Source of the DNA: Mobula birostris | Taxonomy: Eukaryota | Reading direction: 5' to 3' | Length of the DNA: 64,000 nt | Assembly (NCBI RefSeq): GCF_030028105.1 | Contig: NC_092380.1 | Location: forward strand, 20,857,144 to 20,921,143 | In this document: positions 1 through 64,000 of the stretch, in pieces | Layout of the letters: each line of letters starts with the position of its first letter | How positions within the stretch are numbered: the first letter of the stretch is position 1 | Position numbers and translations under genes: made by a program | Notes under the pieces: model-generated | The model's database searches: none | Told to the model about the DNA's origin: nothing | The model's input: the letters and a program-made list of their open reading frames with translations, nothing else

Positions 1-2377
1 CTTTTTAGAACAGCTTGTTGTTGAGCCCACTAGGGGATCAGCTGTACTGGATTGGGTATTGCGTAATGAACCAGAGGTGATTTAGAGATTGAGGTGAAAG
101 AACCCTTAGGAGGCAGTGATCATAACAGGATTGAGTTTACAGTGAAATCTGAAAAAGAGAAGCCAAAATCCGATGTGCCGATATTTCAGAGGAGTAAAGG
201 AACTTATAGCGGCATGAGAGAGGAACTGGCCAAAGTTGACTGGAAAAGGACACTGGCGGGAAGGACAGCAGAGCAGCAATGGCTGGAGTTTATGCGAGAA
301 GTGAGGAAAGTGCAAGACAGGTATATTCCAAAAAAGAAGAAATTTTCCAATGGAAAAAGGATGCAACCGTGGCTGACAAAAGAAGTCAAAGCCAAAGTTA
401 AAGCAAAGGAGAGGGCATACAAGGAAGCAAAAATTAGTGGGAAGACAGAGGACTGGAAAGTTTTTAAAAGCTTATAAAAGGAAACTAAGAAGGTCATTAA
501 GAGGGAAAACTATGAAGGAAGTTAGCAAATAATATCAAAGAGGATATTAAAAGCTTTTTCAAGTATATAAAGAGTAAAAGACAGGTGAGAGTACATATAG
601 GACCAATAGAAAATGATGCTGGAGAAATTGTAATGGAAGATAAGGAGATGGTGAAGGAACTGAATGAGTATTTTGCATCAGCCTTCACTGAGGAAGACAT
701 CAGCAGTATATCGGACACTCAAGGGTGGCAGGGAAGAGAAGTGTGCGCAATTACAATTATGACAAAGAAAGTATTCAGCAAGCTGAATAGTCTAAAGGTA
801 GATTAATCTCCTGGACTAGATTGAATACACCCTCATGTTCTGAAGGAAGTAGCTGTGGAGATTGTGGAGGAATTAGCAATGATCTTTCAAAAGTCAATAT
901 ATTCTAGCATGGTTCCAGAGGACTGGAAGACTGCAAATGTCACTCTGCTATTTAAGAAGGGGGCAAGGAAGCAAAAAGGAAATTATAGACCTGTTAGCTT
1001 GACATCAGTGATTGGGAAGTTGTTGGAGTCAATTGTCAAGGATGAGGTCACGGAGTACTTGGAGGCATATGACAAGATAGGCAGAACTCAGCATGGTTTC
1101 CTTAAAGGAAAATCCTGCCTGACAAACCTATTACAATTTTTTGAGGAAATTACAAGTAGGCTAGACAAGGGAGATGCAGTGGACATTGTATATTTGGATT
1201 TTCAGAAGGCCTTTGACAAGGTGCCACACGAGGCTACTTAACAAGATAAAAGCCCATGGAATTACGGGAAAGTTACATACGTGGATAGGGCGTTGGCTGA
1301 TTGGCAGGAAACAGAGAGTGGGAATAAAGGGATCCTATTCTGTTTGGCTAACGGTTACCAGTGGTGTTCCACAGGGGTCCGTGTTGGGGACCACTTCTTT
1401 TTACGTTGTACATCAACGATTTAGATCATGGGATAGATGGCTTTGTGACTTAAGTTTGCTGATGATACAAAGGTAGGTGGAGGGGCCAGTAGTGCTGAGG
1501 AAACAGAGAGTCCGCAGAGAGACTTGGATAGATTGGAAGAATGGGCAAAGAAGTGGCAAATGAAATACAATGTTGGAAAGTGTATGGTTATGCACTTTGG
1601 CAGAAAAAATAAACAGGCAGACTGTTATTTAAATGGGGAGAAAATTCAAAGTTCTGAGATGCCACGGGACTTGGGAGTCCTCGTGCAGGATACCCTTAAG
1701 GTTAACCTCCAGATGGTGAAGGCGGCGAATGCAATGTTGGCATTCATTTCTAGAGGAATAGCATATAGGAGCAGGGATGTGATGTTGAGGCTCTATAAGG
1801 CGCTGGTAAGACCTCACTTGGAGCACTGTGGGCAGTTTTGGTCTCCTTATTTAAGAAAGGATGTGCTGACATTGGAGAGGGTACAGAGAAGATTCACTAG
1901 AATGATTCCGGGAATGAGAGGGTTAACATATGAGGAACGTCTGTCCACTGTTGGACTGTATTCCTTGGGGTTTAGAAGAATGAGGGGGGACCTCATAGAA
2001 TCATATCGAATGTTGAACGGCATGGACAGAATGGATGTGGCAAAGTTGTTTCCCATGATGGGGGAGTCTTTTACGAGAGAGCATGACTTAAGGATTGAAG
2101 GGCGCCCATTCAGAACAGAGATGCAAGGAAATTTTTTTAGCCGGGGGTGGTGAATCTATGGAATTTGTTGCCACGGGCAGCAGTGGAGGCCAAGTCATTG
2201 GGTGTATTTAAGGCAGAGATTGATAGGTATTCTTGAGTAGCCAGGGCATCAAAGGTTATGGTGAGAAGGCGGGGGAGTGGGACTAAATGGGAGAATGGAT
2301 CAGTTCATGATAAAATGGCGGAGCAGACTCGATGGGCCGAATGGCCAACTTCTGCTCCTTTGTCTTATGGTCTTATT
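1..2377 (+). mobile_element. CR1-clade LINE, 3' part of ORF2 (endonuclease end, RT, C-terminus) plus 3' tail; frameshifted
   Basis: ORFs 94-477, 855-1241 (NYRPVSLTS, QHGFLKGKSCLTNL, YLDFQKAFDKVPH), SGVPQGSVLG at about 1360, KFADD at about 1450, 1524-2153 (ERVQRRFTRMIPG). Ends in gatgggccgaatggccaacttctgctcctttgtcttatggtcttat. Runs off the left edge. Confidence 0.93.
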
Positions 2378-2529
2378 ACAGAGTACCCCTGTGGCTGTTC
2401 CCCTTAACAATATTTACTTCTGTTTGAGTACTGTTGGTGTGGGGGGACCTACCTGGGCGAAGCAACCGTAGCTGCGCCTCTGACACAGAGTCTGGCGCTG
2501 TGGCTTGGAAGAATAGGGACAGGAAGAGG

Positions 2530-3098
2530 ATGGCAGCAGTGATAGGGTAGTCTATAGTTAGGGGGTCAGACAGGCGATTCTGTGAATGCAGGAAAGAAAC
2601 ATGGATGGTAGTTTGCCTTCCAGGTGCCAGGGTCCGAGATGTTTTTGATTGTGTCCACAATATCCTGAAGTGGGAATATGAACAGCTAGAGTTCATGGTA
2701 CATATTGGTACCAATGACATCGACAGGAAAAGGGAGGAGGTCCTGAAAACAGACTACAGGGAGTTAGGAAAGAAGCTGAGAAGCAGGACCACAAGGATAG
2801 TAATCTTGGGATTACTGCCTGTGCCAGGCAACAGTGAATATAGGAATAGAGTAAGGTGGAGGATAAATGTGTGGTTGAGAGATTGGAGCAGGGGGAAAGG
2901 ATAGGAATAGAGTAAGGTGGAGGATAAATGTGTGGTTGAGAGATTGGAGCAGGGGGCAAGGATTCAGATTTCAGGATCATTGGGAACTCTTGAGGCAGGC
3001 GTGACCTGTAGAATAAGGATGGGTTTCACTTGAATCCATGGGGGACTAATATCCTGGCAGGGAGATTTGCAAAGGCTATAGGGGAAAGTTTGAACTAG
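2530..3098 (+). pseudogene. CR1 ORF1 SGNH/GDSL esterase-like domain, disrupted
   Basis: IG*SIVRG (degenerate GDS block), CLPGARVRDV, HIGTNDI and DGFHLN motifs. Frameshifted by the 61-bp duplication. Confidence 0.8.
2840..2961 (+). repeat. 61-bp tandem duplication (2 copies, 1 mismatch)
   Basis: ataggaatagagtaagg...gcaggggg(a/c)aagg at 2840-2900 and 2901-2961. Confidence 0.95.
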
Positions 3099-3310
3099 AA
3101 TTGCTGTGGGGTGGGAACTGAACTGAAGAGACGGAGGAAGGGGCGGTTCACTCACAAATAAAGAAAGCTTGTAGACAGTGTGAGAGGGAGGATAGGCACG
3201 TGATAGAGAAGGGATGCACTCAGACTGATGGTTTGAGATGTGTCTATTTTAATGCAAGGAGCATCATGAACAAAGCAGATGAGCTGAGAGCATGGATCAG
3301 TACTTGGAGC

Positions 3311-3767
3311 ACATCACACAAACCAATCTTCCATCCGTGGACTCACTTTACACCGCACGCTGTCGGAGCAGTGCCGCCAGGATAGTCAAGGACACGACCC
3401 ACCCAGCCAACACACTTTTCGTCCTTCTTCCCTACAGGAGAAGGTTCAGGAGCTTGAAGACTCGTACGGCTAGATTTGGGAACAGCTTCTTTCCAACTGT
3501 GATAAGACTGCTGAACAGATCCTGGCCTGGATCTGGGCCGTACCCTCCAAATATCTGGACCTGCCTCTCGGTTTTTTTTTACACTACCTTACTTCCCATT
3601 TTTCTATTTTCTATTTATGATGTATAATTTAATTTTTTAATATTTACTAATTTTAACAATTTTTAATATTTAATATTTGTAACCCAGGGAGTGTGAAGCG
3701 CAGAATCAAATATCGCTGTGATGATTGTACGTCCTAGTACCAATTGTTTGGCGACAATAAAGTATAA
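3311..3767 (+). mobile_element. Rex1/Babar-like LINE 3' fragment inserted in the CR1 endonuclease
   Basis: IVKDTTHPANTLFVLLPYRRRFRSLKTRTARFGNSFFPTVIRLLN C-terminal motif. 3' UTR ends in aataaagtataa. The CR1 frame resumes with TETW. Confidence 0.8.
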
Positions 3768-5042
3768 ACAGAGACTTGGATGGCTCAGGGGCAGGAATGA
3801 CTACTTACAGTGCCAGGCTTTAAGAGGTTTCAGAAAGGACCAGGAGGGGGGCAGAAGAGGTGGGGGCAAGGCACTGCTGATCAAAGGTAGTGTCACAGCT
3901 GCAGAAAAGGAGAAAGTCAAGGAGTGATTGTCTATTGAGTCTCTGTGGGTGGAAGTTAGAAACAGGAAAGAGTCAATAACTCCACTGGGTGTTTTTTATA
4001 GTCCACCCAATAGTAACAGGAACATTGAGGAGCAGATAGGGAGACAGATTCTGGAACAGTGCAATAATAACAGAGTTGTCATGATAGGAGATTTTAATTT
4101 CCCCAATATTGATTGGCATCACCCTAGAGCAAGGGGTTTAGATGTGGTGGAGTTTGTTAGGTGTGTTCAGGAAGGTTTCCTGACACAATATGTAGATAAG
4201 CCTACAAGAGGAGAGGCTGTATTTGATGTGGTATTGGGAAATGAACCTGGTCAGGTGTCAGTTCTCTCACTGGGAGAGCAATTTCAAGATAGTGATCACA
4301 ATTCTATCTCCTTTACCATAGCATTGGAGAGGGATAGGAACAGACAAGTTAGGAAAGTGTTTAAATGGAGTAAAGGGAAATATGAAGCCGTCAGTCAGGA
4401 ACTTGGAAGGATAAATTGAGAGCATATGTTCTCAGGGAAATGTACGGCAGAAATGTGGCAAATCTTTGGGGATATTTACATTGCATTCTACATAGGTCTA
4501 GAATAGGGGGCTCTGAATAGAAGTAGTACCTTTGATGTCCGGCATGCTGCTCCCTACCAGACAGGGTGGAAGGGCATCACTGGTCCTCATCCATCTCCTA
4601 AATCTCTCACGTGTCGGCTCCAAGTGCCATACCCCGGTAAACTGCTTCAGCTGGCGGGCTAAACCAAGTGAGGGGGTGGTGTTAACATGGCACCACTGGG
4701 CGAATGACTTCCATGATGAAGTCACCAGCCAGGACGGAAAGTTTCTCAGATGAACTATAATGGCCACGTGTTCACCACCAAGGTGAGCCACCTAGTTGGA
4801 GGAAATTGGCTGTGGTCAAACCTGGAGAGGGATGGGCTCCGCCAGGTTTCAGATGCCCAAGACACGCCACATGATAAGCACACCAAAAAGCAACTTCATA
4901 CCGGATCGTCTCAGCCCGGGGTACCAATGACCACGCTACCCATCTCACACCAGGGCGGACACGATAACTGTGCTACTGGTGATTCGACACAGAAGATCCG
5001 TGGCAGAGAGAACATCACAATTGCCACATGGAATGTAAGAAT

Positions 5043-5394
5043 GAGAAAATCGACGGCAACAGCTCACCTGAAGACTCAACTCACTCTCTCTCTCCATCGA
5101 TATTCAACTAAATACCACGAACTGAACTTTATTCAACATCATAAGACTGTATCTTTTCACCCCTAGACTTAAAGAAGCTTGGTTTTTCATTCACATATAT
5201 TTTCAAACTGACTGATTTACTTACACACACACACACACACACACATAAAATTATTGCTAACCTGTTTGATTTATCTTCACTTAGTTTACTGTATTGTGTA
5301 GTTACTAATAAATACTATTAGTTTATAACAATACTAGACTCCAAAGTGTTTCCATCTCTGCTGGTTCTTTTTTCTCGTCACGGGGTACATGACA
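5043..5394 (+). repeat. 5' LTR of the Gmr1-like element (5'-truncated; contains a (CA)n run at about 5223-5245)
   Basis: Aligns to 10690-10802 plus 15146-15367 and ends ...gggtacatgaca. Confidence 0.9.
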
Positions 5395-5398
5395 AAAT

Positions 5399-5416
5399 TG
5401 GGGGCTCGTCCGGGAT
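5399..5416 (+). promoter_or_regulatory. Primer-binding site, tRNA-Pro
   Basis: TGGGGGCTCGTCCGGGAT, a perfect match to the 18-nt tRNA-Pro PBS, 4 nt after the LTR end. Confidence 0.95.
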
Positions 5417-5497
5417 ATGAACAAATTGGTCAGGAGGCTGGCTTGAATTGATTGGGGAAAAATTCTTGTGATTTGGTAGTGTGGAAATACAGCAGAA

Positions 5498-6600
5498 ATG
5501 GATGTTAGTGTTGAGGAGTTTATGTTGGAACCAACCCCAGAGGCGTTGGAGGATGCTAAGAAGGATTTGCTGTTCGGTATTGCTCAAAAGTTAAAACTAA
5601 AGGTGAACACTAAAATGAGGAAAATTCAGATACAGATGTTAATAGCCCGGCATTATGCAGCTAAGGGAACGTTTGAGGTGGGGGCGATGGAGCTATTTGC
5701 GGAAGGTAAGGTACATGCTGAGGATGAAGCTCAGTTGAAACTGAAATTGGAAATATTAAGAATGGAGCATGAAATGAAATTAAAACAGCTCAAGAGAAGG
5801 GGCAGAGAAACAGAGAAAAAAGGCACAGAGACAGAGAGAGTTTGAAAGGAAGATGTGGCACCATAACACTCATGTGGCGAACCGTGATGAGGGGTTTAGT
5901 GTCAGTCGAGAAATTAGGTTAGTGCCTCCATTTGATGAAGCAGAAATTGATGGGTATTTCCTACATTTTGAGAAAGTGGCCCGTAATCGGGAGTGGCCGC
6001 GGTGGCAGTGGGCAGTGTTATTACAGAGTGTGGTTAAGGGGAAGGCTTAGCAAGCACATGCAGACCCGTCTCTTGAAGACTCAAGGGACTATGCTAAAGT
6101 GAAGGATGCTGTGTTTAAGGCTTATGAGTTAGTCCCAGAGGCGTACAAAGGTTTCGAGATTTGAGAAAGTCCTGGAACCAAACGTGTGTGGAGTTTGCCC
6201 ATGAGAAATGGGTATACTTTGATCAGTGGTGTGCTTCAAAAGAGGCAAATGAGAATATTGGCAACTTGAAGGAGTTGATATTGATTAAGAGTTTAAAAAC
6301 TGCGTCTCGGCTGAGCTAAGGACGCACTTAAATGGAAAAGGGGCAGCGACACTGTCGGAGTCTGCTAAGTTAGCAGACGAATATGCCCTAACTCATAAAG
6401 TTAAGTTTTTCCCCCTACTAAGAATAACCCACAAGGGAGTAGAGATAATCCACCGGCTAAACCGGAGAGTAACCGGGGATTAGTGATAAAAGTAAGGAGG
6501 AAGGGAAACAGTCGGGGGGAGAATTTCCTATTTTTAAGTGTTACTCTTATGGAAAACCTGGCCATGTGGCGTCAAATTGTTTTGCTATGAAAAGGGGAAA
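5498..6600 (+). pseudogene. Gmr1-type gag with SCAN-like capsid region and degenerate zinc knuckle
   Basis: LVPPFDEAEIDGYFLHFEKVA...WAVLLQSVVKGKA, then VKDAVFKAYELVPEAY and FKCYSYGKPGHVASNC. Several stops and frameshifts. Confidence 0.8.
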
Positions 6601-7459
6601 AGGAAAAGAGAAAGAGAAAACCCCTACTGCCTACGTTCAGACGGCTAAAATACCGCTGAAGGAGGAGGGGTTGAAACGAATTCAGGAGGGACTCGAGAGA
6701 TTTATTTCAGAAGGGTTTATGTCTGTGAAGGAGGGGTCAAACCCAGTCCCAGTAAGAATCTGGACAGATACTGGAGCTTTCCAGTCGCTGATATTAAAGA
6801 ATGTTTTGGAATTTGGTGCGGAGACTGGAGAAGTAAACATTATTAAGGGCATTGGAAAGGGAACAGAGGCCGTGCCTTTGCATAAGGTAATCTTGAAATG
6901 CGATTTGGTATTGAAACCAGTCATAATAGGGGTCTGACCTGAACTACCGACAGACCATGTTGATGTCTTACTCGGTAATGACCTTGCAGGTAGGGATGAT
7001 TACACAGCAGTTCAGCTCACAAGTAAGCCTGCTGCTGCTGCTGAGGACCCGCCCAGAGATGCTGATGTGTATCCCGCATGCGCAGTGACATGAAGCACGT
7101 CCAGAAAGGCTGCTGCTGCTAACATTGATTTATCTGAGACATTCCTACCGTCCCTATACCAACAGGACTTAGGGGGTAGTAAGGCTGAGGAGAGCAAGGA
7201 AGAGAGGAAAGACCTGTCCTTATCAAGGAAGGAGTTTACAGAAGAGCAGAATAAAGATCTGGAAATTGGGGCTTTAAAAGAGACAGCTCTCTCTGAGGAG
7301 GAAATTCAGAAAGAAACAGTGGGGTATTATCTTAAAGATGGGGTGTTGATGAGGAAGTGGAGACCAGCCACTGTGCCTGCGAGTGAGGATTGGGCTGTTG
7401 TGCACCAGGTGGTGGTTCCAAAGGTTTATAGGGTTGAAATTTAAAACCTGGCCCATAAG

Positions 7460-9466
7460 ATGTCTTTAGGGGGACATTTTAGAGTAAAAAAGACAGTGCA
7501 CAGGATCATGAGGGAGTTTTATTGGCCTAACGTGAGGAGAGATATTGTCAATTACTGTAGAGGGTGTCATACATGTCAGGCGGTGGGAAAACCTAACCAG
7601 GCCATTCCAAAAGCACCACTTTGGCCAATACCTGCTTTTGGTGAACCTTTTTCCAGGGTCATAGTGGATTGTGTAGGCCCTTTGCCAAAGACTGCAGCTG
7701 GTCATAAGTATTTGTTAATAATAATGTGCGCTGCATCTAGGTTCCCGGAAGCTGTACCTCTCAGAAACATCCAGGCCAAGACTGTGGTCAAAGCACTCAG
7801 CAAGTTTTTCGCACTGGTAGGTTTACCTAAAGAAATTCAATCTGACCAGGGTAGCAACTTCACTTCAAAAATATTCCAGCAAGTAGTGTCTGAGCTGGGA
7901 GCTCAACAGATTGTGTCATCTGCCTACCACCTGGAGCCTCAAGGGGCTCTGGAGAGGTTTCATTCCACTTTAAAAACCTTGATTAAGACTTACTGCCATG
8001 AGAATGACAAGGATTGGGATGAAGGGATACACTTATTACTTTTTGCTGTGAGGGACACCATTCAAGAGTCCTTCGGGTTCAGCCTGTTTGAGCTCATTTT
8101 CGGCTATAGGCCCAAAGGACCTTTGACCCTGTTCAGGGAGCAATGGTCTAACCCAGAAGTGTGTGTCAGCGTGTTAGACTATGTTTTAAAATTCTGTGTA
8201 AGGCTTAACAAGGCCTGTGACCTCACCAGGAAGAATCTGGAGCACTCCCAAATTAAAACGAAACATTGGTTTGATAAGAGAGCGAAGGAGCAAGTGTTTG
8301 AAGTTGGAAACAAAGTACTGGTGCTGTTCCCTCCTGTGACCAACCCCCTCCAAGCAAAATTCCATGGGCCCTACAGCATAATGAAGAAAATTGATTCTTT
8401 GAATTACGATACTGAAACTCCTGACAGGAGGAAGGCCACGCAGCTGGTGCACGTTAATATGTTGAAACCGTATCATGATTCTGAGGTGGTACCAGTAGGA
8501 TTGACCAAGAAAACAAGGGGGGCTGAGGAATTTGATAATGAGGAAAAAAATCATTTCACCAAACTGAGTATTCTGTCCACGAGACTTACGAATTCCCTTA
8601 TTTTAAAGGACCTTACTAATAAGGTTTGTCATCGGGGGCCTGCACAAAGAGAGCAATTGCAGGAACTAATTAGGAAGCACAAAGATTTATTTCCTGACAC
8701 CCCAAGACGGTGCACTGGGGCAGTGCATGATGTCATTATAAATTCAGCCCAGCCCATTAAACAGCATCCTTACAGAATGAACTTCGAGAAAAATAAAGAA
8801 ATTGAAAAAGAGATCGGGTACATGCGAGCAACCGGTATTATCAGGCCACCTACCTCAGACAGGGCGTCACCATGCGTCCTTGTGCCTAAACCGGACAGTA
8901 GCACGAGATTCTGTACCGACTACTGGCAAATTAATGCCATAACCAAGACGGATGCTTATCCTATCCCCAGAGTGGATGACTGGGTTGATAAAGTGGGAAA
9001 GGGTAAGTACCTCACGAAGATTTATCTGTTGAAGGGATACTGGTGTGTTCCATTGACTGACAGGGCCAGAGAAATTTCAGCGTTTGTTACACCTTCAGGG
9101 CTGTATGAATACAATGTTTTGCCCTTCGGGATGAAAAATGCACCAGGGACATTTCAAAGAATGATCAATTCAGTGATTAGAGGGTTAGAGAACACAGGGT
9201 CTTATATTGATGACCTAGTGGTCTGGAGTGACACATGGGAAGAACATACTGCAGCGGTACAGAAACTGTTTGATAGGCTTTCTAAGGCCAATCTTATGGT
9301 GAACCTTGCTAAAAGTGAATTTGGCCATGCCACAGTCACCTATCTGGGTTATGTGGTGGGCCAAGGCCAACTGGCTCCTGTACAGGCCAAGGTTCAAGCT
9401 ATTGTGGAGGTTCCTGTTCCAACTAGTAAGAAAGCTTTGAGAAGGTTTTTAGGGATGGTTGGGTAG
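7460..9466 (+). pseudogene. pol fragment: integrase (H2C2 zinc finger, DDE core) followed in frame by reverse transcriptase
   Basis: GGHFRVKKT..FYWP..CRGCHTCQ, IVDCVGPLP, IQSDQGSNF, ERFHSTLK, FHGPY. Then QHPYR, LPFGMKNAPGTFQ, YIDDLVV. Premature stop at 9466. Confidence 0.92.
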
Positions 9467-10802
9467 TATAGAAAATTTTGTAAGAACTTTGCTGACATCG
9501 CTCTCCCCCTAACAAAGCTCCTAGGGAAGAGTGAAAGGTTTGCATGGAATGACCTTTGCCAGGAGGCATTTGAACGTTTGAAAACCATCCCGTGTTATCA
9601 TCCTGTGCTTAAAGCACCAGATTTTTCAAAGCCATTCTCGATTGCTACAGACGCTAGTGATGAAGCTGCTGGGGCAGTACTGTTGCAGAAGGGTGCGGAT
9701 GATATTGAACACCCAGTAGCTTATTTCTCAAAGAAATTTAATGTGAACCAGAAAAATTATTCAACCATTGGGAAGGAGTTATTGGCACTTATTCTGGCCT
9801 CACAACATTTTGAGGTTTATACTTGTCCTGCTCAAAGACCTCTTGTGATTTACACGGATCACAATCTGTTGGTGTTTTTAAATAAAATGAAGGGATAAAA
9901 ATAGGAGGCTGTTAAATTGGAGTCTAATATTGCAGGAATTTGATTTGGTAATCAAACATGTAAAAGGTACTGACAATATTATAGCTGATTGCTTATCCCG
10001 ATGTTAAGTTGGAAACTAACCATTCTTGCTTTGTCACCTGATGTTTTTTCCCTGTATTGTTTAAAACTCTGTGATATATACTTAGACAAAAAAAAAATCG
10101 TCTTTGACAGTTTTTTCCCGAGGAAGGGGAGTGTGAGGGGATCCAGGAGTGTCCCTATTAACTATTTGAAGAGAGACAGAGAGAGTCATTTATCATCGAT
10201 GGTTTGTTTTGAAAAGAGAGAGAGACGAAGATGGATGGTTGGACTGTCACGTCAGGGCACAGGAGGTGACTTTGGAGTTTTACTTTGGAGATAACACTAA
10301 GCAGCTTGAAGGTTGCTATGGTGACCGACAGCACATTATTGATATTACTTTCAAGGACTTGTTGCTTGCTTGCTTGCATTTCTTTTCAGACAAAGGAAGG
10401 AGGGACTCTTTGAATGACAGGTGATGCTCAGCCTGGTGAGATAAATAGGTCAGATGATACAGACCTCAGACACATGATCTGGACACTGAGTGAGCATTGT
10501 CGTGCCCACAGAGAAAGTGAGTTTTGGAGGGTCGATCAGGCGGATCGATCCAATTGCTCTTCCAGTGAAGGAGAAGGGGTTGACTGGTGGGGAGTTGTCT
10601 ATGTGTCCACCCTTGCCGGGGTGATAGGAAAACCGGTCCCCCTCGTTAAAGTCACATTCGGTGACTTGTGAAGGATTTCAGAGAACGACGAGAAAATCGA
10701 CAGCAACAGCTCACCTGAAGACTCAACTCACTCTCTCTCCCTCTCTATCGCTATTCAACTAAATACCACGAACTGAACTGAACTGAACTTTACTCAACAT
10801 TG

Positions 10803-13800
10803 TGTACGGGGTCTTTCTTTTGTTACATTTAAAATGGCGATTTTTGTTATGTTAATCTGTGGAATGCGGCTTTGTTGTGTTTTAACGCTGCAGAGAGTTT
10901 GCGCTAGCAGTTTATTGTGGTTTAGAGGGTGATAAGAGGGTGCTATTAGCCAATGGGTGGTTATGTATCGTTTTGTTTTCGGATGCCATGCTGTATGATA
11001 TGACTGTGGACTGAGTTTTGGCGGGGGGTCGGGAGGAGAGACGAGGAGGACGGCGGACGTGCGGAGAGGCTCCGGTCGATCACTTCGGGTGGTCCCGAGC
11101 CGTGGGTCGACGGAATTCGGGTGGTCGTCTGACGTCGAACTTGAGCTCCAACGGTAGCGCGCGAAGAACTTGGACTTTGAATAAGTGTTGGCGCCTTTTT
11201 TTTTTCATTACTTTCCTCTCTGTATCACATGTATATTAATGCCCTAGAATTAGTAATATCTATAAAGTGTATGTGTTAAAATTTACTGGGTGTGCTGGCT
11301 GATGATTGATGTTTGTGATTGATTCGGGCGACGATTGACCCTGAGGGGACTGCTGAAGCAGGTGCTGGGCGGGATTTCCCCTAGACATACACGAGCCAAA
11401 ATAACGGAACGTTACAAGTGGGGGCTACCGTCAGGGATTTGGATTTTTTTTCGGGAAAGTTGTACTTGTGGTTGCGGTAAGTGGTGTGAAGATGGAGCGA
11501 GATAAGATTGTAAGTTGGTGTGAAATGGAGGAGGTACCGGTGAATCATGCGTGTGTGGTAAGCGGGGTCGATTATCGCATTCCGGCAGAGGTACTGGTGC
11601 GAGGGTTGAGTTTGATTAAAGGTATCGGGCAGGTAGAACTTGTAGCTAGAAGGGGTGGGAAAGAACTGGAGGCTTGCTGGATGTTGGTGCGGGCGAGTGC
11701 CGACGTCATGGCTTTAGAATTACCAGCGACAGTCCATGTCCAGGGGGAGGCGGGGCCGTGGGGTCTCCATACCCTCCCCGAGGACGCAAGTGAGGAGGTG
11801 CCGGAGGAGCTAGTTGAGGCCCCCGGCCGGGTGCCCGTAGCAAGAGGTAGAGGTGCGGAGTGGGAAGGTTTGGCCAGGCCTCGCCCCCATGGGCTTGAGG
11901 AGACTGCCGAGTTAACGGCTGCCATTATCTCCCTGGCGAGAAGGGTTGAGGTGCACCGCCCGAAGCTGAGAATTTTCTCGGGAGCCAAGCCCACCCCGGA
12001 AGGGGAGGATGACTATGAGACGCTGGTGTTGGTTTGTCCGGATCCGGTGGAGACCGGTGGTGCTGCCCTGTTGGTGGGGACTAACTCCCCTCTGGTGCGA
12101 CGGCTCTTGGGAGCCTGTAAGAAGAAGGGGGGGGAGAACTTTTTGGAGACCCTCTCGGTACACCCCGTGTTCCGAGGAGTGTACGAAGGAGTGAGTGACC
12201 CCCAGGGGCTGGACCCGGAGTGCAAACGAGGGACGGTGTGGTGCACTCAGGCGAGGCCTAAGGTGATACAGCCAGGGGAGGCGGCATTAGTGATGGGAAC
12301 CCCCAGATTCCCCGGATTGCCGCCGGGAGAGGCCCTGCTAGTAGACGCCCCCGACGACCTGGAAAGGGAGTTCTGGTTCCCGGCTGGGGCGCTGGTGAGA
12401 CCTGAATTGCAGAGGCCCTCAGCTGTACAGGCACGGCGGATGGGGGTGATGATACGGAACATAACGGAGAGGGAGATCACCTTTAAGCGCGGGATGCCCC
12501 TCGCGCACTTGTTCCCGGTGACGGTGATGTCCAGCGCCCCTGTGAAGCCCACTGGAAGAGAACTATTGGGAGACGGGGGGCGGCTGACCGAGGAGGCCTT
12601 TAATTTTGAAAACTCCCCTGTACCGCCGGCGTATAAGAGCAGGCTGGTGGAGAAGATGCTGAAGTTAGGGGATGTCTTTTCTCAGGGCGAGTTTGATGTA
12701 GGGTTTTCCAAGAGCACTCGGCACACCATTCGGGTAACAAATGACACCCCGTTTAGGGAGAGGTCGCGGCGGTTGGCCCCAGCAGATGTGGAGGATGTGC
12801 GGCAGCACTTGCGGCAGTTGAAAGATGCCGGGATTATTGCGGAGGCCCGAAGCCCATATGCGTCCCCCATAGTGGTGGCAAGGAAGAAAAATGGGAAGGT
12901 ACGCATGTGCGTGGACTATAGGACCCTGAACCGCCGCACTGTTCCCGACCAATATACGGTCCCGAGGGTGGAAGATGCATTGGCCTGTCTAAGTGGTGCA
13001 CAGTGGTTCAGTGTATTGGATTTGCGGAGTGGGTATTACCAGATTCCGATGAGCGAGACTGATAAGGAGAAGACAGCCTTTATCTGTCCCCTGGGGTTTT
13101 TCCAGTTCGAACGAATGCCCCAAGGTATCTCGGGGGCCCCAGCCACCTTTCAGCGGCTCATGGAGCGGACAGTGGGGGACATGAACCTGCTGGAGGTATT
13201 GGTGTACCTGGACGACCTGATAGTGTTCGGATCTACGTTGGAGGAACATGAGGAGCGGCTGCTGAAGGTGCTGAGTCGGCTGAAAGAGGAAGGGTTAAAA
13301 CTTTCCCTGGATAAATGCCAGTTCTGTAAGACGTCAGTCAGTTATGTTGGGCACATAATCTCGCGAAATGGAGTGGCCACCGATCCGGATAAGATAGCCG
13401 CAGTCACCACCTGGCCGAGACCTCAGAAGGTGAGCGCCTTACGCTCGTTTTTGGGGTTTTGCGGATATTACCGGCGATTCGTGAAAGGATATGCGAAAAT
13501 GAGTCATCCATTGAACCAGCTGTTGTGTGGCTATCCACCTATGGGGGGGAGGAGGAGGAAGGGAGACCGAGGGTCGGAGGTAGGAGGATACTTGAACCCG
13601 GGGGAGCCTTTTGGAGTGAGGTGGGATGCTCAATGTGAGGAGGCGTTCCAATCTCTAAAAAGGGCGCTGACACAGGCCCCAGTGTTGGCTTTTGCTGATC
13701 CCCGGAAGCCGTATGTTCTACACACTGATGCCAGTCACGAGGGTCTTGGGGCTGTTCTGTACCAGGAACAGGGAAACGGATTGAGGCCAGTGGCGTTTGT

Positions 13801-15141
13801 CAGTCGGAGCTTGTCGCCATCTGAGAGAAACTATCCCACTCACAAGCTGGAGTTCTTGGCATTGAAATGGGCGGTGGTAGACAAGTTGAGTGACTACCTA
13901 TACGGGGCCCAGTTTGAAGTGAGAACTGATAACAACCCCCTCACTTATATCCTGACTTCGGCGAAGCTGGACGCTACTGGGCACCGGTGGGTAGCAGCCT
14001 TGTCTGCCTATGAGTTCAGCCTGAAGTACCGCCCGGGGAGTCGGAACATCGATGCAGATGCCCTGTCTCGTCGGGCGCACGACGAGTCGGGCACGGCCGA
14101 GGAGTGGAAGAGTGTCCCTGCCCAGGGAGTAAAGGCCATGTGTCAAGTTGGGAGCGACGGGGAAGTAGGAGCACAGATGGGAACGGATCGGGCAGTAGAT
14201 CAACTGGGGGCTGACGGTGACGCGCTGCCCACTGGTTACTGTAATGTGACTGCTCTGAGGAACCGGCAGCTGCCGGAGTTGAGTCACCAGGAAGTACAGG
14301 CGGCTCAGCGTGATGACCCAAGCCTTGGCACTATCTGGTACGCGGTTAGCCAGGGTGATATGGGGCAGGTGGAGAAGGCGAAACATGCCTCCGTTCCTCT
14401 ACTACTGAAGGAGTGGCCCCGGTTGAAGCTGAAGAACCACGTCCTGTACCGAGTCACTTCGCCTCCGGACCACCCCCGGCGCTGGCAGCTGGTCATGCCC
14501 GAGAAGTATCGAAAGGCTGTGCTTCAGGCTCTACATGATGATTCCGGGCACTTAGGGGTAGAGAAGACCTATGGATTAGTCAAGGACCGGTTTTACTGGC
14601 CCCGGATGAGGGGGGAGGTGGAAGAATACTGTAAGACCTGTAGCCGTTGCGTCAGGAGGAAGACCTTGCCTGCGCAGGCGGCTCCGTTATCCCACTTGCA
14701 GAGTGCAGGACCCATGGACCTGGTGTGTATGGATTTCCTGTCTATTGAGCCGGACACCAGCAATACCGCGAATGTTTTGGTCCTCACGGATCACTACACT
14801 AGATATGCGCAGGCTTTTCCTACTAAGGATCAGAAAGCGACTACAGTGGCGAAGGTGTTATGGGAGAAGTACTTTGTTCATTATGGCCTTCCCCGGCGGA
14901 TCCACAGTGATCAGGGACGGGACTTCGAGAGCAGGCTTATCCATGAATTGCTGGATATGCTTGGGGTTGAAAAGTCCAGAACCACCCCCTATCACCCTCA
15001 GGGTGATCCTCAGCCCGAGAGGTTTAACCGGACCCTGCTGGACATGCTCGGCACCTTGGAGATTGGACGGAAGAGTAAGTGGAGTCAGCACATCGCCCAT
15101 TTCCCCTAGACATACACGAGCCAAAATAACGGAACGTTACA
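10803..15141 (+). mobile_element. Gypsy LTR retrotransposon with PNMA-like Gag, inserted in the Gmr1 3' LTR; two internal deletions
   Basis: 4-bp TSD ATTG (10799-10802 / 15142-15145). 5' LTR 10803-11416 (TG...CA). Degenerate tRNA-Pro PBS tgggggctaccgtcagggattt at 11419. Only the last 43 bp of the 3' LTR remain (15099-15141, identical to 11374-11416). Confidence 0.93.
11492..15109 (+). CDS. Uninterrupted Gag(N-terminal)-Pol fusion ORF: PNMA-like N-terminus, dUTPase-like segment, RT, RNase H, C-truncated integrase
   Basis: 1213-codon ORF (track 11468-15109, first ATG at 11492). Motifs LRIFSGAKPTPEGEDDYE, LDLRSGYYQ, YLDDLIV, LHTDAS, GHLGVEKT..CKTCSRC, CMDF, IHSDQG, ERFNRTL. No zinc knuckle or protease DTG. 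Confidence 0.85.
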   Translation: MERDKIVSWCEMEEVPVNHACVVSGVDYRIPAEVLVRGLSLIKGIGQVELVARRGGKELEACWMLVRASADVMALELPATVHVQGEAGPWGLHTLPEDASEEVPEELVEAPGRVPVARGRGAEWEGLARPRPHGLEETAELTAAIISLARRVEVHRPKLRIFSGAKPTPEGEDDYETLVLVCPDPVETGGAALLVGTNSPLVRRLLGACKKKGGENFLETLSVHPVFRGVYEGVSDPQGLDPECKRGTVWCTQARPKVIQPGEAALVMGTPRFPGLPPGEALLVDAPDDLEREFWFPAGALVRPELQRPSAVQARRMGVMIRNITEREITFKRGMPLAHLFPVTVMSSAPVKPTGRELLGDGGRLTEEAFNFENSPVPPAYKSRLVEKMLKLGDVFSQGEFDVGFSKSTRHTIRVTNDTPFRERSRRLAPADVEDVRQHLRQLKDAGIIAEARSPYASPIVVARKKNGKVRMCVDYRTLNRRTVPDQYTVPRVEDALACLSGAQWFSVLDLRSGYYQIPMSETDKEKTAFICPLGFFQFERMPQGISGAPATFQRLMERTVGDMNLLEVLVYLDDLIVFGSTLEEHEERLLKVLSRLKEEGLKLSLDKCQFCKTSVSYVGHIISRNGVATDPDKIAAVTTWPRPQKVSALRSFLGFCGYYRRFVKGYAKMSHPLNQLLCGYPPMGGRRRKGDRGSEVGGYLNPGEPFGVRWDAQCEEAFQSLKRALTQAPVLAFADPRKPYVLHTDASHEGLGAVLYQEQGNGLRPVAFVSRSLSPSERNYPTHKLEFLALKWAVVDKLSDYLYGAQFEVRTDNNPLTYILTSAKLDATGHRWVAALSAYEFSLKYRPGSRNIDADALSRRAHDESGTAEEWKSVPAQGVKAMCQVGSDGEVGAQMGTDRAVDQLGADGDALPTGYCNVTALRNRQLPELSHQEVQAAQRDDPSLGTIWYAVSQGDMGQVEKAKHASVPLLLKEWPRLKLKNHVLYRVTSPPDHPRRWQLVMPEKYRKAVLQALHDDSGHLGVEKTYGLVKDRFYWPRMRGEVEEYCKTCSRCVRRKTLPAQAAPLSHLQSAGPMDLVCMDFLSIEPDTSNTANVLVLTDHYTRYAQAFPTKDQKATTVAKVLWEKYFVHYGLPRRIHSDQGRDFESRLIHELLDMLGVEKSRTTPYHPQGDPQPERFNRTLLDMLGTLEIGRKSKWSQHIAHFP

Positions 15142-15371
15142 ATTGTAAGACTGTATCTTTTTAACCCTAGACTTAAAGAAGCTTGGCTTTTCATCCACAT
15201 ATATTTCCACACTGACTGGTTTACTTACATTATTGCTAACCTGTTTGATTTATCTTCACTACTGTATTGCGTAGTTACTAATAAATATTATTAGTTTATA
15301 GCAATACTACACTCCAAAGTGTTTCCATCTCTGCTGGTTCTTTATTCCCGTCACAGGGTACGTGACACAGA

Positions 15372-16149
15372 AGAAACTAAGGACCTTCGGTGGAGGGACC
15401 TGTTGGTTTGTGCAGCTGCTCGCCAACTTGAAGCCTGTTCGGGAGATCTTTTTGGAGTCGGCGAGGTAAGGTCGCTGGTTGGGCTTCTGGCGACAGGCGA
15501 AATATCATTTGCAGAGGCTTACAAGCGATTGGAAGAGCATGCGCAACGGCTCTTTCCTGTGTGCTGGAGACCAACAACTCTTCATCCAGTCTCTCATCAG
15601 AAGACAGGGAGTGCAGGGAAGAAGGCGGAGTGCAGGGCTCAGTACTCACATATCCGATCGTTATGTCACTCCCGGCGGAAAGATGCGGCCCAAGACAGTC
15701 ATCTCGGGGGCCTGGAAATCTGCTCATCTCCAAGAGCGAGCACTTCCGCCGGGGATCTTTGACTTTTGGTCAGGGATCGTTTCAGCTGAGGGAGTCCCCG
15801 ACCCTCAGCCAGTTTGGGAGGTCTGTCCCAAGAATTGGGACTTGCTGCGTCCCATTGAACCATCTGAGATTTCCTCAGTTATCCAGAGTATGTCGGGGGC
15901 GGCAGCGGGTCCTGACAGGATTGGAGTTCAACAGCTTCGCCAGACCAACTCCTCGTTCTGGGCGGCTTATTACAACCTTCTATCGGTCATAGGGGAACTT
16001 CCCTCCCCCCTTAAACATTCAAGAATAACCTTGGTACCGAAACATACTGGTGACTTGTCCTCACTGTCAAGTTATCGCCCAACTAACATCTCGTCTGTTG
16101 TCATCAGGGCGTTTCATCGCATCCTTGCCTCCAGATGGTCAACGGTATT
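15372..16149 (+). mobile_element. R2-like (RLE-clade) non-LTR retrotransposon internal fragment, copy 1 (pre-RT region to RT motif 2)
   Basis: RAQYSHIRSL.HSRRKDAA(K)TVISGAW, FDFWSGI, AAGPDRI, SRITLVPK, YRPTNISSVVIRAFHRILASRW resemble R2 regions -1/0/1/2. One frameshift near 15690. Confidence 0.75.
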
Positions 16150-18308
16150 ACATCAATTTGATCAGCGATGTAAGCAAGGTAATGCTCAGAATCATCTTGA
16201 ACAGACTGAGACCTCAGGCAGAAGACATTATTGCTGAGGAACAAGCTGGCTTCCGTAAGGGCAGAAGTACCAATGAGCAGATTTTCAACCTCCGCACCCT
16301 TTGTGAGAAACACCTTCGGCACCAGAGAGAGTTCTACCACGACTTCATAGACTTCAAGAAGGCATTTGACAGAGTCTGGCATGATGCCTTATGGGCCACC
16401 ATGAAGAAATTCAACATGGGGCAGAAGCTGATTCATACAATCTATCAGCTTTATGCCAAGGCAACCAGTGCAGTACTCGCTCAGGGCACCATCGGGGAGT
16501 GGTTCCATACCTCTGCAGGAGTCCATCAGGGCTGCTTCCTCTCTCCCACTCTCTTCATGTCTTCCTGGAATGGATCACGAGTGTTGCCCTTGAAGATCAT
16601 GTGGGCACAGTCAGCATCAGAGGAAGAAACATCACAAACCTAAGATTTGCTGACGACATTGATGGACTTGCAGGAAAAGAGAACGAACTGGCCAACCTGG
16701 TCAGCCATCTTGAAAGAACCTCCACAAAGGTTGGAATGGAAATAAGTGCCGAGAAAATCAAGCTCATGGCATATGCCTATTATGTCATCACAACAGACAT
16801 CTTAGTCCATGGTCAGAAACTTGAGACAGTACAGCAGTTCAAATACCTGGGAGCAATCATCAGTGATGATGGATCAAGACCAGAAGTCCTGGCAAGAACC
16901 GCACAGACAATGACTGTGCTATCCAAACTCAAGACAATATGGAGGGACAGCAACATCACCATGAAGTACAAGATCAGACTCCTGCGTGCATTGGAATTCT
17001 CCATCTTTCTGTACGTATCTGAGACATGGACCCTCACAACACAGCTACAGAGGAAGATGCAGGTATTGGAAATGATGTGCCATCGCAACATCTTGGGCAT
17101 CTCATACTTGGACCACATCACAAACAAGCACATCTGCAAGACCATCCAGCACCACATTGGCCCCCATGAAGACCTTCTCACAACAGTGAAGAAAGCTGAG
17201 ATGGTACGGCCACATAACAAGATCCAGCGGCCTTCTACAAGGAACTGTGGAGGGGAAAAGAAGAAGAGGCAGACAGAGGAAATGATGGACGGATAACATT
17301 AAAGAATGGACAGGGAAAACATTTGCGGTGACCCAGGCTCTGCGACACAACTGCGACAGATGGAACAGACTGGTGCAAAGCTTGTCATGACGGCGCCCCA
17401 ACGACTCCACCAGGAGTTAAGGGTGCAAGGCAAGGCTACGTAGATACGTTCCAATGAGACAGGGAAAGGATGGTAGAGTACAGGAACCATGGTGTACAAA
17501 GGCTTGTTGAAAATCTAGTCAAGAAGAAAAGCTAATGAAAGGTTTAAAAAAAATCTAGGTAATGATAGAGATCTAGAAAATTATAAGGCTAGCAGGAAGG
17601 AGCTTAAGAATGAAATTAGGAGAGCCAGAAGGGGCCACGAGAAGGCCTTGGCGAGCAGGATTAAGGAAAACTCTGAGGCATTCTACCAGTATGTGAACAG
17701 CAAGAGGATAAGATAAGACAGATGTTGTTCTCTTATTCAAGAAAGGGAGTATAGATAGCCCAGGAAATTATAGAACTGCGAGTCTTACTTTAGCAGTTGG
17801 TAAGTTGATGGGGAAGATCCAGAGAAGCAGGATCTATGAACATTTGGAGAGGCATAACATGATTAGGAATAGCCAGCATGGCTTTGACAAAGGCAAGTCG
17901 TGCCTTACAAGCTTGATTGAATTTTTTGAGGATGTGACTAAACACATTGTTGAAGATAGAGCGGTAGATGTAGTGTATATGGATTTCAGCAAGGCATTTG
18001 ACAAGGTACCCCATGCAAGGCTTATTGAGAAAGTAAGGAAGCATGGGATCCAAGGGGACTTCGCTTTGTGGATCCAGAATTGGCTTGACCACAGAAGGCA
18101 AAGAGTGGTTGTAGACAGGTCATATTCTGCATGGAGGTTGGTGACCAGTGGTGTGCTTCAGGGATCTGTTCTGGGACCCCTTATCTGTGATTTTTATAAA
18201 TGACCTCGATGAGGAAGTGGAGGAATGTGTTAGTAAATTTGCTGATGACACAAAGGTTGGGGTGTTGTGGATAGTATGGAGGGCTGTCAGAGGTTACAGC
18301 GGGATCAA

Positions 18309-19083
18309 CAGTCTCCAGCCATCTGTCCGTCGATCCAAAGCTCAACAGGCAAATAGCAAAAGCCCCACTGCCATGGCCAAGCTGTCAAAGAGAGTGTGGA
18401 AAAACAAGCTCACCGCAGCCACCAAGATTGCAGTGTACAGAGCCTGCAGCAAACTGAGTACTCTTCTCTACGGCAGCAGGAGTTGGACAACCTATGCGCC
18501 CCAACAGCACTGCCTCAACAGCTTCCACCTACGGTGCTTGCGTGGGATCCTGGGTATTTCCTGGAAAGACCGTGTACCAAACAAGGACATCCTGGACCAG
18601 GCCATCATGCCAAGCATGTATGTCCTTCTCACATAGCAACGACTGCGCTGGCTTGGCCACGTCCGCTGCACGCAGGATGGCCGCGTCCCCAAGGATATCC
18701 TATACAGAGAACTCGCCACAGGATCCCGGCCCATAGGGCGCTCACTGCTGTGTTACAGGGACGCTTGTAAACGTGACCTGAAGTCTGCTGATATCAGGGT
18801 GGACACTTGGGAAGAGACAGCTGCAGATCGCTGCACCTGGGGGACAGACTGTACGTACAGGCATTACCAATGCAGAGGAAAAACGAACTCGACTGTGGTC
18901 GGACAGAAGAGAGAGAAGGAAAGCTGCGGCAGTGACTACCCAGCCACAGCCATCAGCCTTCATGTACAGCAGCTGTGCCAAGGACTGCCACTCAAGAATC
19001 CGCTTATTCAACCACAGCCAACGCTGTTCCACACCCAATTGAGTCCTAAACCGGGCGTATCCATTGTCTACTTAGACAGAGCC
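18309..19083 (+). mobile_element. RTE-clade LINE 3' fragment (second family)
   Basis: TKIAVYRAC..STLLYGS.SWTTY, FHLRCLRGILGISWKDRVPN, RLRWLGHV, PKDILY.EL, then a C-terminal CSSCAKDCHSRIRLFNHSQRC zinc finger. Confidence 0.85.
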
Positions 19084-20029
19084 ATTAAAATTAAATAATT
19101 AAATAGATGGTAGTAACTATATTTTAATTTGAGTATATTTGCTGTCTTCTAAACATTGATTGCCTGTACCTTTGTGTTTGTGTTGTAAATAAACTTTTAT
19201 TGATTTGTAATTAAACAAACATAACTTTGAAGGAATTGCAAGATCTACAACAGATCACAAAGAACAGTAGAGAATGAATCAGCCTTTGCTTCATTCTATG
19301 AACTATCATAAGTACAGAGGATCAGCGTGATCTTGAGGTCCGTGTCTATCAGACACTTGAAGCTGCTGTGTAGGTTGATAGTGTTGTAAAGGAGGCATAT
19401 GGTGTGTTGGCCTTCATCAACCATGGGATTGCATTCAAGAGCCATGAGGTAATGTTACAGCTATACAAGACCTTAGTTAGAACCACTTGGAGTACTGTGT
19501 TCAGTTCTGGTCACCTCACTATGGAAAGGATGTGGATACTATAGAAAGAGTGCAGAGGAGATTTATAAGGATGTTGCCTGAATTGGAGAGCATGCCTTAT
19601 GAGAATAGGTTGAGTGAACTGGGCCTTTTCTTCTTGAAGCAACAGAGGATGAGAGGTGATCTGACAGATGCGTATAAGATGATGAGAGGCATTACGTGTG
19701 TATAGCCAAATGCTTTTTTACCAGGGTCGAAATGGCTAACATGAGGGGCCATAGTCTTAAGGTACTTGGAAGCAGTTACAACGGGGATGTCAAATGCAAG
19801 TTTTTTCACACAGACCGTGGTAGGTGCGTGAAATGCACTGCCAGCAATGGTGGTAGAGACGGATACAATAGAGTCTTTTAAGAGACTCTTACATAGGTAC
19901 ACAGAGCTTAAAAAAAATAGAGGGCTATGCGGTTCGGAAATTCTAGGCAGTTTCTCGAGTAGGTTACATGGTCAGCACAACATTGTGGGCCGAAGGGCCT
20001 GTAATGTGCTGTGATTTCTATGTTCTATA

Positions 20030-20385
20030 TTCAAAGCAAATTTGGACAAGGCACAATTGCAACAACAGGAAGTGATTAACTTGGGACAGAAAATTTAATG
20101 AGGCAAATGAAAGATCACTTAAGATCACACAAAGGTCGTTATATCATCAAAACCTCCTACAACAGTCCAGCAACTTCAATTATTTCATGGTTTGCACAAC
20201 TACAGCAGAGTATGGGTCAATTCATAAGCTGAAATTACTAAACCCCTCACTAGTCTGCTAAAAGGCAGCAAGCACTCCACTGTCCCTGTGACATTGAATG
20301 CAAAACAGATGGAAAATTTTCAAACTTTAAAGGTGATATCACCTGCACTACAAATCCCTGATACAGGAAGACCATTTACCCGACA
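20030..20385 (+). pseudogene. Retrovirus-like (ERV) pol relic: RT thumb/connection; not in the ORF track
   Basis: Manual translation through stops: FKANLDKAQLQQQEVINLGQKI..PPTTVQQLQLFHGLHNYSRVWVNS*AEITKPLTSLLKG..FQTLKVISPALQIPDTGRPFT. Confidence 0.65.
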
Positions 20386-20640
20386 CAAAGTGCTGGAGGG
20401 ATCCATCAAGGCAGATGTGAAGAGGAGTGAGCAGAAGCAAAGAGAGAGCATAGACAGCTAAGGGAAGTATCAACATCAGCACCTCCAAAACTTGCCACAA
20501 CATTTACTCGCAAAAACTGCAGCTAGGCCTGCCACTCCAAAATTAACCTGTACAGCCATAGGAGGTGTTGCAGCTCTACAACAGACTGACCCATAGAGTA
20601 CACTCCACCATCCTTTGAGATAGACAGATGCGATCAACGC
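20386..20640 (+). mobile_element. RTE-clade LINE extreme 3' end (third fragment), old
   Basis: TFTRKNCS*ACHSKINLYSHRRCCSSTTD* parallels the zinc finger at about 18960-19030. The following 3' UTR ccatcctttgagatagacagatgc resembles 19061-19083. Confidence 0.6.
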
Positions 20641-20746
20641 AGAAAACCAGGTACTGGCAAAGGGTTGACAAACTTTTTCTTGCAACCCCACTAATTGCTA
20701 CGGAAGAAGAAGCAGGTCATTTGGGGTGATGGCCAGTGCTTTAGAG

Positions 20747-21585
20747 CAGCCATTCTCAACAGGTGCCCCCTTGGGGGCCCTGGCACATTTGAAGGGGGCC
20801 ACTGACTGAAAACTGTGAGAAAGGGAGCCCCAAGGGTTTATGGGGGCCCTGGTAACTGAACCTTTGAAATACCCAAGCAGCAATCTTCGCTGGATTCAAC
20901 AGTTTCCCTCCTATTTATATTATCTTTCCAATACACCATTTGAATTTGGCGCACCTGGTAAGTTCAGTGCTTAAGCTCCTCCCACACAGCCTCACTTCAG
21001 AGTCAGTCACGAATCAGACTGCACCAGGTCAACGTATTCAATCAAGGGTTCTCACATCCATTATCACCATACTTCACTCTCCGAAGATCAGCATCTTGCT
21101 AGTCCTTTCTTAGCCTAGTAACCCTTTAAAGTATATGTGTTTGGATATAGTATACGTTAAGATAGGTTGTGAAAAGTGTTTATTACTGCATATGAAGTCA
21201 CCAGAAAAAAAATCCCCTGGCTCAGTGTGACAGCATTTTTTGTCAGTAACGTATCTGTATTTCACGCACTTATTATTTTCAGAAATAATTCCACCCATGA
21301 GTTCCTTGGCGAAAAAAAGTGTCGGCAATATTCAGCGGAATACTTATCGTAATGATTTCATCGCATCTCCACAAAACCCATCTTTGCTTATTTGTTTGAA
21401 CTGCATGACTACATTGTCAAATGAAAGCATGAGGCCAAGCACATTGAAAAAACATTTGGATACCTCGCATCCAGAGAAGAAGGATAAACACTTAAGATTT
21501 CTTCAAAAACCTTCGAGATAATTTCAAGAGAAGGCCAATGCTAAAACAAATGCTTACTCAAACATCACAGAAGTTAGAGAAGAGC
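20747..21585 (+). mobile_element. hAT (Buster/Charlie) DNA transposon, left end plus N-terminal BED-finger fragment; right part not seen
   Basis: TIR CAGCCATTCTCAAC preceded by CTTTAGAG (nnnTAnnn target typical of Buster). Protein fragment ICLNCMTTLSNESMRPSTLKKHLDTSHPEKKDK at about 21390-21490. Confidence 0.75.
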
Positions 21586-24500
21586 CTTCCGGCTGGCAGC
21601 CACATGGAGTAGTCGCAGAGAATGGGCGCTCCGTCCTACTTCTTATCTTCACACTCCTTCTTCCCCCTTTTCTCGTACCAAACTGCTGGGACTTTTTGCT
21701 CTTCCCCTGCCTGCAGCTATGCTCGCTTCACAATGACCTCAAAGAGTACTAAACCAGGGAAAAAAGACGATTCAACAGCTGGCTTGACAGTAGAGGCTAT
21801 CTCCATGCTACCAGACCAACACTGTGAGGTGTTAGCAGCTGAATTTAAATCTTCTTTCAGCCTGCTGGAAACAAAACTCGACCAAATCCAATGCAAAGTG
21901 GAGGACCATGGCCAGCGCCTACCCTCTCTGGAGCTCACTACAGACGACCTGAGCCAGCGCGTCAGTGAGCTGGAAAACATTTGCTCCAGTTTATGTGAAA
22001 ACAATATGAAGCTAATGGATAAAGTTACTGACCTGGAGGGCCAGAACAGACAGCAAAACCTACACACCCTGGGTCTGCCGGAATCTATTGAAGACGGGTA
22101 TCCTACTGAATATTTTTTTCCAGTCTGCTTTTCAGGAAGGAGACACTCCCATCCCCGCCGGAGATTAACAGAGCCCACTGTTCACTAGCAGCTAAACCAG
22201 CCGCAGGACAGAGACCTCGCCCAGTCATTCTTCCCCTGCACTGCTACCAGATTAAAGATCTCCTGGTTAGAGAGACCTGGCAGAGAGAGAAGCTAGAATG
22301 CCATGGCCAGCGGATTTGGGTTGTGGAGGACTACTCTCCTGAAGTTTTGAGCCTGTGAGCCGAGTACAGAGAAGTAATGATGGAGCTACACAATCGAGGA
22401 CTTAGGCCTTCCCTACTATACCCTACACATCTCCGTATCACACTTCCCAGCGGTGACAAGAAGTGGCTACGCTCGGTAGATGAAGCACGGAAATGTATCG
22501 CCAGCCTCCCCACTACACCGAATTTTTCATAAAATACTTTTCTCCCATACCCTCCCAGATAACATTAGCAGTGCTTGGATAGTGAGGTCTGGTCGGTCTT
22601 GGCCAGGTTAGGTACTGACTACCACGATAGGTTGAACAATATTCACTCAGACTGCTCTCTTGAGAAAGTATTTCCTTTTACCTTCAATTCAGTGAACTCT
22701 ACAACCTTTCATGGAAAGAGCACTGGGTAAAGTCTGTTTATTTTTTATTTTCTTCAAGTATCAGTTTATATTTCTGTTTTCTGGTTCATTGTTCAGAGCC
22801 ATGTTTAATAAACTTTGGGGGAATTGTTTTGTCTCTCACTAAGCACAAAGTCAGTTTAGGAGTGTTGAGGATTTTTCTCCAGATGGTGCTCAAGCAGTGA
22901 GGTCTCTTCTCGGCTTCGCTCCATTACCTTTTCATTTTATATCTATGATCACCTTTATTTAATTTACTTTTAAGTTTGGATTTTGAACTTTGAAGAGATG
23001 AGTAAAGAAACAGCTACAAGACCTAAAGTTCGAGACATTAAACCTGCAAAAGATGCCGATGGCGACGGAAAAAAGAAACCCAATCCTAAACATCCTGAGA
23101 TAACTCATGAATTGTTGATGAATTTGTTTTGTGATCAAGCTGAGGAAATACGCCGAGGCTTTAAAGAAGAAATTACGATAATTATGCAAGCTTATGGTGT
23201 GCCTGACCATCAAGTTTAACAGCAACAAAATACCATCACCAAACTGAAGGAAGATGCACGAAAGAAAGATGAAAAAAATCGAGAGTTTGGAACAAAAAGT
23301 TTCTTCGACAGAGAAACAGCTGGAGAGCCTTAAATTTAAGATTACTGATCTGGAAGACCGATCCAGGAGAAAGAACTTATGTTTAATTGGTCTCCCCGAG
23401 GGAGTTGAGACAGGAGACCCTTCAATATTCTTCTCTGAACTTTTAAAGACTGCATTTAGCTCTGAATTCCCGGATGATCCTACATTGCTCAATCGCGCAC
23501 ATCGTATTTTTTGGAATAAATCAGATTCCCAATCTAAACCGAGACCAGTAATCATCCGAGTTCATTATGTTCATGTTAAAGAGCAACTCATACGAGTAGC
23601 CCGACGGCAGGGAATGATTATATGAAGATTTCGATTGTATGAGGATTTCAGCACTGAATTAATGAGAGCACAATTGGCTTTCAAACCTCTGATGATGGAA
23701 TGCTACCAAGAAGATCTTAAACCAGCGATACTGTATCCTGCCCGCTTAACCCAACAGCCAGCAACTTTTTTTCCAACTCTACAAGTGCAGCTCGAAGCTT
23801 TCTGGAAGAACTTGAATCAGCCACCACGGTTTAATTAATAGATGATCCTTGCGATATTGGCTTTGGCCTTTCGTTTTTTTTTCAAATTCTATTAGTCATA
23901 TGATTCATTTTTGAAGATTGACTTTTATAAGTATAAGACTTCTAGTTTTGATCGGTAGTGTTCGTATTCTTTATACTTAATTTTACTGTTGTTATCGGTT
24001 ATTTTCTATATATTTTTTAATATTGTATGTGGGGGAATATCATGTTTTTTCTCCCTGTGGCATAACCACGATGGCGTTTTGTCTTCTTCTTTCCATTATA
24101 CCTTTGTTTTTTTTACCGCGCCATCCTTTTGGGTTCTTCTCCCCATAATACTTTTCTTGCCGGATACGCCTTTTCTTTTTCATTTAACTGTTCTCCCTTA
24201 CAAATATTTTACATTGAATATATATTGGTATCTCTTCTTTTCTCTTTATTTTATTAGCATATTAGTGATTATAATACTAAGGTATTTTATTTTACTGTAT
24301 TTGTTAAGTTTATTTTTTTTCCGCTGTTATGGTGTAGTTCTTTTTAGATGGTCTTTTTACCAGCATATATTTGGGAGCCGCCTTCTGGAGAAATGGGGGT
24401 AGATTTAGTCTTAGCTAGCTTTCTGGCCTTTCTTGGCTAAGTTTTAGGGTTCTTGGGTGGTTGGTGAGGGGGGGGCTTTTTCTTTTTTCATTGGGCCAAT

Positions 24501-27500
24501 TCTGAACTACAACAATGTCTGTATTGTCGCAACTTCCGTCTCCTTTCCAAATGCTAGTTCCTCTTCCGGTTACATGGGTCTATACTCTGGTTAACCCTTT
24601 ATATACCACAAGATTGATTTAAGGTTAACATGGCTCAGAAGATTAATTTTGTTTCTTGGAATACAAATGGACTAAACCATCCGATTAAAAGGGAAAAGAT
24701 TTTTAAAGTATTCCACAGAATGAATGTCCATATTATTTTTGCCCAAGAAACTCATGTGAGGAAAGAGGATAATCAGCGTTTTTTTCAGTTTTGGAAGGAA
24801 TAACAGCATCACTCAAAATCCAAAGCTAAAGTGAGAGGAGTTTCAATTTTCATAGATTCTTCAATTGCATTTGTACATCACAATACCTTCTCTGACCCGA
24901 ATGGTAGATTCTTGTTAATTACTGGTCTACTTTTTAATAAGAAAGTTGTTATGGTTAATGTTTATGCCCCCAATGTGGACTACCCTGAATTTTTAAACAA
25001 TTATTTACCTCTTTTCCTAATTTAAGAGATTACATGTTGATAATGGGGGATGACTTTAATTGCTGCTTAAATCCTTCCATGGATAAATCTGTACCAACTC
25101 AGGCACTACCGAATAAGTCGGCCACTCTTATCAATTCATTTTTGATCGATTCTGGAATCTCCGAGGTTTGGAGATTTCTATATCCCAAGGATAAAGAATT
25201 TTCTTTCTTTTCACACATACATCATACTTATTCTAGGATTGACTTTTTTTTAATAGACTTTCGTTTAATTCCATCTGTAATTGAGTGTAACTATGATATC
25301 ATTGCCATATCTGATCATGCACCATTGAATCTCTCTACTAAGTTATGGGATATACCTTCTAATATTAGACAATGGCGTTTTAATTCCAATTTACTTCAAG
25401 ACTCAGATTTTGTAAAATTTATCAAGGATCAGATTGACTTCTTTTTTTTAACCAATACTACGGATGAAATTCCCACTGGGGTTATATGGGACACTTTTAA
25501 AGCTTATATCCGTGGTCAGATTATTTCCTACTCGGCTGGATTGAAAAAATGCACTAAGAATGAAATACTGGTGTTGATTGACAAGATTAAAGCCATCAAT
25601 AATCAATATGCCATTGTTCCTAATGAGGAGCTCTACAAACAGAATGTTGAACTTCGAATGGAGCATAGTTTACTCTTAACATCAGCAATAGAAAATCAAT
25701 TAATGAAAACAAGAAGTGAGTTTATATATGTAGTGATAAATCTGGTAAATTATTAGCCAATCAATTAAAAACAGCTTCGGTTAAAAGTCAAATTATTAAG
25801 ATTCGTAAACCTAATGATATTTCAACAGTGGATCATGATGAGATTAATAAACCTTTTCAAGAATTTTATACATCTTTACATCAGTCAGAATTCCCTCATG
25901 ATCCTAGGGAAATACAAGATTTTTTAAGGAATTTGAACTTTCTGAAATTAACACCCAAGGAACGTTTAAAGTTAGAAACACCTATTACGGATGAAGAAAT
26001 AATGGGTGCTATTTCTTCAATGAATTCTGGTAAATCACCCGGCCCAGATGGCTATACAGCAGAATTTTAAAAGTTTTTTTCTTCTATTCTTTCTCCCCAG
26101 TTGTGCAGAGTTTTTAGAGATGCAATTATTATAGGTAAACTACCACAATCATTTTATGGAGCTTCCATTTCCTTAATTTAAAAAAATAAGGATCCTACTG
26201 AATGTGCATCATATAGACCGATATCCTTATTGAATGTCGATTCAAAAATTGTTTTCTAAAATATTAGCATCTAGGTTAGAAAAGGTATTACCTCAAACTA
26301 TTTCCGCGGATCAAAATGGATTTATTAAAAATTGCTATTCATCTTTTAATATTAGATTAATAAATATTATTTATACTCCTTCACTGAGAACTCCAGAGTG
26401 TGTTATTTCATTAGATGCTGAGAAAGCTTTTGACAGAGTTGAATGGCCACATTTATTTACTACGCTTGAGAAGTTTAACTTTAGCCTGATATTTATATCC
26501 TGGATTAAATTGATGTATCATACTCCCTTAGCTTCGGTTTTGACTAATAATCAGAGATCTCCCTTTTTTTGATTATTTCGTGGCACTAGACAGGGTTGTC
26601 CTTTTAGTCCCTTATTATTTGATATTGCTTTAGAACCTTTAGCAATTGCTATTCGAAATTCACCAAATATTTTTGGTATTACTCGTGGGAAAGAGATACA
26701 TAAGTTATCATTATATGCAGATGGTTTACTATTATATATTTCTGACTCAGAAAAATCCATTCCTGCAACTTTATCCTTGTTGGACAAGTTTAGTAAATTC
26801 TCTGGTTACAAACTGAATATTAATAAGAATGAACTTTTTCCATTAAATATGATGGTTCCAAACTATGTTTACCATTTAGATTAGTTACTGATCAATTTAC
26901 TTATTTAGGAGTTAAAATTACTAAGAAGCACAAAGATTTATTTAAGGTTAATTTTTTACCCTTACTTGATCGGATTAAAGGTTTGATTGCTAAATGGTCA
27001 CCAATGTTTTTGTCATTAATTGGTCAGATCAACGCTGTTAAGATGATTATTTTACCTAAGTTTCTATATTTATTTCAAGCATTGCCAATTTTTATTCCGA
27101 AATCCTTTTTTGATAATGTTGATTCAAAAATTTCCTCATACATATGGCAGAATAAAAATCCTAGACTAGGTAAAAGACACTTACAGAAGCCCAAAAAGGA
27201 GGGTGGATTAGCATCGCCAAACTTTAGATTCTACTATTAGGCGATTAATATTCGTTATTTAGAATTTTGGACATGGAATTGGGACACAGTTCCAAGTCCA
27301 CAATGGGTTAATCTTGAATGTAATTCTGTTTCAGGATTTTCATTGGGTTCTATTTTAGGGACCCCACTTCCTTTCGACTTTATTAAATTGGACAAATGAA
27401 TGGGTAACTCAATAGTTAAATATACTCTTCGAATATGGCGTCAGTTTCAAAAATTTTTTGGACTGAATCAATTAACTAACTAGCCCTATTATATCCAACT

Positions 27501-27562
27501 TTCTTTTTCAACCCTCTTTTTTGGATCAAGCATATCTGGTTTGGAAAACAAAGGGTATAATA

Positions 27563-28607
27563 ACACTCACAACGCGCTGGAGGAACTCAGCAGGTCGGGC
27601 AGCATCCGTGGAAAAGATCGGTTGACGTTTCGGGCCGGAACCCTTCATCAGGACTGTAGGGGGAAGGGGCAGAGGCCCTGTGAAGAAGGTGGGAAGGAGA
27701 AGGCTGGTAGGTTCCAGGTGAAAAGCCAGTAAGGGGAAAGATAAAGGGGTGGGGGAGGGGAAGCAGGGAGGTGATAGGCAGGAAAGGCGAAGAAGGAATA
27801 GGGGACAACGTAATGGGTAGTAGAAGGAGGCGGAACCAAGAGGGGGGTGGTAGGCAGCTGGGGGAGGGGGCAGAGTGACATAGGGACAGGAAAGGGAGGG
27901 GGAGGGAATTACCAGAAGTTGGAGAATTCTATGTTCATACCAAGGGGCTAAAGACTACCTAGACAGTATATGAGGTGTTGCTCCTCTGACCTGAGTTTAG
28001 CCTCATCATGGCAGTAGAGGAGGACATGTATGGACATATCTGAATGGGAATGGGAAGCAGAGTTGAAGTGGGCGGCTACTGGGAGATTCTGTCTGTTTTG
28101 GTGGACGGAGCGGAGGTGCTCGACGAAGCAGTCCCCCAATCTGCGTCGGGTTTCACCGATGTAGAGGAGGCCACACTGGGAGCACCGGATGCAATAGATG
28201 ACCCCAACAGACTCACAAGTGAAGTGTTGCCTCACTTGGAAGTACTGTTTGGGGCCCTGAATGGTGGCAAGAGAGGTGGTGTAGGGACAGGTGTAGCACT
28301 TGCGCTTACAGGGATAAGTGCCAGGTGGGAGATCCGTGGGGAGGGACCGATCCCTGCGGAAGGCGGAGAGGGAAAGATGTGCTTAGTGGTGGGGTCCTGT
28401 TGAAGGTGGCGAAAGTTGTGGAGGATAATGTGTTGGATCCGGAGGCTAGTGGGGTGGTAGGTGAGGACAAGGGGAACTCTGTCCCTGTTGTGGTGGCGGG
28501 AATGTCCACCTATCTTTTCCACGGATGCTACCCGACCTGCTGAGTTCCTCCAGCACGTTGTGAGTGCTGCTTTGACCCCAACATCTGCAGATTATTTTGT
28601 GTTTATG
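27563..28607 (-). mobile_element. Penelope-like element fragment (GIY-YIG endonuclease) with inverted terminal repeat, inserted in L1 B
   Basis: ORF 27948-28235: FTCESVGVIYCIRCSQCGLLYIGETRRRL..F.EH. 13-bp TSD AAAGGGTATAATA (27550-27562 / 28608-28620). About 55-bp inverted repeat, 27564-27618 vs 28512-28566. Confidence 0.88.
27619..27656 (-). ncRNA. Minimal type I hammerhead ribozyme motif (Penelope-type), stem I degenerate
   Basis: Minus strand reads CAGTC-CTGATGA-AGGGTTCCGGCCC-GAAAC-GTC-AACCG: CUGAnGA core, stem II, GAAA, palindromic ACGU stem III, GUC cleavage triplet. Confidence 0.7.
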
Positions 28608-30113
28608 AAAGGGTATAATATGTTTTTCTGATTTATTTTCAGATAATTGTTTTATGTCTTTTGAACAATTATCTAATAAATATAACTTACCTAGATCACT
28701 TTTTTTTAGATATTTATAGATTAGAAACTTTTTAAATACTGTTCTTACTACCTTTCCGATTTCATATTCTACTGATACATTGGAGAAATTTTTGGATTTA
28801 AACCTTTTTTGGAAAGGTTCAACAGCAATTATTTATAATATGATAAGGAAAATAACTCCAGATGTTTCCAGTACAATTAAGAATGACTGGGAAAGGGATC
28901 TTAAACTTACCTACTGAGAAATGGCAAAAAAATTTTCCAATTAGTTAACTCTTCCTCTATTTGTGCTAAACATGTGTTGATACAGTTTAAAGTTGTACAT
29001 AGGGCTCATATGTCTAAGGATAAACTAACTCATTATTAGTCTAATACAAACCCTGTATGTGATAGATGTCATTCTGAGATAGCCTCATTAACTCCTATGT
29101 TTTGGTCTTGCCCTTTATTGAAGAAATATTGGGATGATATTTTTGATATTATTTCAACTGTCTTGAATATTGATTTACAACCTCATCCTATTACTGCCAT
29201 CTTTGGTTTACCAATGATAGAAAAACATCATTTGACCTCTTCAGCTTGTCGGATGATTGCTTTTGTTACTCTAATGGCTAGAAGATCTATACTATTGAAT
29301 TGGAAAGAGATTAATCCTCCTACTACATTTCATTGGTTTTGTCAAACTATATCTTGTTTAAATCTAGAAAAAATTAGAAGTGTCATTTTTGACCCATCTA
29401 TTAAATTTGATGAGACTTGGAGACCATTTATTCAATACTTCCACATGATGTAATTTGACCCTTGCCAAATCTATTTTGTGATTTCAATATACGGGGAGAG
29501 GAGCGGAAGTTGCGACACTATTGGTTCTATCTGAAGTATCATAATAGCCCTTTCTTTTCTTTTTATTTTCCTTAGTTTTCTTTTAGTTTGGGTAGATTGG
29601 TTTTTTTTAGGGGATTTTTTTTCTTTTTTTTTGTGATATTTTTGTATTTTATGTATACTCTTTATATATTTTATTGTTAATCTGTGTGATTTTGGGATGT
29701 TTACTATGTGCTACCTGACTGTAAACTTTAATAATTATCAATTAACACAATCCCAATTGCTCTGTACTTTTTGTAATATGTTTGATGTTGAAACTAATAA
29801 AAAGATTGAAAAAGAAAAAAGGAGTGTTGAATGCTTACTGTTTCCTTTAAGTATCAATAATGGAGTTGAAGATGACACTACGAATGACAGGAAGTTGTAC
29901 TGTTGGATGATTATTCGTCTTAAGAGCTTGCTGCTTTGCTCTCTGGCGGCTGTCTTGTTGTGGGTTGGGGGAGTGGGGGGAGGGTACTCCAATGCCGGTA
30001 CTGTTTTAAGAACCCTTAGAAGTCCTTGTCATACAGGATTTATTTCTGCCCTGTTTCTCTGTTTTACATTTTTGCCTCGGAGCTGATACCCAAAATCTTG
30101 ACATCGCTTATGC

Positions 30114-30917
30114 CAGTGGTCCCCAACTACTGGCGAGGAAACGATATGATTTGGCAAAATGAAATGATATGAGTCAGCTGCACCTTTCCTCATTCCCTGT
30201 CACGCCCACTGTTGAGCTTGAACACACGCGAGGTCATTACGCACGCGTCATCCATGTCAGTGGTGGAAGAAGATCAACTCCTCAAGCTTGCAAATGACGG
30301 TGGGCTGAAAAGTATGTTTGACATAACATCTCTGCCAGCATTCTGGATCAAAGTCAAGGCTGAATATCCTGAGATAGCCACGAAAGCACTGAAAATGTTG
30401 TTTCCATTTCCAACATCATATCTTTGCAAAGCAGGGTTTTCTGCAATGAAAACTAAATTGCGGAATAGACTGGACATAAGGAACCCCCTTCGAGAATCGC
30501 TGTCTCCCATCACCCCTCGATGGAACCGTCTTGTTGCAGGGAAACAAGCCCAGGACTCCCACTGATTCAGCGATATTGGTGTGTTGCAATGATTTTATAT
30601 GTTCATACGAGGAAAATATGCGCTGTGTGTTTAATATCCAAACATTACTTAAAATGTTGTGATGCTATTGACTTATAAGTGACTTATCATTATATTCATG
30701 CAAAGAAAATATGCGCTGTGTTTAATATCAAATTCGTTAGATAAACCCTTTTAGAAACGAAATTGAGTGTAATAGCCACTTATAGGTGACTTATAGTTGA
30801 CTTATCACCTATATTCCGGTCGTGATTACCACCCCCACCCCGCCCCCGTTGGCTGGTCTGCAAGAATATTGTCAATATTAAACCGGTCCGCGGTGCAAAA
30901 AGGGTTGGGGACCTCTG
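30114..30917 (+). mobile_element. Non-autonomous hAT (Buster/Charlie-like) transposon retaining the transposase C-terminal dimerisation region
   Basis: TIRs CAGTGGTCCCCAAC / GTTGGGGACCTCTG. Perfect 8-bp TSD GCTTATGC (30106-30113 / 30918-30925). FWIKVKAEYPEIA..FPTSYLC.AGFS..KLRNRLD..KQAQDSH. Confidence 0.93.
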
Positions 30918-31640
30918 GCTTATGCCCATCAACCTGTATCTCTTTTAAAGGCGAATGGTTAGTCCGTTAAATTTTGTAAGCTGGAATGTCAAGGGGCTGA
31001 ATCACCCTGTTAAAAGAAGGAAGGAGTTCTCACATCTCTAACAGTTTAATACAGCAATTGCACTTCTACAAGAGACACACATTCGCAGTTCTAACAATTC
31101 CCGTCTTATGTCACGATGGGCAGGGCAGCACTTCTGCTCCACTTTTCAGGCTAAAACTGGGGGGGGGGGGGTCTCAATTCTCATAAATCAAAACATTCCC
31201 TTTGAGCTCCACAATACAATATCAGACACAAACAGCCGTTTTGTCATTATCTCGGGGAAATTATAAAATACATCGATAGTGTTGGCTAACATATATGGTC
31301 CTAAGTCGGATGATGTGGACTTTGTACGTTTTTTTTTCTGCGCTGCCTGGTACGAGTTCATACTCTCTCATACTAGGTGGAGACTTCAACTGTTGGTTAG
31401 ATCCAGTGTTGGATCGGTCATCTCCTATTCCCAGAGTACTAAGCAAATCTGCCTCATTAAGTCAGCCCTTCCTCTCCAACTATGGCATCTCTGATATATG
31501 GCGCTTTCTCCACCCAAATAAGAGAGAATATTCTTTCTTCTCACATATTCATCACACCTTTTCTAGAATTGATTACTTTCTAATTGATAACCAGCTGATT
31601 CCATTGGTCCATTCCTGCGTTTATCAAGAGTATAGAGATA

Positions 31641-33280
31641 CAGGTGTCCCCCGCTTTTCGAAAGTTCGCTTTACGAAACCTCACTGTTACGAAAGACCTA
31701 CATTAGTTGCCTGTTTTCGCTAACAGAAGGTGTTTTCACTGTTACAGAGAAAGGCAGCGTGTGGGAAAAAGCAGTGTGCGAAAAAAATCAGCGCGCGATA
31801 AAAGCAGCGCGCCGCACGCCCCAAGCAACCACTCCTCCCCTGGATTCTGAACAGCATTCTCGCCGGCATTGCTTAAACACGTGCCTGTGAGCAGCCATTT
31901 GCAAGATGAGTTCTAAGGTGTCGGAAAAGCCTAAGAGACCTTGTAAGGGTGTTACACTTAGCGTAAAACTAGACATAATTAAGCGTTTCGATCGTGGTGA
32001 ACGAAGTAAGGACAAAGTGATCTTGGCTTGTGGAAGTTGACGAAGATGATGTTGAAGAGGTTTTGGCATCCCAGGACCAAGAACTGATAGATGAAGAGCT
32101 GATGCAATTGGAAGAGGAAAGGATAATAATCAAAACTGAATTCAGTGGTGAAAGCGGAACTGAATGTGAAGCAACTACATGAGATTTTCGCTGCAATGAT
32201 AAAGTATGACTTTAATTTTGAAAGGGTACGTCAGTTTAGGTCATATTTGCAAGATGGTTTGAGTGCTTACAAAGAACTGTACGATAGAAAAATGCACGAC
32301 GCTCAGCAGTCAAGCAAGCCTTCCACGTAAGCCACAGCAGACGACGAACCTTGACCTTCGACATTGAGGCAGGCAGACATAGGAGAAGATGACCCGCCTG
32401 CCCTAATGGAAATAGACGACAATGAGATGACACCCCAGTGTCCCACCACCCCAACCCCCAGGCTGTGGACAGATACCGATTCATGGAGAATGCAGCGGTA
32501 GCCGGGAGGCACACAGCACATCTTTAAGAAATAAGCCAAAACAAACATGCTAATTAATTAGGTGCCGCCCGGCATGTAAATGTCAGCCCAGATCAGAGGC
32601 GATAGGCGATTGCCAATTTTGACGCCTCTGATCTGAGCCGACAATTATATGCCGGGTGGCACCTAATTAATTAGCATGTTTATTTTGGCTTTTTTCTTAA
32701 AGATGTGCTGTGTGCCTCCTGGCTACCGCTGCACCCCTGCGTGCTTTGCAGAGCGGTATCGGTCGGCAGCCCGGAGGGTGGAGGCTACTGCACCACTCCA
32801 ACCTGCGACGACTCAGCCTAACACACCATCATCAGTGTGCTCGGCACTTTCCCAATTCCGGTAGTGAAACTACACTGTACATACGTTATTTCTACTTAAT
32901 ATCGGCTGTGTATTTCTATGTGTTATTTGGTATGATTTGGCAGCTTCATAGCTTAAAGGTTACTGGACAGAGTGTTCTTGCCGAGAGCGCTTGCGTGAGA
33001 TTTTCGCTACGGAGAACAGTGCAGGCAATGATTGTGGAAAAGCATTTCTACTTTATATTGGCTGTGTATTTATCATATCATTCCTGCTTTTACTATATGT
33101 TACTGTTATTTTAGGTTTTATGTGTTATTTGGCACGATTTGGTAGGTTATTTTTGGGTCGGCGTATGCTCACAAAATTTTCCCATATAAATAAATGGTAA
33201 TTGCTTCTTCGCCTTACGACATTCTGGCTTATGAACCATTTCATAGGAACGCTCTACCTTCGGATGGCAGGGGAAACCTG
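31641..33280 (+). mobile_element. pogo/Tigger-like (Tc1-mariner) internally deleted transposon
   Basis: TA TSD (31639-31640 / 33281-33282). TIRs CAGGTGTCCCCCGC / GCAGGGGAAACCTG. CENP-B-like HTH start MSSKVSEKPKRPCKGVTLSVKLDIIKRFDRGE at 31907. L1 A resumes with SDHAP. Confidence 0.88.
32491..32733. repeat. Long imperfect palindrome (111-bp arms, 21-nt spacer) inside the Tigger-like element
   Basis: tgcagcggtagcc...gatcagaggcg (32491-32601) is the reverse complement of cgcctctgatc...ggctaccgctgca (32623-32733), with scattered mismatches. Confidence 0.92.
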
Positions 33281-33658
33281 TATCAGACCACGCTCCGGTT
33301 GTCCTGTCTATAATTCTTCCTGGTGCCCCTCAAATAAATAAGCATTGGCATTTTAATTCCACCTTACTGTCAGATAATAATTTTGTAAAATATATGGAGG
33401 ACCAGATAATCTTTTTCCTTAATACCAATACGTCCCCTGAAACCTCAAGCCTGGTTGTTTGGGACACTTTGAAAGCATTTTGGGGAGACTTCCGTTGGCG
33501 GTGGATGGAATAACAGCATTTTACAGCCGCTCCTAGTTTACTTTACTTTTCCTACTTTCTAACCTGATCTGACACTATGACTACGAGAACTGCTAAAGGT
33601 AAAAAAAAAAGATTCTTCTACATCTTTGGATTCTATTATTGAATTGATGCAAAACCAC

Positions 33659-33757
33659 AGAAAGGAAGCGTCCGAGGAATTGCAGCGATTCAGAAAAGAA
33701 TCCTCTGAGGAATTTCAGCAATTCAGAAAGGAATCCTCCGAAGAGTTTCAACAACTT
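33659..33757 (+). repeat. Three 33-bp coding repeats (11 aa, RKESSEEFQQF-like) in L1 C ORF1
   Basis: RKEASEELQRF / RKESSEEFQQF / RKESSEEFQQL. Confidence 0.9.
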
Positions 33758-36700
33758 GGCTTTGAAATTAAGCAATTAAGCTCAAAACTAGATTCTATCC
33801 AAGAAACCTTAACTGAGCACGATAAACGAATAAAAGAGAATGAAGAAATCCTGTCAATTCTGGATGAGAAAATGGATGACATGCAAAAGTGTAATGAAAA
33901 ACAAACCAAGGTTAATGACAAACAGAAGATTATTGATTTAGAAAATAGAAGTAGAAGGAATAACGTACGAATTCTTGGTCTTGAAGAGTTAACTGAAGGC
34001 GATCGTCCTACGGAATTTTTCTCAAACGTTCTGGTTCAGCTACTTCCTGATATTTTAAAATCGACACCAATGATCGACCGAGTGCAGAGAATACCTGAGA
34101 ACAGAATGTTTACAAGCAAACCTCGTTCAGTGCTAATCGCTTTTCCTAAGTTTCAAACAAAGGACCGTATAATTCGTGAATCTCGTCGGAAAGGTATGAT
34201 TGACTTTAATGGAAAAAAGATTAGAATCGTTGAAGATTTTTCAGCAGATATTATGAGGGAGCGTGCTAAGTTCAAAAATGTCATGTCAAAGTTCTACAAA
34301 AAAGATTTTAAGCCTTCTTTACGGTCCCCGGTGAGGCTCAGAATTACACTGCAAGATGGATCGCAAAAATGATTCCATTCCAGTCTCAAGGCTCAGGAAT
34401 ATTTAGAGTCAGTAAAATGACTACTTATTATTTGCTACATGAATAACTGTTTATTTCACCTTTGCTAAACTTTGTACTTAACTCTTTCCTTTTGGACTTT
34501 AAGGATTTATTTTGAGAATAAAACTTTAATGTTAAGTTTAAAAGTGTCACGTTAGAGCTGTTTAACAAAAACATGATAATTGTGTATTTTATCTCTGGTG
34601 AATCTTGCAGTCAACTTTCTTTTAGAACCTCTTAAGGTCTTATTTTGAAATTAAGATTTTAATGAGTCAATATTCTGTGTGTCTATATTATTATATATTA
34701 TACTTACTTCTCGAGAGTTTTTTTCTTGATACCAGAATTAATTGTCTCTTTACTATCTATTGTTTTGACTAGGTTGGAATATTCTAACCTTGTAATGTAT
34801 CTGGAGCTAAGCCAGCAGAAATTTCAGGGGGTTGTTGTCATTAGTTGTAGGCGTCGACTATCTCTCTTTGGGAGGGGGAAGGGTGTTGGGTTTTTTTCCT
34901 TGGAAGTTGTTTGGGATTTTTAGCCAAACCTATTGTTTGGTTTTCTTATCTCATAGGTCATTGCTTAGTTCTATTAATCTTCTTAAGGATTATCCTTTTA
35001 ATTTCTTTTTAAAATAATAAAATGGATTATAATACTAAATTACTTAGTCTTAACGTGAAAGGATTAAATCACCCTTTGAAGCAAAATAAGATTTTTGCCT
35101 ATATTAAAAAATTTAAGGTCCCAATTATTTTCTTACAAGAAACACACCTACGTAATTCTAATAATTCACACTTTTTTAGTCGATGGTGAGTATTACACTT
35201 TCACTCCAGGTATCAGGCCAAAGCTAGAGGTGTCTCGATTTTTATAGAAAATACAGTTCCTTTTGTTCAACACAAGGTTGTTTCTGATACTAACGGACGA
35301 TTTGTTATAGTATAAGGGAAACTAGAGAATAAATTGTTGGTATTTGCCAATGTTTATGCCCCAAATATAGATGATCCAGGATTCTTTGAGCAATTTTTTT
35401 CATTTTTGCCTGATCTGAGTATGTATTCATTGGTGATGGCAGGAGACGTTAATTGCTGGTTAGACCCAGTTTTACATCGGTCCTCTTCTAAACCAGTGAC
35501 ACTTAATATATCAGCTTCATTTATCCATTCATTTTTAACGAAATGTGGTATTGTTGATATATGGCATTTCTTACATCCAATATATAGAGAATACTCATTT
35601 TTCTCTAATGTTCATCATACGTATTCCAGAATTGACTATTTTTTTATTGATATCCAAATGATTCCATTAGTTCAATCTTGTGAATATAAAGAGATTGCTA
35701 TTGCTGCTTTTATCCATAAATCTTCCTGGTTTTCCTCAGACAAACAGATTCTGGCATTTTAATTTAACTCTATTATCTGACAAGGATTTCTTAAAGTTCT
35801 TGGAGAGGCAAATCACTTTTTTGAAGAGAATACGGTGGAGGAGACTTCTAGCCTTGTCATATGGGATGCCTTTAAAGCATATATTAGAGGACAAATAATT
35901 TCTTATACTGCAAGTGTTAAGAAAAAAGCTCATAAAGAGGGAATTAATTTAGCCAATCAGCTGAAACAATTAGATGAAGAATATGCTTTGACCTCAGATC
36001 CTGCTGTATATAAAAGATGGGTTGAAATTAAAGCTAAATATTTTTATTAATATACCCTATTGAAACTCAATTTTTAAAGGATAAAAGTCAATTTTAAATC
36101 CATGGGGATAAAACAGGTAAATTATTGGCTAACCAAATTAAAACCCCTAGTGCTAAACAACAGATTAAAGAAATTTATAAAGCTAACGGTACTAGGACAA
36201 CTGATCATTTAGAATTAAGTGATAATTTTAGAGAATATTATTCTAAACTTTATAGCTCTGATCTTCTTAAAGATAATACTGTAATGGATAACTTTTTAGA
36301 CCAAATGAGTATCCCTTCCCTTTCTGTCGATGACCAAAAACAGTTGGATCAATGTATTTCTCATGAAGAAATAGCCGAAGCTGTACATTCATTGCATTCA
36401 GGGAAAGCTCCAGGTCCTGACGGATTTTCTGGAGAATTTTATAAGGCTTTTTCTTCTTTGCTCATACCCTATTTATGTTCAGTTTTTTCAGATTCTTTTA
36501 AGTTAGGTAGATTACCGCAATCCTTTTACGAAGCTTCTATTTCGCTTATCCTTAAAAAGAATAAGAATCCAACTGAATGTTCTTCATATAGACCAATTTC
36601 TTTACTTAATGTTGATGCTAAAATTTTATCTAAAGTTCTGACCTGTAGGATGGAAAATATCTTACCATCTGTCATTTCTGACGATCAGACTGGCTTTATT

Positions 36701-37166
36701 AAAAATCAATATTCTCATTTTAATATTTGTCAATTATTAAATGTTACTTATTCTCCTTCTAAGGAGATATCAGAGTGTGTGATATTCTTAGACGCTGAGA
36801 AGGCTTTTGATCGGGTTGAATGGCATTATTTATTTAAAATTTTAGAAAAATTTAATTTTGGGTCTAACTTTATTCAATGGATTAAACTACTGCATTTATC
36901 CCCTTTTGCTCGGGTTCTTACTAATTCTCAGAATTCTAAACCATTCAAACTTCAACGTGGAACCAGACAAGGTTGCCCTTTCAGTCCATTGCTCTTTGAC
37001 CTGGCTTTAGAACCTTTAGCTATTGCTTTTCGATAATCTAACGATATCACTGGTATTTTATAAAGGGTACTATCCACAAAGTCTAAACACAAAGATCGGA
37101 CACATGAATAACTGATATTAACCATCTTTTTAAAATTGTAAGAAACCAATTCACTTATTTGGGTGT

Positions 37167-40100
37167 TGTGGCGACCCACTTTCTACACAACCGAACCGGC
37201 TCACAAAATGGCCCACGCGCGGGGAGAGACTTTTGTAATGCACCTCTGATGTCATTTCCGCCCGGAGAGGGCTGGAAGGGAACTGCTTAAAAGCCAGTGC
37301 CGCGACGTTTGAATAAATGAGTCTCGAGTGCGACTTACAGACTGCGTGTCATTATTTCTAGCTCTGTGTGTAGCACATCACTACATTGGTGACCCCAACG
37401 GTCCAAACGGGATTTGGACCAAAGATGATCGACTCTTCATCTGTTCACGCAGTTTCGCTAAAACTGCCAACTTTCTGGACGCTGCGACCACGCATGTGGT
37501 TTGACCAAGCAGAAGCCCAATTTCAGATTCGGCAGATATCTTCGGATTCCACACATTACTATTACATGGTGAGCTCCCTTGACCAGGAGACAGCACCACG
37601 GGTTGGGGATTTCATACAGTCACCCCCCGAAGAAGGCAAATATGCAGCATTCAAAGCGCTGCTCTTAGAGACCTTTGGCCTCTCATGGCGTGAGCAAGGT
37701 GCCCACTTGCTGCACCTGGACGGTTTGGGATACAGGCCACCATCAGCATTAATGAACGAGGTGCTGGCCCTGGCTGAAGGACACAAGCCCTGCCTGATGT
37801 TTTGAGCAGGCGTTCCTAGAACAAATGCCCGAGGACATACCTCTGCTGCTGGCCGACACAGATTTCAGTGACCCCCAGAAGGTGGCGACCCGGGCAAACG
37901 TGCTGTGGAAAACCAAGAGGGAGAGACAGATTACCAAGCCACATGCCCAACAGCAGACCAGACCAGGCCCGGCAACAGAGCGCACACAACCCGGAGGCAG
38001 GAGTGAGGAGGCCAATGAACAGTGGTGTTTCTACCACCAGCGGTGGGGCACAGAAGCCCACCGTTGTCACCCACCCTGCAAGTTCCCGGGAAACAACAGG
38101 GCCAGCCGCCACTAATGGCTACAGCGGCTGGCCACCAGGACAGCCTCCTGTATGTCTGGGACAAACAGTCAGGACACCGCTTCTTGGTCAACACCAGAGC
38201 GGAGATCAGCGTCTTACCCCCAACGGGGTATGACACCCGCAACAGGGAGACAGGAACCACCGAGGGCTGCAAACGGCAGCACGATTCGGACCTACGGCAC
38301 CCACACAGTGCAGCTACAGTTCGGCACCAGCCGGTTCACATGGGACTTCACACTGGCCGCCGTGGCCCAACCACTCCTGGGGGCGGACTTCTTGCGAGCC
38401 CCAGCCTGCTGGTCGGCTTGCAAGGGAAAAGACTGGTCCATGCCAAGACTTTCCAGACATTCTCCCTGGGTGAAGCCAAGTTACCAGCCCCACACCTGGA
38501 CTCCATCACGTTGCCTGACAACAAATTCACCAGAATCCTGGCGGATTTTCCATCGGTTCTGGCACCGCAGTTCACGGCAGCCATGCCCAGACACAGAGTA
38601 CAGCACCACATTCCGACCCAGGGACCAGCCCTCCATGCCCGCGCACGAAGGCTCCCCGTGGACAAGCTCCGCCTGGTGGAGGAGGAGTTCAAGATGGTGG
38701 AATTGGGGATCGTACGGCGGTCCGACAGCCCACGGGCCTCCCCCTTGCACATGGTGCCCAAAGCAGCCGAGGGCTGGAGTCCATGCAGTGACTACCGCAG
38801 ACTGAACGAGGCTACAACTCCAGACCACTACCCCGTGCTGCACATACAGGACTTTGCAGCAAACCTGCATGGGGCAAGCATCTTTTCCAAAGTAGACCTC
38901 GTCCGGGGGTACCATCAAATCCTGGTACACCCTGAAGACATCCCCAAAACAGCACTCATCACCCCGTTCGGCCTGTTCGAATTCCTCCGAATGCCATTCA
39001 GCCTGAAGAATGCCGCACAGATGTCCCAGCGACTAATGGATGCGGTGGGACGCGACCTGGACTTTGCGTTCATCTACTTGGACGACATCCTCATAGCCAG
39101 TAGTAGTCGTCAGGAGCATCTGTCCCACCTCCGCCAGCTCTACTCCCGCCTGAGTGATTTTGGCCTCACAATCAACCCGGCCAAATGCCAGTGCGGACCC
39201 GACACCATTGACTTCCTGGGCCACAGGATTACCAAAGACAGGGCAACACCTCTGCCCGCCAAGGCGCTCAGCCCAACACAGTAAAAGGCCTGCAGAAGTT
39301 CGTTGGTATGGTGAACTTCTACCACTGCTTCCTCCCCTCAGCAGCCCATATCATGCACCCTTTTGTTCACCCTGATGTCGGGTAAAGGCAAGGACATTAC
39401 TTGGGGCGAAGAGGCCGCGGCCCCTTTCGTTAAAGCCAAGGAAGCCTTGGCAGACGCCACGATGCTGGTGCACCCCAGAACGGACGTTCCAACCGCCCTC
39501 ACAGTGGACGCATCCAACACAGCAGTTGGTGGGATGCTGGAGCAATTCATCGAGGGGCGCTGGCAACCCCTGGCGTTCTTCAGCAGGCACCTACGGCCAC
39601 CCGAACTCAAGTACAGTGCCTTCGACCGGGAGCTGTTGGCACTATATCTGGCAATCCGGCATTTCAGGTACTTCTTAGAAGGCAGGCTGTTCACCGCGTT
39701 CACGGACAAGCTGGTGACCTTCGCGTTTACGAAGGTGTCCGATCCCCAGTCAGCCCACCAGCAGCGACATCTGTCCTACATCTCCGAGTACACGACGGAC
39801 ATCCAGCATATCTCGGGAAAAGACAACGTCGTGGCAGACACACTCTCCAGACCAGCTACCCAGGCCCTGTCTCAAGGGGTAGACCATGCAGCACTGGCGG
39901 AGGTGCAGCAGGCAGACGACGAGATGCCCAGCTACAGGACTGCAGTCTCGGGTTTGCAGCTGCAAGACTTCCTCGTAGGCCCAGGTGAGAGGACCCTCCT
40001 GTGTGACATGGCTACCGGCCAATATCGCCCCATCGTCCTGGCAGCCTGGCGGTGGCGAGTTTTCGACTCCATACACAGCTTGGCGCACCAATCTATCAGG

Positions 40101-41358
40101 GTAACCATCCGGTTGGTCTCCAGCAAGTTCGTGTGGCACGGACTTCGCAAACAGGTCAGCGAATGGGCCAAAATGTGCATGTAGTGCCAAACAGCCAAGG
40201 TGCAGCGGCACACCAAAGCCCCGCCGCAGCAGTTTGAACTCACCCGCCGGAGGTTCAACCACATTCATGTGGATATTGTGGGGCTCCTGCCAGTGTCGCG
40301 AGGAGCGCGGTACATCATAACTATGGTAGACCGGTTCACGAGATGGCCAGAGGCGGTCCCGCTCAATGACACCACCGCCGATTCCTGCGTCCGAGCACTG
40401 ATTGCAAACTGGGTAGCACGCTTCGGGATACCAGCCCACATTACCTTCCACAGAGGCGCCCAGTTCATCTCCAGCCTGTGGTCGGCTGTGGCCAGCCTGT
40501 TGGGAACACAATTACACCACACAACTGCCTACCACCCACAGTCGAACGGACTAATGGAACGCTTCCACCATCACTTAAAGTTGGCTTTCATGGCCCGCCT
40601 GAAAGGGCCTAACTAGGTGGACGAGCTTCCCAGGGTACTGCTTGGCATCCGCACAGCACCCAAAGAGGATCTGCACACCTCGTCGGCCGAGCTGGTGTAT
40701 GGCACACCCCTGGTCGGCCCAGGAGAGTTCATATCGGCCTCAAGGGGGCAAGAAGAAGAACCCGCAGCAGTCCTGGACAGACAACGCAAAAAGCTTTGCA
40801 ACCTGGCCCCCATACCGACTTCACAGCACAGACAGATCCCGACCTGCGTACCCAAAGACCTGCAGAACTGTAAGTTTGTATTCGTACGAAGGGGCGCACA
40901 CAAAGCACCGCTACAGAGGCCGTATGAGGGGCCGTTCAAGGTGATCAGTAACAACGGGTCCACTTACGTTCTGGACATTGGGGTGAAAGAGGAGGTTTTC
41001 ACGGTGGACCCACTCAAACCAGCCCATGTGGACTTGGCGCAGCCAGTCGAGGTTCAGGCACCGCAGCGCAGAGGCAGACCGCCCAAACAGAGACTGATCC
41101 AGACTGTGGACATTGGGGGTGTATCGCCAGTTCTGGGGGGTGGGGTTATGTGGCGACCCACTTTCTACACAAGCGAAGCGGCTCACAAAATAGCCCACAT
41201 GCGGGGAGAGACTTTTGTAGTGCACCTCTAACATCATTTCCGCCCGGGGAGGGCTGGAAGAGAACTGCTTAAAAGCCAGTGCTGCGAAGTTTGAATAAAC
41301 GAGTCTCGAGTGTAACTTACAGACTGTGTGTCATTATTTTTAGCTCTGTATCGCTACA
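37167..41358 (+). mobile_element. Complete short-LTR Gypsy retrotransposon (tRNA-Trp primed), frameshifted
   Basis: TSD GTGT (37163-37166 / 41359-41362). LTRs 37167-37385 and 41149-41358. PBS TGGTGACCCCAACG at 37387, G-rich PPT at 41135-41148. gag SLKLPTFW..WF.QAEAQF, WCFYHQRWG..C..PC, then YLDD, TVDAS, HVDIVG, PYEGPF. Confidence 0.95.
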
Positions 41359-44300
41359 GTGTAACAATTACTAAGAATTATAAATGCTTACTTAAGGAAA
41401 TTTTTCTTACTTTATTAAATATGAAAAAAACATTATCGAATTGGTCGCCCCTTTCATTATCATTCATTGGGCGAATTAATTCTATTAAAATGAATGTTTT
41501 ACCTAAATTTATATACCTCTTTCAGGCATTACCCGTTTTCATTCCTAAATCTTTTTTTGACTCTCTGGACTCTATTTAATCCTCCCACATATCGAAAAAT
41601 AAACGTCCTCGACTGAATAAAGTCCATCTCCAGAAAGTTAAAAAGAATGGAGGTTGAGCCTTACCAAATTTTAGGTTTTATTACTAGGCAGCTAATATAC
41701 GGAACCTCACATTTTGGTTATACTATATTAACCAGGAGGACTGTCCCGGGTGGGTTTCTTTAGAAGCTAACTCGGTTAATAAATTTTCTATTACCTCCCT
41801 ATTGGGACCTTCACTTCCTTTATCCTTAAGTAAGATAACTGAAAACATGGTAGTCAAATGTACTTTAAGAATTTGGATACAAATTTAGAAAACACTTTAG
41901 TTTATTGAGATTCTCCCTTTCTAGTCCCATTAAAAAAATTTTTTTAAAGCCTTCCATGACTGATGTAGTCTTTAAGCATTGGGAAGGATTGGGCATTACA
42001 TGTTTCTGGGATCTGTTTGTGGGAGGAAGTCTTTCTTCGTTTGAACAACTGTCAACTAAATACAGTTTACCAAAAACCCATTTTTTTCAGTACTTACAAA
42101 TGAGAGATTTTCTGCGGACTCAATTATATGCATTTCCTAATAGACCTGATAAGAACATATTAGATGAAATTCTTAATATGAAACCATTCTATAACGGTTC
42201 AATATCCAATATTTATGATATGTTGTTGGGAATGAGAAATGATTCTTTAGACAAGATTAAAAATCTTTGGGAACAAGATTTACAGACCTCAATTTCAGAA
42301 GAAACTTGGAATGAGATTTTTAAATTGGTTAATACTTCATCACTATGTGCTCGTCATTCCCTCCTACAATTTTCATAGGGCTTATATGACCAAGGATAAA
42401 TTATCTCGTTTTTATAGAGATGTACCTCCCTACTGTGATAGGTGTAACAATGAAGAAGCTTCACTTATTCATGTGTTTTGGACTTGCCCAAGTCTTGGAA
42501 AATATTGGAAGGAAATATTTCAAACTTTTTCTGTACTCTTTAAAGTAAATTTTAAGCCTAATCCTTTGACTGCCCTATTTGGTATTGTTGGAAGTAAAGA
42601 TATCATTTTGAAGACATCTGATCTGCACATTCTGGCTTTTATCTCTCTTATGGCTAGAAGGGCGCTTTTGTTTAAATGGAAGGATGCTGTTCCACCTAAT
42701 CATACTCAGTGGATACAGGATGTTATGGCATGTCTAAATTTAGAGAAGATTCGTTGTTCAATTTCTGAATCTAACCAAGATTTTCAAAATTTGTGGGGGC
42801 CGTTTTAAAATTATTTTCATAATCTTTGACTTCTTGTTAAAGCACAGAAGTTGATTAATAATATATTTTATTATCTGATAAGTTTCTTTTTCCTTCCCCA
42901 AACAGCTTCGGCTTGGTAGTGGGTGTAGATCTTTATTTTTAATAAATTGTTTATATTCTAATATACGAACTAATCCAATCCATATGAGTATAGAGTAAGG
43001 AGCTTGTTAATGTGATTCACCATACTGTATCTGGTATTATTATATATTGTCTTTTGTTTTATAATATGTATTCTCTTGAACTCTGTATTCTTCTATATAT
43101 AAATCAAAATCAATAAAAATATTTAAAAGGAAAGAAAGCATTCCTTCCTAAATTCTTATACCTTTTTCAATCCATAACAACTTTCATTCCTAAAGCCTTC
43201 TTTGACTCGCTAGACTCAGTTATATCATCCTACTTATGGAAGGGCAAGCGTCCCCAACCGAATAAAATCCATCTTCAAAAATCCAGAAGTGTTGGGAGCA
43301 TGGCTTTGCCAAATTTCCACTTATATTTCTGGGCAGCTAACATACACTGTCTCATCTTTTGGTCTCATTTTTACAACCAATCTGACTACCCAATATGGCT
43401 GGCAATGGAGCTGAACTCTATTTAAAGAATTTCTCCATCTCCGCACTCCCTTTTCTTATGCCTAAACCAATTGTTAATCCTGTTATCAGGCACACCCTGA
43501 GAGTATGGGCTCAGTTCAGAAAGCATAGTGGTCTTCATGGCTTCTCTCTTTCAAGTCCTATTCTATATAATCATCTCTTCCAGCCTTCTATACATGATCC
43601 AACATTTCAAGACTGGTACAGAAAGGGCATCAGGCACTTTAAAGATCTTTTTAGGTGATTCTCAAGGATGCGCTCATGGAGTGAAGTTTCTTCTTGGCTT
43701 CACTCCATTACCGTTTCATTTTATAGTCATGACCACCTTTAATCAATCTACTTTTATCTACACTAAAAGACTCATACAATTGCATTTTTTTCCTTCTCTT
43801 TTGTGTGTTTGAATCCTGAATCTTGAAGATATGAGTAAAGAACCAAGTAAAAAATCTAAACTTTGAGACCCTAGATCTGCAAAAGATGCCGATGGCGACG
43901 GGAAAAGGAAACTCGATCCCAAACTACCTGAATTAACCTACAAGACAATGATGAATCTGCTCCGTGAACAATCGGAAGAAATACGCCGATATGTCAGAGA
44001 AGCAATTAGATCAATTACGGATTCGATTAATGTTCTGGATCACGCAGCTACATGTCAAAAAAACAAGATTACCGATTTGGAGGAGGAAGCGCAGAACAGA
44101 GATCGAAAAATTGAGAGCTTGGAATTAAAAGTCTCTTTGAAAGACAAACAGCTGGAGAGTCTTAAATCTAAGATTATTGATCTTGAAAATCGATCCAGAT
44201 GACAGAACTTACATTTAATTGGTCTTCCTGAGGATGTCGAGGATGGAGATCCTACAGTATTCTTTTCTAAACTTTTAAAGGCCGCGTTCAGCTCTGAATT

Positions 44301-47300
44301 TCCGGATAATCCTCCATTGCTCGATCGTGCTCATCATATTTCACGTTGAAAACCAGATTCTGAATCTAAACCTAGACCAATAATTATCCAATTTCATTAT
44401 GCTCATGTTAAAGAGCAATTAATTTGTGTTGCCCGAAAGCAGGGAATGATTAAATTTCAAGATCATCAGTTTCAATTGTTCGAGGATTTCAGTCCCGAAT
44501 TGATGACAGCGCGACTGGCTTTCACACCTCTGATGTCGGAATGCTACCAAAAAGGTCTCAAACCAGCGTTATTGTATCTTGCGTGTCTAAAAATTTCTCC
44601 TCCGAACACCCAGTGACGCTTCTTCAATTCTACAAGTGCTGCTCGAAGTTTCTTGAATGAACTTGAATTAGATGCCACGGTCTAATGTTTGCTCGATTCA
44701 TGCAATATTGGGTTTCGGTTCTTCTGTTTTTTTTCCAAACCTATAATTCATTTATGAAGATTGACCTTTATAAGTTTAAGTTTTCTGGTTTTGATTGGTA
44801 GTGTTGTTTTTTTTTCATATTTTACCAAAATTTTCCTTTATTGGCAGATTTGTTCCTTTTTCTTTTCCTTTTAATTTCTGAATTTATAAGGTTATGATTT
44901 CTGAAACAGTTACTATCGGTCGGATTTTTAAATCTCTTATTTTATGAGGGGAAATATTAAGTTTTTTTTCATATAACAATCATGGCGTTTTGTCTTCTTC
45001 TTCCCACAATACCTTTTGTTTTTTTTATTATTCCACCATTTTTTTTTGAGTTCTTCTTCCCATAATACTTCTCCTTTTCCGGATGACTTTTTTTTTCATT
45101 TAACTACCGCACTCTCCCTTACAAATATTCAATATTTTATAACATGCACTGGTATCCTTTTTCCTATTATTTCAGAAAATACAATACATAGGTTTTTTTT
45201 TTAACTGTATTTGTTACATTTTTGACTTTCTTGTTGCCATAGCATAGTTTTTTTTTCTTTTGTTTCGAATCTTTGGTGCTCTTCTTAACAACATACATTT
45301 TGTGAGCTGCCTTCTTGGGAAATGGGGGTAGAATTAGTGTTAGTTAGCTTTCTGGCTTTTTCTTGGCCTAGTTCGGGGTTTTTCTGGGCGGTGGGTGGGG
45401 GGACTTTTACTATTAGTTTTTTCAATTGGGCTAATCTAGAACTACAAAAATGTCTGCAGTGTCGTAAGTTCCGTTTCCTTTCCAAACGCTGGTTCCTCTT
45501 CCGATTTCATGAGTTTACACTTTGGTTAACTCTTTACATACCAAAAGGCTGATTTTCAGTAATTATGGCTCAGAGGATTAATTTTGTTTCTTGGAATACA
45601 AATGGATTAAACCATCCAATTAAAAGAAAAAAGATTTTTGAAGTATTCCAAAGAATGAATGCGCATATTATTTTTGCTCAAGAAACTCACGTGAGGAGAG
45701 TCAGCGTTTTTTTAAGTTTTGGAAGGAAAAACAGTATCATTCAAACTCCTAAGCTAAAGTGAAAGGAGTTTCATTTTTATAGATTCCTCAATTGCATTTG
45801 TGCATCAGGATACTCTCTCTGACCCGAATGGCAGATTTTTGATAATTACTGGTTTACTTTTTAACAGAAAAGTTGTTATGGTTAATGTTTATGCCCCAAA
45901 TGTCGATTATCCGGAATTTTTAAGCAATTATTTACCTCCTTTCCTAATCTAAATGATCATATGTTGATAATGGGTGGTGATCTTAATTGTCGTTTAAATG
46001 CTTCGATGAATAAATCTATATCTACTCAGGCTTTACTGAGCAATTCGGTTACTCTTATCAACTCATGCTTGATCGATTCGGGAATTTCAGAGTTCTGGAG
46101 ATTTTTACATCCTCAGGATAAAGAATTTTCATTCTTCTCACATGTACATCATACTTATTCTAGGATTGACTATTTTTTATAGACTATCGTTTAACTCCTT
46201 CCGTGATTGACTGTAACTATGACATTATTGCTATTTCTGATCACGCACCTTTGAATCTCTCTATCAAATTAACAGACATACCCTCTAACGCTAGACAACG
46301 GCATTTTAATTCTACTTTGCTTCAAGATTTGGATTTTGTAAAATTTATTAAAGATCAGATTGATTTCTTATTTTTAACTAATGATAGGGATGAAATTTCC
46401 AGTGGAGGTATATGGGATACGTTTAAAGCATATATTCGTGGTCAGATTATTTCTTACTCTGAAGGATTGAAAGATCGTATTAAGAACGAAATACTTCTGT
46501 TGATTGATAAGATCAAAGATATTGATAAAAAATATGCCATTGCTCCCAATGAGGAACTTTACAAACAGAGAGTCGAACTTCAAGTGGAGCACAGTTTACT
46601 CTTAAACAAGAGCTGAGTTTTATGTACACAGTGATGAATCTGGTAAATTATTAGCTAATCAATTAAAAACAGCTTCGGTCAAACATCAAATTATTAAAAT
46701 TCATAAATCTGATCACACTCTGACAGTCGATCATGACAAGATAAATAAATCTTTTCAAGAATTTTACACATCTTTATATCAGTCAAAATTTCCTCAAGAT
46801 CTCAATCAGATGTATGACTTTTTAAGGAAATTGAACTTTCCAAAACTGATGCCCGAAGAACGTTTAAAATTAGAAATACCCATTACGGATGAAGAAATAA
46901 AGAGTGCTATTTCTTCAACGAATTCTGGTAAATCACCCGGTCCAGATAGTTATACAGTAGAATTTTTTAAGTCTTTTTCTTCCATTCTTTCTCCTTGGTT
47001 GTGCGGAATTTTTAAAGATGCAATTAGTACAGGCAAACTACCACAATCATTTTACGGAGCCACTATTGCCCTAATTTAAAAAAAGGATCCTACTGATTGT
47101 GCATCATATAGACAGATATCCTTGCTGAATGTAGATTCTAAGATTTTTTTCTAAAATATTAGCACCTAGGTTAGAAAAGATATTACCTCAAATTATTTCT
47201 GAGGATCAAACTGGATTTATTAAACATCGTTATTCATCTTTTAATATTAGGAGATTATTGAATATTGTTTATACTCCTTCACTTAGAACTCCAAAATGTG

Positions 47301-47789
47301 TCATTTCATTAGATGCTGAGAAAGCCTTTGATAGAGTTGAATGGTCATATTTATTCAGTACACTTGAAATGTTTAATTTCAGTCCGATATTTATATCCTG
47401 GATTAAACTGATATATCATACCCCTCTAGCTTCGGTTTTTACTAATAATCAAAGATCTCCCTTCTTTCGATTATTTTGTGGTACTAGACAGGGTTGTCCT
47501 TTTAAGTCCTTTATTATTTGATATCGCTTTAGAACCTCTAGCAATTGCTATCCGAGATTCACTAAATATTTTAGGTATTACTCGTGGGAATGAGATACAT
47601 AAGCCATCATTACATGCCGATGATTTATTACTATACATTTCTGACCTAGAGAAATCCATTCCTGCAATCTTATCTTTGTTGGCCAAGTTTAGCAAATTTT
47701 CTGGCTATAAACTAAATCTTAATAAGAGTGAATTTCTTCCATTGAACGTGTAGGTTCCAAATTATAAATCCTTACCATTTAGATTGGTT

Positions 47790-50700
47790 TGTGGCGGCTC
47801 GCCCACGCAGCAAGCGAACCAGCTCCAGCAGTCGCCAGCGAACCTGCAGCCAGCGGCAACCGATTGGAATCTGAGTGCGGGGCAGACCTCGGCCCAGAGG
47901 CTAACGTCACTTCCGCCCCGCTGGGAGCGGGTACTTAAGCGCGTGCAGATTCAAACAGTAAATGGTTCAACCCGACCTTGCTTGAGTCAGTGTGTTGTTT
48001 TCACTCGTAGTGTATCAGCGCGACTACATTGGTGACCCCGAAAGTCCAACGGCACTTGGACCCAACATGAACAACTCGGCTCTGCAGAATGCAGTTTCCC
48101 TTAAACTGCCAACCTTCTGGACCACCCAACCCCTGGTCTGGTTTGAGCAAGCGGAGGCCCAGTTCCAGGTCAGGTAAATTGTCTCAGATGCCACCAAGTA
48201 TTACTACGTGGTGGGCGCCCTCGACCAGGAGACAGTGGGTCGCGTTATCGACTTTCTGCATCAGCCCCTGGCAATAGACAGGTACGAGGCTCTCAAGGTC
48301 CTGTTAATCTGCACATTTGGCCTCTCCCGCTGTGAACGGGCCGCGCGGTTACTGCATATGGACGGCCTGGGCGACTGTGCACCATCAGCCCTGATGAGCG
48401 ACATGTTAGCACTGGCAGACAGCCATAAGCCTTGCCTGCTGTTTGAACAGATCTTTTTGGAGCAAATGCCAGAAGATATCCACCTCCTGCTAGCAGATGA
48501 AGACTTCAGAGACCCGCCCGGGGTGACTGCCCGCGCAGACACGCTTTGGCATGCCAAACAAATGGGCAGAACCATCATCGGAATTAGTGCTGCAGCACGA
48601 CCCAAAGCTCAGCCCTTCCGCACCCCAGCAGCAGAGCACCTAACACCCACACCAAGAGACGGCACCACTTCTGAGTCTTGGTGTTTTTATCATCAAAGGT
48701 GGGGTTCCGGGGCCTTCCGCTGTCGACCGCCATGCTCGTTCCAGGGAGAATGCCAGGACCAGCGGTCACTGATGGCTACAGCGGCTGGTCACCATGATAG
48801 CCTCCTCTACGTTTGGGACAAGCTCTCCGGGCGAAGATTCCTGGTGGACACTGGGGCAGAAATCAGTGCCCTACCCCCCTCAAGCCACGATACCCGAGCT
48901 AGAAGAACAGGACCGGAACTTATGGCAGCCAACAGCAGCACCATCCGCACCTAAGGAACAAGAACCATCCCCTTGCAGTTCAGTTCCAGCCACTTTACAT
49001 GGACATTTACGCTGGCTGCAGTGTCACAGCCATTGCTAGGTGCGGACATCCTCCGGGCACACCGCCTGCTCGTGGATTTGAAGGAACGACGATTGGTCGA
49101 TGCGAAGACGTTCCAGTTTTTCTCCCTTGGTGAGGCCAGGTTGCCGGCCCCGCACCTGGAGTCTGTCACTCATTCCGACAACGAGTTCGCCAACGAGTTA
49201 TCGGAGTTCCCTTCTATCATCACGCCACAGTTTTCCTCAACAAACCCCAAGCATGGCGTGATGCACCACGTCCCCACACAGGGACCTCCCCTTCATGCCC
49301 GGGCCCGCAGGCTACCGCCCGACAAGCTCCGCCTCGCGAAGGAGGAATTCAAGAAGATGGAGGAGATGGGGATTGTGCGGCATTCCAACAGCCTGTGGGC
49401 CTCCTCACTCCATATGGTGCCCAAGTCCACGGGAGGGTGGAGACCGTGTGGCGACTATCAGAGACTGAACGACGCCACCATGTCCGATCGCTATCCAGTA
49501 CCACACATCCAGGACCTTATGGCCAACCTGCACGGGGCCCACATCTTTTTGAAGATTGACCTGGTCCGAGGGTATCATCAGATCCCAGTCCACCCGGATG
49601 ATGTACCCAAGACAGCCCTCATCACCCCCTTTGGCCTGTTCGAGTTCCTCAGGATGCGGTTCGGGCTCAAAAACGCAGAGAAGACTTTCCAGCGCTTGAT
49701 GGACGCAGTGGGGCGAGGTCTGGACTTTCTGTTCATCTACCTGGATGAAATATTTATCGCCAGCCGCTCCTGCCAGGAACATCTAGCACATCTACGCCTG
49801 CTCTGCTGCCACCTAAATGACTACGGTCTGGCTATCAACCCCGCCAAGTGCCAGTTTGGCCTATCCGCCATCGACGACTTGGGACACCGGATCGACCGCC
49901 ATGGAGCCGTTTCTCTGCCGGCGAAAGTTGAGGCCATCCGCCAATTTGCCAGGCCCAGCACGGTTAAAGGCCTGCAGGTGTTTATTGGCATGGTTAACTT
50001 TTACCACCGTTTCCTGCCCTCAGCAGCCCAGATCATGTGGCCCCTTTTTGGCTTGATGTCCGGCAAGGTCAAAGAGGTCACCTGGACAGAGGTGGGGAAA
50101 ACGGCTTTCGAACAAGCCAAGAACGCGCTAGCAAACGCCACACTCCTAGTCCACCCCCGGGTCGACGTCCCCACTATTCTCACTGTGGATGCCTCCGATG
50201 TGGCAGTTGGCAGCGTGTTCGAGCAGCTCATCAAAGGCCAGTGGAAGCCGCTCGCTTTTTTCAGCCAGCACCTACGACCCCCGGAACTTAAGTACAGTGC
50301 TTTTGACAGGGAGCTGCTGGCCCTGTACCTTGCCATCTGGCACTTCAGGTTCTTCCTGGAGGGGAGGAGTTCACGGTCTTCACAGACCACAAGCCCCTCA
50401 CTTTCGCGTTTGCCAAGGTGTCAGACCCGTGGTCGGGCCGCCAACAATGCCATCTGTCGTACATCTCGGGAGTTTACCACCACGATCAAGCACATCTCCG
50501 GGAAGAACAGCGTGGTGGCAGATACGATGTCATGAACCTCCGTCCAATCAGTGTACTCTCTGTCTCCGGGGGTGGGTTATGTGGCATTAGCTGAAGTGCA
50601 ATGGCTGGACGGTGAGATGCCAGCGTACCAAACCACAGTCTCAGGACTCCACCTCGAAGACATATCCATTGGGCCTGAAGGTAATGAGCTCCTTTGCGAT

Positions 50701-51888
50701 GTGTCCATCGGGCAACCTCGGCCTATTGTCCCAACCGCTTGGAGGCGCCGCGTTTTTGACACCTTGCACAGTTTAGCCCACCCTTCCATCCGGGTGACCA
50801 TCCGGCTGATCACAGACAGGTTTGTGTGGCATGGCCTGCTCAAGGAGGTCGGGGACTGGGCCAGGACATGCACGCACTGTCAAGCATCCAAAATCCAGAG
50901 GCACGTGAGGGCCCCACTGCAACCCTTCCAGCCGACACATACGAGGTTCGAACACGTCCATGTGGACATCGTCGGCCCACTGCTGGTTTCGAGAGGAGCG
51001 AGATACCTGTTCACCATGGTGGACAGGTTCACGAGGTGGCCAGAAGCTGTCCCACTTGCTGACATGGCCCTGAAATTTCCACAGGCAATTGAAGTCGGCC
51101 CTGATGGCACGCATCTGAAGGCCAGACTGGGTGGACGAACTCCCCTGGGTGCTGCTTGGTATCCGCACAGCACCTGAGGAGGACCTGGCCGCATCATCGG
51201 CCGAACTGGTTTACTGTGCCCCCCTCACAGTTCCCGGTGAGTTTGTGCCAGCACCCCATGGCCTGGAGGACACACCTGCTGGGGTCCTACCTTATCTCCG
51301 GGAGCGGCTTGGAACACTTGCTCCAGTCCCAACGTCCCACCACAGAACAACACCCTCTTTCGTGCCCAGGGACCTACAACAGAGCAAGTATGTTTTCGTT
51401 CACCAAGGTGCAGCAACCATACGAGGGACCCTACAAGGTGGCGTGCCATAATGGAGCGACCTGTGTTCTCGACATCGGTGGTAGGGACGAGACTTCTCCC
51501 ACTGACCGTCTCAAATTGGCGCATCTGGACCCTGAATGCCCGGTTGCAGTACCACCGCCATGACATAGAGGCTGGCCACCTAAAAGGACTGAGTGTGCAG
51601 GCTGCGGACTCTGCACCTCCTATCGCCAGTTCTGGGGGGGGGGGGGGGTCATGTGGCGTTTCACCCGAGCAGCAAGCGAACCAGCTCCAGCAGTCGCCAG
51701 TGAACCCGCAGCCAGTGGCAACCAAGAGGAATCTGAGTGCAGGGCAGACCTCGGCCCGGAGGCCAACGTCGCTTCTGCCCCGCAGAGAGCAGGGGTTTCT
51801 GGGAGCAGGTACTTAAGCGCGCGCTGATTCAAACAGTAAATGGTTCAACCCGAACCTGCTCGAGTCAGTGTGTTGTTTTCACTTGTAG
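47790..51888 (+). mobile_element. Second tRNA-Trp-primed Gypsy element (related family, different LTR), inserted in L1 D
   Basis: 5' LTR 47790-48028, PBS TGGTGACCCCGA at 48030, gag 48067-48770, protease FLVDTGAEIS, RT-RH ORF 48973-50535, integrase from 50551 with an internal deletion, poly-G PPT, 3' LTR 51652-51888 missing its terminus and TSD. Confidence 0.93.
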
Positions 51889-52662
51889 CCTATGAGCTGA
51901 TTATTTTACTTATTTAGGAGTAAAAATCACCAAGTATAAGGATTTATTTAAGGTTAATTTTTTTCCTTTATTTGATCAGATTAAATGTTTGTTTACCAGA
52001 TGGTCACCAATGATATTGTCTTTAATTGGTCGGATCAACACCATCAAGATGATGATTTTACCCAAGTTTCTATATTTATTTCAAGCATTGCCTATCTTTA
52101 TTCTGAAATCCTTTTTTGATAATGTTGATTCAAAAATTTCTACATATATATGGCAGAATAAAAATCTTAGACTAGGTAAAAGATACTTACAGAAGCCCAA
52201 AAAGGAGGGCGGTTCAGCATTGCCGAACTTTAGATTTCATTATTGGGCAATTAATATTCGTTACTTAAAATTTTGGACATGGAATTGGGATACAGTTTTA
52301 TGTCCACAATGGGTTAATCTTGAAGGTAAATCCGTTTCAGGGTTTTCATTAGGTTCTATTTTAGGGTCTCCGCTTCCGTGAACAAACATATAGATAACCC
52401 AATAGTTAAGTATACTTTTCGAATATGGTTTCAGTTTCGAAAATTTTTTGGATTGAATCAATTTATTTTAGCAAGCCTTATTCTACCTAATTTTCTTTTT
52501 CAACCCTCTTTTTTGGATCAAGCCTATCTAGTCTGGAAAACTAAAGGTATAATATGTTTTTCTGCAAACAACAGGAATTCTGCAGATGCTGGAAATTCAA
52601 GCAACACACATAAAAGTTGCTGGTGAACGCAGCAGGCCAGGCAGCATCTCTAGCAAGAGGTG

Positions 52663-52698
52663 CAGTCGACGTTTCAGGCCGAGACCCTTCGTCAGGAC
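52663..52698 (-). ncRNA. Minimal hammerhead ribozyme core (left arm of the hairpin, opposite strand)
   Basis: Minus strand reads GTC-CTGACGA-AGG(GTCTCGG)CCT-GAAAC-GTC-GACTG, with a 3-bp stem I (GTC/GAC). Confidence 0.65.
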
Positions 52699-52706
52699 AA
52701 AGGGCC

Positions 52707-52739
52707 CTGACGAAGGGTCTCGGCCTGAAACGTCGACTG
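52707..52739 (+). ncRNA. Minimal hammerhead ribozyme core (right arm of the hairpin)
   Basis: CTGACGA-AGG(GTCTCGG)CCT-GAAAC-GTC-GACTG. The 5' strand of stem I is mostly lost at the hairpin loop. Confidence 0.65.
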
Positions 52740-53301
52740 CACCTCTTCCTAGAGATGCTGCCTGGCCTGCTGCGTTCACCAGCAACTTTAATATGTTTTT
52801 CTGATTTAGTTTTGAATAACTGTTTCACGTCTTTTGAACAATTATCTAATAAATGTAATTTACCTAGATCCCATTTCTTTAGGTACTTACAGATTAGAAA
52901 CTTTTTAAATACTGTTCTTACTACCTTTCCGATTTCATACTCATCGGATATAATGGAAAGAATTTTAGATTTAAATCTTTTTCAGAACGGTTCAATAACA
53001 ATTATTTATAATATGATTATGAAAATAAATCCAGATGTATCGAACTCAATCAGGAACGACTGGGAAAGGGAACTTAAGCTTACTTTACCTATAGAGAAAT
53101 GGCAAAAAATTCTTCAATTAGTTAATTCTTCTTCTATATGTGCTAAACATGCGTTGATACAGTTCAAAGTAGTACACGGAGCTCATATGTCCAAGGATAA
53201 ATTAGCTCGCTATTACTCTCATATAAATCCTGTATGTGACAGATGTCATTCTGAGACAGCTTTGTTAACTCATATGTTTTGGTCATGCCCTTTGCTGAAG
53301 A

Positions 53302-54752
53302 AGTTGTTACAAGAGAGTTTTCAATTTGTGCAGGAAAACATTATTTCCTTGAACTCTGAACTTAAAGAGACGAAGTGTCAGATAGCGGCTATTTCAGCCC
53401 GCTTGGGAAAAGTCTCAACATAGGATTATCAATTTGGAAGCAAGATCTCGTTGGAATAATATTCGAATTGTTGGACTGAAGGAAGGATCTGAGAGTGGGG
53501 ATTTATTGGACTATTTTGCTAACTTGTTTCAATCTCTGTTTCTGGATATTTTACCTCAACCTCCCGATATTGCAAGAGCACACAGAATTTTCTCTTTGAA
53601 ATCTCAGGATCCGAATAAACCAAGGGCAATTTTGGTCTGCTTTCTTCGTTTCAAAGTTAAAGACCAAATCATGAAATATGCAAGGAAACACAAAGTTTTT
53701 AAATTCAAGGGTTCCAAGATTCATTTTATGAAGATTATCCATGGGAAGTTATGGACCTGTGGTCTAAATTCGCTCCAACCAAGAAGATAGCCCATGATAA
53801 GGGATTATTCCCATCACTTTGCTATCCAGCCCGATTAAAACTATTTCCCAAAGGTTCCACTCCACGTGTTTTTCTGGACCCCAAAGTGGCATTGGACTAT
53901 GTTAACTCTATTTCGGTTGCAGCCAAGGTTTGAATGGTTTTAGGTCTGCTGAATAATTGTTTCAGAAAGAAAACAAGCTTTGAAGATTTCTGATTTACTT
54001 AAGATGTCCTTTGATTGATGGACCATTTAAAGAAGATGTGAACTTTTTGATGTAACTGATGAATGACTTTTCCAAAATCTGTTTGGTTTACTGAGTGAAT
54101 TAACACAGCGGACAGATTGTTAACCGGTTTATTTGTTTCTATCCTCCTTTTTGTTTCATTAATTGATAAGTTTTCATAGTTCATAAGGATTTTTTCTTAT
54201 ATATACATAGTTGGGAGTGCTTAGTAGATAGATATTTAGGTTTTTTTCTAAAAATAGTTTTTCATTGGGTGTGTAAGTTAAATGGAAAATGGCGCTGATT
54301 TTTCTTCGTTAGAGATTACATAGGCATTCTTCTTTGTTTAATTTTATTGTTTTGGCATTTTTGGAGATTGTTTCTGCATTCCCCAGCTTATTTTTAAGGA
54401 TTAAGTATAAACATTTTTTTTCCTCTGCAGGGCTTTCCTATTTTAGGGCCGTGAGTTTTTTTTTGTAACTGGGGGGAGGAATTAAGGAAAGCTTTTAAAA
54501 TCACCATTATAAAATGGGTAGCTCGCGGAGTCTGTCTCTCTTTTTTTCACTTCTATGGGGAGGGATTTCGGCTTTTTTTAACCAAATTTCGGGCTTTCCG
54601 GGGTGGTGAGAGGACTGGGGTTAGTTTTGCGTTATAAGATCAATTGTAGGATTGATTTTAGTTTTCTTTATTGTATTTTTTTCCAATTATGAAGTTCCGG
54701 ACCATGCGTGTTTTGTACATGGTTATACTTATCACCGCCAGTTTTGATTAAC
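53302..54752 (+). mobile_element. L1-clade fragment 'E': ORF1 C-terminal half plus downstream T-rich region
   Basis: LEARSRWNNIRIVGLKEG, IARAHRI, PRAILVCFLRF, FPSLCYPARLK. Joined directly to the broken end of L1 D. Confidence 0.8.
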
Positions 54753-57700
54753 CCATAGAACCATAGAAACTACAGCACAGAAACAGGCCTTTTGGCCCTT
54801 CTTGGCTGTGCCGCACCATTTTCTGCCTAGTCCCACTGACCTGCACATGGACCATATCCCTCCATACACCTCCCATCCATGTATCTGTCCAATTTATTCT
54901 TAAATGTTAAAAAAGAACCCTCATTTACCACCTCGTCTGGCAGCTCATTCCATACTCCCACCACTCTCTGTGTGAAGAAGCTCCCTTTAAACTTTCCCCC
55001 CTCACCCTTATCCCATGTCCTCTGGTTTTTTTTCTCCCCTTGCCTCAGTGGAAAAAGCCTGCTTGCATTCACTCTATCTATACCCATCATAATTTTATAC
55101 ACCTCCATCAAATCTTCCCTCATTCTTCTACGCTCCAGGGAATAAAGTCCTAACCTATTCAACCTTTTTCTGTAACTGAGTTTCTCAAGTCCCGGCAACA
55201 TCCTTGTAAACCTTCTCTGCACTCTTTCAACCTTATTTATATCCTTCCTGTAATTTGGTGACCAAAACTGAACACAATACTCCAGATTTGGCCTCACCTA
55301 TGCCTTATACAACCTCATCATAACATTCCAGCTCTTATACTCAATACTTTGATTAATAAAGGCCAAGGTACCAAAAGCTCTCTTCATGACCCTATCTACC
55401 TGTGACGCCACTTTTAGGGAATTTTGTATCTGTATTCCCAGATCCCTCTGTTCCACTGCACTCCTCAGTGCCTTACCATTAACTCTGTATGTTCTACCTT
55501 GGTTTGTCCTTCCAATGTGCAATACCTCACACTTACCTGTATTAAACTCCATCTGCCATTTTTCAGCCCATTTTTCCAGCTGGTCCAAGTCCCTCTGCAG
55601 GCTCTGAAAACCTTCCTCACTGGCTACTACACCTCCAATCTTTGTATCATCAGCAAATTTGCTGATCCAATTTACCACATTATCATCCAGATCATTGATA
55701 TAAATGACAAATAACAATGGACCCAGCACTGATCCCTGTGGCACACCACTAGTCACAGGCCTCCACTCGGAGAAGCAATTCTCTACTACCACTCTTTGGC
55801 TTCTTCCATTGAGCCAATGTCTAATCCAATTTACCACCTCTCCATGTATACCTAGCGACTGAATTTTCCTAACTAACCTCCCATGCGGGACCTTGTCAAA
55901 GGCCTTACTGAAGTCCATGTAGACAATATCCACTGCCTTCCCTTCATCCACTTTCCTGGTAACCTCTTCGAAAATCTCCAATAGATTGGTCAAACATGAC
56001 CTACCACGCACAAAGCCATGTTGACTCTCCCTAATAAGTTCCTGTCTATCCAAATGCTTGTAGATTCCGTCTCTTAGTACTCCCTCCAATAACTTACCTA
56101 GTACCGACGTTAAACTTACTGGCCTATAATTTCCCGGATTACTTTTCAATCCTTTTTTAAACAACGGAACAACATGAGCCACTCTCCAATCCTCTGGCAC
56201 CTCACCTGTAGACAGCAACATTTTAAATATTTCTGCCAGGGCCCCTGCAATTTCAACACTAGTCTCCTTCAAGGTCCGAGGGAACACCCTGTCAGGTCCT
56301 GGGGATTTATCCACTTTAATTTTCCTCAAGACAGCAAGGACCTCCTCCTTTTTGATCTGTACAGTTTCCATGATCTCACTACTTGTTTCCCTTAATTCCA
56401 TAGACTTCATGCCAGTTTCCTTAGTAAATACAGACGCAAAAAAACTATTTAAGATCTCCCCCATTTCCTTTGGTTCCGCACACAGCCGGCCACTCTGATC
56501 TTCAAGAGGACCAATTTTATCCCTTACAATCCTTTTGCTCTTAATATACCTGTAAAAGCTCTTTGGATTATCCTTCACTTTGACTGCCAAGGCAACCTCA
56601 TGTCTTCTTTTAGCCCTCCTGATTTCTTTCTTAAGCATTTTCTTGCACTTCTTATACTCCTCAAGCACCTTATTTACTCCCTGCTTCCTATACATGTCAT
56701 ACAACTCCCTCTTCTTCTTTATCAGAGTTGCAATATCCCTTGAGAACCAAGGTTTCTTATTCCTATTCACTTTGCCTTTAATCCTGACAGGAACATACAA
56801 ATTCTGCACTCTCAAAATTTCTCCTTTGAAGGCTTCCCACCTATCGATCACCTCCTTGCCAGAGAACAACCTGTCCCAATCTACGCTTTTTAGTTCCTTT
56901 CTCATTTCTTCAAATTTGGCCTTCTTCCAGTTAAGAACCTCAACCCTAGGACCAGATCTATCCTTGTCCATGGTCAAGTTGAAACTAATGGTGTTATGAT
57001 CACTGGAACCAAAGTGCTCCCCTACACAGACTTCTGTCACTTGTCCTAACTCGTTTCCTAACAGGAGATCCAATATTGCATCCCCTCTAGTTGGTCCCTC
57101 TATATATTGATTTAGAAAACTTTCCTGAACACATTTTACAAACTCTAAACCATCTAGACCCCTAACAGTATGGGAGTCCCAATCAATATATGGAAAATTA
57201 AACTCGCCTACCACCACAACTTTATGTTTCCTGCAGTTGCCTGCTACCTCTCTGCAGATTTGCTCTTCCAATTCTCATTGACTATTGGGTGGTCTGTAAT
57301 ACAATCTCCCTAATGTGGCCATACCTTTCCTGTTTCTCAGCTCCACCCATAAGGACTCAGTAGACAAGCCCTCTAATCTGTCCTGCCTGAGCACTGCTGT
57401 GATATTTTCCCTAACAAGCAATGCTACTCCCCCACCTTTCATTCCTCTGCCTCGATCACATCTGAAACATCAGAACCCTGGAATATTAAGCTGCCAGTCC
57501 TGCCCCTCCTGTAGCCAAGTTTCACTAGTTGCTATAACGTCATAATTCCACGTGTCAATCCACGCCCTCAACTCGTCTGCCTTCCCCGCAATACTCCTAG
57601 CATTGAAATATATACACATCAGAAGATTTTTACCACCACTCACAACCTTTCTTTTAGCGAATTTGCTTGAACTTTTAACATCATTTATTTTCACCCCAGC

Positions 57701-57799
57701 CACACTGTCAGCTCTGGCACTCTGGTTCCCATCCCCCTGCAAATCTAGTTTAAAGCCTCCTCAATAGCACTAACAAACCTCCCTGAAAGGATATTGGTG
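54753..57799 (-). mobile_element. CR1-clade LINE, 5'-truncated, near-complete ORF2; the only large minus-strand element
   Basis: ORFs 57470-57742, 55298-57271 (657 aa; QHGFVRGRSCLTNL, KFADDTK) and 54827-55297. Tail repeat (ttctatgg)n at about 54753-54770. Confidence 0.95.
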
Positions 57800-57859
57800 C
57801 TGGTATGCGTGTATTCATGTGTTAAATAAAATAAAGTGTTTAATGGTAGATAAACAGAT

Positions 57860-57945
57860 AAACCAATACCCAGCTAAATTAAGGCTTTTTGCCAAAAATT
57901 CTGGGGTTCGTATTTTTGAGAACCCAGCTGAAACATTGCGTTTTA
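57860..57945 (+). mobile_element. Short L1 ORF1 C-terminal fragment (family of element F)
   Basis: caatacccagctaaattaaggctttttgccaaaaattctggggttcgtatt...cccagctgaaacattg matches 59346-59430. Confidence 0.7.
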
Positions 57946-59531
57946 AAGATTAAAAGATTGACAAGATTAAAGAAATTGATAAAAAATATTCCATTGCTCC
58001 TAGTAAGGAGTTTTATAAACAGAGAGTCGAACTTCAAATGGAACATAGCTTATTACTAACATCCTTGATTGAAAATCAACTAACAAAAACCAGAAGTGAG
58101 TTTTATATACATAGAGATAAATTGGGTAAATTATTAGCTAATCAATTGAAAACTGCTTCGGTTAAATGTCAAATTCTTAAGATTCGTAAAAATTATGATA
58201 CCTTGACAGTTGATCATGATGAGATAAACAAATCTTTTCAAGAATTTTATACCTCTTTATATTACTCAAAGTTTCCCTCATGATCCCAACATAATGCATG
58301 ACTTTTTATGGAAATTGAACTTTCCAAAATTATCACCCGAAGAATGTTTAACATTAGAAACTCCTATTACGGATGAAGAAATAAAGGGTGTTATTTCCTC
58401 AATGAACGCTGGCAAAGCACCTGGTCCAAATGGCTATACAGTAGAGTTCTTTAAGTTTTTTTCTTCTATTCTTTCTCCTTGATTGTGTAGAGTTTTTAAA
58501 GCAGCAATTAGAATAGGTAAATTACCACAACCATTTTATGGAGCTTCTATTTCTCTAATTCTTAAAAAAAAATAAAGGACTCCGCTTTCCCCCTGTGGAC
58601 ATGTAAGACACAGTTTCTTTCTGTCCGCCTTAATTTCTCCCTTTCCTGACTCAAACTTTGAAATTTTAACTTTATTCAGTTGGATCCTGTAGAGCGACAA
58701 TTATAATTACGTCCAACACAAGAAGCACCAAAAGAAATCCTGAACGGTAAGCTTAAAAAAGCTGACGAGACTTCAGAGCAGCCACCTGGATAAATAGATT
58801 AGAGTCTCAAATCAGCTATATCGTTCCTGAATTAACTCAACTAAAAGAAAGATTTCTCCCTTTAAAGGAAAAAAATTGACTCTTTGACCCTTGATCTTAA
58901 AGAGGTGAGTCGAAATACGGCTGATATTTCTTCTTGTCTGGAAAAGGCTCAACAATGGATCGTGGATTTGGAGGCTCGCTCTTGTCGGAACAATATTCGA
59001 ACTGTTGGATTAAAAGAGGAATCCGCCGACGCACTGGACCATTTTGCTAAGATGTTTCAATCTTTATTTCCGGAGGCTTGCCTACAACTGCCTGAGATTG
59101 AAATGGCTCATAGAGCAGGTGCTTCAAAATCCTCAGATCAAGGTAAAAACAGGCACGTCGTTGTGCGCTTTCTTCGTTTTAGAGACAAAGACTATTATTA
59201 AGCTTGCAAGAAAACAAAGGTGGTTCAAATTTCAAAGCTCTGAGATTTGTTTTTCGAAGATTTTCCACGTGAAATTGTTCAGAAACGTTCTGGATTTGTT
59301 GTCGTAATGGGTACGGCTTATCAAAGACAGTTTCATCCATCTCTTCAATACCCAGCTAAATTACGGTTTTTCGTCAAAAATTCTGGGGATCGTATATTTA
59401 TGGACCCAGCTGAAGCATTGTGTTTTATTAATTCTTTTCCTGACGAGTCTGAAGTCTGAAGTTTAAATCATTTACAATTGTTTGATTGTCTCCCGACTTA
59501 AGGAGCAATGAGGTCGGAAGATTTGATGGGT

Positions 59532-59786
59532 TGTAGTCGCGCTGATACGCTATGAGTAAAAAGAAGACACTAACTCGAGCAGGGTTGGGTTGAACCGTTT
59601 ACTGTTTCAATCGGTGTGCGCTTAAGTACCTGCTCCCAGCAACCTCCACTCTCTGCGGGGCAGAAGCAACGTCGGCCCCCGGGCCGAGGTCCGCCCCGCA
59701 CTCTGATTCCTCTCGGTTGCCGCTGGCTGCGGGTTCGCTGGCGACTGCTGGAACCGTTTCGCTTGCTACGTGGGCGAGCCACCACA
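59532..59786 (-). repeat. Solo LTR of the 47790-51888 Gypsy family
   Basis: Reverse complement aligns with 47790-48028 and 51652-51888. TG...CA ends. Near-TSD GGGT / GGAT. Confidence 0.9.
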
Positions 59787-59946
59787 GGATATAGAAAGTC
59801 TTTGCCTTAAAATGTACTTTTATCTCTGAAATAGACTGGTTTGGATGGTTTTAACTTCAGAAGACATAACGCGGGAACTGTCGGAAGACTATAGATGCCT
59901 TTGAACCATCTAGAATTTCTTCCTGTTTGCAGCATTTGAATGAACT

Positions 59947-60721
59947 AGAAACCAAGGACCTTCGGTGGAGAGACCTGTTGGTTTGTGCGGCTGCTCGCCA
60001 GCTTGAAGCCTGTTCGGGAGATCTTTTTGGAGTCGGGGAGGTGAGGTCACTGGCTGGGCTTCTGGTGACAGGCGAAATATCATTTGCAGAAGCTTACCAG
60101 CGATTGGAAGAGCATGCACAACACTTTCCTGTGTGCTGGAGACCAACGACGCTTCATCCAGTCTGTCATCAGAAGACGGGGAGTGTGGGGAAGAAGGCAG
60201 AGTGCAGGGCTCAGTACTCACATATCCAATCGTTATATCGCTCCCGGCGGAAAGATGCGGCCCAAAACGGTCATCTCGGGGGCCTGGAAATCTGCTCATC
60301 TCCAAGAGTGAGCACATCCGCCGGGGACCTTTGACTTTTGCTCAGGGATCCTTTCAGCTGAGGGAGTCCCCGACCCTTGGCCAGTTCGGGAGGTCTGTCC
60401 CGAGAATTGGGACCTGCTACGTCCCATTGAACCATCTGAGGTATCCTCAGTTATCCGGAGTATGTCGGGGGCGGCGGCAGATCCTGACAGGATTGGAGTT
60501 CAACAGCTTCGCCAGACCGACCCCTCATTCTGGGCGGCTTACTACAACCTTCTATCGGTCATAGGGGAACTTCCCTCCCCCTTTAAACGTTCCAGAATAA
60601 CCTTGGTACCGAAGCATACTGGTGACCTGTCCTCACTGTCAAATTATCGCCCAGGTAACATCTCCTCTATTGTCATCAGGGTGTTTCATCGCATCCTTGC
60701 TTCCAGATGGTCGACAGTATT
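59947..60721 (+). mobile_element. R2-like fragment, copy 2
   Basis: Colinear with 15372-16149 over its full length (about 90% identity by eye) and carries the same motifs. Confidence 0.78.
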
Positions 60722-63343
60722 GTAAGACGTATTGCTCCGGGAGTTGGCTCCTAATGTTTTTTTTTTCTTTTTCTTTCTCTTGTAGTTAGTGGGTTTTTCT
60801 CATCTTTTAGTTAGTTGGGGTTTTCTTTTTTCCTTATTTTCTTTATAAAAATAATTTTTTTTCATTATCATATATTATTCTTTTTGATAAGTTTTCTTCA
60901 ACTTCATTAACTATATATATCAATTTGTTGAAGTCTTGTATCATTTTATAGCTGCAGAAGATTATGTATCAATAAAAAATTTTTAAAATGAAATGAAAAA
61001 ATAAAGATCCTACTGAATGTGCATCATATAGACAGATATCCCTGCTGAATGTAGATTCTAGGATTTTTTTTCTAAAATATTAGCAACTAGGTTAGAGAAG
61101 GTACTGCCTCAAATTATCTCTGTGGACCAAACTGGGTTTATTAAAAATCATTATTCATCTTTTAATAATAGGAGATTAACGAATATTGTTTATACTCCTT
61201 CACTTAGAACTCCAGAATATGTCATTTCATTAGATGCTGAGAAAGCTTTTGACAGAGTTGAATGGCCATATTTATTTAGTGCGCTTGAGAAATTTAATTT
61301 TAGTCCGATACTTATATCTTGGATTAACTTGATACATCATACCCCTGTAGCTTCGTTTTTTTTTTACTAATAATCAAAGATCTCCCTTTTTTCAGTTATT
61401 TCGGGGTACTAGGCAGGGATGTCCCCTTAGTCCATTATTATTGATATTGCTCTGGAACCTTTAGCAACTGCTATTCGAGATTCACCAAATATTCTTGGTA
61501 TTACCCCTGGGAATGAGATACATAAGTTATCACCATATGCAGATGAATTGTTATTATATATTTCCAATGCTGAGAAATCCATTTCTGCAGTTTTATCCTT
61601 GTTGGCACAGTTTTGTAATTTTTCTGGTAATAAATTAAACCTTAGTAAGAGTGAACTCTTTCCATTAAATATGCAGGTTCCAATTTATGGACGTTTACCA
61701 TTTAGATTGGTTACCGACTATTTTACTTATTTAGGGGTTAAAATTACTAAAAAGCGCAAGGATACATTTAAGGCTAATTTTTTACCTTTAATTGATCAGA
61801 TTAAACATCTGTTCACTAAACGATCACCAATGTCTTTGTCATTGAGATCAGTGCTAGCAAGATGACTATTTTACCTAAATTCTTATATTTATTTCAAGCG
61901 GTACCAATTTTTATTCCAAAATCCACTTTTGATAACGTTGATTCTAAAATGTCTTCAAATATATCGCAGAATGAAATTCCTAGGTTAGGTAAAAGATATT
62001 TACAGAAGTCTAAAAAGGAGGGTGGTCTGGCATTGCTGAACTTTAGATTTTACTATTGGGCAATTAATATCTGATATTTAAAATTTTGGACATGGGACTT
62101 GGACATAATTTCAAGTCTACATTGGGTAAATCTTGAATGTAAATCTGTACAAGGGTTTTCACTGGGTTCTATTTTATGGACCTCGCTTCCCTTTGCTCTT
62201 TCTAAATTGCATAAACAAATGGATAATCCAATAGTTAAATATACCTTACGAATATGGTTTCAATTTCGAATTTTTTTTGGGTTGAATCAATTTATTCTAG
62301 CAAGCCCTATTATATATAATTGTTTTTTCAACCCTCTATTATGGATCAAGTCTATTTGGTTTGGAGAACCAAAGGTATATTACGATTTTGTGATCTATTT
62401 TTGGATAATTGTTTCATGTTCTTTGAATAATTATCTAATAAATATAATTTGCCTAGATCCCATTTCTTTAGATATTTACAGATTTAAAACTTTTTAAATA
62501 CTGTTCTTCCTACCTTTCCGAGTCTATATCCAACGGATATTTTGGAAATAATTTTAGATTTAAATCCTTTTCAGAAAGGTGTAATAGGAACTATTTATAA
62601 TATAATTATGAAAATACATCCAGACTTATCTAATAAAATCAAGAATGATTGGGAAAGGGAACTTAAGCTTACTTTACCTATTGAAAAATGGGAAAAGTTC
62701 TTCAATTAGTTAATTCTTCCTCTATATGTGCTAAACATGCACAGATACAGTTTAAAGTAGTACATAGGGCCCCTATGTCTAAAGATAAACTAGCTCATTA
62801 TTACTCTCATATAAATCCTGTATGTGACAGATGTCACTCTGAGATAGCTTCTTTAACTCATATGTTTTGGTCATGTCCTTGTTTGAAAAAATATTGGAAA
62901 GATACCTTTGATATTATTTCCTGTTCTGAATATTGATTTACAATCTCACCCTATTACTGCAATTTTTGGTTTACCAATGATAGAACCAAATCATTTAACC
63001 TCTTCAGCTCCTCGGATGATTGCATTTCTTACTTTAATGGCTAGAAGATCCATTTTGCTGAACCGGAAAGAGATTAATCTTCCCACTACATTTCACTGGT
63101 TCTCTCAAACTATGTTGTGTTTAAATTTAGAAAAAATTAAAAGTGTCATTTATGATCCTTCTATTAAATTCCAAAAGACTTAGAGACCATTTATTCAACA
63201 CTTCCATATGATGTAATTTGACCTTTTCCAAATCTATTCTACTACTTTCAAATATATGGAGAGAGAAGCAGAGTTAATGACACTAATGGTCCTATTTGAC
63301 GTAACACAACAGCCTATGTCTTTTTCTTTTCTTTAGTTTAGAG

Positions 63344-63873
63344 GGTGTGGAGGAAGATGGACGGGCTAGTGTCACGCTTCATCCCCACCAGCTGTGTAAC
63401 AGAGGACTCTCTGATCTACGGGCTGTTCCCAGGGACACACACGGAGACCAACATCCGGTGCTGCTGGCAGATCATCAACTCAGTGAAAGATTGCTCTTTG
63501 GTTGGCCCGAAACTTGATGATCTTCCAGCACGTAGAGATGTCCGTGGCAGAATGTTGCCCACTGGCACATTCTCGGCTGCAGGAGTACGTGCTGACAGAC
63601 GTGCTGAAACTTGGTGCAGCTACCGCAAGGGCCCAGTGGGGAAGGACCACAGTTAAGGCTTCTTCTCCCACGGGACTAGGAGTGGTCGGGTGGTGGGGAG
63701 TGTACTCCTCATCACTGGTGTGTAAAGATGAAACAACAGAGTGCCACGTGAGTGGCTAAAAGTACGGAATTGTATAGAATATAATGGAAAGGTCTGTAAA
63801 GGATTGAGAGTCATTGAATGGTTAATTGTATATAATTTTATTTTTAAATAAAGTATATTTGAAATTTTAAAAA
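63344..63873 (+). mobile_element. Tx1-like LINE ORF2 C-terminus and 3' UTR
   Basis: VWRKMDGLVSRFIP..LIYGLFPGTHTETNIRCCWQIINSVKD.LWLARNL. Ends in aataaagtatatttg plus an A-rich stretch. Confidence 0.7.
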
Positions 63874-64000
63874 GTTGATTAGTATTGTGCAAAGACAGCG
63901 GTGAAGAGGATGGCAGCAGACACCAGCGCATCGGCTCGAGGTACGGGAATCAAGAACACTGTCAGGCTGACAGTGCGAGACCGGAACGGGGGCACCGGCT
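63874..64000 (+). mobile_element. Possible 5' end / ORF1 start of a further Tx1-like element (runs off the window)
   Basis: Abrupt GC rise after the preceding tail. ATG at 63910 opens MAADTSASARGTGIKNTVRLTVRDRNGGTG with no stop before the edge. Confidence 0.4.

Follow-up and report, generated by a model that had tools for sequence, protein, structure and literature searches.

Why should a 64,000-nucleotide stretch of the Mobula birostris genome, referred to as the window, consist almost entirely of transposable elements (TEs) that nearly all point in the same direction? The first-pass annotation had suggested a flamenco-like, uni-strand piRNA cluster. Matches to transposon proteins or, as DNA, to other stretches covered 94.5% of the window, as expected from the near-total TE origin claimed there, and the 8 gaps of at least 150 bp in this coverage were all located inside or adjoining TE remains. 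The strong plus-strand bias was also confirmed, with 27 TE segments on the plus strand and 2 on the minus strand in a tblastn pipeline (binomial p=1.6e-6; 42.2 kb and 3.0 kb in summed length), plus a solo LTR on the minus strand, although segments are not equal to insertions as nested elements split their hosts. The ratio obtained with an earlier library was 33:2. Furthermore, the 148 stop-free plus-strand frames of at least 75 amino acids contained many Pfam matches to RT, integrase, RNase H, endonuclease and L1-ORF1 domains, and the sole match among 99 minus-strand frames was a CR1 element at 55301-57274. The elements identified in the window were as follows.

1-4495, plus strand: two CR1 remains, the second interrupted by a 3' piece (about 3306-3768) that we take to be Rex-like (RVT_1, Exo_endo_phos_2 and OSK/GDSL matches; DNA matches)
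4720-15367, plus strand: 5' piece of an RTE element, followed by Gypsy-1 and Gypsy-2 (Pfam, DNA matches)
15372-16149, plus strand: R2-like RT fragment, with a 92% identical twin at 59947-60721
16150-20031, plus strand: RTE, CR1, RTE and CR1 fragments (Pfam, tblastn)
20044-21230, plus strand: putative degraded retroviral-like pol relic (labelled by eye)
21231-21518, plus strand: N-terminal zinc finger of a hAT-like transposase (zf-C2H2_12 E 4e-5, zf-BED E 0.016, under the cut-offs)
21613-29578, plus strand: part of an L1 ORF1, together with a long L1 copy (Pfam)
27564-28600, minus strand: Penelope, wrong-way element 1 (GIY-YIG E 0.017; inverted ends)
30114-33283, plus strand: C-terminal piece, presumably of a hAT, an L1 endonuclease piece and a Tigger-like element (31639-33283) (Pfam, DNA matches)
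33280-42805, plus strand: L1 interrupted by Gypsy-3 (37161-41349; LTR pair 90% identical) (Pfam)
43117-53302, plus strand: L1 copies that contain Gypsy-4 (47790-51897) and, at 52600-52802, a 203-bp hairpin insert (Pfam)
53297-59531, plus strand: L1 5' part, overlapping the duplicated segment 51558-59947
54754-57798, minus strand: young CR1, wrong-way element 2 (Pfam; 93-95% identical to other copies)
59532-59789, minus strand: Gypsy-4-type solo LTR, wrong-way element 3 (DNA matches)
59947-63339, plus strand: R2-like twin and L1 3' part (Pfam)
63340-64000, plus strand: a Keno copy represented by its 3' end, followed by the 5' start of another copy that extends 3 kb beyond the window

The 3 minus-strand elements, 4.3 kb together, were located where the first-pass annotation had placed them, but its family labels held only in part. 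The CR1, RTE, L1 and Gypsy (4 copies) labels were supported by Pfam, the Keno-type Tx1 label was also supported by the tools, and the top PDB matches of the R2-like label were R2 proteins (E 2e-6), whereas the matches for the hAT at 21231, the Tigger at 31891 and the GIY-YIG domain of Penelope were weak and under the Pfam cut-offs. The ERV-like relic at 20044-21230 had no Pfam or PDB match, and its name, like those of the second hAT and the Rex 3' piece, is our presumption, assigned by eye. In Gypsy-1, the integrase precedes the RT, and Gypsy-2 (about 10780-15146) contains a pol frame of 1234 amino acids. We infer that Gypsy-2 is nested within the right LTR region of Gypsy-1, because LTR matches connect 5043-5128 with 10690-10779 and 5142-5394 with 15146-15367. 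The 2 R2-like pieces, which have common ends and 92% identity, may represent a single event. It was also noted that positions 51558-59947 are duplicated immediately to the right of the window, 3-10 kb past its end, with 90-95% identity. The wrong-way CR1 and the solo LTR are missing from the duplicated segment, in which the CR1 site is empty, and by this comparison 2 of the 3 wrong-way elements in the window post-date the duplication.

The window represents the middle of a 156-kb arm, here called the right arm (C13:20,797,146-20,953,698), with 46 TE segments on the plus strand and 11 on the minus strand. Each arm starts at a locus-specific non-coding sequence, here called the head, and in the 96 kb adjoining the right head the ratio was 28:2. 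A left mirror arm of 195 kb (C13:20,315,877-20,511,000) contained 7 plus-strand and 63 minus-strand segments. The arms are separated by a tandem array of U2 snRNA genes on the minus strand (about 20.534-20.797 Mb, about 260 kb), located 60 kb to the left of the window, of which the part at 20.544-20.657 Mb is known from probe and search matches only. The bias stops at the heads, with ratios of 10:12 and 6:10 in the first 50 kb outside them. Relative to the inward strand, the antisense to sense ratios in both arms were 29:0 for L1/Tx1, 14:1 for Gypsy, 10:0 for RTE and 28:7 for CR1; the 9 antisense and 5 sense segments of Tigger and hAT are small counts and less clean than those of the LINEs and LTR elements. 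In a first pass with Pfam over frames outside the seed set, all 4 TE-domain matches in the left arm (3 elements; 128 frames) were on the minus strand, and all 4 in the right arm (75 frames) on the plus strand. In the 352 kb of the arms, 74 segments belonged to families other than CR1, Rex and Penelope, versus 29 in 600 kb of controls, a contrast that is inflated because the seed library was taken mostly from the arms.

A whole-arm inverted duplication or an assembly artefact was rejected as the origin of the mirror structure, as the arm interiors resemble each other only through membership of the same TE families; the sequence common to both arms is confined to the heads and to a stretch of about 15 kb next to the array. 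A 506-amino acid frame in the left arm, considered as a captured gene, was rejected since it resembles the endonuclease region of LINEs. The flanking genes face inward (TIMM8-like on the plus strand, Ras-like and glycogen synthase on the minus strand), and each is separated from its arm by about 50 kb of unbiased sequence. The WBP2-like label of an exon at C13:20.2447 Mb was not confirmed.

Is such a bias common elsewhere in the genome, as the first-pass annotation had considered? None of 12 control stretches was significantly biased: neither any of 8 control windows of 50 kb (65:72 in total, smallest p 0.057), nor the two 100-kb stretches around a relic of the head on C4, nor the two 100-kb flanks of a U1 array (smallest p for the C4 and U1 sets 0.053). 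The U1 flanks contained neither a pile-up nor a bias, and the idea that flanks of this kind are general to snRNA arrays was rejected on this ground. However, vertebrate introns have an antisense TE bias in the same direction relative to the transcript as the arms. In 8 host gene stretches, intronic TEs were antisense by 39:19 (67%), and in the introns of the two nearest genes by 13:3 and 6:0, that is, 19:3 (86%). Thus, orientation alone is weaker evidence than the 50:50 null put forward in the first-pass annotation implies. The bias near the heads, 61:4, exceeded that of the introns (Fisher p=1.7e-4); the antisense share was 94% up to 100 kb from the heads and 67% in the 8 gene stretches. The family mix differs as well, with the TEs of the sampled introns limited to CR1, Rex, Penelope and one RTE. 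Furthermore, the bias was strongest near the heads and weakest adjoining the array, with 4 of 65 segments in the wrong direction within 100 kb of the heads and 14 of 62 farther away (Mann-Whitney p=0.003). A rise of sense insertions with distance is described for uni-strand clusters (PMC10643416, Fig. 8).

The heads, each of which carries a motif pair that we take to be TATA and YY1-like, are located as follows.

C13:20,946,690-20,954,670: right head, with the motif pair at 20,953,698 on the minus strand, 32.5 kb right of the window
C13:20,314,903-20,333,135: left head, whose motif pair is at 20,315,877 on the plus strand

Both pairs point inward, antisense to the arm transposons, and are 638 kb apart. 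The pattern had exactly 2 matches in the 4.01-Gb genome and none in the reversed control, which measures specificity rather than the odds of discovery, because the pattern was set after inspection of the sequence. Identity between the two heads is 98-100% across about 3.2 kb and 92-94% and 81-87% in the shoulders, and head probes of 1.5 kb and 0.75 kb had 99-100% matches at the mirror site only. The heads carry a CpG-rich peak, and a donor-like GT is located about 355 nt downstream of the predicted start. The minus-strand promoter that the first-pass annotation had expected to the right of the window thus has a counterpart in a promoter-like element, located where the bias ends. The head is a candidate RNA polymerase II promoter with predicted germ-line activity. 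Other identities were rejected: a structured RNA (no Rfam match above threshold in the heads), a coding gene (the long frames are not protein-like by eye), a dispersed TE or LTR (outside this locus, one old relic on C4 only) and a decayed U2 unit (only short matches to common repeats). No enrichment of A-MYB motifs was seen in the heads. No RNA source was listed for window positions 15200-25100, and contigs from 6 of the 7 runs listed, apparently of other species, matched the head and this part of the window over short common repeats and left the unique part of the head bare, which speaks neither for nor against expression.

The ratio of A>G to T>C substitutions on the inward strand was 1.9 (1.33-2.49) in the window and 1.97 in the right arm; in the left arm it was 1.18 (0.83-1.62), which is not significant, and 0.96 in the distal part. 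In the calibration set, host introns had a ratio of 1.36 (1.12-1.69) on the gene strand and the controls 0.93 (0.84-1.04), although one calibration gene was opposite, at 0.76. This pattern supports transcription of the minus strand of the window in the germ line; the asymmetry, if transcriptional, implies germ-line expression. Replication is able to skew substitutions and could also be the source of the strand asymmetry. The bin with most of the left head was asymmetric in the wrong direction (33:59), and the flip predicted for wrong-way elements was absent (0.95 and 0.75 in TE sense), with few changes near the promoter. Part of the L1 asymmetry may be intrinsic, because L1 copies outside the arms already had a ratio of 0.75 (0.55-1.1). 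No clear C>T/G>A asymmetry was seen. In teleosts, the direction of the asymmetry is opposite (PMC2927911).

We consider it probable, at roughly 0.65 and from sequence evidence, that the mirror arms flanking the U2 array are two convergent uni-strand piRNA clusters. The head would act as a germ-line RNA polymerase II promoter, from which a transcript of 100-190 kb would run to the array in antisense to the elements of the arm and be processed into piRNAs. Insertions landing antisense would be retained for the extra silencing guides that they provide, and those in sense orientation close to the promoter would be lost because they terminate the transcript early. The pair may have arisen via an old inverted duplication of the head and the array-side end, after which each arm would have accumulated its own insertions, and gene conversion or a recent partial duplication would have made the promoter copies alike again. 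The elephant shark has genes of the PIWI pathway (PMC7618676). More tentatively, the locus may be a palindromic piRNA super-locus, in which gene conversion keeps two copies of one dedicated promoter nearly identical although they are 638 kb apart, and both fire inward through independently filled traps on either side of the U2 array, yielding antisense guides against Keno, which disrupts U2 genes, and against most other TE classes of this genome.

Intact copies of Keno sit within the U2 array, and the Keno sequence at 63340-64000 is 85-88% identical to Keno copies at the array and lies on the strand opposite to those inside it. The ORF2 protein of Keno contains an APE endonuclease (Exo_endo_phos E 5e-14) and an RT domain (RVT_1 E 2e-38). 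In all interrupted array copies listed, the 3' flank begins at U2 nucleotide 38, an A that is merged with the tail, and about 14-15 bp are duplicated at the full-length array copies. Antisense Keno copies are present in both arms, which would therefore guard the U2 array too, but the persistence of intact Keno in the array means that any silencing is incomplete. The available text on Keno in U2 arrays (PMC4640811) likewise gives an APE-type endonuclease with RT and a 3' flank from U2 nucleotide 38/39; it reports Keno from frogs, fish, lancelet and hydra, and flanking antisense copies are not described in it.

A less likely explanation is that the heads drive long non-coding transcripts unrelated to piRNAs, from which truncating sense insertions are purged, with long elements accumulating under low recombination near the array. 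This would account equally for the head, the wrong-way gradient and the asymmetry, and the intron TE bias has the same direction. However, the bias near the heads exceeds that of the introns, which have a different family mix, the U1-array flanks have neither pile-up nor bias, and no other product is evident, with no Rfam match above threshold in the heads.

It is improbable that insertion mechanics produced the pattern, whether by forks converging on the array, same-direction nesting or loss of inverted copies, with no transcript involved. The mirror symmetry around a tandem array fits a replication effect, the elements are heavily nested, and replication might contribute the substitution skew. 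Against this, the bias ends at the heads without fading, is lowest beside the array, where an array-centred cause would make it highest, is absent at the U1 array, and involves both LINEs and LTR elements, with small and less clean counts of 9:5 for Tigger and hAT. In human cells, moreover, the bias of L1 insertions linked to replication forks is modest.

It is very improbable that an unrecognised minus-strand protein-coding gene spans the window with one giant intron. The antisense bias of the local introns would fit, and the scan covered frames of at least 62 amino acids, so short or non-coding exons could escape; however, no host-gene domains were found in the 207 unmasked arm frames of this size, and for a gene spanning the array the left-arm TEs would be in sense orientation. 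As for the intron that the first-pass annotation had considered, the nearest minus-strand gene is complete, with its last coding exon 87 kb to the right of the window, and so does not include it. Just as improbable is transcription outward from the array, sense to the TEs: U2 genes are strongly transcribed and point leftward, the sense of the left-arm TEs, but by the calibration within this genome the right-arm asymmetry indicates the minus strand. Read-through from the genes on either side, which point inward as in read-through clusters (PMC11615739), shares this low standing given the roughly 50 kb of unbiased sequence between each gene and its arm, and for both routes the bias peaks near the heads.

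No piRNA cluster in a shark or ray, or flanking a U2 array, was found in the open-access literature, as far as its text was available (most subscription papers lie outside it). If the reading as convergent piRNA clusters is true, flamenco-scale multi-class traps exist in cartilaginous fish, and a target-specific retrotransposon is linked to a defence locus adjoining its target. The locus offers a base-precise candidate promoter in 2 copies, each with an independently filled trap of 150-190 kb, as a natural replicate for the trap model.

Among known systems, the mammalian pre-pachytene piC-DoG clusters (PMC11615739) and the mosquito read-through clusters (10.1101/2022.08.22.504762) resemble the arms in their dense antisense fragments from TEs of mixed classes, which follow inward-pointing genes. 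They use the promoter of the upstream gene, whereas the arms have a dedicated head and a gap of about 50 kb of unbiased sequence; the continuity with the last exon of the upstream gene that characterises piC-DoG is absent on both sides. Mammalian bidirectional pachytene pairs (PMC11615739) are likewise uni-strand units on opposite strands, but diverge from a central promoter, whereas the arms converge from 2 predicted copies 638 kb apart. The flamenco and flam-like clusters (PMC4120762, PMC10643416) share with the arms a length of more than 100 kb, a high TE density in one orientation, a promoter at one end (predicted in the arms) and tolerance of sense insertions toward the 3' end; the first exon of flamenco is about 430 nt, comparable to the distance of about 355 nt from the predicted start to the donor-like GT in the heads. 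The flamenco promoter is of Inr-DPE type and needs Ci, whereas the heads have a predicted TATA plus YY1-like pair, and flamenco-type expression is found in somatic follicle cells. Thus, the flamenco-like label of the first-pass annotation stands for the one-direction, TE-dense layout but not in the strict Drosophila sense, because the flam-like bias there concerns Gypsy only (PMC10643416) and here involves LINEs and LTR elements, with DNA transposons more weakly so and L1/Tx1 dominating the window. Unlike flamenco, the arms form a mirror pair with a common head.

Repeats made up 94.5% of the window, which occupies C13:20,857,144-20,921,143 in an assembly of 4.01 Gb. Among all 247 stop-free frames of at least 75 amino acids, Pfam TE domains were found all along the plus strand, while those on the minus strand came from a single CR1 element. 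With natural frames as seeds, a tblastn pipeline identified 27 plus and 2 minus TE segments (p = 1.6e-6), or 27:3 with the addition of a minus-strand solo LTR, which encodes no protein. The first-pass annotation was thereby borne out in its claims of a strong plus-strand bias and of only three minus-strand elements, which sum to the same 4.3 kb. Its family labels held in part: the tools recovered CR1, RTE, L1, Gypsy, R2-like and Keno (a U2-targeting retrotransposon of the Tx1 group) and gave weak matches for one hAT, Tigger and Penelope, and the ERV-like relic, second hAT and Rex are putative. In Gypsy-1 (window 7445-9895), the integrase precedes the RT and RNase H, which we take to be the order of the Gmr1 clade. 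The minus-strand CR1 and solo LTR were absent from a 90-95% identical duplicate of 51,558-59,947 at w67,003-73,691 (w, window coordinates continued past 64,000), and both are therefore younger than the duplication.

The window belongs to a TE-packed domain of 156 kb, the right arm, which contained 46 plus and 11 minus segments. A mirror domain of 195 kb across a U2 snRNA gene array, the left arm, contained 7 plus and 63 minus segments. Pfam TE hits in frames then outside the seed set followed the orientation of the arm in 4 of 4 cases on each side. The idea that the arms are copies of each other was rejected, what the two have in common being confined to their outer ends and to about 15 kb next to the array. 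Once CR1, Rex and Penelope were set aside, the remaining families contributed 74 segments in the arms (352 kb) versus 29 in controls elsewhere in the assembly (600 kb), a contrast that is inflated because the library was mostly arm-derived. Further arm families, each antisense to the predicted transcript, were located in the fetched stretches L038, L040 and L077:

L038:7233-8266, plus strand, Harbinger-like element
L040:5282-5455, plus strand, element that we take to be Tc1-like
L077:756-1211, minus strand, DUF4939 gag-like frame

The outer edge of each arm is formed by a head, a non-coding block of diverged modules that are 65-87% alike:

w89.5-97.5 kb, right head, inverted relative to the left head
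C13:20,314.9-20,333.1 kb (C13, the contig of the window), left head, inverted relative to the right head

Head probes of 1.5 and 0.75 kb gave 99-100% matches at the mirror site only, and beyond it matched one old relic on contig C4 and one at w121.5 kb. In a CpG-rich patch, the outermost module contains TATAAAAG and then GCCGCCATCTT, a pair that we take to be a TATA box plus a YY1 site, spaced as at a start site. Homology among the modules starts at GCCGCCATCTT, and most copies have a donor-like GT about 355 nt downstream. The motif pair, a pattern set after viewing the sequence, had exactly 2 matches in the genome, at C13:20,953,698 (minus strand, w96,555) and 20,315,877 (plus strand), both facing into an arm and antisense to its TEs. 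The predicted promoter at w96,555 is in line with the earlier suggestion to look for a minus-strand promoter to the right of the window. At the start of most modules, about 20 nt separate the YY1-like motif from its reverse complement (L004:2500-2530, minus strand, and the module copies), and a presumably X-box-like motif lies upstream of the TATA motif. The two head copies were 98-100% identical across about 3.2 kb, with shoulders of 92-94% and 81-87%, and this stepped profile suggests gene conversion between them.

Extension of the window showed that the bias stops at the heads, the first 50 kb beyond them being unbiased (10:12 and 6:10). The contrast between inside and outside was p = 4e-6 for the left arm and only p = 0.02 for the right, because the whole 167 kb outside the right head is itself 43:28, which probably stems from introns of minus-strand genes in that stretch. 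Segments in the wrong orientation for their arm represented 4 of the 65 located within 100 kb of the heads versus 14 of the 62 farther away (Mann-Whitney p = 0.003), and the legend to Fig. 8 in PMC10643416 gives the same gradient for uni-strand clusters. A similar bias was not common among the control stretches sampled: eight 50-kb controls at hand-chosen round coordinates on six chromosomes totaled 65:72, none being significant. The 100-kb flanks of the C4 head relic gave 23:23 and 13:16, and for those of a U1 array on contig C6 the counts were 18:15 and 13:26; the second ratio (p = 0.053) runs counter to what is seen at the U2 array. The unit of this U1 snRNA tandem array (C6:197,431,091-197,651,578) measures 16.35 kb, and one end of the array carries an inverted pair.

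The first-pass annotation had also considered that the window might be an intron of a minus-strand gene. The nearest such gene encodes a circularly permutated Ras protein 1-like protein, with shark and ray proteins as best homologs, and its exons extend from w204,179 to the last coding exon at w151,115, so that the window is not one of its introns. That last exon matched a stingray protein at 100% identity over 30 amino acids and a bamboo shark protein at 79%, and the genome is therefore most likely that of a ray. It is followed by glycogen synthase, also on the minus strand, and a TIMM8-like frame is located at 20.267 Mb on the plus strand. No host domains were found among 207 unmasked frames of at least 62 amino acids in the arms. 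TEs in eight gene stretches (six adaptin genes and two local genes) were 39 antisense and 19 sense, with ratios of 13:3 and 6:0 in the two local genes. The first 100 kb of the arms (61:4) were more biased than the intron average (p = 1.7e-4); by orientation, the window alone was indistinguishable from the local introns. Multi-exon glycogen synthase loci were seen at C13:21.11-21.18 Mb, C13:64.70-64.80 Mb and C27:53.41-53.47 Mb, and many long stop-ridden adaptin matches, likely processed pseudogenes, were spread over many contigs, several of them repeated on C38. An exon-like frame rich in proline and tyrosine at L091:525-1025 (plus strand) may be WBP2-like.

Substitution asymmetry was assessed by counting non-CpG differences, per column, between each repeat copy and the commonest letter among the other copies. 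On the non-template strand, A>G exceeds T>C in mammals and the reverse is reported for teleosts (PMC2927911), and the asymmetry was therefore calibrated inside the assembly. The A>G/T>C ratio was 1.36 in introns (bootstrap 1.12-1.69; single genes 0.76-5.28) and 0.93 in controls (0.84-1.04). On the inward strand, read from head toward array, it was 1.9 in the window (1.33-2.49; 173:89), 1.97 in the right arm up to w89.5 kb with the duplicate left out, 1.23 in the array-side 60 kb of that arm, and 1.18 in the left arm (0.83-1.62), the distal part of which gave 0.96. In TE sense, the values in the right arm, the left arm and outside were 0.50, 0.91 and 1.20 for CR1, and 0.42, 0.83 and 0.75 for L1. 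Wrong-way elements showed no flip of the asymmetry. The inward-strand asymmetry supports germ-line transcription of the minus strand for the window, not for the left arm, with replication as a possible alternative cause.

The U2 array, whose near end lies about 60 kb to the left of the window, covers about 20.534-20.797 Mb in units of 3.27 kb, with its U2 genes in minus orientation. Within the 140 kb of it that were fetched in full, three full-length elements of 5.16 kb, in which both ORF1 and ORF2 are open, break U2 genes. These elements encode an APE endonuclease and RT and carry the U2 3' flank as given for Keno in section 6 of PMC4640811. Keno ORF1 (L021:4318-5754, minus strand) contains ZCCHC3-type RNA-binding domains plus zinc knuckles. 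All five units at the right edge (L032-L034, about 80,500-60,000 bases left of the window) contain the same 5'-truncated 868-bp Keno piece, giving 4.17-kb units with broken U2 genes, apparently a single insertion spread via array homogenization. At the left edge, tandem Keno copies and a U2 3' part form a 16-kb block (C13:20,511,550-20,528,200; L077-L079) that is inverted (plus strand), sense to the predicted left-arm transcript, and may mark the end of that arm. Outside both heads there are relics of U2 and Keno in either orientation (C13:20,967,000-20,982,000, L005-L006; and L095-L097), with an outward-facing head module among them at C13:20,978.7 kb; the array has probably been rearranged or used to be wider. 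Six places on contig C17 have dispersed full-length copies of U2, with scores slightly above those of the array copies.

The observation is confirmed and extends beyond the window, and the earlier interpretation of it is supported in part. We estimate a probability of roughly 65% that the heads drive inward germ-line transcripts processed into antisense piRNAs, with selection shaping the insertions. Each head would be a germ-line Pol II promoter, from which a long transcript would run toward the U2 array and be processed to piRNAs antisense to the trapped families, including Keno; selection would retain antisense insertions and purge those in sense orientation near the promoter. The rival reading, a long non-coding transcript with no piRNA output, would account for the same data, though only in part for how strong the bias is and for the mix of families, and we consider it unlikely. 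Orientation set by insertion mechanics fits worse and seems improbable. A hidden host gene and outward or read-through transcription also fit worse, and both are very improbable.

In the literature searched, no piRNA cluster was described for sharks or rays, nor any next to a U2 array, as far as the consulted sections go; within them, a genome survey of sharks and rays has a single mention of piRNA, concerning tRNAs (10.1101/2025.06.08.657570). The piRNA pathway genes are present in the elephant shark, and in the axolotl most piRNA clusters are uni-strand and the median size is 10 kb (PMC7618676). Read-through clusters run on from an upstream gene, whereas the arms do not, and the arms are not a divergent pachytene pair (both classes as described in PMC11615739). 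The arms are candidate piRNA clusters whose class membership hinges on small RNAs. The earlier label of a flamenco-like uni-strand cluster holds for the likely mode of working, which would be similar to that of flamenco (PMC4120762, PMC10643416), but flam-like loci have a bias confined to Gypsy (PMC10643416), and the bias in the arms extends across families.

Follow-up and report, generated by a model that had tools for sequence, protein, structure and literature searches.

Features of the locus

The window analysed here, a stretch of 64,000 bases, carries two copies of what protein comparison assigns to one internal piece of an R2 retrotransposon, and each copy lies inside a different LINE insertion. 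The features on which the analysis rests are as follows.

4497 to 17435, plus strand: RTE insertion, host of copy 1, lying in a CR1 element; TSD at 4488-4495 and 17436-17443, 7/8 match
5043 to 15367, plus strand: LTR retrotransposon with Gmr1-like order, integrase before RT, with an LTR pair
10803 to 15141, plus strand: gypsy-type element with TSD ATTG, lying within the 3' LTR of the Gmr1-like element
15372 to 16149, plus strand: R2 relic, copy 1, beginning at the helix that follows the Myb linker and reaching early RT motifs; 15368-15371 and 16150-16151 may also belong to it
15692 to 15694, plus strand: extra base (+1 frameshift) in copy 1, common to both copies; R2-1_MBi and R2-1_HBer stay in one frame here
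58578 to 60995, plus strand: ORF1-only L1 unit, host of copy 2, lying in another L1 ORF2; 11-bp TSD at 58567-58577 and 60996-61006
59532 to 59786, minus strand: solo LTR in the L1 unit, related to LTRs at 47790-48019 and 51652-51897
59916 to 59932, plus strand: acceptor-like motif 14 nt upstream of copy 2, within the multicopy sequence of the host L1
59947 to 60721, plus strand: R2 relic, copy 2, covering the same interval as copy 1, with a 3-nt deletion of its own and a stop at 60309
60264 to 60267, plus strand: extra base (+1 frameshift) in copy 2, absent from one contig in run X1 and from both covering contigs in run X5
60722 to 60727, plus strand: donor-like GTAAGA, with which an L1 3' UTR segment of very high copy number natively begins

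The coordinates, the lengths (778 and 775 bp) and the identity of about 90% given in the preliminary description were all borne out. Over 778 aligned columns the copies were 91.9% identical (715/778) and differed by 48 transitions, 12 transversions and one 3-nt gap. Self-BLAST of the window returned the pair at E=0.0 without a common flank, in line with the earlier observation, and the existence of the pair at these places with no shared flank is confirmed. The further claim that both copies have the same breakpoints held for the overlap but not demonstrably to the base, as the ends agree within about 4 nt. In copy 1, 4 unassigned nucleotides (15368-15371) separate the LTR end from the common start, and 1-2 nt (16150-16151), outside the RTE frame, lie past the common end; because of these extra nucleotides, copy 1 may exceed the overlap slightly at both ends. 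Its left edge adjoins the LTR, which may have set it. When 30-nt flanks were compared, copy 1 showed no common word of at least 4 nt and copy 2 only TTGC, away from the junctions. Therefore neither R2 piece carries a TSD, as had been stated. Folding of the piece was nothing special (z 0.06), and RNA structure was set aside as an unsupported cause of the ends.

The hosts, an LTR element and RTE for copy 1 and L1 for copy 2, were as originally described, but they are not simple neighbours. Each copy bridges the 5' and 3' parts of one TSD-bounded LINE insertion and fills an internal gap in it. The host RTE consists of a 5' part to 5042 and of RT to tail from about 16151, with about 530 codons missing; RTE homologs match 4807-5040 and 16152-17417, and the CR1 protein is collinear across the insertion (2-149, then 157-253). 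The LTR retrotransposon at 5043-15367, labelled Gmr1-like as in the preliminary description, is cut in its 5' LTR at 5043, and its 3' LTR ends 4 nt before copy 1. No RTE relative was found among viral contigs.

The L1 unit contains ORF1 (58869-59393, E 6e-16), no ORF2, a 3' UTR (60722-60995) and AATAAA at 60971-60976, and the outer L1 ORF2 is continuous across it. With a 5' UTR, ORF1, no ORF2, a 3' tail and a TSD, the unit shows the features of HAL1-like or bipartite L1 elements, its family being seen as 30-nt loose ends only. The left flank of copy 2, whose frame is open for 25 codons, was considered as further R2 sequence and rejected, the flank being a multicopy repeat with another native continuation.

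R2 identity and related relics

As first proposed, R2 proteins were the closest matches to both copies, closer than other LINE clades. The nearest described element was the ray element R2-1_MBi, with 79 of 115 residues identical and no gaps by hand count; among the best 150 library proteins, full-span matches reached at most about 40% identity. R2 entries headed a PDB search (10 matches; 1e-6), with L1 lower (0.0025), and the top full-length homolog, P0002, matched R2-named structures at 2.7e-84. The closest relatives sit at the 28S target. By these comparisons both copies encode part of an R2 ORF and come from the interior of an element of a canonical R2 lineage.

An R2 profile built from 28 proteins (1042 positions) was run on the window. 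The copies span only profile positions 169-427 and both stop in early RT; the two copies were the only places in the window to match the upstream region, positions 169-275, and nothing in the window matched the profile before position 169 or beyond 654 (zinc fingers, endonuclease). Rfam returned 0 matches on the 64,000 bases, and thus no rRNA in the window, and the flanks are LTR, RTE and L1 sequence. The preliminary description was therefore right to place the copies outside rDNA, without 28S sequence or an R2 3' end, and to call them internal fragments rather than normal 5'-truncated TPRT products, since the 3' end is missing and both stop in early RT. Neither copy has the 28S target site, the full single ORF or the intact 3' end of an R2 insertion; partial cover and a frameshift leave no single ORF with zinc finger(s), Myb, RT and restriction-like endonuclease. 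R2 relatives made up 0 of 1724 and 0 of 87 candidates in a word-indexed protein search, no Pfam family was assigned to the R2 frames, the ESM Atlas returned only clusters without names, and neither the R2 piece nor the RTE junction had a match in exact-pattern scans of metagenome contigs (0 each).

Further relics were sought in read-derived contigs with depth from runs X1 and X5; such contigs show presence, not absence. Copy 1 was represented by two contig records, whose 21 and 17 differences equal the counts between copy 1 and copy 2, and copy 2 by three records with 0 differences. The +1 frameshift is present in both copies and absent from three other relic contigs (one in X1, two in X5); the copies therefore descend from one dead relic and not from two R2 insertions. 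Of the 33 R2 positions displayed, 12 show a state that the two copies have in common and that differs from other contigs; half of these (6/12) change the residue, and five of the six residue-changing positions sit where R2-1_MBi and R2-1_HBer agree (by eye). The frameshift and these other common states, absent from other relics, bear out the earlier statement that the piece moved as a unit. A programmed frameshift was considered and rejected, the extra base being absent from other relics and from described relatives.

Summed relic depth was 20-61, compared with 4.5-9.8 per listed contig, which suggests about four R2 relics in run X1; X5 holds 2-4 relic pieces. None of the X5 contigs listed (about 96/100 of the run read) bridges either copy-2 junction, and both X5 contigs covering the frameshift site lack the extra base, which fits a single lineage-specific event. 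With regard to a living source element in the rDNA of this organism, none of the contigs listed at 80% likeness, which speak to presence only and not to absence, was of high depth or free of lesions. Another relic occurred as one 382-nt contig in X9 (depth 3.8; its RNA status is a guess), and X10 held one relic contig, probably DNA; neither has a bearing on expression.

Differences between the copies were biased towards synonymous changes, with 30 of 60 synonymous against 18.2-18.5 expected (P 0.0001-0.0007). Under a strand-aware null, 29/59 were synonymous against 20.9 expected (P 0.008), and among non-CpG changes only, 16/33 against 9.4 (P 0.010). This bias counts against simple duplication, because neutral decay afterwards predicts none. 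CpG changes were skewed 20:6 in the copy pair, compared with 12:13 in five LTR pairs; by the latter figure, locus-wide strand-skewed CpG decay, considered as a sign of transcription, was not observed.

Explanations for the two copies

The best reading of the two copies is local DNA-templated patching, to which we give an even chance of being correct. Of an old R2 of the ray lineage, a few dead relics would have remained outside rDNA, and one of these would have gained the +1 frameshift and several point changes. This frameshifted relic may then have been the template, presumably as DNA rather than RNA, for one local copy: a templated filler at a break, joined by microhomology and patched into the gap of the ORF1-only L1 unit 45 kb away. 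Copy 1, being slightly longer, would be the likelier donor, and both copies would have been inert since. The near-identity of the ends may be partly masking, with the LTR at a distance of 4 nt on the left and the sequence beyond lost to a deletion, and partly a coincidence of the kind that a very large scan selects.

Local copying is favoured because the sister copies lie 45 kb apart though the run holds only about four relics. Patching is favoured because the junctions of copy 2 show microhomology with native host sequence of 1 nt on the left (59947) and 3 nt on the right (60719-60721), with no TSD and no tail. The common frameshift, the X5 contigs, the unremarkable fold and the differing ends of other relics also speak for this reading. 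Against patching, both ends would have to lie within about 4 nt of the donor R2 boundaries, which we estimate at roughly 1/10,000 for random breakpoints; the synonymous bias and the CpG skew of the pair also weigh against it, as does the exact GTAAGA at the right junction, which is uncommon.

We regard it as unlikely, though deserving of attention, that the dead relic gave rise to an RNA or cDNA with fixed ends, cleaved from a transcript of the strand-biased nest or of a third, longer relic, and that this product was captured twice with a few bases trimmed each time. Capture would have come through RT jumps while a LINE or LTR element was retrotransposing, or the product would have served to fill breaks. 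Such a product would explain two near-identical ends without a carried flank; both hosts are TSD-bounded LINEs in which the piece joins the 5' to the 3' part in sense, and the strand bias of the window suggests a transcribed locus. The LTR pair beside copy 1, with non-CpG divergence of 5.4% and 6.5%, is similar in age to the split of the copies (5.0%), which would fit one complex capture; however, the match is uninformative, as most LTR and MITE pairs in the window fall at 5.8-8.8%. No process that defines the ends was found, neither structure nor a fitting splice geometry, and two events within 45 kb would need local cis action or selection.

More doubtful is the proposal that the window is a unistrand piRNA-type locus, in which R2 RNA or cDNA with ends set by processing would have been captured twice by unrelated retroelements and kept. 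The locus would thereby have gained antisense sequence against R2, which is unable to insert at this place, and the synonymous bias would reflect sampled R2 variants. TE fragments in the window do show the one-strand bias of unistrand piRNA clusters: 30 of the 32 ORFs with TE-type Pfam matches are on the plus strand (the ORF list has 93 plus and 26 minus), and tblastn covered 23,903 bases on plus and 1,974 on minus, self-hits included.

The copies could instead derive from two different members of a frameshifted R2 sublineage whose N-terminal (zinc finger-Myb) half was still expressed under selection, or one copy could have been converted patchily by another R2 variant, which we consider improbable. 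The synonymous excess lay upstream of the frameshift (14/23, P 0.004) and not downstream (15/36, P 0.21), shifted-frame controls were flat (P 0.43 and 0.91), and the first seven differences were all synonymous. However, the split into upstream and downstream halves was chosen after the data had been seen, no multi-copy frameshifted family appeared among the contigs listed, and independent captures would require matching ends as well as proximity within 45 kb.

Splicing is a very improbable source of the ends. Here the piece would have been defined as an exon (acceptor at 59932 or AG at 59947-59948, donor at 60722), and retroposition of the spliced RNA would have produced copy 1. The common right end does coincide with GTAAGA in the context of copy 2, there is a strong acceptor-like tract 14 nt upstream of the piece, and neither motif is common in the window (33 acceptor-like motifs and 23 GTAAG[AT] on the plus strand in 64 kb). 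Nevertheless, the bracket of splice acceptor and donor to which attention had been drawn turned out to be ordinary host L1 sequence present in many copies; the L1 3' UTR segment reached a summed depth of 2519 in X1 and 4097 in X5, with loose ends before 60719. In native L1 the left junction lacks a GT and the right one an AG. Splicing therefore did not produce the copy-2 unit, and splice dinucleotides were not found at both junctions of donor and product. The RTE junction of copy 1 also misfits an acceptor: all five printed RTE homologs read N-Y-R-T-I-S-L there, and if an acceptor lay within the Arg codon, 4 nt should precede the Ile codon, where only 2 are present. The 4 left nucleotides of copy 1 are unlike the L1 flank. 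On the minus strand, a GT-AG intron was rejected, as relic contigs start aligning at 59947 and not earlier, at 59945.

A dispersed non-autonomous family with standard ends, or a non-site-specific R2-like family, is hardly credible. Both organisms do contain more relics, and several alignments start at 59947 or stop at 60721, as those of any longer relic would. But among the contigs listed, relics stop at 60202, 60525 or 60695 or have lost 75 and 89 nt by deletion, and the ends of the copies are therefore not family-standard; with about four relics by depth, there is no dispersed family of the kind that the preliminary description had named as fatal to its argument. Tail and TSD are lacking, and the closest described relatives have 28S flanks. 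Many copies with two standard ends were not found among the contigs listed; since the letters past some relic ends were unseen, standard ends may exist. The other outcome named in advance, a larger segmental duplication with flanks deleted later, is the least credible of all: it would give a common dead ancestor and proximity, but nothing else is in common near the two sites, and the copies lie inside different LINEs with their own TSDs and outer hosts intact, so that the flanks must have been replaced and not just lost, which largely excludes it.

If local patching is correct, the pair would be a modest, well-resolved case of dead R2 spreading outside rDNA as repair filler in LINEs. If instead the piece was captured, it would represent an rDNA-free route into a strand-biased locus, a different answer to an open question.

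Comparison with known systems

Unistrand piRNA clusters of the flamenco type are dense nests of TE fragments lying almost all on one strand. At the sequence level the window resembles them in its dense one-strand TE nest, but the intron of a minus-strand gene could also bias orientation. Filler made by template switching is copied from elsewhere, with short microhomology, loss of target sequence and no TSD. The copies are alike in all of these respects, but template switching alone predicts neither breakpoints at the boundaries of the donor element nor a synonymous bias. Templated insertions by microhomology-mediated template switching are described in the available portion of PMC8421209.

Table S2 of PMC13188248 contains R2-1_MBi (Mobula birostris) and R2-1_HBer (Hypanus berthalutzae), each of them a full-length single ORF at rDNA. 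According to the available part of that paper, R2-1_HBer and a twin row have 28S sequence on both sides, at the target, and R2-1_MBi has upstream 28S. A region of their protein is collinear with the copies, but the copies are a 778-bp internal piece with a frameshift and lack zinc finger, Myb, endonuclease, 3' end and 28S flank.

In birds, old R2 copies that are mutated, truncated or internally deleted, some with non-rRNA flanks, are described in the accessible text of PMC5035012. They are likewise decayed R2 outside intact rDNA, but most of the remnants described there retain either an R2 end or 28S-like flanking sequence, whereas the piece in the window is purely internal and turns up twice, with almost identical ends, in two other LINEs. 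Bipartite non-autonomous LINEs and HAL1 (PMC5786205) are similar in that both hosts consist of 5' and 3' LINE parts and the L1 unit has ORF1 only. No second contig listed bridges the copy-2 junctions, and the R2-filled L1 unit is therefore not an amplified family; in contrast to those elements, it is a foreign R2 piece that fills the gap.

Identity and ancestry of the two R2 copies

Two R2 relics lie in different host elements of the window.

Features of the R2 copies and their hosts
15372-16149 (+): R2 relic, copy 1, 778 bp
59947-60721 (+): R2 relic, copy 2, 775 bp
about 4497-17435: RTE insertion, host of copy 1, TSD matching at 7/8, inside a CR1
5043-15367: LTR element with integrase before RT (Gmr1-like order); 5' LTR cut, gypsy nested in 3' LTR
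58578-60995: HAL1-like, ORF1-only L1 unit, host of copy 2, with AATAAA as polyadenylation signal and a TSD of 11 bp; it lies in the ORF2 of another L1

Pairwise alignment of the copies gave 715 identical columns out of 778, with 48 transitions, 12 transversions and one 3-nt gap. No flank was common to both, and no TSD was found around either. Reads of organism A contain both copies: read contigs 1, 3 and 8 showed 0 differences from copy 2, and for contigs 2 and 5 the differences numbered 21 and 17, precisely as many as separate copy 1 from copy 2 over the same intervals. Alignment, flank comparison and reads thus bear out the preliminary description of two real R2 stretches without shared flank or TSD. 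Its statement that no 28S sequence is present agrees with Rfam, which had no match anywhere in the 64 kb window.

Assignment to R2 also held at the protein level, with two ray R2 elements closest. Among 10 PDB matches to the downstream frame, R2 structures ranked first and L1 later. A protein search returned 822 proteins at E<=0.001 among 1.84 billion representatives; the best full-length homolog among the best 150 of these 822 (P0002) matched R2-named structures at 2.7e-84 and was alignable to both frames of each copy. In the available part of Table S2 of PMC13188248, the ray R2 elements R2-1_MBi and R2-1_HBer are much closer to the piece than P0002, R2-1_MBi sharing 79/115 residues with the copy 1 RT frame without gaps (hand count). 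Because of this closeness, and because that table gives 28S sequence on both sides of R2-1_HBer, the piece is, as judged from sequence, derived from a canonical rDNA-type R2 lineage, and the organism carrying it is probably a ray or a relative. In the same part of the table, rows 151 and 177 (a potential-contaminant killifish and Hypanus berthalutzae) have the same first 400 residues. The piece covers R2 profile positions 169-427 of 1042, and a profile search of the window gave no match before position 169 or after 654. Although R2-derived, it does not qualify as an R2 insertion: neither copy has the 28S target site, a complete ORF or the R2 3' end.

One surplus base sits at matching positions in the two copies (15692-15694 and 60264-60267); R2-1_MBi and R2-1_HBer, as far as their available sequence goes, have a single reading frame across this site. 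The base was absent from one contig of sequencing run X1 and from both covering contigs of run X5, one further X1 relic not being scorable. The copies also agreed against the other contigs at 12 of 33 displayed R2 positions (6 of the 12 residue-changing), scattered over 59992 to 60556. Since the extra base and these 12 states are common to both and set them apart from the contigs compared, the simplest reading is that the pair would stem from one broken relic that was duplicated a single time, rather than from two separate R2 insertions. The common base and states accord with the earlier proposal of a piece moved as a unit, but would reduce it to a single copying of a dead relic.

Hosts, junctions and copy number

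Each copy joins, in sense orientation, the 5' part of a LINE to its 3' part, and the LINE is a different one in each case. The CR1 protein is collinear across the RTE insertion holding copy 1, and about 530 codons of this RTE are missing. Within the gap follow the LTR element, 4 bases of no assigned origin (unlike the LTR and unlike the L1 flank of copy 2) and the R2 piece. Where the piece stops on the right, the RTE homologs have N-Y-R-T-I-S-L (5/5 printed), and 1-2 bases after 16149 are not accounted for by the RTE frame. Given these bases on the left and right, copy 1 may be slightly longer than the overlap on both sides; the LTR, together with a deletion, conceals its original left end. 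The breakpoints first described as the same therefore agree to within about 4 nt, but copy 1 may run past them. By our estimate random breakpoints would agree so closely about 1 in 10,000 times, which is rare, but this very property is what singled the pair out in a very large scan.

The RTE parts at 4807-5040 and 16152-17417 show up to 84% protein identity to marine-invertebrate elements, the best named match being Petrolisthes, a possible horizontal-transfer lead. After integrase, an open gypsy-type gag-pol frame of 1234 codons (11405-15109) runs straight into the terminal 47 bases of its 3' LTR.

Read contigs from 4 of 18 runs were aligned over 59790-60760 at 80% likeness; counts are among the contigs listed. 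The copy 2 flanks are multicopy host sequence (X1 summed depth 55-899 left, 2196-2519 right). Loose contig ends reveal native continuations of both flanks, and the copy 2 ends are therefore true junctions, with microhomology of 1 nt left and 3 nt right. Over the R2 part, summed depth was 20-61 versus 4.5-9.8 per contig listed in X1, and 21-59 versus about 16 in X5; by our arithmetic from depth, X1 holds about 4 R2 relics. Further relics stop at 60202, 60525 or 60695, or have deletions of 75 and 89 nt. Two contigs extend 287-288 nt beyond 60721 and two reach leftward from the start by 545 and 2110 nt; these may represent either longer relics or relics with the same ends.

Another R2 relic, aligning over 60442-60695 (run X10, contig 10; X5, contig 17) and ending at 60695, lacks 1 nt at 60582 in each of the two organisms; given this deletion, R2 relics outside rDNA are probably older than the split of the two. 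A short non-coding L1 stretch, 59807-59853, was matched in run X9 by a 343-nt contig at depth 1436, whose RNA nature is a guess. It was also far deeper than neighbouring sequence in DNA runs and is possibly part of an abundant short element.

Origin of the pair

We give an even chance to local copying, in which a dead R2 relic would have been copied as a DNA-templated patch and joined by microhomology, following the mechanics of templated insertion. Timing does not discriminate: at non-CpG sites the LTR beside copy 1 diverged by 5.4% and 6.5% versus 5.0 +/- 0.8% for the copy split, making them about the same age, and other LTR and MITE pairs are equally old (5.8-8.8%). Counting against a local patch, the copy differences are not neutral-looking. 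NG86 dN/dS was 0.30, and 30/60 changes were synonymous versus 18.2-18.5 expected (class-matched permutations, P 0.0001-0.0007). Under a strand-aware null the excess was 29/59 versus 20.9 (P 0.008), or 16/33 versus 9.4 without CpG changes (P 0.010); shifted-frame controls showed no synonymous excess (P 0.43 and 0.91). It lay upstream of the frameshift (14/23, P 0.004; downstream 15/36, P 0.21). CpG strand skew was 20:6 in the copy pair versus 12:13 across five LTR pairs.

Double capture of a fixed-ended RNA or cDNA is a doubtful but real competitor. A frameshifted lineage contributing two variants, or conversion, is unlikely, although a different R2 variant that converted one copy in patches could be the source of the synonymous bias. 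Definition of the piece by splicing is improbable. An exact GTAAGA at the right junction (60722-60727) is uncommon, with 23 GTAAG[AT] in the window, but no splice geometry suits both donor and product, and in the read contigs this motif and the acceptor-like one at 59916-59932 are native L1 sequence, so that the splice-like bracket noted around copy 2 loses its support. A dispersed or non-specific family is very improbable, and segmental duplication scarcely credible.

The pair holds up as a real, if somewhat unusual, feature. It comes down to a dead relic duplicated once, with two details left over: the nearly matching ends and the synonymous bias.

Strand bias and comparison with known elements

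Elements of CR1, RTE, L1, gypsy and Gmr1-like type are densely nested across the window (1-64000), nearly all on +, the main exceptions being one long-ORF CR1 (about 54750-57800) and one solo LTR. Among 119 of 171 ORFs submitted (93 plus, 26 minus), 30 of the 32 with TE-type Pfam matches lay on +, three weak unrelated matches being left out. With 8 queries, tblastn covered 23,903 bases on + versus 1,974 on -, self-hits included. From this layout, the window could be a unistrand piRNA-type locus of the flamenco kind, or could lie in the intron of a gene on the minus strand. Capture of the R2 piece into a piRNA locus is rather unlikely; if true, it would be of considerably more interest than one relic duplication. 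Two long MITE-like palindromes (32491-32733 and 52600-52802) have arms 88-92% identical, and a weak Spin-doc zinc-finger match (21231-21518, E 4e-5) is probably a DNA-transposon remnant.

No internal R2 fragment that bridges two unrelated LINEs turned up in titles and abstract openings of mostly non-subscription literature. LINEs of the ORF1-only and bipartite kinds are already known (PMC5786205), and the L1 host of copy 2 is likewise ORF1-only.
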